From NCBI GenBank assembly GCA_024137785.1, contig JAHRHZ010000029.1, positions 7,601,253 through 7,665,252 of the forward strand: a stretch of DNA of 64,000 nucleotides, given 5' to 3'. The notes under the pieces were generated by a model. That model saw only the letters and a list, made by a program, of their open reading frames with translations. It did not search any database and had not been told where the DNA came from. This DNA comes from Ginglymostoma cirratum. Taxonomy: Eukaryota. Shown here piece by piece: positions 1 through 64,000 of this stretch (position 1 is its first letter; the number at the start of each line of letters is the position of its first letter). A program made the position numbers and the translations under genes.

Positions 1-790
1 CGACTGGGAGGTGCAGTTGTTTGTTGCGAACTGAGCGCAGGTGTTCTGCAAAGCGGTCCCCAAGCCTCCGCTTGGTTTCCCCGATGTAGAGGAAGCCACA
101 ACGGGTACAGCGGATGCAGTATACCACATTGGCAGAAGTGCAGGTGAACCTCTGCCTGATGTGGAAAGTCTTCTTGGGGCCTGGGATTGGGGTGAGGGAG
201 GAGGTGTGGGGGCAGGTGTAGCACTTCCTGCGGTTACAAGGAAAAGTGCCGGGTGTGGTGGGGCTGGAGGGGAGTGTGGAGCGGACAAGGGAGTCGCGGA
301 CGGAGTGGTCCCTCCGGAAGGCAGATAAGGGTGAGGAGGGAAAGATGTCTTTGGTGGTGGGGTCTGACTGCAGATGGCGGAAGCCCAGCTCATCTCCACC
401 TCCCTAACCGGTTTTTCCTCTCACCCCAAGCCACACCCCCATCTCCTATCTACTAACATCATCCCGCCCCCTTGACCTGTCCGTCCTCCCTGGACTGACC
501 TATCTCCTCCCTACCCCCCTACCTACACTCACCTTTACTGGCTCCATCCCCGCCTCCTCGACTTGTCTGCCTCCTCTCCACCTATGCTCTCCTCTATCCA
601 TCTTCTATCCACCTCCCCCTCTCTCCCTATTTATTTCAGAACCCCCTTCCCCTCCCCCATTTCTGATGAAGGGTTTAGGCCCGAAACGTCGAGTTTTCCT
701 GCTCCTATGATGCTGCTTGACCTGCTGTGTTCATCCAGCCCCATGCTTGTTATCTTGGATTCTCCAGCATCTGCAGTACCTTTTATCTCT
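1..790 (-). mobile_element. Penelope-like retroelement copy A: GIY-YIG/linker region on the minus strand (1-~381) fused to an inverted copy of the 3' terminal region (~382-790, plus strand)
   Basis: 1-380 is nearly identical to 11698-12080 (GIY-YIG region). From ~382 the sequence switches to the reverse complement of the 11075-11500 terminus, ending ...GCAGTACCTTTTATCTCT. Directly abuts Gypsy RT sequence. Confidence 0.9.
663..690 (+). ncRNA. Minimal hammerhead ribozyme motif in PLE terminus (intact core)
   Basis: CTGATGA-A-GGGT-TTAG-GCCC-GAAAC-GTC: CUGANGA box, 4-bp stem II, GAAA box, palindromic ACGU stem III, GUC cleavage triplet. Confidence 0.7.
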
Positions 791-3173
791 GAATCATCTA
801 ACCAGTCCAGTTTGCAGAACAGGCAGCGCCAGTCATAATGATTGTAAAGCCCAACAGGTTGGTTCGCCTTTGTGGGGATTTTAAACAAATGGTGAACTAC
901 TTTTCAGAGCTGGATAATTTTATATGGAAAGCTGGCAGGGGTGCTGTCCTTAACAAAGCTGGACAGGAGCCATGTGGACTTGCAATTGCGGTCAGATGAG
1001 GATTCCTCGAAGTATACTACAATTAATAACCATAAAGGTTTGAGCCAATATACAAGACAGCCATTTGGGGTATTATCAGCCTGTGCAATTTTCCAGTGGA
1101 TGATGGAAAACATTTTACTATGTCTTCCCTGAGTCATCATTTATCTAGATGACATGATAATAATAGGGAAGTCTAATAAGGAGCACTTAAAGAATTTCAA
1201 CATTTTCTTTAGACGTTTCTCCCAGAGCATAGACCTGAAAAGGGAAAAATGTGAGTTCCAGGCGACCGATGTGACCAACTTGGGCGACAGTGTCAACAAG
1301 ACTGGTTATACATGTTGGAAGATAAAGTGAGGGCGATCAAAGGTGTCCCAACAAGGGGTAATATTAGCTCAAAGGTGGCCCAATTGAGGTGAACAGCCAA
1401 TAGCATATGCATCCAGGACTTTGGCTATTGCAGAGTATAATAGAGAAGGGAGGTTTAGCGGTCATAACTGGAGTCAGGAAGTTTCACCAATATCTTTACG
1501 GACGTAAATTTGTAATAATAATGGACCACAAACCCCTGCTAGGTCTACTTCAAGAGGATAAGGGGTAGGGCCACTCCATAGCTTCAGGCTGAATTCAGTG
1601 GTGGGCTCTAATGTTAAGTGCTTATCATTAGAAGTTGGAACACTGTCCAGGAGGCCAAGTCGCAAATGTGAATGCATTGAGCTGTCTCCCTCTGGCAGTT
1701 ACACCACAAATGGTACCGCCACTGGAAGAGTCTATAATGGTTTTGAATTTTCTGGATCCACTTCCAGTCACAGCTGACAACATCAGACTTTGGATACAGA
1801 AAGATTCGGTCCCGGCAAAACTGAAAATGCTGGTGGTGATGGGGAGCACCAAAGGACCATCACAACCAGAACTGAAACCTTTTTGGACCCGGAGAGACCA
1901 GATCACAGTAGAGGACGGCTTATTATCATGGAGTGCAAGAGTGATTGTCCCGAGCAAAGGTCATTACCAGATACTGGCTGAACTCCACCAGGGTCATCTA
2001 GGGGTTTTCAAAGTGAAGATGTTGGTGAGAGGTTATGTCTGGTGGCCAGGATTGGATACAGACATAGCCGCATTGGCAGGGCAGTGCCCAGATTGCCAAC
2101 AAAGACGAAGATTACTGCCAGCGGATCCCCTACATTCATGGGATTGGCTGGGTAAACCCTGGACTCGGTTACAAGTTGACTGCACAGGTCCTTTTGTGGG
2201 TTCAATGTTCATGGTCATTGTGGCTGGACATGCATAAAGTTCATTTGTCAAACACAAGGACAAAAGAAAAACTGCGTATTTTGCAATATATGGACTCCCA
2301 GAAGCGTTGGTCACAGGTGACGGGCCATCGTCCACCCGCAGGGAATTCAAGGATTTCCTAAAGTCGAATGGTATTTATCATATAAAGACAGCTCCATACA
2401 ATCCTTCATCCAGTGGTCTGGCAGAAAGAGCAGTCCAAACTTTGAAGGCAGGCTGTAAGAAACAGCCTACGGATTCACTAGGTAGCCAATTGTCCAATTC
2501 CTAATTGATAACAGGATCACCTTTCATGCAACTACAGGGATAGCTCCGTCACAGTTGCACGTGGGACAAGACTCTGCACCATGGTAAATTTAATCTTTCC
2601 GGACCTTGGGTGTGGGGAGGGTGAAGCGGCATCAGGAACATCAGTGCTGGACACAAGCTTCTGCTAAGTGAGAGAGACAGTTTACAAGTGGAGATGAAGT
2701 TTGGTGTAGGAACCATGGGAATGGCCCTGAACGAGTAAGAGACATGGTCAACACAAAGTCAGGTCTAGTTACGTTATCAAGTACGGGTAGGTGCAATGGT
2801 CCTGAACAAGCAAGTGGACCATATGAAAGCTGCAAACTTGCAAACGGGCTGGAAGCAAAATGTGCCCTGCTCTTCAGAACAGTTGGAAAGGCTGGCAGAA
2901 CGCATGGGTTCTCCCTCTCTGTCAAGTGGTGAAAAGACCTCTGAACCTGAGATGGACATGGCAAGATGTCACCTTTTCAACACCTTTGCCACCTGAAGAG
3001 GAGAATGAATTTCTTCCGAGATGCTCTTGGCGCAAGAGGTGAGTTACTGGGCATTACACACTGCCCATATCCAAGGAAGAGTCAGAAGAACCTGTCCCGG
3101 TGCTAAAATGCCCCTTGGAGGAGCAACGAGAAAAAGAACCAGCCTCCATCCTCAGACTCAGAGCAGGGGTGGA
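791..3173 (+). mobile_element. Decayed Gypsy/Ty3 (Mag-like) LTR retrotransposon pol: RT, RNase H, integrase, PPT
   Basis: Frameshifted motifs: RLCGDFK, YTTINNHKGLSQYTRQPFGV, IIYLDD (RT); PIAYASRTL, KFHQYLYGRKF, DHKPLL (RNase H); LHQGH..WWPGLD..CPDC, PWTRLQVD, APYNPSSSGLAERAVQTLK (integrase); purine tract GAGCAGGGGTGGA just before the LTR. Confidence 0.92.
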
Positions 3174-3532
3174 TGTGGCAATTGTAATGAGGGTCAGCCA
3201 AGTGGACCTCTGAAGAAGGGTCTAGGCCTGAAACGTCAGCTTTCCTGCTCCTCTGATGCTGCTTGGCCTGCTGTGTTCATCCAGCTCTATACACTGTTAT
3301 CTCAGATTCTCCAGCATCGGCAGTTCCTACTATCTCAGAGAATATGAGTTCCCTGATTGGGGTTGTTAATCTGGTCCAATAAGGGAGCCCTGGCTGACAG
3401 ATGAATGCAGGCATGTCAGACATTCTGTTCACTGAGCTGGCTCTGAGGGAGCTGGAACTGTGTTAAGGACTTTCCACGTGTAAATAAAGGGTGACTTGGT
3501 GGCAGGATACTGGCCTCTGTGGAGTTATTTCA
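3174..3532 (+). mobile_element. Gypsy 3' LTR (TG...CA), interrupted by a PLE mini-element
   Basis: Starts TGTGGCA right after the PPT, has AATAAA at ~3483 and ends TTATTTCA. Confidence 0.7.
3209..3336 (+). mobile_element. PLE-terminus mini-element with hammerhead motif (long end), inserted in the Gypsy LTR
   Basis: TCTGAAGAAGGGTCTAGGCCTGAAACGTC...CAGTTCCTACTATCTC matches the PLE terminus. Confidence 0.85.
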
Positions 3533-3644
3533 CTTTCAAGTTGGCACAATGTGCATATTTGTTACCAACTTAATTCACACCAACTATATATTCACTGTCA
3601 CATTTCTAATGCTTGCCCTTTAGCTTTTCCTTTGTGAAGTTCCC

Positions 3645-3856
3645 ATTGTCCTACTGGACCATAGGGCTGCGCTCTCATTAGAGAGAGAAGAATGGTGATA
3701 GTTAAACCTGACGGTCACCACATCTCAGGTGTGGGGAAAGGTTAAGAAGGTGAGTCCATCATGGTAACCTCAGCCAGTACAGGAACTAAACCCATGCCAG
3801 AAACATCACTCTGCATCACAAACAAATCATCCAGCCAACTGGTCTAACTGAGCCCC
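3645..3856 (-). mobile_element. tRNA-derived SINE (same family as 49370-49575)
   Basis: Shares CATAGGGCTGC.CTCTC/TTAATAGAGAGAGA...GGGGAAAGGTT.AGAAGG...CATCACTCTGCAT...CAGCCAACTG with 49370-49575. Confidence 0.6.
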
Positions 3857-4800
3857 TTTTTCTCAAAGGATGAAGCAATAAAAGATAGGCACACAAAAGT
3901 TAAATACCATACTCGAGATGAAATGAAACCAGAAAACGCTGGAAAGACTCAATTGATTAGGCAGCATCTGCGGATATTCAAAGTCATGGAAACTCCACAG
4001 ACTTTTAAAAATTGTGGACAGGGACCAATTTCAGAGTCATTCGGAGCATCCTCAATTTTTGCTGGTGCATGAGAGGAATGCAGGTAGGAAATACAACTGC
4101 TGCCTTCCTGATTGGACCAGCTCGATTACAGGAGTAGGCATCTCCTAGCCTCCTAAAATCCTTGTGAGTCTGTCTAGCTTCTCAAGGAATCATGGGTCAG
4201 AGGAGAGTTGAACCATAGTCCAGCTGCAGGAATCTCTTGGAGGTGACTTCAAAAGCTCTAATTCCCCCCTCCCCGCCCCCAGCACCCACCCCCCCCACCC
4301 CACCGCAATAGGCTAACTCAACTCCCACCCATCTCCAACTGAATTGCATACCCTCTATGAGTATACATAGCACGTCCAGGCCCATACACCCACTGTACAG
4401 GCTGTAACAACCAATCAAGGTGATAATAATATTGGATTGTGGGGAAATACTGTAAAAAATTCATAACTCTCTCTGGAAAAGAAAAATCAGCTTTGCAACA
4501 ACACATAAAGTGTCAGTCAGCCAGATCTTTAATACATTGATGCCAGAAAGTAGAAACACTTACTTACACAAGATAAAGAGGTATTAAATATTGAGCCAGT
4601 GACAAAATAGACCACAGGAGAAACACTTGTAAAGCTGTCAATCAGATGATGTTCTCCCTTCCTGGTTTCTGTTACAACAAACATAGAGGTCTGAGCTCCG
4701 AGAGAGTGGGGGGGGAGCTATGGGTATTCTCAGTGGGCCATAGAGTGCCCAATCTTGCCCTTGAACCTTCTGGAAGGTTTTATTGGGTACTCCAACACTA

Positions 4801-5277
4801 ACATAGGAACACAGGAATTAGGAAGGGAAACAGGCAATTCAGCCCCTCAAGCCCACTCCACTATTTAACACGGCTGATCTTATCCTGGTCTCAGTTCCAC
4901 TCTCCTGCCTGCTCCCCATCACTCTTTATCCCTCTTTTCATCAGAAACATATCTATTTCTTTCTTGAATCTATTGATTGATTCTGCACTCTGGGACAGTG
5001 AGTTCCACAGATTCATAACCGTCTGAGAGAAGTAATGTCTCTTCATCTCAGTTTTGAACCTACCTCCTGTCACTCTGTATCTACACGCTCTTTTTCGATG
5101 CTGTCCCACAAGGGGGAACATCTGTTCAACGCCCATCTTATCAATCACCTTTAGCATTTTATGTACCTCAATTAGATTCTCCCTCATTCTACTAAACTCC
5201 AGTGAGTCCAAATCGAAGCTACTCAACTGCACCTCATACGACAGCCCTTTCTTCCCTGGAATCAATCTGGTGAACCT
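4801..5277 (-). mobile_element. CR1 LINE 3' fragment
   Basis: ORF 4891-5265: MIPG..GLSYE..L...SLE..RMR.NLIEV.K...RFKTEMKRHYFSQ.VMNLWNSL, the CR1 ORF2 C-terminus. Confidence 0.9.
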
Positions 5278-7074
5278 AAGCTGGAAACCAGATCAGCTGC
5301 CCAATCCATAGTGGTGACCAGCCATTTAGGGCATAAAGGTCACACTTAGGGATGTTTTGCAATGGCACCACTATTTTCCAGTATTGAGTGGCTCCCTGAT
5401 TTGACTGGAAGCTGTTGGCTCAATGGAAGAAGTTTCTGGGAAGCAGTCAAGGTGGTCATTGGAACTGGAGCTTCCATTCCACCCATCCGTGTGGATACAA
5501 GGCCAGGCACATCTGTCACCACTCTTACAGTGTAGTTTCCCCTCCACTTTGATGGACACCCGCCCCCCCATTGATTATTCAATGCAGGTAACCACGGGGT
5601 CTTCCATGTTAAGACTCACTTGCATTCGTCTACCTGCCTGATCAGCCCCAGGTCTGGGGGTTCCAGCCTGGCCTCTGATTGGTCCCCAGAAACTGCTCAC
5701 CATCCTCGATGAAATGGTGATTTCAGACACAGAAAATTCGGAAGCTGTCTCCTGGAAGGATCGTGCCAGAAGGCACACTGGTGACTTGGACAGGTATGTG
5801 ACTCCCAAACATTTCTGAAGTAGAGTCAAAACAGATTTGGAACATTAATGCTGTTTTTCTCTCTCACAGATGCTACCAGACCTGCTGGGTCGCTCCAGGA
5901 TTATTTGTTTTTGTTCCCAGTATCCCAAAAGCAGTACTTTGCTTTTATCTGACTCCCAGAGAGGTTGAACATCAGGAGCCCAAAGCCCATTGGAAAGTTC
6001 AACCCATTTTCTCTCTCCACATGTGCTACTTGAACCACTTGCTGTTTTCCAATGTTTTATAGCTTTTAATTCCTTCTTGTGTTTTCCTGTTCTGAGATTG
6101 ATTTGGAAATGTTGGCAAACCATTCCCCCGCCCATGACCTAACCCAACTTAACTTCCCCGAGTCTATTTACACATTTTCAGAGTCAAATGCGCCTCGTCC
6201 TAATGTCAGAAGAGCAGCAGTAGATTACAGGCAACAACAAGTGATGAGCTAATTGGGAAGCGATGTGCTAAAATTATAGGGACAGCTCTTAAAGCAACAG
6301 CATTTTCAGATATACGTTTCCAACATAAAACTAATTCCTTCCACACTATCCTGTGTTTTCACAGCAACTAAAATTGGAACAATTAGCCCACCATATGGCT
6401 GGGTCACATGGTAAGTAAGGTATTCCAATTTAATGTGTAATCCCATGGAAAAATCTCATTAAATATCTTCTTGAGCACGCGAATATCGACTGTGTTTTGT
6501 TTCTGCATTCATTTAGGTTTCACGATTATTTTTGCAGCTTTTTAAAATCTATGGAGATGTCAGGCTATCACTCAGGCATTCAGTTTTAAGTCAGAATAAA
6601 GCCTGTACCACTGAAATTTTCCAATGCATAAACCATTACAAAAACAAGGTGCAATGTGGAAATACATTTATTTCTCTTTAAAGTGATTTCTTCCAGCTCC
6701 TATCTGAATAAGCAAAGCAAACACACAGCAAAAACGTGTTAAGGGCTTGTTAACTGCTGCCATGTGCCTTTATGCACAGGAACATTTGGTGCCTCCTGCA
6801 ACTTTGAAACCACTTACAGATGGTCACATCTTCATAGATTTTTGCAAAATGGAAGTATAATATCTCTTGCCTAACTGTCATTATAAACCGGGGATCATTC
6901 TGTTTTCTTCAGTCACATGCACACAGCAAAACAGAACATCAGATCTCAGTTCCCTACCTATTGAAATGTGTGGGTGATTAGCTTCTTATTATTTCCAATC
7001 AGATTCACATATAACATTACAGTCTCCCACTTCTGCTTCAAACCATCTGTTTTAGTTACTGTCAGACTTGATTA

Positions 7075-7270
7075 TTCCAATTCTGTCTCTCAGCTTCTGT
7101 TCTCGATAATGGTGAGATCATCAAAAACTCTGTTGCCTGTATCCTAACTCACATCAGATCCCATTCACCCATTAGCCCAGAGTTCAATGATCTAGATGAG
7201 TTCTGAGTCCAGCAAAGACTAGAATTTAAAATATCCATGTCTGTATTCCAATCCTTCTCTTGACCTTATC
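7075..7270 (+). mobile_element. L2-type LINE ORF2 C-terminal remnant
   Basis: Degenerate KNSVACILTHIRSHSPISP..NDL...V.QRLEFKI, matching the L2 QNxAARIL..SPITPVL..LHWLPV..RI.FKI pattern. Confidence 0.55.
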
Positions 7271-8397
7271 CCTGACTATGGCCTGGATTTATATCCTTGA
7301 GGCAGGTAGTGGGAGTTGAGGAAATTCTTGGGTGACTCTCCTCAACCTTAGAAGAAAACGGCTTAATAGGTGTGATTATCATTAGTTTGGGGGAAGCAGG
7401 TCTGGGTGTAGTCAGGCAAATCTCCCTGGGGGAGAGTTCCAACAAAGCCAAAAGGCCCACATCATGCTGATATGAGCTGTTAAGAGTCCCATTTCTGTGC
7501 TGTGGGACTTCAAACCAGTTATAACGGAAAATGTAAACCCATGCATTCATTAGATTATTGAGAATCTAAGCCTGACGAGGAAAAAAAAATCCTGACTGAC
7601 GGCTCTGGTGCTTGGATTGCTCATGTCAACTGCATAATGTTTGTTTATACAGGATGAAGAAGTTTCAAGTGCTTTCACCTTCTGCTACTGATATTTTAAA
7701 TAACATAAATGATTGATACCTCTATCTGCTTGCACTAAAAGGAGATTTTCTTTTAAGAATGTGGAAAAGAATTAACAGTTTTTAAGCCTTTTACACATTC
7801 CACTATCACTATTGGATTAATTATCTTTATACATTGTATATTGGGTAAATGGCTATGAAAGTGTCAGAGCTTGACATAAAGGTATGAAGGGGCATCTGCC
7901 GGTAGGGAAAGGAACATAGCCTGCTGAGGGAGGCATGAGGAGACCCTTTCGAACTTATCTTTGAAAGTGTTTCCTCATCCAGGCAACCTCTCTAATGTCC
8001 CATGATCCATGACTCTTTTAAAAACCGACCTGACTTCATAAAAAAATCTGGAAAGCCGAGAACATACCTTTCTCTGTAATGCAGCCAGCTAAAACAGGAG
8101 AGCCAAATGTGCATTCATAACCTCAAACAAGCCCAAACTGCTCCTGAAAATCAGAACCCCTGGGAATGGAATCAGGTTTGCCAGAATTAGAAAACATTTG
8201 CCTTTTATAAGGTGTTTCAAATCACCTTGACTTGAGAACATATCTTTCAAGCTCTTCCAACCGCACAAGCATCTAAGAGCTCTGTTTCCTTCAGTTTTGG
8301 CTTTGACTCCATCCTTTATTTCCTTCAGTCCACCAATAATAGTGAGTTGCTAATTGAGCTGTCCAAACCTTAACCTCTAGTATCCCATCCTGAAGGG

Positions 8398-8494
8398 AGA
8401 TACCACAGTGTGGAGCTGGAGGAACACAACAGGCCAGGCAGCATCAGAGGAGCAGGAAAGCTGACATTTCAGGTCGAGGCTCTTCTTCAGAAAA
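8398..8494 (-). mobile_element. PLE-terminus mini-element (short end) with degenerate hammerhead
   Basis: Reverse complement reads TTTTCTGAAGAAGAGCCTCGACCTGAAATGTCAGCTTTCCTGCTCCTCTGATGCTGCC... Confidence 0.8.
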
Positions 8495-8524
8495 ATGGCT
8501 TCACAGTGGTGTTAAAACTGTTGC

Positions 8525-8656
8525 AGAGATAGTAGGAACTGCCGATGCTGGAGAATCTGAGATAACACGGTGTAGAGCTGGATAAACACAGCAGGCCAAG
8601 CAGCTCCTCTGATGCTGCTTGGCCTGCTGTGTTCATCCAGCTCTACACCGTGTTAT
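8525..8656. repeat. PLE-terminus fold-back: 43-bp inverted arms (8562-8604 / 8614-8656), 9-nt loop
   Basis: ATAACACGGTGTAGAGCTGGATAAACACAGCAGGCCAAGCAGC-TCCTCTGAT-GCTGCTTGGCCTGCTGTGTTCATCCAGCTCTACACCGTGTTAT, one mismatch. Confidence 0.9.
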
Positions 8657-10699
8657 TCCTATTTTTAAGTTGCTTTCAGTAATTCTAAATTAAAAAGTTA
8701 CTCACACGTGGCAAATTGACGTTGTGATGAGAAAAGCTTCTATTTTGAGACAAAACAAAATTGTTTGAAGTGTTGCCCCAGTAAGATGACTCATGGTCAA
8801 TATTACTCTACCCAACATGTTAATGCATTTGACTGAAAACTCATGGAGGTGGGATTAAACACTTGTCAAAACAGACTAATTTTGGGTGCAATTTGTGCTG
8901 AATTGCAAATTGTGCAAAATCCAGAAAGTTTACTTGAAACTTGCAGTTGTTAAATTGCAGACTACATCTGGTATTAATCAATTTTTTTTTGAAGAGTTCC
9001 CAAAAAGTCTCAGGACCTATGTCTGATTTGTTGAGTCCAGCCAGTTGTCATAATGTTGCAATTTGTTTTTTATGTGGATTCAGATCTCCCAATCTTGAGA
9101 TCATCAGAGACCAGAGGTACGACCCAAGATGCATGTTGGGATCCTATGGAAGTTTAAACGTGCTGATCTCTGTGGGAACTGCCTGGGAAGTTTGAATTTC
9201 TGATGTGTAATTCCCCTGGTCTCACAAATCTTTTGCTAAAGGCTTGAACTCTGAGTTAGAATCAGATCCTTCAGAGAGTTCCTGGAAATGTTAGACAGAT
9301 TAAAGCTCAGTCTAACTCCTGTGTAACTAAATGACTGACTCTTCTCAGTCACTCACACTGTACCCCTCTGACCCCACTGATCTGCTCTGATTAATCCAAA
9401 TGATCCCTTATCTATCCCCAACTAACCCCTCCTGACTACCCCACTGAACCCTACTATCTATTCCCCAACCTAAGCCAACCCAACTTCCCCTGACCCCCTG
9501 ATTACCTGCAATTTCCTGATTAACCTCCTAATCCAGCTTAACTGTCCGCCCGCAACCATGTTATCTCCTAGCACTCAATCACACCCCAACCAGATTTGGC
9601 AAGACCCTAACCTGACTGTCCCTTATGACCTGTCAATGCTGACCCACCTAACCATGTACATGCCGTTCCATTCACATGTCACACTATCTACTTTCACTTT
9701 ACTCATCTACCCACCCTCTATCCTATCCATCTGTTACCTTGTGCGTCTATGACTCCACTCAACTGCTACCTTGCCATCTGCTATTCTACCCAGTTAGCAC
9801 ATCACCCACATACCAACTTAACTCAACCACTTCTCATATTAATTACCTACCTCTCTTTCCTTTTCTCCTATTCATCAACTCACCCATTCACAAACATTCT
9901 TACTGGATATGTAGAGTTATCACATGCTAGCTAATGCCATATTAAGGGAGCACCTCCACTCTTCTCCTTGACTCCACAGCTCTGTCTAATGGACAATGTT
10001 CTCTTTATTTCTGGGGGATCAGAATACCTAGCAAGACATGCAGAGGAGACAGGGGACAGCAATGGAACTAAGCTCTGAGATGACCTCAATCATTATAACT
10101 GTTTTTCACATTGCGTCTGACAGGCAACTTGTTCAAACAATCCACCAAAGGAGAGCACGTTCATTTTCTAACCATTCAAAGTAGAGGATGGGAAATCATT
10201 GCAAGTGTACTCAAAATTTCCCAACATGCTCTGCTTACAGAAACAAGAGCTGGCCAAAGAAATCCTTCAAAGTCAATATTTTCTTAAGATTTATTACAAC
10301 TTGATGAAACAATTCAAGATGTCTGGGCCTTGCATGTAAGCTATAACTTTCAACTATGCCTGCTGACTTAAGTTTTCTTATTATAAATCACTATGATAAT
10401 GGAAATTATCAAGTAAGACATGGCATGCTTTAATGGAATCCTAGTGGAACACCACCTGTGTCTAAAAGAACAGAGTTATAGCATGACAAATCTAAATTGG
10501 TACTTCCCATCAAAAGTGTTGACTTAGGAATTCAGAACAGAAAACATTAACAGCAATTGAATGTATAAGATCATTAATGGATTAATAGATAGACATGAAA
10601 CAAATGCATGCTTTGAATAGATAATGAAATATGTCTGTGCATCCGACTGCAATTATCCACCAACCGAAAAACTGCACTCCGTATTGATTCCCTGTATGC

Positions 10700-11074
10700 A
10701 TGAGGAATGAGGGTCTTCAGTTGAGTGGAGAGACTAGAGAAATTGGAATTGCTTCCCTTGAGGTGGAGAAGGTTATTGTAAGTCTGAACAGACATATTCA
10801 AAATGATAACATGTTTTGAAAGAAAAGGAAGTGAGAAATGGTTTTGACGGGTGGAAAGGTCAATAGCCAAAAGACAGATGCAAGTCAATTGGCAAAAGTA
10901 AGGAAGGGAGATGAGATTTTTTTTGTACTGTTTTACAAAGAAAATCATTATGATCTGAATGTGCTGCCTGAAAAAGCTGTAGGAACAGATTGAACAGTAA
11001 CGTTCAAAAGGGAATTGGAAAACAGAATTGAAAAATAATCAGAGCAATCGGGGAAGGCAACACTGTCAACTAAT
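10700..11074 (+). mobile_element. Old CR1 3' remnant, host of PLE copy B; resumes after 12790
   Basis: GAGAGACTAGAGAAATTGGAATTGCTTCCCTTGAGGTGGAGAAGG, then GATCTGAATGTGCTGCCTGAAAAAGCTGTAGGAACAGATT, typical CR1 3' sequence. Confidence 0.6.
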
Positions 11075-12789
11075 TAGAGATAATAGGAACTGTAGATGCT
11101 GGAGATTCTGAGATAACAAGGTGTAGAGCTGGATGAACACAGCAGGCCAAGCAGCATCATAGGAGCAGGAAATCTTGACGTTTTGGGCCTAGACTCTTCA
11201 TCAGAAATGGGGGAGGGGAAGAGGGTTCTGAAATAAATAGGGAGAGAGGGGGAGGCAGATAGAAGATGGATAGAGGAGAGGATAGGTGGAGAGGAGACAG
11301 ACATGTCAAAGAGGTGGGGATGGAGCCAGTAAAGGTGAGTGTAGGTGGGGAGGTAGGGAGGAGATAGGTCAGTCCAGGGAGGACGGACAGGTCAAGGGGG
11401 TGGGATGAGGTTAGTAGGTAGGAGATGGGGGTGTGGCTTGAGGTGGGAGGAGGGGATAGGTGAGAGGAAGAACAGGTTAGGGAGGCGGGGACGAGCTGGG
11501 CTGGTTTTGGGGTACGGTGGGGGAGGGGACATTTTGAAGCTTGTGAAATCCACATTGATACCATTGGGCTGCAGGGTTCCCAAGCTGAATATGAGTTGCT
11601 GTTCCTGCATCCTTCGGGTGGCATCTTTGTGGCACTGCAGGAGGCCCAGGATGGACATGTCGTCTGAGGAATGGGAGGGGGAGTTGAAATGGTTGGCGAC
11701 TGGGAGGTGCAGTTGTTTATTGTAAACCGAGCGCTGGTGTTCTGCAAAGCGGTCCCCAAGCCTCTGCTTGGTTTCCCCGATGTAGAGGAGGCCACAATGG
11801 GTACAGCGGATGCAGTAAACCGCATTAGCAGATGGGCAGGTGAACATCTGCTTGATGTGGAAAGTCTTCTTGGGGCCTGGGATGGGGGTGAGGGAGGAGG
11901 TGTGTGGGCAGGTCTAGCACTTCCTGCGGTTGCAGGGAAAAGTGCCGGGTGTGGTGGGGCTGGAGGGGAGTGTGGAGCGGACAAGGGAGTCACGGAGAGA
12001 GTGGTCCCTCCGGAAAGCAGACAAGGGTGGGGAGGGAAAGATGTCTTTGGTGGTAGGGTCGGATTGCAGATGGCGGAAGTGTCGGAGGATGATGCGTCGG
12101 ATCTGGAGGTTGGTGGGGTGGTACGTGAGGACGAGGGGGATTCTTTTTTGGTTGTTATTGCAGGGACAGGGTGTGAGGGATGAGTTGCGAGAAATGCGGG
12201 AGACCCGGTCAAGTGCGTTCTCGGCCATTCCGGGGTGGGGGGGAAGTTGCAGTCCTTGAAGAACAAGGACATCTGAGATGTAGGGGAGTGGAATGCCTCA
12301 TCCTGGGAGCAGATGCGGCGGAGGCGAAGGAATTGGGAATAGGGGATGGCATTTTTGCAGTTCAAAATCTCCCCTCCCCCTACTGCATCCCAAAACCAGC
12401 CCAGCTCGTCCCCACCTCCCTAATCTGTTCTTCCTCTCACCTATCCCCTCCTCCCACCTCAAGCCCCACCCCCATTTCCTATCTACTAACCTCAGCCCGT
12501 CCCCTTGACCTGTCCGTCCTCCCTGGAGTGACCTATCTCCTCCCTACCTCCCCACCCACACTCACCTTTACTGGCTCCATCCCTGCCTCTTTGACCTGTC
12601 TGTCTCCTCTCCACCTATCTTCTCCTCTATCCATCCTCTATCCGCCTCCCCCTCTCTCCCTATTTATTTCAGAACCCTCTTCCCCTCCCCCATTTCTGAT
12701 GAAGAGTCTAGGCCCGAAACATCAAGATTTCCTGCTCCTCTGATGCTGCTCGGCCTGCTGTGTTCATCCAGCCCCACACCGTGTTACCT
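11075..12789 (-). mobile_element. Penelope-like (Neptune-like) copy B with inverted terminal arms and a 13-bp TSD
   Basis: ORF 11392-11847 VYCIRCTHCGLLYIGETKQRLGDRFAEH...HF...EQQLIFSLGTLQPNGINVDF (GIY-YIG); linker PLVLTYHP and TFPCNRRKC; arms ~11111-11538 and 12361-12789; TSD ACTGTCAACTAAT at 11062-11074 and 12790-12802. Confidence 0.95.
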
Positions 12790-12990
12790 ACTGTCAACTA
12801 ATCAGGTAGTTTTTGCAAAGTGATGTATTATGATGTGCTTTTGGGGGATACTATGTCATATTTTATCTGTGGCGATGGCCCTTTTAAGAGGAACTGATTC
12901 CTGGTTAACAAACCTAAGTCCCATTGAATGATCATATGACCAAGATGCCTTGGGGCTTGATAGGAGAAAAACAAGGGCAGCATGCTAACT

Positions 12991-14435
12991 CAGAGATGGT
13001 GAGAACTGCAGATGCTGGAGTCAGAGATAACACAGTGTGGAGCTGGAGGAACACACCAGACCAGGCAGCATCAGAGGAGCAGGCAAGTTGATGTTTTAGG
13101 TCAGGGCCTTTCTTCAGAAACCGGGGAGGGGGAAGGAAGCTCTGAAATAAGTAGAGAGAGGAGGGGTGGGGCTGGGGAAGGTAGGTGGATGGTGATAGGT
13201 GAGTACAGGTAGGCAGTGGTGGGGATTGGTCAGTGAGGTGGGAGGAGCAGATAGGTGGGAGAGAAGATGGACAGATTGTGTCAGGACGTGTCAGGTCTAG
13301 GAGGCAGGGATGAAAGGAGGGGATTGGTCATGGGAGAGGCCAGGGGTAGGGAGATTTTGAAACTGGTGAAGTCCACATTGAGACCATTGGGTTGTAGGCT
13401 CCCCAGGCGGAATATGAGGTGCTGCTCCTCCAGTTTCTGGGTGGCATCATTGTGAAATTGGAAGAGGCCCAGGATGGACATGTCACCCAGGGAGTGGGAG
13501 TGGGAGAGGGAGTTTAAATGGTTCGTGACCAGAAGGTGTTGTTGTTTGTCACGAATAGAGCGCAGGTGCTCTACAAAGCAGTCTCTGAGCCTCCACTTGG
13601 TCTCACCGATGTAGAGGAGGCCACATTGGGAGCAGCAGATGCAATAGACCACGTTGACGGATGTGCAGGTGAACCTCTGTCTGATGTGAAAGGTTTGTTT
13701 GGTGCCTTGAATGGAAGTGAGAGGGGAAGCATAGGGGCAGGTGTAAGCACTTCCTGCGGTTGCAGGAAAGGTGCTGGGGGTGGTGGGGCTAGTGGGGAGT
13801 GTGGAGCAGATGAGGGAGTCACGGACAGACCAGTTCCTACGGAAGGTAGATAGGTTGTGGGGTCAGATTGCAGGTGGCGGAAGTGGCAAAGAATGATTCT
13901 TTGGATACAAAGTTTAGGGGGGTGATATGTGAGGATGAGGGGGATTCTGTCTTTGCTTTTGTTGTGGGGAGGGGATGTGAGGGCAGAAGTGCGGGAAAAG
14001 CAAGAGATGCGGTCAAGAGCATTTTTAACTACCGAAGGGGGGATGTTGTGGTCCTTGAAATAAGAGGACATCTGGGAGTTCAGGAGTGGAACGCCCCATC
14101 TTGGGAGCAGACGCGGCAGAGGCAGAGGAGTTGGGAGTAGGGGATTGCATTCTTGCAGGAAGGTCGGTGAGAGGAGGTGTAGTCCTGGTAGCTGTGGGAG
14201 TCGGTGGGTTTGAAATAGATATCGGTGTCGAGGCGGTTACCAGAGATGGAGACAGAGAGGTCTAGGAAGGAGAGATAGGTATCAGAGATGGTCCAGGTGA
14301 ACTTGAGGTTGGGGTGAAAGGCGTTAGTAAAGTTGATGAACTACTCAAGCTCCTCGTGGGAGCACGAGGCAGCGCCGATACAGTCATCAATGTAACGGAG
14401 GAAGAGGTGAGGGATAGTGCCAGTGTAGCTGCAGA
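12991..14435 (-). mobile_element. Penelope-like copy C (divergent subfamily), 5'-truncated within RT
   Basis: Reverse strand ~14370-14410 encodes HLFLRYIDDCIG (RT YIDD); ORF 13281-13652 VYCICCSQCGLLYIGETK (GIY-YIG); TSD AGCATG(C/T)TAACT at 12979-12990 and 14436-14447. Confidence 0.93.
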
Positions 14436-16809
14436 AGCATGTTAACTATTGGGGTGGGTAGGTTCCTAGGCATGGTCCTCTGTTCAAGCAGTTTAATTTT
14501 AGAGTTTTAGCATAAGCTGGAGTGAAGGAAACATCTCTTTTAGCAGAAATCTGTTGAAATTCTTGGAGTTCGCTAAAGGAGTTATAACACTTGTTGACCA
14601 GACAACTCTACTGGTAATGGGTTGAATTTCTGGTATAGCTATGCTGAGGTGTGAGATAGTTTTAGATACAAAACTCAACAGTTAAGGAATATTAGAAAGG
14701 GGATATTCCTGACCCAAGATGCTTAAGGTGCTCAAGGCAACTACATTGAACAAGGAGGTTACAACCTTAGTACAATTACAGGAGATTTGCATGGACAACC
14801 CTGCTGGAAGGCTCAAGAAATCTAACTCCTTCTAGGAATTACTTACACAGTGCCCAAACCAAACACTTAATCTTCCAAGTTTTGATAAGTATATGACCTG
14901 AGAATTTTTCAATGTACATCAAATGGGTGGAGAAAGGGAGTTAAGAATTTAGTTTGAAAAAGTAGTTTTGTTCATTGTGATTTTATTCTCTTTGATGTAA
15001 TTGTAGTAATAGAATCTGGTTACGATAATTCATTTACTTTGTTTTTTTGTTTAAATTCCTTTTGTTTTAAACAGTGACACACGTAGCGTTATTATTTTAA
15101 TGAATACCTTAGTTTTCAGAATCTGAAAAAAAAATCCTCAAAATGTTACTGCTTTTGACTGAAATCATACAACTGGTAGAATTACAATGGGCTGGATGGC
15201 CTCATTCTTTGCAGCATAATTCTATACACTTATATTTTGACTCATAAAATATGCTTTTCTTTTCAAGTGTGTTTCCAGAGCAATATCAAGGAAAATCAAC
15301 CAGTTTGGGTCATATTTGTAAGTGCAATGTACAGCTAATGAGTGCTCTGATAAGACAAGAATAATTTTTCACCAAGCTGTATACTGAAATTCCCCTATGA
15401 TCCAAGCAATGCAGTATATACGGTTAAAGGAATCTTGTACCCATTCCTCTGGGTCTTCTTAGAAAGCTATTCTGAAATGCATCCAAGACCGCTACAATAC
15501 ATTTCGATATGTTGTCAGGGCCAGCTCTGAGTTCATCCAGTCTAATGGCTCCCAGGCTACTTCAGTCTATCATTAAGTCCTCATTTCACTCCTCAGCTAC
15601 TAGTTCTGAAAATGAATTCCAATAGCCTTTGCTTGTAAGTGCAGGCTACCACTGATACACAATCACTTCTTTCTGGAGCTGCAAGAGCCTGACAGTCCCC
15701 AGCAGCAAGCTGTTTAAGCTTCACTGCAAACTGGCATTTACATTTAGCAAGACACTACTCTGTTTGCATTGTGCTGAAACTCTTCCTTTATTTTATCTGA
15801 AAGCACACAGCTATCTGCTGATTGTCACTGACAATGGATGTAGTATCTCTCACTCCGTGACTGGTTGGAAACTGCAGACCAAGCAAATGATAAACTGGAT
15901 CCATCAATGACAAACAGCAGTAGGGAGCCTCAGTGCCTGTGGGTTTAACACAGGTAAAAATAAATTTTCTTGCCTCTTCTCAATTCATTCTATTAGGGAA
16001 GCAATGCATTTATTTTTCATGCGACCATTTGATTGTCACCTTAATTTTGCCTGCCAATTTTCACTGTTTATCAGGGGAATTCTGGGAGACATTGGAATGG
16101 AACACTGTATCCAGGACAGCAATGAAATATTACTGTGTGCAATCATTGACTAGAAAACAAGCTATGGAAAACAGATGGAAACATAAGGTTTCTCTGCCTT
16201 GTGTGTCTCTAGACACAGGATGTCATCTTAAGCCTAAGTCTAATCATTGACTAGCTGGCTCCAATTGAGAAGCTGATTAGACAGATATTTCCAGCACTGT
16301 TATCATGGATTTGCGGACAACCCACTCTGGAGTTATCTTCAAGTTTTAAAAGGACCCAGTTCAAGTGCCAAGACAGTGAGAAAGTGCGACGAAAACAAGT
16401 CAGCAGTGCATCACTGCCAGGAATGCCTTTCAAATGTTTTTGTTTCAAACATACTAATGTTGTCTGTGGCACTAACAATTAATAAAACGTCAAGACAAGA
16501 AAGCAAAGAGTAGTAGATGCCAATCTGTTTGATCCACCAGTTTAACTAAACGTTTCCACTGTGCCCAATACCATCTACAGCATGTATGGTAGCAAATTGC
16601 CCATGGTTTGTTTGGCGACACTTCCCTAATCCACAACCTCCATGGCAAGGCCAGCCCGCGCATGGAAACCATCGTCATTAATTTGGCTCGCTTTAAGTCA
16701 CACATCATCTGGACTTAGCCATTTATCACTGCTTCTTCATAAGTACTCAGTCAATACCCTGAAGCTCTATACCTAACAGCACTGTGAGAGTCACAAACAG
16801 TTTGGACAG

Positions 16810-17000
16810 GCCCAAGAAAAAGATGGAAGGTGGGATTGATTACATGAATAGAAAACAATGGTGCAAAGCGAAACGGGAGGATAATGGGAAGTGGAAATAT
16901 TGATCATGGCCTGAAATTGTCAAACTCAATATTGATGGCAAAAGACTATGAAATGCCTAAGTGACTAATGAGGTAATATTTCTGGTTATTGTTGGGAATG
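16810..17000 (-). mobile_element. Highly decayed PLE GIY-YIG C-terminal/3' fragment
   Basis: CTGAAATTGTCAAACTCAATATTGATGGCAAAAGACTATGAAATGCCTAAGTGACTAATGAGG resembles 13358-13420. Confidence 0.45.
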
Positions 17001-17345
17001 TTGCAATGGTAGCAGACTCATCTTTGAATTAGAAAGGTGTGCATTCAAGACCTCAGCACTGAATTCCAGACATATCAGCATAATACTGCAGGAGTGCTAC
17101 CGTGTTTGTCTTACAAATGAAGCCCCGTCTGCTCATTTGGATGAACATAAAAGATCCCATGGCTCCATTTTGAAAAAGAGCATCTGAGCGGCCTAGTATG
17201 ATCTCATTGCTTTTTGTGGGGTCTTGCTGTGTGTTTATTGGCTGCTGCAATTCCTACATTCCAAGAGTAACTATTTGAAATTATTTGATTTGCAGATGTT
17301 TGGCGGCTGTGAAAAGCACTTCAAAAATGCAAATCTTTGTCTTCA
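17000..17345 (+). mobile_element. DeuSINE (SacSINE1/AmnSINE-like)
   Basis: GGAGTGCT...CCCCGTCTGC...TAAAAGATCCCATGGC...TTTTGAA.AAGAGCA...CTTGCTGTG...TTGGCTGC...TTCCTACATT: Deu-domain signature. Confidence 0.75.
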
Positions 17346-17583
17346 TTTGTTTTCTTTATTGAACTTCAGTGAACCATCATTGGAGTCTGAGGACAGAGGG
17401 ATAAAAGTGAAGGTGGGATTGAGAATCAACGCAACGGGTGACCAGAAGCTCAGCAACAAGCATGCAAGATGAATAAAGATGTTACTCAAGTCAATTGTCT
17501 GATTAGTTTGGTCTTCCAGCTGTATAGAAGACAGCAACATGGACAGCCAATGCAGTGTACTAGCTTGGAAAAACAGGACATGT

Positions 17584-17922
17584 GGCAGCATGGCAGCTCG
17601 GTGATTAGCACTGCTGCCTCACAGAGCCAGGAACCCAGGTTCCACCCTCGGGCAATTGTCTGTGTGGAGGTCGCACGTTTTCCCTGTGTCTGCGTGGGTT
17701 TCCGCCAGGTGATCCAGTTTCCTCCCACACTGCAAAGATGTGCAGGTTGGGTGGACTGGCCAGGCTAAATTACCCCATAGCGTCCAGGGATGTATATGTT
17801 AGGTGGATTAGACATGGGAAATGCAGGGAAAGAAGAATGGGTCTGGGTAGGATGCTCTTCGAAGGGGCAGTGTGGACTTGTTAGGCCAAATGGTCTGTTT
17901 CCACACAGTAGGGACTGTATGA
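17584..17922 (+). mobile_element. HE1-type V-SINE
   Basis: tRNA-like head TTAGCACTGCTGCCTCACAG..CCAGG.ACCCAGGTT, V-domain GTGTCTGCGTGGGTTT...CCTCCCACA..CAAAGATGTGCAGGTT, CR1-type tail. Confidence 0.9.
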
Positions 17923-19684
17923 CAAATAAACACTAGTTCACATGGAAGAAGTGTCTGGGAGGCTGGACAGTGTCAAGGATGGAAGAGCAAGGACAGGGTT
18001 TCCTGTCTTCGGCACTGACACCTGTAGGTGCCAGGAAATGAGTCTAGGTAGCGAAGGAAGGTGGACTGAGGTGACGTGCACATTATACATCTTCTTCCAC
18101 CGGTTTTTTTCAAACTTTTCTGATGCAAATACAAATTTGAAAACCTTAAACTACTTTTTATCAACACCCATTGCGGCGTTTTTGGAAATTAGTGGGCACA
18201 ACTTAGGCTCCTTTGTGTCACTAGCGCAGACGTTACAGTGACTGAAAGGCAAGAAAATGGCATTGCCAGGGACTCTGGCCCTTCAGGCATCACCTGCAGG
18301 GAAGGACGCTGGCCCACATGCAAACCACACATGCAGTGGAGGTGGAATAATTGGTGTAATCTTGATGTCAGGCAGCTCCTTTTGCAGATTTGATGTTACT
18401 ATCCTCAAATATGTCCAAATAACATGTGCCATGATCACTCCTAGTTGACGAAGAGGGGCCCTGGTTTCTCCCTTCTTTTTCTTAAATAATGAAACTAAAT
18501 TTATAATTTTCAAACCTTAAGGCCAGTTTCCTAAACTGAGAGCTTTAGAAAATGAAAATACTTTTCCTGCATTGTACCAGTGCACCAGTAGTCACTTTGT
18601 CCATTTTAAATTCCATTAGTTGCCCCATTGGCTACTTTTTGAAACCTATGCTAAACCCTCCACATTCTTCCTCTTAATTTAATTCGTATCCCCTTGTGAG
18701 TGAAAGTGATCAAAAAAAGCAATGACAAACTCTATAAGCAATGAAAGAGCCCGAAGGCCAATGGGAAACGCCAAGAAACAGTAACCAGAGACTAATGACC
18801 ATTGACTGGGACCAAGGCATTGAGTCCTTTTCCTGTACTAGGAACATTATTAGATACAAGAAAATCACTTAACAAGACTGCCAGTTTATTTTTATGCGTT
18901 ATAGTCTCGCCTGCATTTAATGGGCTGACATAGCCCTTTACCGCTCTCTTTCTTTTAATCTATTTATAACTACCTCTATTAAGTTTACAATGCATAACAG
19001 GAATTAACGGTGTGTACAATTAGAAGCTAAAAATGATTACAATGTAGCTACTAAGCTCTTAATCTATCTTGGGGTCCAGATGGCATTTGCTGTAGCTATC
19101 TACTATGTATTTAATCTTCAATGCTGCAATTCTAATATGTGATTGACAACCATGTGCTACTTGACGTACCTTTTGTGGTTATGCCACCAGTTTGCTGATG
19201 CATTCTTATTTTTAATTATAATACTGCTGCTCGAAGGATGTCAGTGACAACAGTAAGAGTACATCGACCAGCTTTTCAAAATTGCAAAGGGTGAGAGTGT
19301 GTTATAAACCAGTCAAAGGCTCAAGGGAATCAAACCATATTACTTTGTTCTTGCTCCCTTTACATCTGCTTGAACTGAATAAGGATAAGTGCCAAACCAT
19401 ACTTTCTGAAAGAGTCACTTAGAGTTTAGTGGCGTCTGTACCATTTTTTAAAAAATCCTCCATATTACTGAGCACACTCAAAGACCAAAGTGTCAAGATG
19501 TTGAAGCAGTTTATTCTATCTTCCAGTGTATCTGAGCTTTGAACAGTCTCCAAAACATCATGTTCTAATTACATTAATGTATATCATTATGTTCATCAAT
19601 GGAGTTTAGATCCCCCATTACTGACAACAAGTTCCAACTGGAGGCATCTGATTAGATAAATAGATCTCTCACACTTTTCTTGCA

Positions 19685-19782
19685 TACATGGTAGTATCCC
19701 TACTTCTGAGCAGGAGGCCCAGGTTCAAGTCCTACCTCTTCCAGCGGTTTATAATAAAATCTCTGAACAGGTTGATTAGAAA
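19685..19782 (+). mobile_element. Short tRNA-derived SINE
   Basis: A/B-box-like TGGTAGTATCCCTAC...CCCAGGTTCAAGTCC, then a short body ending GGTTGATTAGAAA. Confidence 0.5.
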
Positions 19783-20079
19783 TTTTTTTTTTTTTGCGAT
19801 GTACAGCACACAAGGTAGTGGGATCAGTTGACAAAATGAAATAATTTTCTCAAAAAGTAACAGGATTTTTATTGCTGACAAATCATGCTCCTATATATTA
19901 TGCAATTGTTAAATTGTCATAGCGTTTATTTGCTTTTGTCAGTTTTATTTTCCCCATTTATCTTACATGCAACAACAGTAAAACAGATGATCTGGTCATC
20001 TGTTCCTTTGGGAATTTGTGAGAGCTTGCTGTGTGCAAAGTGGCGAATGACAAGAGCCCACAGGCTGCATCTTACCAGA

Positions 20080-20880
20080 AAATGAATCATTTTTGTTGGG
20101 TTTCATGGAAGCTTTCTGTCCGTGAGTTTGAGGCAGTTTTCTCACACTGTTGTCACAAACTCACCTCATTAGCTTGGTATAACACCCCTATGGTAGCCCA
20201 TGATTCTAATGCTGGCCCGATTCTCCCACCCAGCATTGGCAGAAGTACTCACCACTGCTGAGATATCTCAGAATGTTGGCACTGCCACCATATTTAAAAC
20301 ACACTATATCTAAAACCTGCTCAGGAGGTAGCAGCTCAGGAGGTGCTTTGCATGGTTCATGACATTGTCCCTTAGAATGCAGCTGGTAAAGGGAAAGCAC
20401 CCCACTTTGCAGACAAGGCCCTGGTGCCCTGGTGGACAGTGTAGTGCAGAGGAGGCCAGTCCTCTTCCCCCAAGACTGACAGAGGAGGCCACAGGGAAAT
20501 GAAAGACCTTGACCTCACTCCAGGTGCCCCTACCTCACCAGGAGACAGGGAAGTGCCAGGAGGAACTCAGCCTGAGGAGGAACCACGTACAGGCCCCACA
20601 GAAATCTCCTCTCGGACATTCCAGAGGTGGCTGGGCCTTCCACTTCCACCCTTGCCTACCACCCTCAATGCTCTGGGATGTCAAGGCAAACAGGGTTTCC
20701 ATGGCTCTGGACAGGACACATTCAGCATGTTCATACCCCTAGACATAAATCTCTGACCAAACCTCTGAGGCCAATAGGCTCCACTGCAAGGCAGGCTCCC
20801 TCTACTCCAGCTGCAGAACCTGGGACTGCACTAAGACAGAGTGAGAGGGAAAGAAAGAAGAAGGAGCATAGGTAGAACAG
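20080..20880 (+). mobile_element. Putative PIF/Harbinger-derived Myb/SANT-like ORF remnant
   Basis: 20382-20475 reads AGKGKAPHFADKAL/ALVDSVVQRRPVLFPQD across one frameshift, like the N-terminus of the Myb/SANT-like domain at 62053. Confidence 0.45.
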
Positions 20881-21102
20881 TTGGTTCTTCATTGTAAATA
20901 TGTTCTCACATTTGTAACTATATGTTCTTTTTTTTCATCAGCTTGGTGGGCTAATATCTGTCTAGCGGTAATTACTACAATGAAGGTACAGAGCCCAACC
21001 GTCCTTAGTGCTACACAGTGTTTTATTTGCAAGGCGATGGCTGCTTTGGCAATCTGGGGGAATCTTTTCAGGTTGCAAAACTTCCTTGTGCATCGCACAG
21101 GG

Positions 21103-21500
21103 ACATAGGAACATGAGTATGAGGCCATTCAGCCCCTCAAGCCTTTTCCACCATTTGGTTAGATTGTGTTTGCACTGTGGCCTAACTCCGTATACCCGCC
21201 TTTGGCCCATACCACTTCATACCATTGCTTAACAAAAATTTATCTACCTCAGATTTAAAATTAACAACTGATCCAGCATCCACTGCCATTTGTGAAAGTT
21301 TCAAACATCTACCACCCCTAAAGTGTCGAAGTGCTTCATAACATCTCTCCTGGCCGTACATCTGAGAATATGCCCCCTTATTCTACAATCTCCAACTTGT
21401 AGAAATAGACCCTGTATTTTCCAGTTAATATCTTGAAGACTTCTATCACATCACCCCCTCACCTTTTAAGTTCTAGAGGAATCAGGCCCAGTTTGTAGGA
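21103..21500 (-). mobile_element. CR1 LINE 3' fragment
   Basis: ACATAGGAACATGAGTATGAGGCCATTCAGCCCCTCAAGCC tail, similar to 4801-4860. Confidence 0.75.
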
Positions 21501-23854
21501 TCACAACCATTAATGGGACTGATTCCTAATACTGATGATGGGATCAAGAGAGCTTGGAGCAAGCATTTGGACAGCACACAGGAGGTTCACGAAGCATGGA
21601 GTGGCCTCAGGTGTGTTTCAGCGTCAATGTGTGCATGCCTGTGTCATGCAATTCCCCTTTGAAGGACGTCTCATCATTCAAAAGTGAAGCCCCTTCCCTT
21701 CATAGAATGGAATAGCTACCCTGCCTACTCCAGGTGTAGTCACAGCCATTGTCAGCTCCATGGAGCACTCGTCTTTTACAGCATGATGGAAGGAAACAGC
21801 AGCCATTCCTCTATCACTGCGTCACAGGCTCAACCTCTTACTATTGGGGATTGTCCAAATGTACACACTTCCTTCTTGGTAGCCCACCCTGTCAATCCCA
21901 TAGGCTTTGAACTTTCCCAATTCCCCACTCAACCTGTCTGCCTAAATCTTCATCTCCTCAATTACCCCCTTTCCCCTTGTCTCAGGCAGATAAATATGCC
22001 AGATCTAGTACTGCCCTGTTTCCCAAGTATCCAGGGTGTTGCTCACAGTCCATGGTCCCCCTCCCCTTGTACCCCTTCCCCATCAATGCTTTCTCAACTT
22101 CTTTACTTGTATGTTTAGTTGCCATCCCTTCCTAATTATCGTTCCCATCTGCATCCCAGCGTGCTGCCTCCAGTTCCCACAATTAAATTCCTTCTGAAGC
22201 ACTGGCCCATGATAACACCCCCTTGTCTTTCAGTGGACAGACCCCTAAGACTGACTGTGGCCCACCCCCTTGACAAAGGCCTACTCCCCAGACTACAGAG
22301 GTAAGGACCCCTGACCATGACCACACTGAGCAGTCAATTGACTGCACCCAAGGCCTGGGGCCATTATCAAAGGCAGCTGCTTACTGCTGGGACTTTTTGA
22401 AAGAATTATAAAATGAGATTTTCTGCTCTTGACATTAAGGAGATCCTCATTGGACATCCCACCTGGTTTTCCCAACTTTCCTACTGTAGCCCATGTTATT
22501 CAGGGACTGGGAAGATTCCGCCCTACCATTCAAGAGGACTTCATTAATTGAGACTTTGGGATGTTCTAAAGCTGCCCATAAATACACGTCTTTATTTCTT
22601 TATATGGTTCAGAGCTCATTCATTCGGAAACCTAGCAGAATCAATAGTCCAATGAAAATAGTTAGGGTTCTAATATTGATGTCAGCTAGATTTCCAAGGC
22701 AGGAAGCTCCAATTGTTTTCTTTCCCAGACCTTTTCTAGCCAATGTTTTCAGGATGAGAAGTAACATTTCCTAGTTCTTTGGAGATACAATTGTACACGG
22801 ATACTGCCAGTTGCATTTCCAGGATGGATTCTTGCAGATATATAGTTTCTAGAAGACTTTAAGTAAGAGCTTTAAACATTGAAACTGTAAAATACTGCAT
22901 TAATCAATAAATCTCATTCTGCAGCCATACCTGCAGCCTAAGGCCACAGGGACATTGCCTTTAGTACAGTTGAGTAGGGCAATGTGTTTAACGCAGCAAA
23001 CTACAGCAAGTCAAACTCACTACGGATGAGAGATTTCACAGCATACTTGGCCTCACAGCACGATAGCTTTTTTTTTGTTCCAGTGTAAACATAATTTTGA
23101 TGTCGGGTGAAGATGATTGTTTCAAGTCCCTATCCAACTAAATCAGCTTCTCCTTGCAGGCGAGATCTAGGTCATATCACCTACTGTGGCAGTCAGACTT
23201 TGATGGATCAGAATTAATTCATTCTGCCACACACCAGTGCAAAGAAAATTCATTTGATCCTTATAAATAATGATCCTTTTTTTTCTCCCCATGTCTTCCC
23301 TCTCCCTTTTTCAAACCTTCTTTGCCAATTTTTCTCCTGTTTCCTACTCTCTTGACGATTTCTTGCTGGGGTACAATTCTTCAGTAACAATGTACCCACT
23401 GGCATTTCATCCACCCATTCATTGTACATTAACGTGGACAAAGAACGTTGGCAGGAGCTTTTAGTTGCAAAGCACATTGTAGCTTAAACCGATTGTGTTC
23501 ATATATAAGGACCCCCGATATCAGTCACAAGTCAGAGGCCTCCAGTCGATTGTACTCCCCCTAAATCCAGTGGTACCGAGGCTGACCTAAAGGAGATCAG
23601 ATTTCAGTGTTTCTACGCTGTGTGACTTAGATTTAAACTACAAGAATACTGGTTGGGCCAGGGTTTGGGGGTTTGTTTGGTGTCTATGGTGGGTTACTAA
23701 TGAGTTTTCAAATTACAGATGTTTTCAATACGGAATATCAGAAAATTGCCAAGATTGAAGAACTGAACAGAGCTCACCATTGTGCCATCTATAGGTGCCT
23801 CTGATTAAGTTAAATTATGATAATAGGCTCATTTCAATGCAGATTATAATATGA

Positions 23855-24985
23855 TAGAATCATACAATGTTATAGCACAGAGGAAGGCCATTCAGTCCTT
23901 CTTGTAAATGTCAGCTCTCTGCAAAAACATCTTAACTCTTATTGCTGTAACTCTGAAAATTCTTTCTCTTCAGATACCTATGAATTTTCTTCTTGAAAGA
24001 CAGCATTGATTCTGCATCCTCTACAGTCTTATTCAGTGCATTCGGGACTCTAACCATTCAGTAAAAGGAGTTCTCCTTATGTCGATGTTAGGTTTTATGC
24101 TATTCACTACGGGTCAGTCATAGAGACATACAGCACGGTCCAACTTGTCCATGCCAACCTAGTTTCCCAGATGGATTTTAATTTGGATAAATGTGAGGTA
24201 TTGCATTTTAGTAAGGTGAACAAGGACAGGACATATACAGTTAATGGTAGGGGCCCTGCAGAGTGTTGTTGAACAGACAAACCTAGGGGTCAGGTACACA
24301 ATTCTTTGAAAGTTGCATTACTGGCAGACAGGATGGGAAAGAAGGCATTTGGCACGCTTGCCTTCATTACTCAGACCATAGACTATAGGAGTTGGGAGGT
24401 CTTGTTGAGGTTGGACAGGACATTGGTGAGGCCACTTTTAGAGTATTGTGTTGCCCTTGTATAGGAAAGATATTATTAAATTGGAGAGGATGCAGAAAAG
24501 ATTTGCCAGAATGTTACTGGGGCTGGAGGGTTTGATTTATAAGGAGAAACTGGGACTTTTTTCACTGGAACATAGGAGTTCCAATGGTGATCTTATAGAG
24601 ATTTATAAATCATAACGAGCATAGATAAGGTGAATGGCCAGGGTCTTTTCCCCAAGGTGAGGGGGTTCAAAACTGGGTTGCATATTTTTATGGTGAGAGG
24701 GAAAAGATTTAAAAGGAACCTGAGGATGGTTTGTATGTGGAATGAACTGCCATAGGAAGTGACAGATGCAGGGACCGTTATAATATTTAAAAGACATTTG
24801 GAAAAGTACGTGAATAGGAAAGGTTTGGAGGGATATGGGCCAAACACAGGAAAATGGGACTAGTTCCCTCTGCTTCTCAATCCTTCTGCCGATGAAGCAG
24901 TTTTTTCTCTATATATACTGTTTAGATTCCTCAAGATTTTGAAAGTTTCTATCAAATCGCCTCTGAATCTTGTCTTCTCTAGATC
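23855..24985 (-). mobile_element. Older CR1 3' fragment split by a younger CR1 (24115-24865)
   Basis: Tail ATAGAATCATACA..CACAGAGGAAGGCCATTCAG; resumes at 24866 with CCCTCTGCTTCTCAATCCTTCTGCC...ATCAAATCGCCTCTGAATCTT. Confidence 0.65.
24115..24865. mobile_element. CR1 insertion with internal inversion (tail on minus 24115-24169, body on plus 24170-24865)
   Basis: Body: GATAAATGTGAGGTATTGCATTTT (KCEVLHF) ... GGCCACTTTTAGAGTATTGTG ... ending GGGACTAGTT; the tail that normally follows lies inverted at the left. Confidence 0.8.
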
Positions 24986-27640
24986 ACATGATCATTAAAA
25001 AAATCAAAGCAGGACTACGCCATTCAACCCATCGAGTCTGCTCCTCCATTCAATAATTTTGTGGCTGCTCTGATTCTTTAATTCCACTTTTTCACCTAGC
25101 CCCCTAACCCTAAGCTCCCTTGCCAATCGAAAATCTGTATAATTCAGCTTTGAATACATTCACTGAACCAGTCCTCCACCGCTCTCTATAGAAGAGAGTC
25201 CAAAGGCCCATTCAGGAAATAAATTCTTCCTCATATCCACCATAAATGGGACATTTATGGATTTCTCTGAATTTTGGAGGACGGGTGCAGGTTCGAGAGA
25301 CTGAATGGCCTCTTTCTGCACTGTAGGATGCTATGATTCTATGATGGCGGCACTACGCACTGCCAGCTGGTCACAAGTTGCCACCTGGGTCTGTGTATAG
25401 TCAGCAGTCCGGAGAAACGCCCACCATTGCAAGAATAAGTGAATGACCCTGAGCATTAAGAGAGCAAGTGAGAAGCCCTAAGATCTACCCCTGTCCCATC
25501 CATGAAATGAAGACCTGTCGCTGTGTGTAAAGCGTTCTGGCAGCAGCATTGCAAAGCCAGAGTACAATAAACAGCAGTATTGAAACTGAGTGTGAGAGAG
25601 ACTTAGATTTTATTGTCATGGGTAGTGAAGTACAGAAGTACAGGAGTACAGTGAAAAGTGTACAACATCATCATACACGGCACCACCTTAGGTACAAAAA
25701 ACTTAGGTACAAAGTAGTATAAGAGAGAAACAAAGTTAACAAGTTAAGCATTACAGACCATCATTCTGTAAGTAGAAAATAAAGAAACAAGGTACTAGTT
25801 AACATTAAAGTTCTTCTTAACATAAATTAGAAAAATGAAGGAATAAGTAAAAATTCTACAGTTTTTCTTCAGTACTTCGCCATAATAGAGCCCCAATCGC
25901 CTCTGCTTAGCTCACTCTCTGGGAGACCTTAGGCTGTCTGTTCCCACTGCCACTGCAGATACCAGGGTCCTCCCTCACCACTCACTCTTCCCATGATGCA
26001 CCATGTTTTCCTTTACTTATTGCAAAAATATACTTTATTCATCGAAGGAAATCTTTATGTACATACACAGTTAATGCAGCCATTCCAATCTGTACTGTCA
26101 TTACTTACAGAGTACAAAATAAAACATTGGCGTTCGTCTTTCTCTATATTTACAACTAACCTCTTGGCATTTAGCTGAGGCATCAGCAGGGTCTGCTTAC
26201 TGAATGGATTCCCCATTAAGCTTTGGCAGAAGGACCTTCCATGGTGGTCTTTCCCCACTGCACCTTGATGGCGGCTGCCCCAAGCTTTAGTGTGTCCCTC
26301 AGCACGTTGTCCTGGACCTTAGAAAGTGTCAGACTGCAACACTCATTCAGGGTCAACTCTTTCAACTGGAAGACCAGCACGTTTCGGTCAGACCAAAGTG
26401 CATCTTTCAACGTGTTGATGGTCCTGCAGGCACGGCTGATGTTTGTCTCGGTATACATCCCGAGGAACAGACAGTAGAGCACAGAGTCCTGCATCACAGA
26501 GCTGCTCGATCGTACCTCAACAAAAACCATTGCATCTTCCTCCAGGCTTCCTTTGCACATTTCAGAAGGAGGTGTGTGACAGCCTCGTCCCCTCCACAGC
26601 CGCTTCGAGGGCAGGGTGCAGTGGCGCAGAGAGTCTGGGCATGCATTATGGATCTCATAGGCAGAGCCCTTCTCACCACCAGCCACGCTATGTCCTGGTG
26701 CTTTTTGGAAAGTTCTGATGATGAGGCATTCTGCCAAATGACTTTGGCAGTCTGCACAGGGAGCCACTCGACAGGATCCATCCTCTCCTTTTCCTGAAGG
26801 GTCTCGAGGACACTGCATGTTGACCACAGCCTGATGGGCTTGTGGTTAAAGGTGCTTTTCTTCACAAATTTCTCCACGAAGGACAGGTGGCACGGAACGG
26901 TCCAACTGCTTGAAGCCTTCCATAGCAATGAGGCCAAGCCTATCCTTCGCAACACCAGGGACAGGTAGAACCTCAGAAAGTAATGACACTTGGTGTTTAC
27001 GTACTGAGGATCTACACCACACACAAAGGTGGCCATCAGGGTGAGGGTAGCGTTGGGTATGTTTTCTCCCCTTTGTCCAGTTTCTTATACATAATGTCCC
27101 TTTGAACTTAGTCCATCTTCCACCTCCAAATGAAGTGGAAGGCGGCTTGGGTGACTGCAGCGGCGCAGGTTTGGGGCATAGGCCAGACCTGTGCCACATA
27201 CAACAACACTGAGAGTACCTCACACCTGATGGCCAGGTTTTCTCCCCCGCAATGGAGAGGGACCGACATTCCCATCTTCCTAGTTACTACCTCGCTTTGG
27301 TGACACTTGCTCTCAAGTTTTGGTGCATTCCCCAGCCCTTCCGAACCAAATTCCCAGCACCTTCAGTAGTCTGCCCTGACAGTAAAGGGAATGAAGGATC
27401 GGTCAGCCCAGTTCCCAAAGAACATGGCCTTGCTCTTGCCCCTATTGACTTTGGCACCCAAGGCCAATTCAAACTGACTGCAGATGCCCGAGCAGAAAAC
27501 GGCGACATCGTCCATGTACGGGGAGGCTTTGACACACAGGCTTCTTCTGCCTGGAAGAGTTACCCCTCTTCAGGCTCGCATCCTTCCTGATGGAATCAGG
27601 ATAAGGCTTTATGCAACATAAAAACAAGGCAGGAGAGAGT

Positions 27641-27746
27641 AGAGATAAAAGGTACTGCAGATGCTGGAGAATCCGAGATAACAAGCATAGGGTTGGATGA
27701 ACACAGCAGGTCAAGCAGCATCATAGGAGCAGGAAAACTTGACGTT
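27641..27746 (-). mobile_element. PLE terminus (copy D, long end) inserted in Tx1 RT, running into the gap
   Basis: AGAGATAAAAGGTACTGCAGATGCTGGAGAATCC... is the near-exact reverse complement of 685-790. Confidence 0.88.
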
Positions 27747-28146
27747 NNNNNNNNNNNNNNNNNNNNNNNNNNNNNNNNNNNNNNNNNNNNNNNNNNNNNN
27801 NNNNNNNNNNNNNNNNNNNNNNNNNNNNNNNNNNNNNNNNNNNNNNNNNNNNNNNNNNNNNNNNNNNNNNNNNNNNNNNNNNNNNNNNNNNNNNNNNNNN
27901 NNNNNNNNNNNNNNNNNNNNNNNNNNNNNNNNNNNNNNNNNNNNNNNNNNNNNNNNNNNNNNNNNNNNNNNNNNNNNNNNNNNNNNNNNNNNNNNNNNNN
28001 NNNNNNNNNNNNNNNNNNNNNNNNNNNNNNNNNNNNNNNNNNNNNNNNNNNNNNNNNNNNNNNNNNNNNNNNNNNNNNNNNNNNNNNNNNNNNNNNNNNN
28101 NNNNNNNNNNNNNNNNNNNNNNNNNNNNNNNNNNNNNNNNNNNNNN
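27747..28146. other. Assembly gap (400 N)
   Basis: Run of N. Confidence 1.
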
Positions 28147-28711
28147 GGATCTGATTGGGAAGCTTTCTGATTCCCACCCTTTGGTTGAGAGTGCACTAAC
28201 AATGTTGGTGTAGACCAGTCGAATCCAATTGCAGATTCCCTCCCCAGGCCTAATTTGGAGAGAACATCCCACATTTACGTGTGTGATATCCTGTTGGAGG
28301 CCTTCTCCTGGTTCAGGACGATGACGCAGATGTCCACCCCGCTGTCCTGCACGTAGACGATTGTATATCTGAGGAGCATGAAGCTCTCCTGCCCGATACG
28401 GCACAGGTTTGGTCAGGGTGATTTCCCGATCCCCGAGCAGACCTAACACAGTTAGCAATGACCTTAGACAGGATTTTGTAGTCTGCATTCAGCAGCGAAA
28501 TTGGTCACCAATTTTCTAAGTTCCTCCCTCTCCCCCTTCTGCTTGTAGATGAGTGTGATGATACTTTTCCTCATGGATTCGCTCATGGTACCTGCCAGAA
28601 GCATGCTGTCATACACCTCCAGCAGGATCTGGCCAATCAAATTCCACAGAGCGGAATGCAACCCAGGAAGCCATCACTTCCACGAGTTTTATTCTTTTCA
28701 AAGGACTCGAG

Positions 28712-28768
28712 GGGTGTGGACTTGTTGGGCTGAATGGCCTGTTTCCACACTGTAGGGACTCTATGATA
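28712..28768 (+). mobile_element. HE1/CR1 3' tail fragment inserted in Tx1 ORF2
   Basis: GGTGTGGACTTGTTGGGCTGAATGGCCTGTTTCCACACTGTAGGGACTCTATGA matches the end of 17584-17922. Confidence 0.8.
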
Positions 28769-31700
28769 ATGATGACTTTGGTCAGCTCGTCCAAAGATAG
28801 CAGCTGGTCCAGCTTCTCCCATGTGCTGTCATCTAAGACCTCTGTGATAGAGGACAGGGACGACAAGGAAGCCGTGCCGTCTATGGGCTTTGTGTCATAT
28901 AGTCTGACATAAAAGGGTTTACTGATCCTCGGGATATCAGACTGAGATGGTGTTACTGAGCCAGCTTCATCCTTCAGGCTGCTGAACATTGAGCTCTCCC
29001 TGCGCACCTTCTGGAAGAAGAACCAAGAGCATGTTTCATCCTGCACCACAGGGCGGACCCTGGGCCAGAAATATTATCATGGAGGCCTCTGAGGAAAAGA
29101 ACGAGGCCTGCGGGGTCATCACCTCCTGGGGATCCTCTGTGACATCGACCCCTTTCGTCTACAGTAGAAGCTGGTTCTGCATCCTTTTCTGAAGTTGTGA
29201 CAGTTTTCCCCACCTCTCTCTCGCCTTCTGAACACCTTTGAGGATGAAGAACCTCTTGATGTTCCCTTTGACTATTTCCCACCAGTGCCCTGGAGACTCA
29301 AAGAGGGGTTTCACGGTTCTCTAACCTGTGTGATCCCTTTTGAGCTCCTGAATGTTTCCTAGGATCAACAGTTTCACATTTAGCTTCCATGTTGCCTTGC
29401 CAGCTTGCTGGTCATCCTGTAGGTGACAGCTGGCCAGCAGGAGACAGTGGTCAGGGAAGAACACTAGGTTGACATTGATGGATCTGACAGAGAACGCTCA
29501 GGACACAAACAGGAAATCTATCCTTGAGCTGATAGATCCGTCTGGTCGCGACCAGGTGTATCTACACTGCGCTCCATCTGCAGAGCTGCTGAAGACGTCA
29601 TGCAGCTTGGCATCTGTAACCATTTCCATCAGGAATCTGGACATGGCGTACAGTTAACTTTCGCCCACCCCCCTGCGCCAGATCTCATTTGGCCCACATA
29701 GCCTCCGCTCACCATCGAAGCGTATGTGGGTGGTCACTGTCCGTGGAGTATAACTTGGGTCATTGATGATTACTGTCCAGGATGGAGGACTGGAGGAACA
29801 AATACCCACTCACACTTTCATGTGGGGAATTGTTATTATCTAGTTTCTCTCCAGAGCATGGGAAAATAAAAACTGCACATCAATGACGTGAGGTTAGGTA
29901 CTAATGGCACGGAAATGCGAGCAAATAGACCTCTCACCAGCACGATTCATGTCTCATTTCAAAACCAGTCGCAGAATCGGACTTTATTTTCCCTCACCGT
30001 CAAGAATTTCAAGAATCTCTAGTTTCACTATATTTTCCAAACTGATTCATCATCACCCACATCATTCAGAGGCTGGAGAGGTTCTATCCTCAATTTCTAC
30101 AAACCCAGGAAGACTCCACATCCTTTAATAAACCAAGTTCATAAACTATTCATGTGAATGACCAGAAAGCTTTTACTTTTCTTGATGACCAAAACCAAGC
30201 AAATGTTATTCAAGCGTGGTGACTGCGCACAAACCTTATCAGAATATGTGTTGTCTTAACACAACTCTACAAGGCAGGTGCAAAAAAAATCCACCAGTAG
30301 TTGCAAGTTTAGCTATATTCTCCAAAAGTACAGTTTCCATGAAATTGGAAGCCGGGTGGGCTCTGGAAGGTGCCATTCGATTTTTGATGAGTAAAATATG
30401 GGATGTAAAAATGCATTCATCCCATAAGGGAACTGAGCACGTTGACACACACAGAAGGAAATACTTCCATTATCATTCCATTTGCAAGATTTCACTTCAA
30501 TAGGCTGCCATCTGCAATCACCTCAAGTCTAGCGATTTTTTAATGCTCAACGCTCAATACTTTACAAAGTATTGAATGAGTCAAAAGTCCCATGGATGGC
30601 ACATTGATAGAGGGGAGATAGTTATGGAGGATGACTGGTGGGAAGGGTGGAGGGGTTGGCGGTCTGCGCCAAATGCTTCCTCTTAATGCCGGGCAGTTTA
30701 TTTTTGAGGGCACCTCTTGAGGCCTACCCTTGTGGGGTAGTTTATTCTTTTTATTTTTATTCTTAATGACTCTTTTATTAATTAATGCAGCCACATTACT
30801 TTCTGTTAATATATGGGGCGTTTGAAATCTCTGCAGCAGAAGAGAAGAACTAATCAATGTCCTCAATACTTATCAACATTCCCTCCCCCACTAAATTTAA
30901 AGCTACACATCAAATTAAACCATTAATTTACTAGAGATTGTGAATGGCACAAGTCAAAAAGCATAAGTTTTACTTTAAATAACTGACAGGCCCTTCTAAA
31001 CACAAAAGCTGTTGCTTTGAAACACACGTTCCATATAGAGGAATTAACAACTGATGCATTTCCATCACATTTCATTTCACAGGTATAAGCCGTACCTCTC
31101 AATTTTGAGCATTGCCACTATGGCAATGCCACAATGAATTTAATGCAACACAAACAGAAAACAAAGGCCATTAATAGCTTCCAACTCCAAAATTAGTTTA
31201 TTTGTAGGCATGGCTAACCAGTTCCTAAAATGTTTGCTTCACTTTGCAACTATGACTGACCACATGAGGCAACTCCTCAAGATAACATAAGGATGGTGTA
31301 GAGATTAACATCAGGAGGATGCTTTTCAAAATATCAAGGACATGCTGATATTCACCAATGTCCTGCTCCACTACAATCCATCCTTTTCAATTACCATAGC
31401 TGCAGATTCTTCAGCTACAGGGACAGGAGCAGTTCTCTTTCCATGGCTACCGGTTGTCTTATGGCTCCTAAGCATTTTCAAACTTAGAGAACCTGTTACA
31501 CAGTTATAGAGAAGGAAGTTGAGTTTGTCAAATGGGCATGCAAGAGATTTTCTGACTGAAACCTTGATTTAATAGTGTTCACAAAGATTGACCACAAACC
31601 TTTGGTCTCCTTATTAAATGAAAAAGACTTGGCAAGGTTGCCATCACAGATATAAATATTCCGACTCTGCCTTATGAGGCTTGCTGATGAAGCAAAATGT

Positions 31701-32450
31701 GTTTTGTGGAAGCTACGAATGATCGCGATGCTGTCTCCAGAATGACAGTTGACAGCCTTACAATGAAAGGCAAGGAAACTGGTGAATTTAATCATAGACA
31801 CAGTCTACAGTAATAAAGTGGACAGCAACCCAAAATAGGCTCAATCAAATATAAGAAAAAAAAAATGAGCCAAGATGCATTATCATTCATTGGTTTTATG
31901 ATGAAGGGTGGCCAAATAAAAGGGCCAGTGGGTTGACCGTGATGATCCAAATTGAGCATCAACAGGACTTCATAACTGTAGACAGCTTGCTGATGTTTGA
32001 TGGAAAGCCATAGTTTCCAGCTTTGCTGTGGGAAGGTATCCCAGGCAAAATACACCAGTGATCCTTCAGGATTACCAAGTTCAGAATCAGAGCTCAGTCA
32101 TCTACGTGATAGCCAGGGATCTCAAAGAAGACTGAGAGAATCATTGCCAACTGTGAAACGTGCACTAGGGGAAAGCGAGAGCAGTAAGGACCACTGACCC
32201 CTAGAACATGCTCCACTAGTTCATGGGAACACTTGGGAAGAGACCTAATTATATTTGATTTGTTTGATGACTTATTAGTTGACTATTTTTCTGATGAACT
32301 GAGATGAAAGGTCATAAACCACCATCACTGAGGCAGCTGTTAGGGTCTTGCATGAAATAATTGCCACACATGGGATCCATGATGCGATCTTGTTAAACAA
32401 TGGAGCACAATTGCTGAGTCTTTTAGACTGTTTGTTGATATTTGTTGGAC

Positions 32451-32800
32451 TTTTTTTTTTCTTTATTCATTCACAGGACTAGGGTGTCGCTGGCTAGGCA
32501 TCTCTAATTGCCCAGAGGGCAGTTGAGAGTCAACCACTTTGCTGGGGGTCTGGAGTCACACGTAGGCGAGACCAGGTAAGGATGGCAGTTTTCTTCCCAA
32601 AAGGACATTAGTGAACTAGATGGGTTTTTCCAACAATCGACAATGGATTCACAGTCATCATTAGATTGTTAATTCCAGATATTTTTTGAATTCAAGTTCC
32701 ACCATCTGCTGTGGCTGGATTCAAACCCAGGTCCCCAGAAAACTATCTGGGCCTCTGGATTAACAGTCCAGTGGTAATACCACTAGGCCATCTCCTTCCC
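32451..32800 (-). mobile_element. tRNA-derived SINE with a LINE-derived tail and poly(A)
   Basis: T-run at 32451-32460; GGATTCAAACCCAGG B-box (reverse); tail TTCATTCACAGG..GTGTCGCTGGCTAGG shared with the LINE end at 57122. Confidence 0.75.
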
Positions 32801-33250
32801 ATTGTACATATAAAAGCTTGCTAAGAAACCCGCAATTGAATTGGGAAACTGAGTGTGCGTTCAAAGTGGTGAAATCCTCCTGAAGGACTTTTATACAGCC
32901 TTCTTAAACGATCAGTCAGTCTCACTCCAGCATGGCTGATAACCATCAGAATTACCAATGGATAGAAAAGTGAAGATTTAACATCATATGACAACAAAGT
33001 GGTTGAGTTTACAGTTGATTTTATGAGACAATAAGAATGCTTGTAAGAAGAAGTAGTTTTATCAGGTGCAACAGGCTACCCGCTATAATTCACCGTATAT
33101 GATGGTTATCACACTTAAGAGTAATGGATATAGACAAAGGACCTTAACAGGAATAGCATAGCTGGTCAAGAGGCAACAGACCAGCAATGATCATATCTAT
33201 GTCCATACAGTTCAGGAGGTTTAATGAAGGAAATGCAGGAGCCTTTTCCA

Positions 33251-33962
33251 GAGTCATACAGTCATACAGCATGGAAACAGACCTTTTGGTCTAACCAATC
33301 CATGCCAACCGTGTTCCCAAACTAAAGTAGTCCCACCTGCCTGCACTTGGCCCATGTCCCTCCAAACCTTTCCTATTCATATACCAATCCAAAAATCTTT
33401 TAAACATTATAATTGTACCCGCATCCACCGATTTCTCTGGCAGTTCATTCCACACATGAACCATTACCTGTGTAAAACTGTTGCTCCCCTCCGCCACAAT
33501 TTTCATTTTTAAATCTTTCTCTTCTCACCTTAAAAATATGGCCCTTAGATTTTAACTCCCCTACCCTAGGAAAAAGGCCCTTGTCATTCACTTTATCTAT
33601 GCCCCTCATGATTTTATAAACCTCAATAAGGTTACCCCTCAACCTCCTACGCTTCAGTGAAAAAAGCTCCAGCTTTTCCAGTCGATTTTTATGTCTCAAA
33701 TATTCCATTCCAGGCAACATCCTGGTCAATCTTTTCTGAACCCTCTCCAGTGTAATAATATCCTTTCTATAACAAGGAGACCAGAACTGCACACAGTATT
33801 CCAGAAAAGGCCTCGTCAACGTCCTGTACAACCTCAAACTGATGTTCCAACTCCTATACTCAAAGAAATGAGCAATGAAGGCCAGACGACTAAATGCCTT
33901 CTTAACTATCTTGTCTCCTGTGATGCAAATTTCAAAGAAGTGTGTGTCTGAACCTCTAGGTC
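33251..33962 (-). mobile_element. CR1 LINE 3' fragment
   Basis: ORF 33445-33837 LYRTLTRPFLEYCVQFWSPCYRKDIITLERVQKRLTRMLPGM; GTCATACA tail repeats. Confidence 0.93.
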
Positions 33963-34439
33963 TTCAAGGAACAATCATCCACAATTGATTGATTGGGCCA
34001 AACCCGATGAGGAATATCATAAATATAGTCTGCAGACCATACAAGATCAAGGTCAGAAGAGTGTTCAAGATCAGAACCAAGATGAACAAACCTCAAGCTA
34101 AAGGCCTATTAATCTTCCAGGTAAAAGGGGATGCTTTCTGAAAGAACTGTGAAACTTCCAGACCACCTGGACTTGTGAAGTTGAAGATTTGGTGGGAGGA
34201 TGAGACAGTGGTGAATGCAATTATATGCATGAATGTACAAACCCTAACAATGAGAAAAAGCTTATGGCTAATGGCGTATACTGTAATGGTTCTTAAAGGG
34301 TTAATCTTGGATGTCACACAAAATGGGAGATCCATGGGAAAGGCAATAAATGTGTCATCTATTTGTACCAATAGTCTTAGTAAGAAATATCTAACTAGCG
34401 AATCTAACTTGTATCTAATTGCTATCATAGACTAAATTA

Positions 34440-36220
34440 CACCTTGTTAACAGCATCTGGCAGCATTCTTCTATCCACTAAAATCACACTCTCCTTAAGT
34501 AAAAAATAACCTAAAACCCCAAGTGTGGTCTCACCAATTCCCTGAACAGTTGTTGTAAGATGTCACTACATTTATACTGCATTCCCTAGTCCCAGCCAAT
34601 AAAGGCCAGCATTCCATATGGTTTCTTAAGTACTTGCTACATACACAAGTTAATGTTTTATGATTCATGTACAAGGTCAACCAGATATCTCTGTATAGCA
34701 CCGTTCTGCAATCTCTCATCATTTAATCATATTCCGATTTTCTATTTTTCCTGCCAAAGGGTATATCATCACACCTCCTCACATTATACTGCGTGCACCA
34801 ATTTTTTACCCCAAACTATTCTCCTAACAACTTGGTCTCCAAACTCTGTATCGTCAGCAAATTTGGCTACAATACAACCTGCCATTGCATCTAAGTAGGT
34901 AGTGCACATTGTAAATATTTGAGGCTCCAACTCCAATTGTCATGGCACTCCACGAGTTATAAAATAAGCAAGAGCCCCTTAACCTGGCTCTGTGATTCCT
35001 GTTAGTTAGCCAATCCTTTACCTATGCTAATACTTCACCCTCAACATCATGTGGCACCTTAAGAAAAGTCTTTTGAAAATCCAAACACACATCTACCTCT
35101 ATCAACCTTACTTGTTACATAGAATCATAGAGTTATACGGCATGGAAACAGACCCCTTGGTCCAACATGCTCATGCCAAGCAGATATCCTAAGCTGATCT
35201 AAACCCATTTGACAGCTTTTGGCCCATATCCCTCTAAACCCTTCCTATTCATGTACCTATCCAGATGCATTTTAAATGTTGGAATTGCACCCGCCACCAC
35301 AAAAACTTCCGGCAGCTCATTCCATACACCACACCACCCTCTGCATGAACCAGTTACACCTCAGGTCCCTTTCAAACCTTTTCCCTCTCGCCTTAAAGCT
35401 ATGCCTTCTAGTTTTGGACTCTTGTACCCTGGGAAAAAGACTTTGGCTATTCAACCTATCCATGCCCCTTGTGATCTTATAAACGTCTCTAATGTTACCC
35501 CTCAGCCTCCAACACTCTGAGGAAAATAGCCCCTGCTTATTCAGCCTCTCCCTATAACTCAAACCCTCCAGTCTCAGCAATGCCCTTGTAAATCTTTTCT
35601 GAACCCTTTCAAGTTCAACATCCTCAAAAATTTCCAGTAAATTTGTCAAACATGGTTTCCCTTTCACAAAATCAAGTTTACTTGGCGTAACTGTATCATG
35701 ATTTTCCAAATGCTCTGCTATTTTCATCTAAAATTGGACTCTAGAATTTTCTTAGTGAAAGAAGTTAGAATAGCTGGCACACAGGTTTCTGTTTTCTGTC
35801 TCTCTTTTCTTTTAATAGTGGTGCCACCTATACAGCTTTCCATTCTGCTGGGATCTTTCTAGAACTGAGGGGACTTTGGACAATTACAGCAATGTTGTAA
35901 TTATCTCTGCAACCGCTTCCGTTAAGACCTTAGCATCTAGGCCATTAGCTCCAGGGGACTTCATAGCGCCATGAGTTATCCTTGTCAATTTTTTAATCTC
36001 ATGACTGTTTGCAATAATTTGTACCCTCTCTTGGTTTTGAACTGGTGTTTTTGTGCCTTCTATTGTTAAGACAGATCCAAAATATTTTTGTACGATTTCC
36101 TAGTTACCCATTATGAATTCTCCAATACTATTTATTGAGGAACCAATGCTTACTTTAGTTACTCTCATAAGTTTAAATAGTTGGTAGAAGATTTTTCCGC
36201 CATTTTACATTGCATATTCA
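34440..36220 (-). mobile_element. Older CR1 remnant with a younger CR1 (35121-35617) nested in it
   Basis: ORF 35317-35727 is a chimera of FVKGKPCLTNLLEIFEDV (older) and ELERVQKRFTR..LSYRERL (younger); ACAT duplicated at the junctions. Confidence 0.8.
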
Positions 36221-36284
36221 TTTTCGCTCACACCGGCCATTTCCAAGAAGAGAGAATCTAACTACTTTTCCTCAACCTTCAGTC

Positions 36285-36955
36285 ATCACCAATGCTGAAG
36301 AGCCTTTGGCATCAATATCCAGAGTTACCATTGAGCAAAAACTGAACTGATGGGCCACACAACTAGCAGATCAGAGGCTGGGAATTCAGCAGTGATTGAG
36401 TGATGAGCCTCATAACTTTCAAATGCCCATCCACCATCTACAAGGCACAAGTCAAAACTGTGCTGAAATACTCTTCACTCACCTGAATGATTGTAACTTC
36501 AACATTCAATAGGGCCAACACCATATAGGACTAAGCAGCATGCTTGATTTGTAATCCATCCACCACCTTGAACATTCACTTCCTCCGCCACCCATTTACA
36601 GTGGCAGCAACGTGTATCATTTAAAAGATGCACTGCAGAAATTCACAAACTCTCCCCCAATAATACCTTTCATACCTCTGATTTTGACCACCTAGAAAGC
36701 CGAGGACAGCAGATAAATGGGAACCTGCAAGTGCCCCTCTGAGACACACCATCCTCACTTGGATCTATTTCATATTTCCCCCACTATTTCTGGATCAAAA
36801 TCCTAAAATTCCCTTCCTAACAACACTATGGTAATATCTACATCTCATGGACAGTAGCAGTTCAAGAAGGTACACTCACCTTCTCAATGACAATTGGGCT
36901 TGCCTATAAATCTGGGATAACCAGTGTTGCCTAAATCCCATGATCAAATTTAATT
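36285..36955 (+). mobile_element. Second CR1/L2-group LINE family, 3' fragment
   Basis: VTIEQKLN..ADQRLGI..STIYKAQVKTVLKYSSL; same family as 40855-41070 and 57122-58220. Confidence 0.75.
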
Positions 36956-38734
36956 TTTTAAAAAAACCCTTCCTGATCTGAGTCTATTTTTGAGCTTTGG
37001 AAAGCTGCCAAGCATTTCTAGTCAGGCTTTCTGGCAAAACAAATGTCTGTACATCTATTCAGTCTGCTTCCAAGAATGGAAATGCCTGATTCCATCCTGT
37101 TTCAGCATTCCACCAGAAAATTCCCTCTATAGTTCCTTGGTTCACTCCCTCTTTGGGCCAATGTGAAAAATCCCATTGAAAGAAGAGAAGGGCAAGTTCT
37201 GCTGCTGACCAACTATTCCCTTCGACCAACCTCACTGAGGCTAATAGCTCATCTAGTAATTTATACATTATTGTTTATGGTATCTTGCGGTGCACATCAT
37301 AGCTACCATGTTTTCCCGCATTAGAGCACTTTAAGAATGTTTCATGGTTTTAATTCTTTCTGGAACACATCAAGGTTGTGAAAAGATCTACATGAATGCA
37401 AATCTTTGCTTTCTTCTTCACTTCTTAGCTCATTAATGAATCTCTAAAGTAGAAAAGAAAATGCACAATGGAGAACATTTTAATGTGAATTAAATAGATG
37501 CCAGCAGTTCCCCTTGAGTAATTTCATGATTAAGTACAGGATAGATATTTGAAAGTTTAGAATATAACAAACTTTTAACAACCAATGCTTGTACTTATGT
37601 CATATAACCCTCTAATATTACATTGCCTATGTAGAAAAAGGTATAAAGAGCGGAGAATTTTTTCAGATAATTAAGAACTGTGTTTTCGATAGCAATTTGT
37701 CAAAGGATGCCCCATTATTACAGTCAATCAGTGACACAAGGATATAGTTTCTCTTTAATTAGGCCTTAAATTTAGCTTTAAGAACAGACAAATCCTCAAG
37801 CACACATGACATCATTTGCTATTTTATCCAAGCAAAGACAGAAAGATCAAAAGATTGAAGCTATAGTTTGTCAATTAACTTAAGATAAATGTTTTGTAAT
37901 AAACCACTTTTTGCAAGTGCCTATATTATCATTTCATAGCATTTGCTCTGGCTGCTATCTGTCCTTTGAGAGTAAAGTCCACAAACTCTATTGCATGCTC
38001 AAGGAACTGCAAAGTCAATCATTTTGTATTAGTATGTGAGGGAATTGAATGGTTACAAAACTGCAGGTATCTCACTTAAAAAATACATTTTATAGAAAAT
38101 TACCATTTTAAGGAAAACTATTTGGACTCAGAACCAGATTATACATCAAAATAATTAAATATCATTCTCACAAAACTTTTTAAAATTAAGTGGAAAATGA
38201 CTGCAGCCATCTTGAACTTAGAGGTACCAGGTTACTCAAAGGCCAGATTTGGAAACAGTTTAAGATTGAGCTGTGTGTGTGTTTGTGAGTCAGAATTCAC
38301 TCTATCTAATTTCCAAACCTAATATTTCATCGTTTAGGGGATAGCATATTCATAATTTAAAGCGTATACCTTATTCAATGTGAGATTGAACAGAGAAGCT
38401 GTTCAAATTATTGGTTTTTAAAAAGGTTATAGGCACAAGATGGCTACTGAAAAGGGGTGACACTGTTGTGTAGATTCCATTCCCCAGTCAATGAGCTGAT
38501 TTACTGTCTGACAAGGATTAGGAGGAGAATTCCCTGTTATCATGGGGCAGTGGGTCTTAAAGGAGACTGTGTCCTGAGCCGGATCAATAGAGACAGCTGA
38601 GAACTTTGTTTGTTGGTAAGTTTACCTTTAATTTAGCATTCTTCTCATTAATTACAAGGTTAGGCTCTGCATGAGGCTTAACACAGAGCCATTTCTCTCC
38701 AGGTTGTCAAATGATTCCTTACATCATAACTGAT

Positions 38735-40040
38735 AGATGGGTGATCTGTAAAACCAGTCAGATCACTGTTACAGATGTAGATCAATGTAAAACAGTAACA
38801 GCATTGGACAGAATCTGCACGGATTTACAAAAATGAAATCATGCTTGACAAATCTACTGGAATGCTCTGAGAGTGTAACTGTTGGTAATAATGACAGGGA
38901 GCCAGTGGAAGTATTTTACTTGGATTTCCAGGAAGCTTTCAATCAGGTCCCACATCAGAGGTTAGCATGCAAAATTAAAGCACGTGGGATTGTGAAAGTG
39001 TACTGATATAGATAGAGAGACTGGTTGGCAGGCACAAAATGAAAGCACGTATGATTGTGACATTGTACTGATAGAGATTGGGAAACTGGCTGGCAGGCAC
39101 AAAACAAAGAGTCGGAATAAATGAGACTTTTTCTGGGTGGCAAGCAGTGACTGGGGGTCCCATAGGGATGAGTGCTCGGATTTAGATGAGGGAAGAAAAT
39201 GTAACATCTCCAAATTTACAGATGGCACAAAGCTGGGTGGAAAGTTGAGCTGTGAGGAGGATGCTGAGATGCTTTGTTGCGACCTTGACAGGTTAAGTGA
39301 GGGCGTGGCAGGTGAACTGTAATAAGGACAAATATGAGGTTGTCTACTTTGGTAGCAAAAACAGGAAAGCAAATTATTACCTGAATGGTGATAGATTGGG
39401 AAAGGGAGAGGTGCAACAAGATGCAGGTGTGCTTGCAAAACGGTCACTGAAAGTAAACGCACAAGTGCAGCAAGTGATGAGAAGGCAGATGGTATATTTG
39501 CCTTGATAGCGAGAGGATTCGAGTGCGGGAGCAGGGATACCTTTCTGCAAACATACTGAGCCTTGGCAAGACCACACATGGAGTATTGCATTCAGTTTTG
39601 GTCTCCTTATCCGAGAAGGGATTTTCTGACAATGGAGGGATTGCAACAAAGGTTTACCAGACTGATTCCCAGGATATCAGGACTGATGTATGAAGAGAGA
39701 CTGGATCAGTTAGAACTACATTTACTTGGGTTTAGAAGAATGAGGGGAAATCTCATCGAAATGTCCAGAATTCTAATAGGTTACACATGGTAAATGTAAG
39801 AAGAATGCTCCCAATGACCAGGGAGTCTAGGAGATAAAGTCTAAGGATACAACGTCAGACATTTAGGACTGAGATGAGAATATATTTCTTCTCCCAGAAA
39901 TGATCAGCCTGTGTAATTCTCTTCCACAGAAAGTGCTTGAGGCCAAAACATTAAATGTTTCCAAGAAGGAATTAGATATAATTCTTACAGCTGAAAGGAT
40001 TAAAGGTTATGGAGAGAAAGGATGAAGAGCGTACTGAAGC
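38735..40040 (+). mobile_element. CR1 RT remnant with an internal 65-bp tandem duplication
   Basis: KSCLTNLLE, LDFQEAFNQVPH, ISKFTDGTKLGG, ARPHMEYCIQFWSPY; duplicated units 38971-39035 and 39036-39100. Confidence 0.9.
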
Positions 40041-40180
40041 AAAATCAGAAATCGCTCAAGAAATTCAGCAGGTCTGGCAGGAACTATAGAGAGAAAGCAA
40101 AGTTAACACTTCAAGTCCAGTGATGCTTTTTCACAGTAACTCACAAATGCTTGCGAGGCATGCCAAATGTAACAACCCAC

Positions 40181-40212
40181 AGAGAGGGAGAGAGAGAGAG
40201 AGAGAGAGAGAG
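40181..40212. repeat. (GA)n microsatellite
   Basis: AGAGAGGGAGAGAGAGAGAGAGAGAGAGAGAG. Confidence 0.9.
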
Positions 40213-40294
40213 CAGAGGAAGCCTTTACATCCACATGATGTTCCATCCATTTCTTTGAACAAAAGTAAAAACAGACATATTCGTAGTGCACAAG

Positions 40295-40820
40295 GATGAT
40301 TACACCCTTGTGATGGATTACTTCTCTAAGTCATCCATTATTTGACAATTTAGCAAGATAATGAGCATGACAGTTGCTGACATGATGAGTGTTATTTTCA
40401 GTTTATTCAATGTACCACATCAGATAGCGTCTGACAATGAAACACAGTTCACTGGCAAACCATTTCGAGGCATCCGTTCCAAGAGGGGAATGACACATAT
40501 CACATTGTTACCACATTATTCATGCTCAAATGTCTAACTAAATGTGAAATTATATACCATCAAATCAATGATCAATAAATGTTCAGTAACAAGTCAAGAT
40601 ATTTGTATTCCATTTCTACATTTTTTGCAACACCAATGGAGAATCTGATGCTTTTGGGCGGCAAGTGCAAATGATGTAGCCCAGCAACCCATTGTCCCTA
40701 ACCATTCCAGGACACAGGACATTGTTCTTCAAAGGCAGAGCAGAATCAAAGATATATATGATGCGTGAACAGTTAGGGATCTACAAAACTGCACGCCAGG
40801 CAGCGACTGAAAATGCAAAT
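40295..40820 (+). mobile_element. Gypsy integrase core remnant
   Basis: VMDYFSK, FNVPHQIASDNETQFTGKPF, THITLLPHYSCSN. Confidence 0.65.
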
Positions 40821-40854
40821 ACTTGAATATTTCTAAATAAGCAACCACCCCAGC

Positions 40855-41070
40855 ATCTGAAGTCATTACTAATCATGGTGCTATGATTCCTTCACTGTTG
40901 CTGGATCAAAATCCTGGAAAACCCTTCTTGATAGCATTGTGGGACTATCTGCAGTGCATGGATTGCAATGGTTCAAGAAGGCAACTCACCACCACCATCT
41001 CAAGGACAATTAGAGATGGCCAATAAATGGTGGCCCAGCCAACAAGCCCACAACTCATGAATCAATAAAA
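40855..41070 (+). mobile_element. 3' end of the second CR1/L2-group LINE
   Basis: TTCCTTCACTGTTGCTGGATCAAAATCCTGGAA...GGTTCAAGAAGGCAACTCACCACCACC...ATAAATG matches 36780-36940. Confidence 0.75.
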
Positions 41071-41117
41071 GTTATGAATTATATTAAAAAAAGTAAGGGA
41101 ATTGAAGTTTTATTCTT

Positions 41118-41539
41118 GTCAGTACAGTGTGGAGCTGGAAGAACACAGCAGGTCAGGCAGCATTAGAGGAACAGGAAAGTTGACATTTTGGGTGTACGGG
41201 ACCTTTCATCAGGACTGGGGAGGAGGAAGGGAGCTCATAAATAAATAGTGGGGTGGGACTGGACAAAGGCAGGTTGGGTGGTGATAGATGGATGCAGGTA
41301 GGGGGCAAAGGCAGGTTGGGTGGTGATTGATGGATGTAGGTAGGGGATTGTGGAAATTGGTCCCAGTGCCCCTCCCTTTTTATTTCTTAGCTCCCTTCCC
41401 CCTCCCCAGTCTTGATGAAGGGTCCTGACCCAAAAAATTGACTTTCTTATTCCTCTGATGCTGCCTGACCTGTTATGTTCCTCCAGCTCCACACTGTATT
41501 GACTCTGACTTCCATCATCTGCAGTTCTTGCTATCTCTT
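41118..41539. mobile_element. PLE-terminus fold-back element E (MITE-like) with TSD
   Basis: Arms ~41118-41260 and ~41361-41505 are inverted PLE termini with degenerate hammerheads; internal 42-bp tandem duplication ~41264-41346; TSD AAGTTTTAT(T/C)CT at 41105-41116 and 41540-41551. Confidence 0.85.
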
Positions 41540-41682
41540 AAGTTTTATCCTCAATTTGTTGTGGAAAATAAATGAATAATTAATGTAGAAATGCAACAAT
41601 TTTATAACATTCACAGAGATGTTGAAACTTAACACCACCTGTATAGTGACAGATCATTAATCATCATGTAGCAATTTTCAAT

Positions 41683-41990
41683 TCATAGAATCATAGAATC
41701 CCTGCAGTGTGGAAACAGGCCCTTCAGCCCAATGAGTCTACACCAACCCTCAGAGAAACCCACCCAGACCCATTCCCCTATTACCCATCTGATCTACACA
41801 TCCCTGAACACAATGGGCAATTTAGCACGGCCAATCCACCTAGCCTGCACATCTTTGGACTGTGGGAGGAAACCCACGCAGACATGGGGAGAATGTGCAA
41901 GCTCCACACAGATAATCACCCAAGAGTAGAATCGAACCCTGGGTTCCTGGCGCTGTGAGGTAGCAGTGCTAAACACTGAGCCACTGTGCC
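41683..41990 (-). mobile_element. HE1-type V-SINE with TSD CAATTCAT
   Basis: (TCATAGAA)2 tail, V-domain and tRNA head; CAATTCAT at 41679-41686 and 41990-41997. Confidence 0.92.
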
Positions 41991-44389
41991 AATTCATGGG
42001 TATTCCTTTTGTGCCACATTCTACTAATGACAAGGACATTAAACATCCTATTCGTTTGGAAGCTCATCCTGCCCATTGGTGGAGCTCATCTGGACAATCA
42101 GAGTGTATTCATTCTTGAGGCTGGATCTTGCCAGGGCATGGCAGCCCAGTGACAGACTGGGGACAACCCAACCCAGCCATTTAGGAGAGCAACAGCCAAA
42201 TTTTAAGCCCATATTTCAATTAATGAGCCACTATGTGTGTCCCAGCCCCCTCGAGGGGTGGAATTCCACCTCCAAAACAGGTAATCAAGGAGCTAGCAGC
42301 TTTCTGGTGCCCACAACCAGTGGTCACTTGTGGGCTGTGAACCAGCCAAGAGACACATTGATGCATGTTGCTCTTGCAACATGGTGAGTGGGGTTGAAGA
42401 TCACCGTTGACCTCATGGAAATCTCTCCTGTTCTCTTCATCCACCAAGAGGCGAATGAAACTATAACTGCAATCCCTTCTGAAAGTCAGCACTTCCAACA
42501 ATGTAGCACTCTTCCAGTAGGATTCTGGAATGTCAGCTTAAATTGCATGCTCAAGCCTGTGGAGTGAAACTTAGAATCTTAAAAAATAACTCTCCAAATA
42601 GTTTCATTCTCCTCTATTTCCCATAGCAAACCTATCCTTTCAAGTACTTGTCTAATACCCTTTCCAGAGTTATTAGTGGATCCGATTTCATCGCCCTTCT
42701 AATTAGTTCATTCCAAATCAGCACAACTAGCTGTGAAAAAAGGATTAGCTTAATCTCGCCTTGGTCTATTGTCCATTACCTGAAGTTTTTCTCTAGTTAC
42801 TGATAATTCAAGTTTCCTGATTATTCATAGCTATGGTATTAAACCTCTTTATTATTTTGAGCATCTTCAGTAAATCTCCTCTTGCCTTTCCTTGTTCTAC
42901 GAAGGGCAACATGCTTGAAACCATATCCATCCGACCTAGAGCACATCCGACCTACTCAGCCCAAGTCGCAATTAATGAAACCATATACTTTAAATTTAGT
43001 CCAATCTTATTGATATTTTCAAAATAACAGAGGATTTTAAAAATTGAACTCATGAGAATTGATCATTTGTTCCTCTGAGTTTTAAATCAAACTAAAATAA
43101 AAGACAGTACCCTCATTGTCAGTGTTTCATGGTCATGTACAGATCATAGGCTAATTAAACTCCCAGTCACATCACATGAACCTATTTTAACAGCAGTTTT
43201 CAATAAGGGCAAGAAATATGTTGTTTTTGATTTCAGTTCATTGTGGTCAAATTTACAAGAAAGCAAATTTAATCAGACCAAAGTATGTTTCACTTTTAAT
43301 CGACAGATAATAAAATGATTGTAGCCCATATTGTAAAAAGATATTTTGCCATGGTTTTAAAAAATTCATGAAATGGAGCCACATTGGTCAAGGAAGCTTT
43401 GTGGGAACATTTATTGCCCCCAGCTGTCATTTTTTTTCATCCTGACTCTATTACTATCGACATTGATCTATCCTTGAGACCATTGCCATAGGCCTCAATC
43501 TTCAATTTGGGGTTGAGAGCCAGATTAGAAGTCATTGCAGGTTTCAAATCCCAAATTGATGAGCTGAATCTGCCCCTCTGACATAGATGACCTGCTGGGA
43601 CATTGTTCGTTATATGAGCGTTGAAGTCTGGAAGTCTAGTCAGATGCAGCTGCCCTTGTGATGTCAGGCTGAGAGTCAGACTGACTAATGGCAATGCATC
43701 GAAGAACTTTACTAAAAAAAAAATTGCTGTGAGCACTTCATGGCATTTGGTATTGCCTGCTTCAATATATTCAACGCAAGATGACAAAAACCATTGCTGT
43801 TTCCCTTCAGGGACTAAACAGGCTTCCAATTGTGAGCCATTCTCATTGCTGTTTCCAGCCTATTTACTTTGCTATCGGAAAATGTCTTCTGTTTTGTTTC
43901 TTGTATAGCCAGGTTAATTTTTCTTCCTATTTGGGCTGAGCATCCATTTAAAGTGATTATCAAGCTGCAATAGAAATTGCCATCTCTTTTCTCCATGCTT
44001 CACCCAGCACCGTCTTCCAATTATTCAAAATGAATAGACAACTGCATAATTAAGGACTGCATCGACAAAGAGGAAATTATAATCGAATGTTCCAGCAATT
44101 GGAAAAGGTTGATAATTATGGAGATATTTTCTCTTCAAAAAATGTCTTTTTTTTTAACCTTGAACAAAAGATGCAGGAAAAGGGCTGAGAGATTTTACAC
44201 TTTATTCCTTACACAAATTCAGCCTCTTTGCTTTAACAAAAGGAGTCTCATTTGCAACATAAATGCAGAATCCTAACACTGAAAGCATTGGTTTCTGAAT
44301 TTCTATGCGTGGTTTCTTCCCTAGCAAAGAAAGCATCATACCTTAGGTACCAGTTTTAAACTTAAGTAGCCAGATCCCTAATTCAGTGC

Positions 44390-44745
44390 TAGCTCTCCCA
44401 TCTTTGTGAATTCAAGACCCACTAATCCAGGGTGACATTCCAGTGTAATAATTAGGGAGTGCTTCACAGTTGGAGGTCTCATGTTCAGATGTTACGCAAC
44501 ACCAAAGGGTCCTTTTGCTCTCCCACATGGATGTAAAAGATCCCTTGGCAGAATTCAAACAGAAGTTGGAAATGCTCCCTGATGTCCCATCAAACTTTAT
44601 CTCTCTCAGCCAACACATGTAAAATAGATCAGTTGATCTCATTACTTGTTTGTGGGACCTCGCTGAGTGTAAATTGTTCTTGCATTTCTTATGTAAGAAT
44701 AGTGACTATACTTCAAAAGTACTTCACTGGCTATAAAGTATTGCA
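44390..44745 (+). mobile_element. DeuSINE (SacSINE1-like)
   Basis: GGGAGTGCT..GGAGGT..GGATGTAAAAGATCCCTTGGCA...GTTTGTGGGA...AGTGACTATACTTCAAAAGTACTTCACTGGCT. Confidence 0.8.
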
Positions 44746-45237
44746 CTACACATGCTGGTGCTATAATTACTGTGTCTACTGGTCTAATTCTGCCTTATTC
44801 CCATTTCATCTCCAGTTTACACTGCACTTGCGAGGTACATAATACAGTGAGTTTATACGCTCCTTGTCTTATAGACTTAGAAAGAGTTGAGTAAGCTTTA
44901 ACACGTATACTTGAGGTTTTTTTCCTTTATATTAATTCACAGGCTATGAACGTCACCGGCTGGACCAGCATTCATTGCCCATCCCAAGTTGCCCACACAC
45001 ACAGTCACCCAAGGCTGTAATCAAGCCTGGTTCACTGGTGCCTTGAGGCAGCAGTGCTAACAACTGAACATAAGAACTTTTTCTTCAAAATGGAGCCAAT
45101 GGCAATGCTAGTGCTAAAAAGCTGGTAAGACCTATCATTGAGGTGTGTACTTCCCATTAATGCCAGACAAAGGAGTGAAAATCAACCCCAGCTAATGACA
45201 GGAGATTAGCCTGTGATGTGCCCAGCAGGTTGACAAA

Positions 45238-45334
45238 TTTTCTGAAGAAGTGTCTAGGCCCGAAACGTCAGCTTTCCTGCTCCTCTGGTGCTGCTTGGCC
45301 TGCTGTGTTCATCCAGCTATACACCTTGTTATCT
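45238..45334 (+). mobile_element. Hammerhead-bearing PLE mini-element with a 12-bp TSD
   Basis: TSD CAGGTTGACAAA at 45226-45237 and 45335-45346; core CTGAAGAAGTGTCTAGGCCCGAAACGTC at 45242-45269. Confidence 0.9.
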
Positions 45335-45431
45335 CAGGTTGACAAACAGAAGTTTTCTCAATTCATACATGGAAAATGGCTTACTGGATAAAATACTCTC
45401 TCTAGTTTCCCATTGTCTAAAGAGGGCAGGA

Positions 45432-45792
45432 GGCAGTATGGGTGGTTTAGTGGCTAGCACTGCTGTCTCACAGTGCCAGGAACCTGGGTTTAATTCCACC
45501 CTTGGACAATTGTCTGTGTCGAGTTTGCATGTTTTCCCTGGATCTGAGTGGGTTTCTTCCGGGTGCTTCAGTTTCCTCCACAGTCCAAAGATGTGCACAT
45601 TAGGTGGATTGTACATGCTGAATTCCCCAGAGTGCACAGGGAGGTGCCGGTCTGGTGAATTAGCCATGGGAAATTCAGGGTTACAGGAATAGAGGAGGGA
45701 CCTGGGTCTGGGTGGGATGCTCTTCAGAGGGTCAGCATGGATTTGATGGGCCGAATGGCCTGCTTCCACATTGTAGGGATTCTATGATTCTA
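45432..45792 (+). mobile_element. HE1-type V-SINE
   Basis: Head, V-domain and GGGCCGAATGGCCTGCTTCCACATTGTAGGGATTCTATGATTCTA tail. Confidence 0.9.
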
Positions 45793-47817
45793 ACTAGAGA
45801 AAAAGAAACAGAGAAGAGCCCTTCCCTAACTGTCACAATAGTGATTATAGTGATTATAAAAAGTGATTATAAAAAGATTTAAAATATCCACACTCTAAAT
45901 TTGGTTCTTTTTTCCCATGACTCTCCTTTCCCACTTCTTGTTGGCGTATGGACATGGCCCCAGCTGAACTAATAACCTGTCTCATTCAGACTACTGCATG
46001 TTATCTACACCACTTTCTTGCCTTTGTGCTTTCTCTAATTTCAGATGATGTTAAACATGCTCAGAGATCAAAAAATAACTGTTCAGAGAGAGAAGTCACT
46101 TTTTACCCCCCAAGACAAACGGATTGAAAATTTTCCTGCACAACAGCCTTATTCTTCATGCTGTCCGTGACCTCATTTCTCCTCTTCTCACGTATGTTCA
46201 TGTTTAAGTTTTCTCCCATCCCATCTATGATTCCTCTTTTCCCATCATGTGACTTGAGTCCTTAACTGTTCCCAGCCTTGCCCTGGGTGAAATTCTAAGT
46301 GCCTGTGTTATACATACATTAATTCTCTAATGTCTGTATGGTGCTGTAGCAGTGGCATAAATGCAGAACACAATATACGCATTTTGTGCAATTTAGTCTC
46401 AGAGTAATAGTAGAGACTCAAAATTTCCAGCAAAGGTAGGTATAATAGGCTCAACAATTTTAATAAATAGATCTCGAGCAATTCTTAAATTGTCCTCGAC
46501 TTTTCACCTCTCCAACTTGACTCACTACCATTACGAATAAGAGATCTTTGTGTTGTCTCTTGCACGCTGAGAAATATCAGCCAATAAATCGAATCTTACT
46601 TCTCTGCACGGATCAGGACCACATGCTTTGTTTTATATTTGTGCAGTTTTGGGTCATTTTCAGGATATTTATAAACAACAAATGCAGACATTAAATTCCT
46701 CTCATGATCCTCATATATTTCTCCAGTTTGATTACACAAATTTGTTTTACTCCCATGTCTGCAGGTAAATTTTTTGAGGGGAGATTTCTCCTGTGCCTTG
46801 ATTGTTGCTGAGTAAAAACCCAGTTATGAAGAATAAGTCCATGAACTTTCCCCAAGTAGTCCATGGGGGATGGCTTGGCTCCTTCATTTGATTTGTAAAA
46901 TATGAGAAATGACATGTGTTAAGTGTACTACGCTTGTGTGAAATAGGAGACTTTAGAACTGTGGTTCTTAAAGCTCTTCATTGCCCAGATTTCCTTCATG
47001 TCTGAGTCTGTTGTAGGTTAATTGACAGAGACTGATTGTGATGACTGGACAACAGCTCCAGTACCACTGTACTCTTCAACTATCATCAATTAACTTTGGC
47101 TTTTTCTTCATCAAACAATTCTTATGTTAAGGAATTTATTCCACTTCCAGGCAGTGACTGGATTACAGTAAATGTTTTATTCCTTAATACTGCTAAAGAG
47201 CCAGAATAGGTTAAGCGCACTCATTTTAATCCACAGGGGGATCTATCGTACATTTTTATATTTAAATAGATAGTGATGTATCTCACTTATACTGCAGTCA
47301 AAGTTAATTATATTAAGTAGGACTCCGTTTTAAATGGTCAACCTGTCCTCTGCTTCTACCCAGTATTTGGACAATATAAATATAACCATTATTGGTTTTT
47401 CCAGTCTTCAACACATCACAGAATAATAATGAATGAAGTAAACCAGTTAATTCATTCATTCACAGTAACCCTCACATTGATACATCATGTGACTTGAGTA
47501 TGTATTGTATGTATTGTGTCTATTGTATCTATTGTAACACTCAGTTGTTTCCTAAATAACCTAGCTCGAGGCTCAAGGGGCCGAATGGGCTAGTCTTGTT
47601 CCTATTCCTTATAGTCTTATATGTGCTCCTTGAGAGGGAGCATACAATATCCATTGGTAGATACTCTTCAGGCCTGCTGTAACCAATGAACACTGCAGGG
47701 TCGACAGTGCATCAGCTCCTCCCAAAACTAAACTTTAATTTAATTTGATAAGTTTCCACTGAAATTCACTTCTTCGTTACAATGTCCCTTTAAGAGTTTG
47801 TACTTTAGTTAATCAGT

Positions 47818-48149
47818 TCATAGAACCCCAACAATGTAGAAAAAGGTCTTTCAGCCCAACAGTCCACACTGACCCTCAGAGCATCCCACCCAGACTCATC
47901 CCCCATAACCCACCTAATCTGCACATCCCTGAACACTATGTGCAATTTAGCACGGCCAATCCACCTAGCTTGCACATCTTTGAACTGTGGGAGTGAAACA
48001 GAGCACCTGGAGGAAACCCACTTAGACAAGGGGAGAATGTACAAACTCCACACAGACAGTCACCTGAGGGTGGAATTGAACCCAGGTCCCTGGCGCTGTG
48101 AGGCAGCAGTGCTGACCGCTGAGCCACCGTGCTGAGCCACCATGCTGCC
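47818..48149 (-). mobile_element. HE1-type V-SINE
   Basis: Similar to 41683-41990; short head duplication CTGAGCCACC(G/A)TG x2. Confidence 0.9.
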
Positions 48150-48819
48150 GAGTTGTGAAAGAAAAATAATAAAAGGCGGGTTCTATCACAGAAGAGGACT
48201 TTGTACCACCAGTTAACAAACGAAGAAGTTGTCCTTTCTGTGTGAAGAAAAATGTAGAAGGTTATGAGAAGAAATAACATTGGTGTTCAAAATTGTGAAG
48301 TGTTTGGACAGAGGGGGAAAAAAAGAAACTGTTTCCACTAAAAAGATTTAAAATAATCAGTAAAGGAACAAAAAGAAAGAAGAGGAGAAGAAAACCATTT
48401 TACAATGAACTATATGCTGTGAGCTGAAATTCATTGCTTAAAATGGTGATGGAAGCAGGTTCGGCCACAACTTACAAAAGCAAACTAGGTTCAGAAGGAA
48501 AACATTTGCACGGCTGTACAGAAAGAGCAGGTGAATGGGACTAATTAGATAATTCTTACATGAAGCCAGCACTGGCACATTTGAATGGTCCTTTTCTGTC
48601 TGCATGATTTTTTGAATAATTTGTCCGAACAGTACCCTTTTCTTGTTTGAACCTACGCCCCCAATTCTACTCACGCAGTTTAATTTAAAGATTTCTTCCA
48701 GAGGGCAGAGCTATTAACTAAGGTTTATTTGAGCTAAGCGGCAAGGGTCGACTAATGTTGGGAATTTATTTTTGTATTATAATATGTTTTCACAGTCTAC
48801 CAGCATTTATTTGTTCAAG

Positions 48820-49135
48820 GGTACAGTAGCATAATGGTTATGTCACCAGGCTTGTCGTCAGAGATGTGAATTCAAATCCCACGAGTGCGGTTTCTGATTT
48901 TGAACCAAGTTTATTCACTTAAAAATTCCACAAAAAAGAACCCCTTGGAATAAAATGTTAACCATGAAGTGAACACGAAGCTGTTGGAACGCTGGAAACA
49001 TCCAACTGGTTCATTACTATCTTTTGGGTAAAGACACCTGGTCTCCTTATCTAGAGTGCTCTCTACATGATTTCAGCAACACATCACGCGGTTGGCTTTT
49101 AATTATCCCTTCAAATTGCCTGTAAATCCACTCAT
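48820..49135 (+). mobile_element. tRNA-derived SINE related to 32451-32800
   Basis: TAGCATAATGGTTATGTCAC...GAATTCAAATCCCAC head; CAACTGGTTCATTA body. Confidence 0.55.
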
Positions 49136-49269
49136 TTTCTCCTGGTTGAGTAACCTTTAACTATCAATTCCTGTCCATCCAACTGGAGTTATGCTGAGGC
49201 AGTAGTACTCTTCCCATAAGGGCTGCATTATTTTCTAGATCTCATTCAGGAACCATCATCAACCTAAAT

Positions 49270-49870
49270 TAGATCATGGGCCTGGCAACAATTTCAAATT
49301 CTCATCTTCATGTTCAAATTCCTCGATGGCCTCCTTCCCATATTCACTTTAACACGTTCCAATCTTATAAAAGGTAAAGTCACCGCAGATCATAGGGCTG
49401 CTCTCTTAATAGAGAGAGATGACGCGTGGTGATTTAATTTGAGGTGCACCATGCCTCAGATAAGGGGAAAGGTTGAGAAGGAGCGTCCTTCACGGTAACA
49501 TCAGCTGCTGGAATGATTGAACCCGCACTGTTGGCATCACTCTGCATTGCAAATCAGCCATACAGCCAACTGAATTTGAAGAACTCCATGTTCCTCCAAT
49601 TCTGGCCTACTGCTACACTGTCTGTTCCTTTTGCTCCTCCCTTGGCAGGTAAACCTACAGTTAGGCCCTAAGCTCTCAAATGCCCCCCCTCAAGTTCTCT
49701 GCCTTTCCCCACTTCTCTCCTTTCCCTTAAGATATTCCTTAAATCCCATGCTTTAACTGTTCTTTTGATGACATTCCCTAGTTTATCCATCCTTTATTTG
49801 ATGGAGGCTTCATCTGAGTAAAGTCCTGTGATGTGTTTTCTGACATTAAAGATGTTATATAAAGTTATTG
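49270..49870 (+). mobile_element. L2 3' remnant with a nested minus-strand tRNA SINE (49370-49575)
   Basis: TTCAAATTCTCATCTTCATGTTCAAATTCCTCGATGGCCTC (FKILIFMFKFLDGL), GGCCCTAAGCTCT; the SINE matches 3645-3856. Confidence 0.55.
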
Positions 49871-50331
49871 TTCTTTCTCTTGGCGGAATTTTAAATATAA
49901 ACCTTTACATTAATCCATTGTAAGGATTGCGGTGTAAATTGATTGTTACGTTATTAAGATCTAGTGGAACAAGCTAACATAAAAGCACACAAATGTCTCT
50001 GCATGCCATTACCCTTCTTAGGATTTTTATTTAAATACAGCCACATTTTCCAAAATCTAATTTTAAAAGAAACGAGACATAAATCTTCCCCAAGACATGG
50101 TAATCCCAAACAGGTCAAAAAATCTGTTGATTTATTTTTCCTGAACAAAACATAATTTGCATTTATGCATTACCTTGAGTGATTTTGGAAAGGTGTACTC
50201 ACTGATGCAATTTAGGAAACATGGGGCAAAATTTTCAGACAGATAGTACACACAGTGTAACTTCCCTGCTCTTCCCTGTGATAAGATGCTGCTAAACTTG
50301 AAAGGGTTCAGAAAAGATTTATAAGGATGTT

Positions 50332-51623
50332 AGACAACAAGGTGTAGAGCTGGATGAACACAGCAGGCCAAGCAGCATCAGAGGAGCAGGAAAGCTGACG
50401 TTTCGGGCCTAGACCCTTCATCAGAAATGGGGGAGGGGAAGAGGGTTCTGAAATAAATAGGGAGAGAGGGGGAGGTGGATAGAAGATGGATAGAGGAGAA
50501 GATAGGTGGAGAGGAGACAGACAAGTCAAAGAGGCGGGGATGGAGCCAGTAAAGGTGAGTGTAGGTGGGGAGGTAGGGAGGAGATAGGTCAGTCCAGGGA
50601 GGACGGACAGGTCAAGGGGGCGGGATGAGGTTAGTAGGTAGGAGATGGGGGTGTGGCTTGAGGTGGAAGGAGGGGATAGGTGAGGGGAAGGACAGGTTAG
50701 GGAGGCGGGGACGAGCTGGGCTGGTTTTGGGATGCGGTCGGGGGAGGGGAGATTTTGAAGCTTGTGAAGTCCACCTTGATACCATTGGGCTGCAGGGTTC
50801 CCAAGCGAAATATGAGATGCTGTTCCTGCAACCTTCGGATGGCATCGTTGTGGCACTGCAGGAGGCCCAGGATGGACATGTCATCTGGGAAATGGGAGTG
50901 GGAATTGAAATGGTTCGCGACTGGGAGGTGCAGTTGTTTGTTGCGAACCGAGCGTAGGTGTTCCACAAAGCAGTCCCCAAGCCTCCCCTTGGTTTCCCCG
51001 ATGTAGAGGAGGCCACAACGGAACAGCGGATACAGTATACCACATTAGCAGATGTGCAGGTGAACATCTTATTGATGTGGAAGGTTTACTTAGGGCCTGG
51101 GATGGGGGTGAGGGGCGTGGTGTAGGGACACGTTTAGCACTTCCTGCAGTTGCAGGGAAAAGTGCCGGGTGTGGTGGGGCTGGAGGGGAGTGTGGAGCGG
51201 ACAAGGGAGTCATGGAGAGAGTGGTCCCTCCGGAAAGCAGATAAGGGTGGGGAGGGAAAAATGTCTTTGGTGGTGGGGTCGGATTGCAGATGGCAGAAGT
51301 GCGGGAGGATGATGCTTTGGATCCGGAGGTTGGTGGGGTGGTAAGTGAAGACGAGGGGGATTCTGTTTTGGTTGTTATTGCGGGGAGGGAGTTTGAGGGA
51401 TGAGTTGCAGGAAATGCAGGAGACACGGTCGATGGCATTCTTGACCACTGACGGGGGGAAGTTGCGGTCCTTGAAAAACGAGGACATCTGAGATGTTCAG
51501 GAGTGGAATACCTCATTCTGGTAGCAGATGCGGCGGAGGCAAAGGAATTGGGAATAAGGGATGGCATTTTTGCAGGAAGGTGAATGGGAGGAGGTGTATT
51601 CTAGGTAGCTGTGGGAGTCGGTG
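50332..51623 (-). mobile_element. Penelope-like copy F (short end, 5'-truncated, no TSD)
   Basis: GIY-YIG C-terminus ORF 50697-50966; linker ORF 51134-51487 (IPLVFTYHP, TFPCNCRKC). Confidence 0.94.
50397..50424 (-). ncRNA. Minimal hammerhead ribozyme motif (intact core)
   Basis: Reverse complement CTGATGA-A-GGGT-CTAG-GCCC-GAAAC-GTC. Confidence 0.7.
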
Positions 51624-53140
51624 GCCAGGTTGGAGGTTTGAGCTGTAGGGAGAAGTTGAATTGGCTGGGGCTATTTTCCCTAGAACATTGGAGGCTGAGG
51701 GGTGATCTTATAGAGTTTTTTAAGTCACAAGGGGCATAAATAGGACGAATAGCCAAGGTCTTTTCCCAAAGGTAAGGGAGTCCAAAACTAGACGGCATGG
51801 GTTTAAGGTGAGAGGAGAAATATTTAAAAGGGTTCTAAGGGGTAACATTTTCACGCAGAGAGTAGTGCGTGTATGGAACAACTGCCAGAGGAAGTGGTGG
51901 AGGCTGGTACAATTACAACATTTAAAAGGCATCTGGATGGATCCATGAATAGGAAGGGTTCAGAAGGGTATGAACCAAATGGTGGCAAATGGGACTAGAT
52001 TAATTTAGGATATCTGGTCGGCATGGACAAATTGGACTGAAGGGTCAGTTTCCATGCTGTACATCTCGATGACTGTACGATCCATTCCACTGGACAGGCC
52101 AAGCAAGGCATTGTTTTATAATTTCATCTGAATTCTGCACGACTGACATTATAACATTCCCTCAGTACTGCACCAGGATTGTCAGACTAGAGTTGTCCTT
52201 GACAGCCTCAACATGATGTAGTACTTGAGGTTTTGGGCTGAATTTTCCCATTTTTTTGGCAAATTTTCCCATTTTTCAATAAGATTCGTGGCCCATGAAG
52301 CCAAGTTAGATCCTTGGTTTTCTAACAGGTTCCTCATGGTGCTGGTGAATGGAATGGTGCGATAGGATCTTTCCTACTGACTGACTAACGGGGCTACACT
52401 ACCAGATTCCAAGCCTGGACAGAGACAGCATCTCAGGGCAGTGCAGCATCAAGGAGAAAACCTCATGCCCAGTAGCTCATGAAGAAACTTGAGACGGGGT
52501 GATACTATGAAAAGCAGAGGCCCTTGCATAGTCTCTAACCAGAACACTGCGCAGGGGGCTGACCCCTCCACCCGAACCCTACCTAAACCCCGTCTCCAAC
52601 CCTTGGAACTTCCAGCTGAAGAGCAATACCTTGCATCTGGCAAGAGGACTCTTGACCTGCCTGGCCCACTGCTGATTGCCGATATGCCTTGAAAGACAAG
52701 TCAGCCCTTGCAGGGCATCATAGCAGTGCATCGGTAGATGCCAGGATGGAGGCAATGAAAATAGAGTGCCAATATCCATGTGGAAGGGTCCTTGCAGTGC
52801 TCCTGATGAATTGCTTTGCAGTTTTTCCGTGAGCGAGATGGAGGTCATTCTGAGGAGGTGGTGAACCTGCCAAGAACCCCCTCTGGTTTCTATACCAAGT
52901 GTTCCAGAGGGCTAGTTTGTATGGTGAGTTTGATCGGATTGCAATCCATGGTGAAGGTTGGGCTGTTAGCAAGTCATTTAAATGAGCAGCAATGATCAAA
53001 TTAGCAACTCTCCACTGATGACTAAGAATCTCTACACGCTCATTGAGAAAAGTGTATAAAATGCAGTGAAATGATCTTGCTGTTAAAATGGGCCTTGCCA
53101 AACATCTCACCACAGCCCATGCCAGCCAAAGCCAGGGTAA

Positions 53141-53329
53141 TAGTCGAAATCACACAACACCAGGTTATAGTCCAAAAGATTTATTTGAAAATACAAGCTT
53201 TTGGAGCTTCTCTCCTTCTTCAGGTGTTTCAGAGTGAATTTGTGTTTGCAAATAAACCTGTTGGACTGTAATCTGGCATCATGTGATTTCTGACCTTGTC
53301 CACCCAGTCCAACACCGGTACCTCCACAT
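53141..53329. mobile_element. Fold-back mini-element of a second, probably PLE-related family, with a hammerhead-like motif
   Basis: Inverted arms GAAATCACACAACACCAGGTTATAGTCCAAAAGATTTATTTG / CAAATAAACCTGTTGGACTGTAATCTGGCATCATGTGATTTC; minus-strand CTGAAGA-A-GGAG-AGAAG-CTCC-AAAAGCTT; possible TSD CAGGG(T/C)AA. Confidence 0.65.
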
Positions 53330-54001
53330 CAGGGCAAGGTTCCACTTTGTGACTCTAACATTGGGATATTAATCCACAAACTTCTGAATCAGCAGTGAAC
53401 GTCGCCAACAGAATCTTGGATTGTTAAACTGGATTGTAGAGGGGTGGAGTGGGAAGGAGGAGAAGTGGTAGAAACAATCCACTTTGGAAAAGGTGGCTTT
53501 TTAAAAAGCTGGGCACGCAGTTATTGAGAAGGAGCATTGATTTAACTCGCCTGTGAATACTGGCTCTCAGCCTTCTGCACTAGGTTACGGCATCATGAAA
53601 TGAACAGATGATTTTATGCAACACTTTTTTTTCTACCATAGGAAGATATTTCTTCTTCTCCCTTAATGGTTATTAAGTCTCCGAAGTCATATAAATTTGT
53701 CAGAATCTCATGAAAAGCTGCTGATTTAAGTTTATGGATTTTACAAAACCATCACCCCTCCCCCATCGCCACTCCTTTTATCCACCATTCATAATGACAC
53801 CACCATGAACATTAAAACCCAGGTCAGCAAGAATCTATGCACAAACTGAGAGCAGTACTGGGGATTGGAAAATACATGAACTAAGCTGTCTTGGGTTGGT
53901 CAAGCTAGGATCAGCTGCTCCTTGTCTTGTTCTGGTTCATGTAGACAGGGGTGCGGGGAATGGGAAACGGAGTAAGGCCTATGGAGCCACAGGTTGGTGC
54001 A

Positions 54002-54020
54002 CTACTGCCATCTAGTGTCT
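54002..54020 (-). promoter_or_regulatory. Candidate CTCF binding site
   Basis: Reverse complement AGACACTAGATGGCAGTAG versus core consensus CCACYAGRKGGCRS, one mismatch; lies outside recognised repeats. Confidence 0.5.
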
Positions 54021-54627
54021 CTGACAGATTCCAATCAGCAGCAGCGTCCACCTACAAATATCTTACCACAAGGTCTGACTGACTGATGCCCTGATGTGCA
54101 CTGGGTATCAGGCAGTGCCCATGTGCTGGGATGGGGCACATCAAAGAGCTGGTGGCCTAAAAAAAAGCTAAACCGTTTCAGACAAGGGTGTAGCTGACAC
54201 AGCGTGGAAAAAAAACAAGCTGAACCGGCGACCAACTGACTGCCGTCTGCAACATAGGAAGGCAGGTGTTTCCTTTCGACAGGCTGTTTGAGTTTTGTTT
54301 TGACCTGGTGGTTTTCATTACATGCACTTCTAGTTACAGTTTAACTCCATCACAGACATTTCACGTAGTTTGCTGTAGCTTGTAAACACAGAAAATGCAG
54401 CCTGAATTGAAAATGCAGCGGCAAAAAACAACCAGACCTTTGAAAAGAAAACAAGCTTACTCTAGTTCAATTGCAATATCCAAACTGGCTGATCCAGAGC
54501 TGCTTTCAGCTGGATTGTTTAAACATTGGCAAGGAGCTGTCGATGCTGACCTCAGAACACTCCCTTTTTTCTCTCTATTCCAGTAGAGTTCCGAAGTTTC
54601 TAATGTCGCATGTGGTAATTGAAAGAA

Positions 54628-54900
54628 AATACTTGCGTCTATGTAGCGCCTTTCATGCCCTCAATACATTCCTAAGTGCCTCACAGCGATTAAAATGTTT
54701 TTTCTTGATACGTAGTCAATGGTGTAATGTGATGAAAAGAGGTGGCCAATTTGCACACAGCAAGATCCCATGAATAGCCCTGAGCTAGGAGCCGAATAAT
54801 CTGTTTTATTGATTCTGATTGAGGGATAAATAATGGCTTGAACATGCTTCTGTGAAGTAGTGCCAAGAATCTTGAACACTCAAGTGAGCAGGCAGATTAT
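54628..54900 (-). mobile_element. DeuSINE 3' half
   Basis: ACTTGCGTCTATGTAGCGCCTTTCATG...GGCCAATTTGCACACAGCAAGATCCCA...GAGGGATAAATA. Confidence 0.75.
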
Positions 54901-55269
54901 CTTCCCTCACCTCCTTAAGACATTGGCTGACAAACCTAGACTATTTGACAAGCAGACCAAGCCCTCCAGCAGTTTAATACACAGACATACCAATTCAGTG
55001 AGTGTTATTTGCTATTCCATCATGGTGGGGAAATTTTGACCAAGACTGATGTTTTCCACACTTGGTGTTCACAGGTTGGTGATCTGGAATTGGTATGTCA
55101 GCTGGTTCTATCTCATTTCGAATCCAGGCTCTCTTCACAAGGTTTCAACTTTTGCCGCAGCATTGAGCATGGACTGGAGATCAGCCACCTAACCTTCCTG
55201 ATCCATCTCCGAAAGAATAACAATCCGTAATGGATAAGCTAATTAATGTGTTCCGGGTCCGTTCTCGTT

Positions 55270-55770
55270 TGGTTGGTGACTCTGTTGCTTCACTCCAGAG
55301 TCTTGAACTCATAATCCAACAATCCAGTGTAGTGCTGAGGGAGTGCTCTTCTGCCAACAGGAGGTACCATCTTTCAGATCAGATGTTAAGCAAGTGTATC
55401 ACATGTCTGATGAAGGGTTTAGGCCCGAAACGTCAAGTTTTCCTGCTCCTATGATGCTGCTTGACCTGCTGTGTTCATCCAGCCCCATGCTTGTTATCTT
55501 GTATCACATGTCTTCTCATGTGGACATCAAAGACATTATTTTGAAGAATAGCAGGGGAGATATCAAAGGGTGCTGGACAATATTTATCCATCAACCAATA
55601 TCATGAAAATAGATTATCTGATTTGGTTGTGTTTATGGAATCTTGCTGTGCACAAATTGTTTGCACCATTTCTTACACTGCAATACTGAGCACATGACAA
55701 GTAATGTTGTACTTTTTTGCAAAGCACTTTGGGAAATCTTGATTTTTTAAAATTCTACATAAATGCAAGG
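55270..55770 (+). mobile_element. DeuSINE interrupted by a PLE mini-element
   Basis: GAGGGAGTGCT...GGAGGTACCATCTTTCAGAT...TTTTGAAGAATAGCAGGGGAG...CAATATTTATCC.TCAACCAA...ATAAATGCAAG. Confidence 0.8.
55406..55499 (+). mobile_element. Hammerhead-bearing PLE mini-element with a 14-bp TSD (intact core 55407-55434)
   Basis: TSD TGTATCACATGTCT at 55395-55408 (last 3 nt overlap the element start) and 55500-55513. Confidence 0.9.
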
Positions 55771-56264
55771 CCTTCCTTATTTCCATCAGGTGCTGCATTA
55801 ATGTTCTTTCATAAGTTTACTGTTTGTGACAGTGACAGGCCAAATTAAGCAACACCAGGCTGATTTTCATCTTGAGGGCTTGGCTGTACAGTGTCACATG
55901 GGTACAATGAGGAAAATCAATGGTCAGCCGTCGCAGAAATGTGATCCTCCTCTAAGTGAATTCCTGCGATGTCATGTGATATTAAGGCACGCACAATACT
56001 CTTCACTAATAAATATTGCAAGCATATCAGAACATGGGAAGGAACATTGGAACAAACTTACATGAGAGATCATTCACCCCCTCGAGCCTGTTCAAATATT
56101 TAATTAGATTGTACCTAATGTGTATTTTACTTCCATCTATCTGCCTTGGTTCCATTCTTTTGAATACCCTTGTCTACAACAATAGCTACCACTCTCAATT
56201 CTGTAATTATCATTGACCTAATATCAGCAGGTTCTGGGGGACAGATTTCCACTGGAGACAAGTC

Positions 56265-56953
56265 CCCGTTGCATCAACTGAACTGAGGTTGATAGGGTGA
56301 AGATCATCGAGTTCCTCGGAGTGATGTGGACTTCCCACGTGGATGTGACAGTCATGAAGGCACAACAACGCTTCTTTTTCCTCAGTTGGCTCAGGAAATT
56401 TGGCATGTCCATAAGGTCCCTCACCAATGTCTACAGATGCACCATTGAAAACATACTGACTGGGTGCATAGTGGCCTGATATGGCAACTGCTCCCCCAAG
56501 GACCGTAAGAAACTACCGAAGATGGTGTGCACAGCCCAGACCATCACGGAAGCCAACCTTCCATCCATGGACTCCACTTATACGGCTCCTGCCACAGAAA
56601 GGCGGCCAACATCATCAAAGACCCATTGCACCCTGGTAATGCCCTCCTAAAACCTCATCTGTCAGGCAGAAGATACAGAAACCTGAACATACACACAAGC
56701 AGTTTCAGGAACAGCTTCTTCCCAGCCATTATCAGACTGTTGAATGGACTCTGTAGCCTCAAATAACACTGATCTTGCTAACTTTGATCTTGTGTAATGC
56801 ACGCCCTGTGCAATGTAACATGTATGTCTCTATCTAAGTCTTTTTGATCTGTACATCTTTTGCTTACTATGATCTGCCTGTACCACTCGTAAAGAAAGCT
56901 TTTCACTGTTTTTCAGTACAGGTGACAATAAATAAATAAATAAATAAAATCAA
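56265..56953 (+). mobile_element. Rex1/Babar-type LINE 3' fragment nested in a CR1 remnant
   Basis: EFLGV..WTSHVD.TVMKAQQRFFFL..LRKFGMS..LTN.YRCTIENILTGCIVA; ANIIKDPLHPG..L...LSGRRYR; (AATA)n tail. Confidence 0.85.
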
Positions 56954-57121
56954 TATTCCCAGTTGGCCTCGCTCCACCATTTGAAGTTGTGCATTTTTTT
57001 TCAGACTACAAAGATTCCTCACCATTTACTCCATCAAAAACTTTAATTACCTAAAATATCTTTGAAGAAAGTCTCAATTTATAAAGAGTCCACTCCCTTT
57101 GCTTTTATCTTTTTTAATTAT

Positions 57122-58220
57122 TTTATTCATTCTTGGGATGTGGGTATCACTGGCTGGGCCAGCATTTATTATCCATACTCCCCTGCCCTTGAAACAGCAG
57201 TGAACTGTTTTCTTGAACTCTGCAGTTCACATGGCTTACAGATATCTTCAATGTCGTTAGAGAGGGAGTTCTAGAATTTTGGCCAAGGCATAGCGAAGGA
57301 ACAATGATATATTTCCAAGTCAAAACACTGACTGGATTAGAGAAGAACTTGCAAATGACAATGTTCCCATGGATCTGCTGCCCTTGTCCTTCTAGATGGT
57401 ATTGGTTGTGGGTTTGGAAAGTGCTGTCTAAGGATATTTGGCACATTTCTGCAGTGTATCTTGTAGATATTACACACTGCTGCTATTGAACATCAGTGGT
57501 GGAGTAAGTGAATGTTTGCAGATGTGGTACCAATCAAACGGGCTTCTGGAATGGTGTCTAGCCTCTTGATTGTTGTTGGGGCTGCATTCATCCCAGAAAC
57601 TGCGGAATATTCCATCAGAATCCTGACATGTGCCTTATAGATTCTGGACAGGCTTTGGGGAAGTAGGGGGTGTGTTAGTTGTTGCCTTGCCACTGTAGGT
57701 ACAGTATTTATATGGTGAGTCCTGTTCAGCTTCTGGTCAATAGTAATCTCTCAAGATATTGATAGTGAGGATTGATGGAAATGCCATGATTGGTGATGAT
57801 TAGATCCCGTCTTTGAAGAAGGTCATTGCCTGGTGTGTTGCATGAACAATGGGCAAGCATTGTCACTTCTGACCTTATGATGAAGGGAAAGATCATTGAT
57901 GAAGCAGCTGAGGATAGTTGGGCCTAGGACACTACCCTGAGGAACTTTGTGCAAAGATGTCCTGGAGCTGAAATGACTGACCTCCAACAACTATAACCAT
58001 CTTCTGAGCCAGATATGGCTCCAACCAGCAGAGAGATATCCCCAATTCCTACTGTCTCATGTTTTTCTAGGTCTCCTTAATGCCACTCTCAATCAAGTAC
58101 AGCCTTGATGTCAAAGGCTGTCAATCTCACCTCACAGTGGAATTCAGCCCTGTTGACCATGTTTGAACCAAATCTGTAATGAGGTCAGGAGCATAATGGC
58201 CCGGGTAGAACCTAAGTTTT
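57122..58220 (-). mobile_element. Second CR1/L2-group LINE fragment
   Basis: ORF 57493-57693 LSRIYKAHVRILMEYS...PTTIKRLDTI; reverse-strand PQGSVLGPTILSCFINDL near 57895-57945. Confidence 0.85.
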
Positions 58221-60234
58221 GCATGACAAAATTGTGTTCTATTTACACATCTGGGTAGACTTCAATATCTTTATTTAAATATACAGACCTTGCTGAGAGA
58301 CCAATACCATTGGCTCCATTTTGTAAGCTGTCATTTTAAAAATAATCTGACAACCACAAGCACAAACATAGCCAATTGATTTTGTCCTGAAACAGAGAAA
58401 AAGTAAGTACAATTCAACCTTTTTACAGATTCTCTGTAAAGCACACACCTTTTAAAAACATTGAGAAGAAGGAAGCCCTGCTGCACACTCTAATCATACT
58501 GGACCAAGTAGAACCTGATTCCTGGAGGACTCTGCAAAATTGTTCTTTTGATATAGGGGTCATCAGCATTTTCCATTTGACATCTCTGTAACACATTACA
58601 TAGCTCAGTTTACTTAGGAGACCGACAGAGTATTCTGGGCCCCTTTGAACAGAGAACAAAAAGAGTTTGCAAGCTGATCTGTACAAGTGGAATTGTATTA
58701 CAGATAGAATAGGTCTTGCCTGTATGCAATTACTTAATCTGGTGCAGGTTCCTGCTGCTGTTAAAAATGAGGAAGCAACTTGGTGATAATAATCTTGCTG
58801 AATGACCCCAAACTTTCAAATAGATCATCTTAGCCTTCAGTCAGTTTGATGGTGTTCCTTGATCTCATCACTCATCTGAACCCCTTGTTGTTACTCTCGG
58901 CAGAAATATCAATTTAGACACTGAAAAGAGTTAATGAAAAATATTTTTAAATTCCCAGAGTAACAACTAATCTAGATTAAAGGAAAGAATTATCTCTGGT
59001 TACTTTCATGTGATTAAAGAGTGAGATCAATTTTTTCATGTGTCATACATGAATAATCCTGCACTTGTGAACTTAGGATGTAAATAATTATATTTTTCTT
59101 GATTTAAAGATTACAATATGTCACTGAATGTATAGATATAAAATAAATTGCGTTCCATTGTTTCATATAATACTGACAGGTGAAAGTAAAAATTAATGTT
59201 GCTGTAATTCAGGAATATGTTACCTGCTGTATGCATCTATTCTAGAGTCCCAAAAGGCATAAACTGGAAAGTAAGTACTCGCATTTATATAGCACCTTTC
59301 ACAATCTCGGGAAGCCTCAAATTCCTTTCTGGCCTATTGAGCTTTTTTTAAGTCTACTCAGAGGTGCAACAGCAAGAAATCCTGCAGCCAACTTGTACGC
59401 AGCAAGGTCCGAAATGTTGTCCAAAATGCCAGATAGAAAATCCGTGCTTTTCTTCAAGATATTAAAAAGATGTTTTTTAATGTGGTGTCTTCTCTAAGTT
59501 ACTGAAAGCTGGATCCAATACAACAAATTGTAGGCAAGAGAGATGTTTGTGTGCTTGTCCAACTGTGGGCTCAATTAATATTAATTAATATAAGAAAGAA
59601 TGAACTTTATTAATATAGCACCTGCCACATCCTCAGGACGTCCCAAAGTGCTTCACAGTTAATTAAGTGCAGTCACACTTGTTTAATAATCAAGTATCGT
59701 TGCTAATTTGCACCCAGACAGGTCCTACAAACTGCAAATAGTTTGAGGAAGGCAATGTTGACTAACAGACTAAGAGGACTTGCGCTTTTCTAACAACATG
59801 AAGACAAACACTAGCGGTGCCTGCAGATTTCCGTTGCAGTATTTCACCAGAAGCTCTTTTCATGTGTGTGAATGGGGGGAGGGGATTCCAGCTCACTACG
59901 CTATCTGAGCTGCTACTCATGATAAAGATTGCCGCCTCCATCCACTTTCAATGTTGAGATCCACAGGGCCTGCTTGGTCTAGTGTGGTAGAGGAAAACCA
60001 CCTCTGGTCCAACTAGAAGAGCCCCTTGTAGTTAACAATTTCTAGTTTATTGCATGTTAGCTACTAGTTACAGGTTACATTGATATAATAGACATTGTTA
60101 CAGAGAGTTTGAGGAGAACCAGATGTTAGATCTCCCTATTAGACAGCCTGAGTTGTAGTGACCTCAATTCCACAAGACATCATTATAGTGGGAGAACCTT
60201 CTGGCATCGCACTGTATTAATCCTTTCAGACATC

Positions 60235-60605
60235 AGGCTGAATAGGCTGGAGCTTTTTGCCCTGAACCTTACAGAGGTTTATAAAATCATGAGGGGCATG
60301 TATAGGGTGAATGGTTTAGGTCTTTTCCCTAGGATAGGGGAGCCCAAAATGAGAGGGGAAAGATTTAAAAGGGACCTAAGGGGCAACATTTTCACACAGA
60401 GGGTGATGTGTGTATGGAATGAGCTGCCACAGGAAGTGGTGGAGGCTGGTACAATTACAACATTTAAAAGGCATCAGGATGGATGTATGAATAGGAAGGG
60501 TTTAGAGGGATATGGGCCAAATGCTGGCAAATGGGACTAGATTAATTTAGGATATCTGGTCCGCATGAATGTGTTGGACCAAAGGGTCTGTTTCTGTGCC
60601 TATGA
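60235..60605 (+). mobile_element. CR1 3' fragment
   Basis: ORF 60289-60540 RGERFKRDLRGNIFTQRVMCVWNELPQEVVEAGTITTFKRH. Confidence 0.92.
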
Positions 60606-62052
60606 CCAAACAGCAGCACCCTCCCACCCCAGAAAGGAAATTCATATCTCCCCCCAGAGGGTGAGTAGACACATGGAGTATTTGTTGGTGAATTGGATCT
60701 GTATTTTGGACAGGACATGCTTCAGCAATTTTCACACAGTACATATTACCAGCATTTGACTGTACTGGGACAGCATACCTTCACCTACAGCTAGTTCTGA
60801 AGCGCAAATCTTCAGCACCACAGCCAAGTTCGACTTTTTGCTGAAGTCAGTGGATTGGGATTTGAAATCACTAATTCCCTCTGACTCAGAAGTGTGTACT
60901 ACAGCTGAACCACAGCTAACAGTCAGGGAATCAGACATTAACATACATGAAATTATGAAGTATGATATTAGTGTGGAATGCTTAATGTATTTATACAAAA
61001 TTGTTTTGCACTCTAACTTACCTACTTAAAATAAATGATCTAAGATCTTCTACATAATGGACGCAGCATTTTCATACAAACACTTTAAGTGTTCATACTG
61101 CAACCTGACTGCAAGATTTCAGGGCCACAGAGATTAATGGGTACTTGGAAGTGATTACCAGGGAGTAATTGAATCAAGGTGTTGGATGGCTTATATGTGA
61201 AATAGTGAATACCTGGGAATGATTACAAGGCAGTAATCTAGTTAAAGGTTCAGCTGGTGTTATAAACACCAAGTAAGGATTGGATTACAACATTAAAATC
61301 AGGTTAATTTGTTCCCCATTTTTGTGCTTTTATTTTGTTAATGGTATGTTCTAGAACTGACAAGAGGAATTCAACCAGTCAGCATTTCCATGATGATTCT
61401 CTCACTGATGAATTAACTGCTGCTATTAATTACTTGGGTTGATGGAGTGATATTCTGTGATTTACCACTGTGCCTTTTCTTGACACCATTAGTATGTAAC
61501 CAGCCTTTTACTTATTCCACAAGATCAGTCAGTGCTGCTGATTTGAGCTCTCTCGCAGAGTTTTTTTAAAAAGCGGTCACTTTTAATGCTACCTGGCAAG
61601 CAGGCAATGGCAAATGAGTAGTCACTGAAACCTTGACCCTTTCTCACTATTTCTCTTTTTAACCTGAAGGGTTTTGGCAGGACTTTCTTTTTTCTTATCA
61701 TTATCTCTGTGCTCAATAGTCTAGGTACAGAAAAAGAAGAGCTACATTTAGCCATTTTGAGTTAAAGTGTTTTTTTGAGTGAGATTCGTGGCACCTGGCC
61801 CACCACAGCTCACAGTGAGTTTTCTTACACAATCTCCAGCTCTTCAGCTCACTAGTTGTGTTCCTGGGCTCTCTAGTACCCTTCTCATGGACTCGCATGG
61901 ACGGAGAGAAGCAGAATTGCTCGCCCCAGCTGGGACCTTCCAGTTTTCACACTCCTGGAGCCTTATGTTGAAGCAGAGCTGCAACCACTTCAGAGACTGC
62001 AAGTCAAGCATTCTCCTTCATACTACAGCACTCGACTGTCATCACTGATGGC

Positions 62053-62280
62053 ATGGGCCAGGAAAGGAAGCTGGCACATCACTTCACCAACAGGGATCAG
62101 GAGTTGTTCTGGGGCTAAGTAGCAGAGAGGAAGACTGCCTTTTATCCTGTGGATCACCAAATAAGGCCATGCCATGACACTTGGACTGAGTTAGTGGCCA
62201 TTGTCAGTGCTGTGTCCCAGGTAAAACATAATATACAGAGTGCAGGAAGTGGAGAATGATCTTTTGCTCTCTGCCACCAG
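62053..62280 (+). pseudogene. Myb/SANT-like DNA-binding ORF remnant, probably from a PIF/Harbinger transposon; likely continues at ~63640-64000
   Basis: MGQERKLAHHFTNRDQELFWG*VAERKTAFYP..RP..TWTELVAIVSAVSQVK..Q / CRKW / NDLLLSA (F..E..L, W..VA..V, CRKxWNDL pattern) with a stop and frameshifts. Confidence 0.55.
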
Positions 62281-62329
62281 CTTCTCTGTGCTCTTTCAGG
62301 GCTAGCACCTACTCTAACTCTGCCAAGGC

Positions 62330-63545
62330 TCATGGACTATGATTCTCACTGTTGCATGCCTGACTCCTGATAACCTTTTACACCCTTGCTTACCAACAAT
62401 CTGTCATATCCTGCCTTAAAAATATTCCAGGATTCTGCTTCTACCAACTGTTTAGGAAGAGATTTCCAAAGACTCACAAGCCTTTAGAAGAACAAAAACA
62501 TCTGCCTACTCACTGTTTTAAATGGGTGGGCTCTTTTTAAACTGAAACTCCTACTTCTGGTTCTCCATTAACATGAACATTTCTCTCCACATCTACAACA
62601 TGAGACTTTATTTCCTCTAATAACCTTTGACCTTGCATTTTGTCAAATGCCTTCCAGAAATCTAAGTGCAGTACATCCACCAGCTTCCCCCTTATTCATA
62701 TCTTGTCAGGATCCCTTGGGATCTTAAATGTTTCAGTCAAAATTCCTCTTTCTCTTCTAAACTCCAGAGGATCCAAGACAACCTGTCAAACCTTTCTTCG
62801 TTAGACAATTCCTACATCCCCCCCCCAGTCCAAATATTAGTCTCTCTGAAATGCCTCCAATAATTTTGCATCCATCATTGAATAAAATGGCCCATACTGT
62901 GCGCAGTACTGCAGATGGGGTCACACCAGCGCCTTGTGTAACTAAAACATAATCTCCCTACTTATGTTTTCAATTCCTCTTGCAATAAAGGATAACATTC
63001 TGCTAGCTATTTTAATTATTTCTTGTACCTCTATAGTAACCTTTTGTGATTCATGGATAGGAACACGTTAATCCTTCTGTACTGCAGAGCTCTGCAATCT
63101 CTCATCATTTTGATCATATGCTTTTTTTATTCTCCCTGCCAAAATGGACAATTTCACATTTTATCACATTATATTTCATATGCCCCAAATTTGATCATGT
63201 ATTTAACCCTTTTGTTATTGATATATTTAACCCATATATCTTTTTGTAGCCTCCTTATGTCCTCTTCACAAGTTACTTTCCTAACAATCTTTATGTAATT
63301 AATAGATATGGCAACAATAGCTCAAGTTCCTTCATTCCAAGTTATGCACATCAATAGTAAACAGTTGTGGTGTCAGCAATACTCCCTGTGGCACACCACT
63401 CATTACATCTTGCCAACCTGAAAGACGCCCATTTATGAATGTTTTCTGCTTCCTGTTAACCAGCCAAACTTGTATTGATGCCATTGTGCTACCCTCTACA
63501 CCATGGGCTTTTATATTCCACAATAACGTTTGATGTGGCAAGCAA
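62330..63545 (-). mobile_element. CR1 remnant (RT and 3' region)
   Basis: ORF 63332-63541 PHQTLLWNIKAHGVEG...WLVNRKQ...SGWQDVMSGVPQG. Confidence 0.85.
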
Positions 63546-64000
63546 GCTTTGCTGTGCTTTGCTGCACTGCTCTCCCCATTAACTCTCTCTTAATCTGCAC
63601 AAACTTTCCTTGCAAAAGTAATTCCCTCTCTTTGTTTATGCGAGCACTAGTGACACCAAATGCTTTAAGCTCCACCTCCACATGATGCGCTTTACCTCCA
63701 CCTCTGATGAGGAAGCCACTGAAATTTCAGAGGGTGTTTGAGCAAGGCTTTTGCCTGTATCATCTGCCAGCTCAGAGCCCTTCACCTCAGCAGGTCCTCC
63801 TTATAGGTTAGACTCAGGAACACAGTCTGGTGAACACATCACCATCACATCTCCACAGACTGCCAAGGAAGAAACACCACGCATCTCTTGATACTCAGGT
63901 CTGTCAAAGACCATTCACCAACACAGCCCCACTCAGATGACCCCATGGTTTTGGCCATTAATAACTTTGTCAAAATGCACAGTGAGGCACAAGAGCTGCA

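Follow-up and report, generated by a model that had tools for sequence, protein, structure and literature searches.

Insertions of Penelope-like elements (PLEs) with inverted pLTRs are described as carrying a tail 'optionally' or 'often' (Arkhipova et al. 2013, PMC3846280; Craig et al. 2021, PMC8557442), and Penelope of Drosophila virilis has a 34-bp repeat (PMC2377424). As in the shark elements reported here, the described tails are 30-40 bp long, follow a pLTR (hammerhead-bearing in the described elements, with a hammerhead-like core in the shark ones) at one end of an inverted-repeat insertion, may lie on either side of that insertion, and are accompanied by a short target duplication. In their passages on tails, these three papers are qualitative and give neither pair counts nor a comparison of arm extents, both of which we counted in four elements. 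How the inverted repeat forms was left as a future task in PMC8557442, and the published readings differ, with that paper invoking endonuclease resolution and PMC3846280 self-priming on an antisense template. Further background is given in PMC8969392 and bioRxiv 10.64898/2026.07.22.740005.

PAc, the Poseidon element of Anolis carolinensis, cuts and extends both target strands in vitro (Frangieh et al. 2024, PMC11167929). Its reverse transcriptase (RT) is reported to begin in vitro at two adjacent sites that bound the tail, alike on either target strand, and the protein is predicted to dimerise. The arrangement resembles that of the shark elements, in that two end or start sites lie around the tail, downstream of the hammerhead or, in the shark, of a hammerhead-like core, and genomic ends are found at both; the portions of PMC11167929 that concern these sites contain no test of their pairing on one target molecule. 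In the PAc template given there, ACAAC opens the start region at +111-118; by eye, a second ACAAC occurs ~35 nt upstream, where it may mark the second start site.

In L1 twin priming, both target ends prime on the RNA and the cDNAs join over microhomology, leaving the 5' part inverted and the target duplicated (PMC2912911). The second L1 primer is described as annealing upstream by microhomology, so that the two parts cover different sequence, whereas the two arms of a shark fold-back have their starts at fixed sites separated by 35 nt and contain copies of the same region, which makes the inverted repeat a true one. An L1-type twin-priming product was rejected for the shark insertions because their arms fully overlap from fixed 3' sites, although the two processes may work alike. 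A literature search on twin priming returned, among the records retrieved, only works on other subjects.

No treatment of shark PLE ends was found in the literature searched; older Penelope papers, figures and supplements may hold counts or models. The initial annotation had taken its proposed two-site priming mechanism to be undescribed for shark PLEs; this stands with respect to shark-specific descriptions, but the feature itself is not lineage-specific.

Elements in the window and family identity

All counts come from a window of 64,000 nt of Ginglymostoma cirratum (GCA_024137785.1 JAHRHZ010000029.1:7601253-7665252), the whole stretch of DNA analysed. The initial annotation named four head-to-head PLE insertions, here called fold-backs, and an unbiased scan of the window for inverted repeats lying close together recovered exactly these, without a fifth (Table 1). 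Beyond the copies listed in the initial annotation, we found six single-armed (solo) copies, with long ends at 3209 and 12991 and short ends at 8397, 45238, 50332 and 55407, together with one more long end, at 27641, which runs into an N gap. Every copy in the window is broken and 5'-truncated. The region 8393-8658 was also considered as a single composite with two short ends and was rejected, since no flanking duplication is present and the 8525 arms are of a younger subfamily than the 8397 copy.

Table 1. Coordinates of PLE-related features, counted from the first nucleotide of the window
Feature	Position	Strand	Remarks
Copy A, left arm	1..383	-	CX4CX2C linker and GIY-YIG endonuclease; 94% to Rhincodon typus protein, PF01541 above cut-off; extends past window start, end beyond window
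Copy A, right arm	382..790	+	pLTR; hammerhead-like core 663; short site 755; tail 756-790 (long end); arms overlap by 2 nt (AG)
Solo copy	3209..3337	+	hammerhead core to long end; target duplication not found
Solo copy, older subfamily	8397..8497	-	short end at 8397; target duplication not found
Fold-back 1, left arm, tailed	8526..8604	-	tail 8526-8559
Fold-back 1, right arm, tail-less	8603..8656	+	11 nt more 5' sequence than tailed arm; target duplication not found
Fold-back 2, target-site duplication, left copy	11062..11077	.	13-nt exact core
Fold-back 2, left arm, tailed	11077..12360	-	tail 11077-11110; 5'-truncated body with GIY-YIG
Fold-back 2, right arm, tail-less	12361..12789	+	nested in extent of left arm; 28/428 positions differ between arms
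Fold-back 2, target-site duplication, right copy	12790..12805	.	
Solo 1.44-kb copy, older subfamily	12991..14435	-	long end; RT YIDD motif near 5' truncation; 12-nt target duplication 12979-12990 / 14436-14447
Tailed end	27641..27746	-	meets 400-N assembly gap (27747-28146); partner arm hidden
Fold-back 3, left arm, tail-less	41119..41345	-	at least 52 nt more 5' sequence than tailed arm; duplication copy 41105-41116
Fold-back 3, right arm, tailed	41363..41538	+	duplication copy 41540-41551
Solo copy	45238..45334	+	hammerhead core to short end; exact 12-nt duplication 45226-45237 / 45335-45346
Solo 1.3-kb copy	50332..51623	-	short end; sits within LINE fragment; duplication not found
Fold-back 4 (second family), left arm, tail-less	53141..53228	-	~26 nt more 5' sequence, including CTGANGA core
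Fold-back 4 (second family), right arm	53240..53329	+	35-nt tail; weak 8-nt duplication 53133-53140 / 53330-53337
Solo copy	55407..55499	+	hammerhead core to short end; exact 12-14 nt duplication 55395-55408 / 55500-55513

The body of the main-family element codes for a GIY-YIG endonuclease that has cysteines between its two motifs and lies downstream of a CX4CX2C linker. The endonuclease segments contain YCIRCTRC...YIGET with histidines downstream, and PF01541 scores above cut-off in two of the three, the third giving E = 0.045. The best protein match, at 94% identity, is P0001 of Rhincodon typus (whale shark); a protein of Stegostoma tigrinum shows 87%. In P0001 a GIY-YIG domain and an RVT_1 match (E 9e-5, below cut-off) lie on a single chain. 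The longest copy, 12991-14435, retains the RT motif YIDD in a 30-aa piece that alone has no Pfam match, and no full-length protein of the main family was found.

The linker, of zinc-finger type, reads CNRRKCYTC in both copy A and P0001 and fits CX2-5CXXC, which lies upstream of GIY-YIG in Neptune and Nematis and is reported as absent in Penelope/Poseidon (PMC8557442); the main shark family differs in this from PAc, a Poseidon. Of the features that define EN+ PLEs, we observed the GIY-YIG domain, an RT upstream of it in one ORF (P0001), inverted pLTRs with target duplication, and the tail; the inverted pLTR structure is present in four fold-backs, two of them with significant duplications. Judged from its sequence, the main family is an EN+ PLE with the Neptune/Nematis linker, Neptune-type by motif, and would add a shark-type Neptune member, not a new mechanism, to the one-tailed PLEs. 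The second family, with one non-coding copy in the window, is provisionally assigned to PLEs by structural features only, namely that its arms are inverted, that one side carries a 35-nt extension which the other lacks, and that a CTGANGA core is present. A search of a bacterial and archaeal genome collection with the family's terminal sequence gave no matches.

Seven main-family copies carry CTGANGA...GAAA with a short stem II in the pLTR, which resembles the core motif of a hammerhead ribozyme. An Rfam search of the window returned nothing at the gathering score, and the Rfam hammerhead gave no match at 50300-50500 at E up to 10.

Two end classes and the one-sided tail

Self-comparison of the window and alignment of 14 termini resolved the main-family ends into two sharp classes, bearing out the two end points that the initial annotation had proposed. 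Counted from the C of the CTGANGA core in seven copies, short ends lie at 93-94 nt (n = 5) and long ends at 127-128 nt (n = 2). The tail measures 33-35 nt in 8/8 tailed ends measured, the second family included, slightly less than the ~36 nt given in the initial annotation. Similarly, the ATCT-like motif ascribed to both ends is present at all main-family long ends and at most short ends, but not at the short ends 12789 (ACCT), 8656 (GTTAT) and 41119 (TGAC), nor at either end of the second family.

Each of the four fold-backs has one tailed and one tail-less end by alignment, in agreement with the earlier claim that every complete fold-back pairs long with short. The tail is on the left in fold-backs 1 (8526-8656) and 2 (11077-12789) and on the right in fold-backs 3 (41119-41538) and 4 (53141-53329). 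The analogous asymmetry reported for the second family was also recovered, with a tail-less left end and a 35-nt tail on the right. The difference between long and short ends is the PLE tail, a feature already described for PLEs generally.

Target duplications were sought for ten elements and one composite, with 500 random position pairs as the benchmark. Five of the ten elements (fold-backs 2 and 3 and the solos at 12991, 45238 and 55407) have duplications of 12-16 nt that outscore 499/500 random pairs. Those of fold-back 2 (16 nt) and fold-back 3 (12 nt) each contain one mismatch and fix both ends of these insertions. The duplication of fold-back 4 spans 8 nt with one mismatch, and 55/500 random pairs score as high, while none was found at fold-back 1 or at the solos 3209, 8397 and 50332; the ends of fold-backs 1 and 4 are therefore placed by alignment only. 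The duplications show that the target is cut on both strands, ~12-14 bp apart, by the element's protein.

The initial annotation had read the two ends as a two-site priming mechanism for the first and second strand. Two RT start sites are indeed seen in PAc in vitro, but the assignment to strands is unsupported. Among the solos flanked by clean duplications of 12-14 bp, two (45238, 55407) begin at the short site and one (12991) at the long site; the first cDNA can therefore be initiated at either, which contradicts one site per strand. The PAc start sites are reported to be alike on top and bottom target strands (PMC11167929). From the geometry, both arms of a head-to-head insertion would be antisense cDNA extended from opposite target strands, most simply read as a pair of first-strand events instead of one first and one second strand.

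Random truncation or decay of long ends could account for the three short ends that are off the ATCT motif by a few bases. However, five short ends share the same distance from the hammerhead-like core, and three directly adjoin a target duplication. This common end point beside intact duplications refutes truncation or decay, to which we give a negligible probability.

Discordant pairing in 4/4 fold-backs has P = 0.0625 under equal end frequencies, P = 0.039 when the 2/6 long frequency of the solo copies is used, and P = 0.23 on permuting the eight ends. The four discordant pairs are within chance, and a pairing rule is not established by the window alone. These values would suit an independent choice of site, in which the arms are primed separately, on two RNAs or on two pLTRs of a tandem transcript, and 4/4 is luck. 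So would fold-back 2, whose arms differ from each other at 28/428 positions, compared with 17/427 between its left arm and the unlinked copy 50332, and in which both alleles are found in other copies at 9/24 scored differences. Against this, the rate difference between the arms is non-significant (9 vs 18, P = 0.12), and the one-ended tendency is already in the literature (PMC8557442); we regard independent choice as improbable. Relative-rate tests for different templates of the fold-back 2 arms were likewise non-significant in four versions (P = 0.06-0.29).

By eye, the main-family tail resembles the preceding 35 nt (TCCAGC...TATCT twice), a likeness that is absent in the second family. When the tail was tested as a degenerate tandem repeat, only 1/8 tails scored better than its dinucleotide shuffles at P < 0.01; two others gave P 0.05-0.06 and five were non-significant, and 1/8 control segments reached P = 0.04. 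Several copies are predicted to form an RNA stem joining the tail to sequence upstream of it, but conservation of this stem is not supported, with z from -1.4 to +0.8 over nine folds and compensatory changes at 0/13 consensus pairs. The reading frame through the tail is open at 3213-3338 and closed in copy A and in the 12991 and 41118 copies. Six of nine homologs were examined, none continuing from the tail into a PLE ORF; these peptide matches are short gene models, with ends that could reflect splicing artefacts, and they were left out of the end-type counts. Unlike in PAc, the tail as ORF start is not confirmed for the main shark family.

Arm extents and the formation of fold-backs

Arm extents are given in the coordinates of the 11077 arm for fold-back 1 and on copy 12991 for fold-back 3. 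In fold-back 1 the tail-less arm begins at 1197, its tailed partner at 1208; in fold-back 3 the tail-less arm reaches 1223 or beyond and the tailed arm 1275. In these two and in the second-family fold-back, the tail-less arm is without the tail but has extra 5' sequence (11, at least 52 and ~26 nt, respectively), and as each arm thus has sequence absent from the other, neither is a plain copy of its partner. Fold-back 2 is nested in the opposite direction, its tailed arm being 824 nt longer at the 5' side. In copy A the tailed arm, starting from 861, is shorter than the other arm, which starts from 284. The arms share three private variants in fold-back 2 and six in fold-back 3, and those of fold-back 1 differ at 1/43 positions. 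By eye, the arms overlap at the junction by 0 nt in fold-back 2, 2 nt in copy A and 2-3 nt in fold-back 1.

While the one-sided tail is a recognised PLE hallmark, the possible novelty lies in the non-nested arms, as judged from four elements. Their presence in three of the four fold-backs suggests, without proving it, that twin priming on the two target strands is to be preferred to DNA snap-back. Central deletion of an inverted repeat after insertion could mimic non-nesting.

In DNA snap-back, a first cDNA from the long site would fold, be copied back, halt at the short site and join the other target end. Fold-back 2 is nested as this predicts, and the arms of each main-family fold-back are nearly identical or share private variants. 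However, three of the four fold-backs are non-nested in a direction that needs later deletion, the tailed arm of copy A is the shorter one, and short-site solos with perfect duplications indicate that the short site primes first strands, so that we consider snap-back quite unlikely. It is the closest form of the first-strand/second-strand idea in the initial annotation.

Alternatively, the inverted structure could form first, by self-priming and perhaps on antisense RNA, and then be cut at the tail boundary by the element's endonuclease, so that the tail stays on one side only. One tail per insertion, as found in 4/4 cases, is what this predicts. Against it, RNA-templated RT starts were recovered in vitro at both end positions (PMC11167929), duplication length is equal in solos of both end types, and by eye no clear junction palindrome was seen beyond the arms. 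We think such an origin unlikely.

We hold it somewhat probable that the fold-backs arise by a staggered two-strand cut, RT from either site and twin priming, with the two events tending to use different sites. The PLE protein cuts both target strands ~12-14 bp apart, as the duplications here show, and two-strand cutting is also seen with a relative in vitro; RT would start at either of two RNA sites ~35 nt apart, in keeping with the two end classes and with the relative in vitro. Priming by one target end would give a single-armed copy, tailed or tail-less, both of which are seen. If both target 3' ends primed on RNA, in a twin target-primed reverse transcription, two antisense cDNAs would grow inward and their 3' ends would be joined over 0-3 shared bases, producing the head-to-head fold-back. 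The two priming events would tend to differ in site, leaving a tail that is usually one-ended (4/4 here; 'often' in the literature).

Twin priming is favoured by the PLE identity, the two sharp end classes, the solos from either site, the like duplications of solos and fold-backs, the non-nested arms and the short junction overlaps, together with the reported PAc results in vitro (PMC11167929) and the L1 precedent (PMC2912911). The sample is four fold-backs, with pairing at P = 0.04-0.23 and two elements without a convincing duplication, and the nested fold-back 2 fits snap-back equally well. The in vitro results, moreover, come from a Poseidon element and might not carry over to the main family, which is Neptune-type by motif.

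A more specific and tentative version of twin priming would make the pairing obligatory. A PLE dimer would sit on one RNA with one RT at each of two similar sites 35 nt apart, each serving one target strand; the short-site enzyme would lead, and the tail enzyme would follow, displacing the cDNA of the leading one. Were this the case, each fold-back would have exactly one tail, the tail-less arm would usually reach further 5', and PLE inverted repeats would be the product of single-RNA twin priming, a reading that is testable by counting alone. The tail-less arm extends further 5' in 3/4 fold-backs, or in 4/5 if the left end of copy A is short. Single-RNA twin priming could be told apart from independent priming and from snap-back by counting, in any shark assembly, the end-type pairs and the arm that reaches further 5'; of the three readings, single-RNA twin priming is the one toward which the window's four cases lean.

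5' ends of the small solo copies

The main family in the window is a GIY-YIG Penelope-like element (PLE) with a Neptune-type linker. All four of its small solo (single-armed) copies begin 0-6 nt upstream of the hammerhead-like core CTGANGA in the terminal repeat. Hammerhead cleavage is expected ~25 nt downstream of this core, and none of the four starts lies there. By simulation, the probability of four 5' ends falling within 5 nt by chance was 0.0001-0.013, varying with the assumptions. This clustering suggests that the RNA has a fixed 5' end, that reverse transcriptase halts at the folded ribozyme, or that these copies descend from a short non-autonomous master. The left arm of the second family's single copy likewise starts near a CTGANGA core.

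Insertion context and the young subfamily

A further solo copy, short-ended (lacking the 33-35 nt tail), splits a LINE fragment, putatively CR1-like. No target duplication was found around this solo, and the flanks align with other copies of the LINE to within ~1 base. Younger and older PLE insertions lie 30-200 bp apart in two instances, which may be coincidental or may reflect a preference for inserting close to existing copies.

A young subfamily comprises three copies with 1-3 differences over 71-93 nt; both end types are represented among them. The tailed end at 27641, 96% identical to copy A (the two-armed copy that runs off the window start), directly abuts the window's sole assembly gap (400 N); the gap may be due to a young inverted repeat.

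Other repeats

Fragments, an ORF among them, are putatively similar to the pol region of a Gypsy-type LTR retrotransposon. Broken minus-strand ORFs putatively resemble a Tx1/L1-like LINE protein in its C-terminal portion. A further dispersed repeat of ~350 bp, with copies 67-80% identical to each other, is probably a SINE.

Coordinates of repeat features in the window
Feature	Position
Small-solo 5' ends, main family	3209, 8497, 45238, 55407
Second-family copy (left-arm start)	53141-53329 (53228)
Short-ended solo (LINE region)	50332-51623 (50270-51700)
Younger/older PLE pairs	12789-12991; 8397-8526
Young-subfamily copies	640-790, 27641-27746, 55407-55499
Tailed end and gap	27641-28146
Gypsy-like fragments (ORF)	~950-2900 (1632-2237)
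Tx1/L1-like ORFs, - strand	26216-27283
~350-bp repeat	17571-17922, 41686-41989, 45419-45787, 47818-48134

Follow-up and report, generated by a model that had tools for sequence, protein, structure and literature searches.

Short Penelope-like insertions with a 5′ boundary at the hammerhead ribozyme in Ginglymostoma cirratum

Endonuclease-positive Penelope-like elements (PLEs) are characterized by two alternative tail ends, inverted arms and target-site duplications (TSDs), and a Cys linker has been described before their endonuclease (accessible text of PMC8557442). The minimal type I hammerhead ribozymes of PLEs, for which we follow the definition of PMC4209133, cleave poorly even as dimers, and solitary minimal hammerheads have already been ascribed to truncated PLEs (PMC4209133). 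In vitro, the reverse transcriptase (RT) of a lizard PLE starts internally at two tail sites, on an RNA spanning the junction between the pseudo-LTR (pLTR) and the ORF; a 5′-shortened RNA gives a shorter product, and insertion is normal with cleavage-dead ribozymes (PMC11167929). In Penelope of Drosophila virilis, a 75-nt intron begins 46 nt after the start site (accessible part of PMC2377424) and ends at helix I (PMC4209133). Animal non-LTR retrozymes have been proposed to be pLTR-derived in the accessible portions of bioRxiv 10.64898/2026.07.22.740005, PMC7229834 and the review PMC6765202, and PLE expansion in introns is noted in the accessible text of a whale shark preprint (10.1101/443036). 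No report of a preferred 5′ boundary at the ribozyme edge was found in a literature search that covered mainly papers available without subscription, and not Repbase.

Here we describe short PLE insertions in a stretch of 64,000 nucleotides from G. cirratum (GCA_024137785.1, contig JAHRHZ010000029.1, positions 7,601,253 to 7,665,252, forward strand), hereafter the window, and compare their 5′ ends with those of related sequences in public sequencing runs.

Penelope-like elements and short copies in the window

All 5′ end positions are counted from C3 of the CUGANGA box. The long copies and their associated arrangements are:

50332..51624, minus strand: long 5′-truncated PLE copy with endonuclease region, pyrimidine-rich 3′ UTR, intact hammerhead (50397-50424) and short tail
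11077..12789, minus strand: long PLE copy (11077-12360) with an inverted 5′ arm (12361-12789)
11062-11074 and 12790-12802: 13-bp TSD of the 11077..12789 copy
11392-11913: GIY-YIG endonuclease within the 11077..12789 copy, Pfam match above cut-off
12992..14440, minus strand: long PLE copy from an older subfamily that extends to the RT motif YIDD and is interrupted by stops; 5′ edge approximate
1..792, plus strand: head-to-head PLE insertion cut by the window edge, whose plus arm (382-792) ends with a hammerhead (663-690) and a long tail
41124..41537, no single strand: older head-to-head pair with arms starting at about -132 and -50; TSD of 9 bp exact, or 12 bp with one mismatch
8526..8657, no single strand: head-to-head pair of tail-only arms beginning at about +37 and +48, which places both starts downstream of, not at, the cut site
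27642..27746, minus strand: PLE 3′ end with its 5′ side lost in an N gap, left out of the counts

The parent elements are endonuclease-positive PLEs, with a GIY-YIG endonuclease, an optional tail, inverted arms and TSDs. One of the two endonuclease frames tested gave a GIY-YIG Pfam hit above cut-off. A PLE-type RT is suggested by the YIDD motif and thumb-like text recognized by eye, with a Pfam match in neither of two fragments, and the window holds no full RT. A Cys-rich linker, seen across broken frames before the endonuclease, suggests that the parent elements may belong to the Neptune clade, for which a CX2-5CxxC linker is characteristic. The tail ends fall into two classes about 34 nt apart, four insertions are head-to-head, and the TSDs measure 9-14 bp.

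Several further features were observed in and around these elements. The tail ends (e.g. 784-792 and 12989-12997) resemble the start of the core (TCTC-T/A-GA versus TTTCTGA), a likeness that could guide head-to-tail template jumps. The older head-to-head pair contains a 42-bp tandem duplication (41261-41344), and a 400-base N gap (27747-28146) cuts a PLE copy within its core. At 8526-8657, 30 bp from the short copy at 8398, the two tail-only arms form a near-perfect palindrome of about 97 bp that would yield a long hairpin RNA if transcribed; microRNA hairpins were considered here and at 41204-41419 and rejected, the Rfam matches being sub-threshold only and attributed to hairpins fitting by chance. 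Other retroelement remains comprise an integrase zinc-binding domain and a zf-RVT domain at 1632-2237 (plus strand) and 26494-27084 (minus strand), and a dispersed repeat family with broken frames (24550-24865, 33315-33963, 35120-35727, 51665-52077 and 60268-60600), presumably CR1-like, one copy of which abuts the PLE at 50332. A weak CUGANGA...GAAA pattern match at 23354-23384 (minus strand) is unrelated to the PLE tail and probably due to chance.

The short copies and their flanks are:

45238..45334, plus strand: short PLE copy of four T, hammerhead core and short tail, 95% identical to the end of the long copy 50424
45226..45237, plus strand: left TSD copy of the 45238 insert, 12 bp, exact
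45335..45346, plus strand: right TSD copy of the 45238 insert; its first 3 nt are shared with the longer tail of the element (microhomology for priming)
55406..55499, plus strand: short PLE copy, 5′ end at -1, core intact (55407-55434), 99% identity with the long copy 663
55395..55408, plus strand: left TSD copy of the 55406 insert, 14 bp, exact, the last 3 common to the element
55500..55513, plus strand: right TSD copy of the 55406 insert
3209..3336, plus strand: short PLE copy starting at -1, with intact core (3210-3237) and long tail (about 34 extra nt, 3303-3336); no TSD
8398..8494, minus strand: short PLE copy of an older subfamily, 86% identical to the long copy 13117; core at 8463-8490 with stems II and III broken; no TSD
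5808..5949, plus strand: short copy of a second PLE-like family, starting 7 nt before CTGA
5799-5807 and 5950-5958: TSD of the 5808..5949 copy, 9 bp exact, or 13 bp with one mismatch
40032..40149, minus strand: decayed short copy of the second PLE-like family, without the C-rich upstream tract and without a clear TSD
45242..45269, plus strand: minimal type I hammerhead core with CUGAAGA, 1-nt insertion, stem II with one mismatch and GAAAC-GUC; predicted cut after 45269

Using the 3209 copy as query, BLAST and nhmmer identified 14 strong module matches and one weak one in the window. The core region is present in 11 of these, seven of which run upstream into the pyrimidine-rich UTR, and the remaining four (C3 at 3210, 8490 on the minus strand, 45242 and 55407) lack the upstream UTR. 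The original prediction, made from the window's sequence, had described these four inserts as consisting of the PLE 3′ terminus, i.e. hammerhead core and tail only, and starting at the ribozyme; their coordinates and composition were confirmed, with lengths of about 95-130 bp, and so was the start at the ribozyme edge, which lies at -1 in the 3209 and 55406 copies, at -4 in the 45238 copy (where TTTT replaces the ATTT of the long copies) and at -3 to -8 in the 8398 copy, by reading of CCATTTTT. Two further short copies, unnoticed before, belong to a second, more distant hammerhead-tail family that is represented in the window only by short core-starting copies (5799-5958, plus strand, and 40032-40149, minus strand).

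The clean 12-bp and 14-bp TSDs that had been reported proved to be exact, the latter ending in TCT, which equals positions -1 to +2 of the element and thus leaves 11 unique bp plus 3 nt of junction microhomology. Exact repeats of at least 9 bp, the null for these two TSDs, occurred in 0 of 394 random position pairs, a null that allowed 6 nt of slack compared with 15 in the real search; both TSDs abut the junctions. The TSDs in two of the four copies thus support integration at the short length, rather than decay to it, as had been proposed. The 3209 and 8398 copies have no TSD, neither adjacent nor displaced by up to 2 kb upstream, and 5′ transduction with a displaced TSD was rejected, having been found in none of the three copies tested. 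Target sequence and the longer tail of the element have 3 and 2 nt in common at the 3′ junctions, which is what target priming at an internal RNA site would produce.

The PLE motif consists of CUGANGA, one inserted A, a 4-bp stem II and GAAAC-GUC, with no stem III loop. CUGANGA, the 1-nt insertion, a stem II closed by G10.1-C11.1, GAAA, a palindromic 15.2-16.2 and NUH are all present, and these features of the core support the predicted minimal type I hammerhead with a palindromic stem III. The ribozyme motif is intact in four of the 11 copies (663, 3210, 50424 and 55407) and altered in the others. Two of the four short copies are therefore intact: core and stem II are preserved at 3209 and 55406, stem II carries a mismatch at 45238, and stems II and III are broken at 8398. 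Stem (helix) I comprises 2-4 contiguous bp in the long copies and 1-2 in the short ones, compared with 4-5 bp in the definition. The monomer cannot form stem III, and the ACGU palindrome permits an intermolecular one; in structure prediction, an inactive hairpin or a duplex paired through stem II is preferred. RNA folds are no more stable than those of shuffled sequences (core hairpin z -0.57), and hairpins in the cDNA, at -1.7 to -4.3 kcal/mol, are negligible. None of five Rfam matches at E<=1 was to a hammerhead family, which is a weak test since the minimal cores lack stem III. Both sides of the GUC site are kept, as had been noted, so that the cut site lies inside the copies and their template was uncleaved or re-ligated. 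The ATG in CUGAUGA was rejected as a conserved ORF start, its frame being open through the tail in only one of five copies.

Sharpness of the 5′ edge and relationships among copies

Within the window, 4 of 14 placeable 5′ ends (leaving out the copy cut by the N gap) fall within -5 to -1, and in simulations of exponential truncation any 4 of 14 ends fell within 5 nt at P 0.002-0.025. Core-starting ends were found in four of six single insertions versus none of eight inverted arms (p=0.015). Cleavage at GUC was rejected as the source of the 5′ ends, as none of the 14 placed ends lies at the cut site.

Contigs from three public runs (X3, X12 and X15), representing three organisms, were aligned to the long copy 50332..51624, over 50308-51207, yielding 146,182, 367,556 and 18,852 aligned records, respectively. 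The best public runs share at most 0.31 of the window's sampled words and were therefore treated as relatives; X3 and X12 are genome-sized contig sets in which some loose ends were uncounted, and X15 is guessed to be RNA. The modal 5′ junction was 50427 (-3), with 517 (X3), 1,369 (X12) and 86 (X15) contigs among the 18 of 3,129 rows listed. The flanks at 50427 have a median loose length of 255 and an agreement of 0.35-0.36, i.e. many different flanks, and among the same rows this is the only long, heterogeneous 5′-side junction at the module edge, its counts amounting to 24-30% of those of the two top 3′-end rows combined. In X15, the row at 50407 (71 contigs) represents a variant core; its loose sequence crosses the core and then loses agreement, without a G-rich UTR, and the remaining internal rows listed, at 10-18 nt and higher agreement, are sequence variants. 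The original prediction had named a flat distribution of 5′ ends as its refutation; among the rows listed, the three related organisms show a sharp edge at 50427 instead. Pattern scans of metagenome contigs, viral contigs and prokaryote genomes returned no loci.

The ratio of tail depth to that of the upstream plateau was 4.1 in X3 and 5.0 in X12, with a 2.5-2.8-fold drop across a single 30-nt bin at the edge. The X15 depth shows no step (core bin to next, ratio 1.07), in contigs that cannot show RNA starts or levels. The X3 and X12 values suggest that about 55-80% of alignable copies end near the core, although contig depth does not equal copy number. In X15, guessed only to be RNA, depth falls gradually upstream of the core over 50428-50640, and the UTR reaches five times the depth of the endonuclease region. 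Deletions of 41-58 nt in the pLTR were seen on 50510-50576 in X12, only in organism B among the joints shown, and their ends are not intron-like.

The original prediction had allowed for a single non-autonomous, SINE-like family, which found no support, as the short copies group with different long-copy subfamilies. Monophyly of the four short copies was rejected by 32 log-likelihood units (AU p=4.9e-5; 11 copies, about 93 nt), the nearest long copies being 663 for the copy at 55407 (99%), 50424 for those at 3210 and 45242 (94-95%), and 13117 for that at 8490 (86%). Including the second family, the edge has thus arisen at least four times, which makes it a property of how these PLEs copy themselves. 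Core position 7 (e.g. 3214, 45246 and 50420) is A in three of four short copies versus one of seven long ones (Fisher p=0.09), and the 3209 and 45238 copies differ there from their nearest long copy. The same position is T, making ATG, in six of the seven long copies, and A may mark short-copy lineages. Rfam found no tRNA, 5S or 7SL match over the window, which also holds no tandem or circularly permuted copy (0 of the four named copies are tandem). With neither tandem arrangement nor a lineage of their own, the four copies are best classed as PLE insertion products and not as retrozymes or SINEs.

Candidate origins of the short copies

The region directly upstream of the edge has promoter-like sequence features:

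50425..50459, minus strand: candidate promoter-like module of the long copies: an AT-rich, TATA-like island lies at -35 and the A of an initiator-like CA[G/T]TY at -4

In all seven long copies the AT-richest 9-mer begins between -33 and -36, and in six of them the initiator-like A lies at -4 (the long copy 13117 lacks the match), in subfamilies that are only 70-75% alike; island and A are spaced 31 nt apart. The joint shuffle probability for the placement of island and initiator is 0.001, calculated post hoc. The TATA match is only 6/8, initiator-like words occur 2-6 times per upstream region, and a DPE-like match, judged by eye, is off the expected spacing by 2 nt. With reference to the consensus motifs of initiators and splice acceptors, the AT-rich island can also be read as a splice acceptor (TTTCAG), as can the CAG at -5 to -3 in two older copies, but the G/T variation appears to fit an initiator better. 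Spliced copies were not apparent: none of seven upstream regions contains a GT[AG]AG donor, and no intron-like skip occurs among the 15 of 615 joints shown. On the opposite strand, the island (50452-50459 and equivalents) reads AATAAA, a possible antisense polyadenylation signal. For a rotifer pLTR, a TATA and initiator-like motif pair has been proposed (accessible text of PMC3846280).

The explanation we rank first, and to which we assign about an even chance, is that the short inserts are target-primed run-off cDNA of a PLE RNA beginning at the 5′ edge of the ribozyme. The original prediction contained no transcript with this start. Because the RT meets structures at their 3′ side and the copies end on the 5′ side, a template that has ended is the simplest cause. 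The upstream pLTR would function as a Pol II promoter from which the RNA begins at the 5′ strand of stem I, so that the full transcript would carry hammerhead and tail at its two ends, in the manner of an LTR's R region. An RT start at the 3′ copy would give rise to the long and inverted insertions, and a start at the tail of the 5′ copy would produce a cDNA of fixed length (95-130 nt) off uncleaved RNA, to be integrated with a TSD. Ribozyme cleavage would have no part in this, and the short copies appear to be made without action of the ribozyme. Identical DNA would result if the RNA were trimmed back to a ribozyme bound by protein, a variant that we include in this explanation. The sharp edge, the polyphyly of the short copies, the similar behaviour of the second family and the unremarkable folds are in its favour, as are the promoter-like features upstream, the TATA and initiator pair of the rotifer pLTR, the internal RT starts of the lizard PLE and the restriction of core-starting ends to single insertions; against it, the edge is predicted at -4 but has its mode at -3, with two copies in the window beginning at -1, a cap-derived extra G is seen at the junction in none of the four copies, the X15 depth lacks a step, and transcription in D. 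virilis starts about 120 nt upstream of the ribozyme. A broader proposal, which we put forward tentatively and hold with less conviction, is that the RNA starts at the first hammerhead base pair and carries an R-like repeat, that the commonest insertion is integrated strong-stop cDNA, and that its rare head-to-tail dimers seed animal non-LTR retrozymes.

The same edge could in principle be produced on a 3′-end template if the RT dropped off, stalling or stuttering on the U-run (weak rU:dA) that fronts the pyrimidine tract of about 300 nt, the cDNA then being joined to an AT-rich target. We consider this unlikely, while rating it above the other alternatives. The edge does coincide with a switch in composition (pyrimidines 0.40 in the core versus 0.8-0.9 just upstream), extra T occurs at the junction of two copies and 3-nt microhomology at that of one, the ends are scattered from -1 to about -6, and the core can form a hairpin whose 5′ arm begins at C3. 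That hairpin, however, is no stabler than shuffles and the cDNA hairpins are negligible; neither the pyrimidine-rich region with U-runs at +30 to +60 nor the AT-richer island at -35 shows a 5′-side peak among the rows listed, and none of the eight inverted arms stops at the edge. The strong RT stop at the folded ribozyme that the original prediction offered as one possibility is not supported, with the boundary on the far (5′) side and RNA and cDNA folds no better than those of shuffles. CUGAU resembles the branch consensus, and a stop at a lariat branch point was rejected, as it would end copies near +4 and not -3. Ordinary random 5′ truncation, with the edge arising from small numbers or from alignment loss where subfamilies diverge upstream, is largely refuted and very improbable. 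PLE insertions are heavily 5′-truncated (accessible text of PMC8557442), upstream depth varies 2-3-fold between bins, and in other subfamilies the tail is shared to a greater extent than the UTR, but the TSDs abut the edge, the clustering has P <=0.025, and the loose sequence at 50427 is A/T-rich with an agreement of 0.35, not the G-rich continuation of a diverged UTR.

Two further alternatives assign the short unit a propagation of its own. Short master copies in each subfamily might be transcribed and re-copied in trans, as in SINEs, which we regard as distinctly unlikely. The distribution of A at core position 7 is consistent with such masters, the short unit includes the tail, the region where the RT of the lizard element starts (PMC11167929), and short copies appear commoner than long ones; nevertheless, monophyly of the short copies is rejected, one of them matches a long copy at 99% identity, the two copies without a TSD have no displaced one, the promoter-like island lies outside the short unit, and another cause would still be needed for the first edge. 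Alternatively, as in non-LTR retrozymes, dimers might be transcribed, self-cleave and circularize, with the PLE RT copying one round into unit-length inserts, which we judge somewhat less probable again. Joints from core start to tail end (88-89 nt) occur in 8+5 contigs of X3 and 14+11 of X12 among the 15 of 615 joints shown, the ACGU palindrome would allow an intermolecular stem III, and tandem hammerhead units related to pLTRs, with monomer derivatives, have been reported across vertebrates (bioRxiv 10.64898/2026.07.22.740005). These head-to-tail joints (13 and 25 contigs) reach only about 2-3% of the modal 5′ junction (517 and 1,369) among the rows listed, and no such joint is among the X15 joints listed; the window holds no tandem or permuted copy, minimal PLE hammerheads are poor cleavers even when dimeric (PMC4209133), eight of nine frog dimers were uncleaved (bioRxiv 10.64898/2026.07.22.740005), and short copies follow each long-copy subfamily. 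A circle route has a low probability and looks minor.

A sharp and abundant ribozyme edge is a genomic read-out that bears on pLTR build-up, on the PLE transcript start and on the role of the hammerhead. If run-off from the 5′ copy is the correct explanation, the internal-initiation model would extend to a second class of product, the many solitary minimal hammerheads in vertebrate genomes would be explained, and short retrozyme units would have a concrete origin.

Comparison with known systems

Retroviruses and LTR elements form strong-stop DNA, a run-off cDNA of fixed length resulting from internal priming near the RNA 5′ end, on RNA with a repeat at both ends. The resemblance to the proposed PLE product is an analogy only, as nicked target DNA and not tRNA would serve as the primer, and the product would be integrated and not transferred.

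In Penelope of D. virilis, the promoter is likewise located in the pLTR and the ribozyme lies near the transcript 5′ end; it differs in having a TATA-less internal promoter and a start about 120 nt upstream of the ribozyme, with an intron between (accessible part of PMC2377424). The window's PLEs share with Poseidon of Anolis carolinensis two tail ends, which there equal two RT start sites, an uncleaved RNA template and a module of ribozyme plus about 100-130 nt (PMC11167929). Poseidon probably represents another clade, the Cys linker of the window's PLEs appearing Neptune-like, and the main text of PMC11167929 contains neither a genomic run-off class nor a transcript start at the ribozyme.

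Animal non-LTR retrozymes, as described in the accessible portions of PMC7229834 and bioRxiv 10.64898/2026.07.22.740005, are similarly short, non-coding, pLTR-related and TSD-flanked, and contain a type I hammerhead. Monomer derivatives of them are known, and rare head-to-tail dimers occur in the window's relatives. In contrast, retrozymes are tandem units by definition, with canonical hammerheads and circular RNA in the accessible text of PMC7229834, whereas the window's short copies are solitary and follow the long-copy subfamilies, and their hammerheads are minimal and in many cases decayed.

The closest agreement is with endonuclease-positive PLEs as presented in PMC4209133 and the accessible text of PMC8557442, which share the GIY-YIG endonuclease, the YIDD motif, a minimal type I hammerhead in the pLTR, inverted 5′ arms, 9-14-bp TSDs and an optional tail of 30-40 nt. 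Truncation is described there as frequent, but with no preferred 5′ boundary at the ribozyme edge in the text accessible from these sources. The elements, the ribozyme type and 5′ truncation as such are already known.
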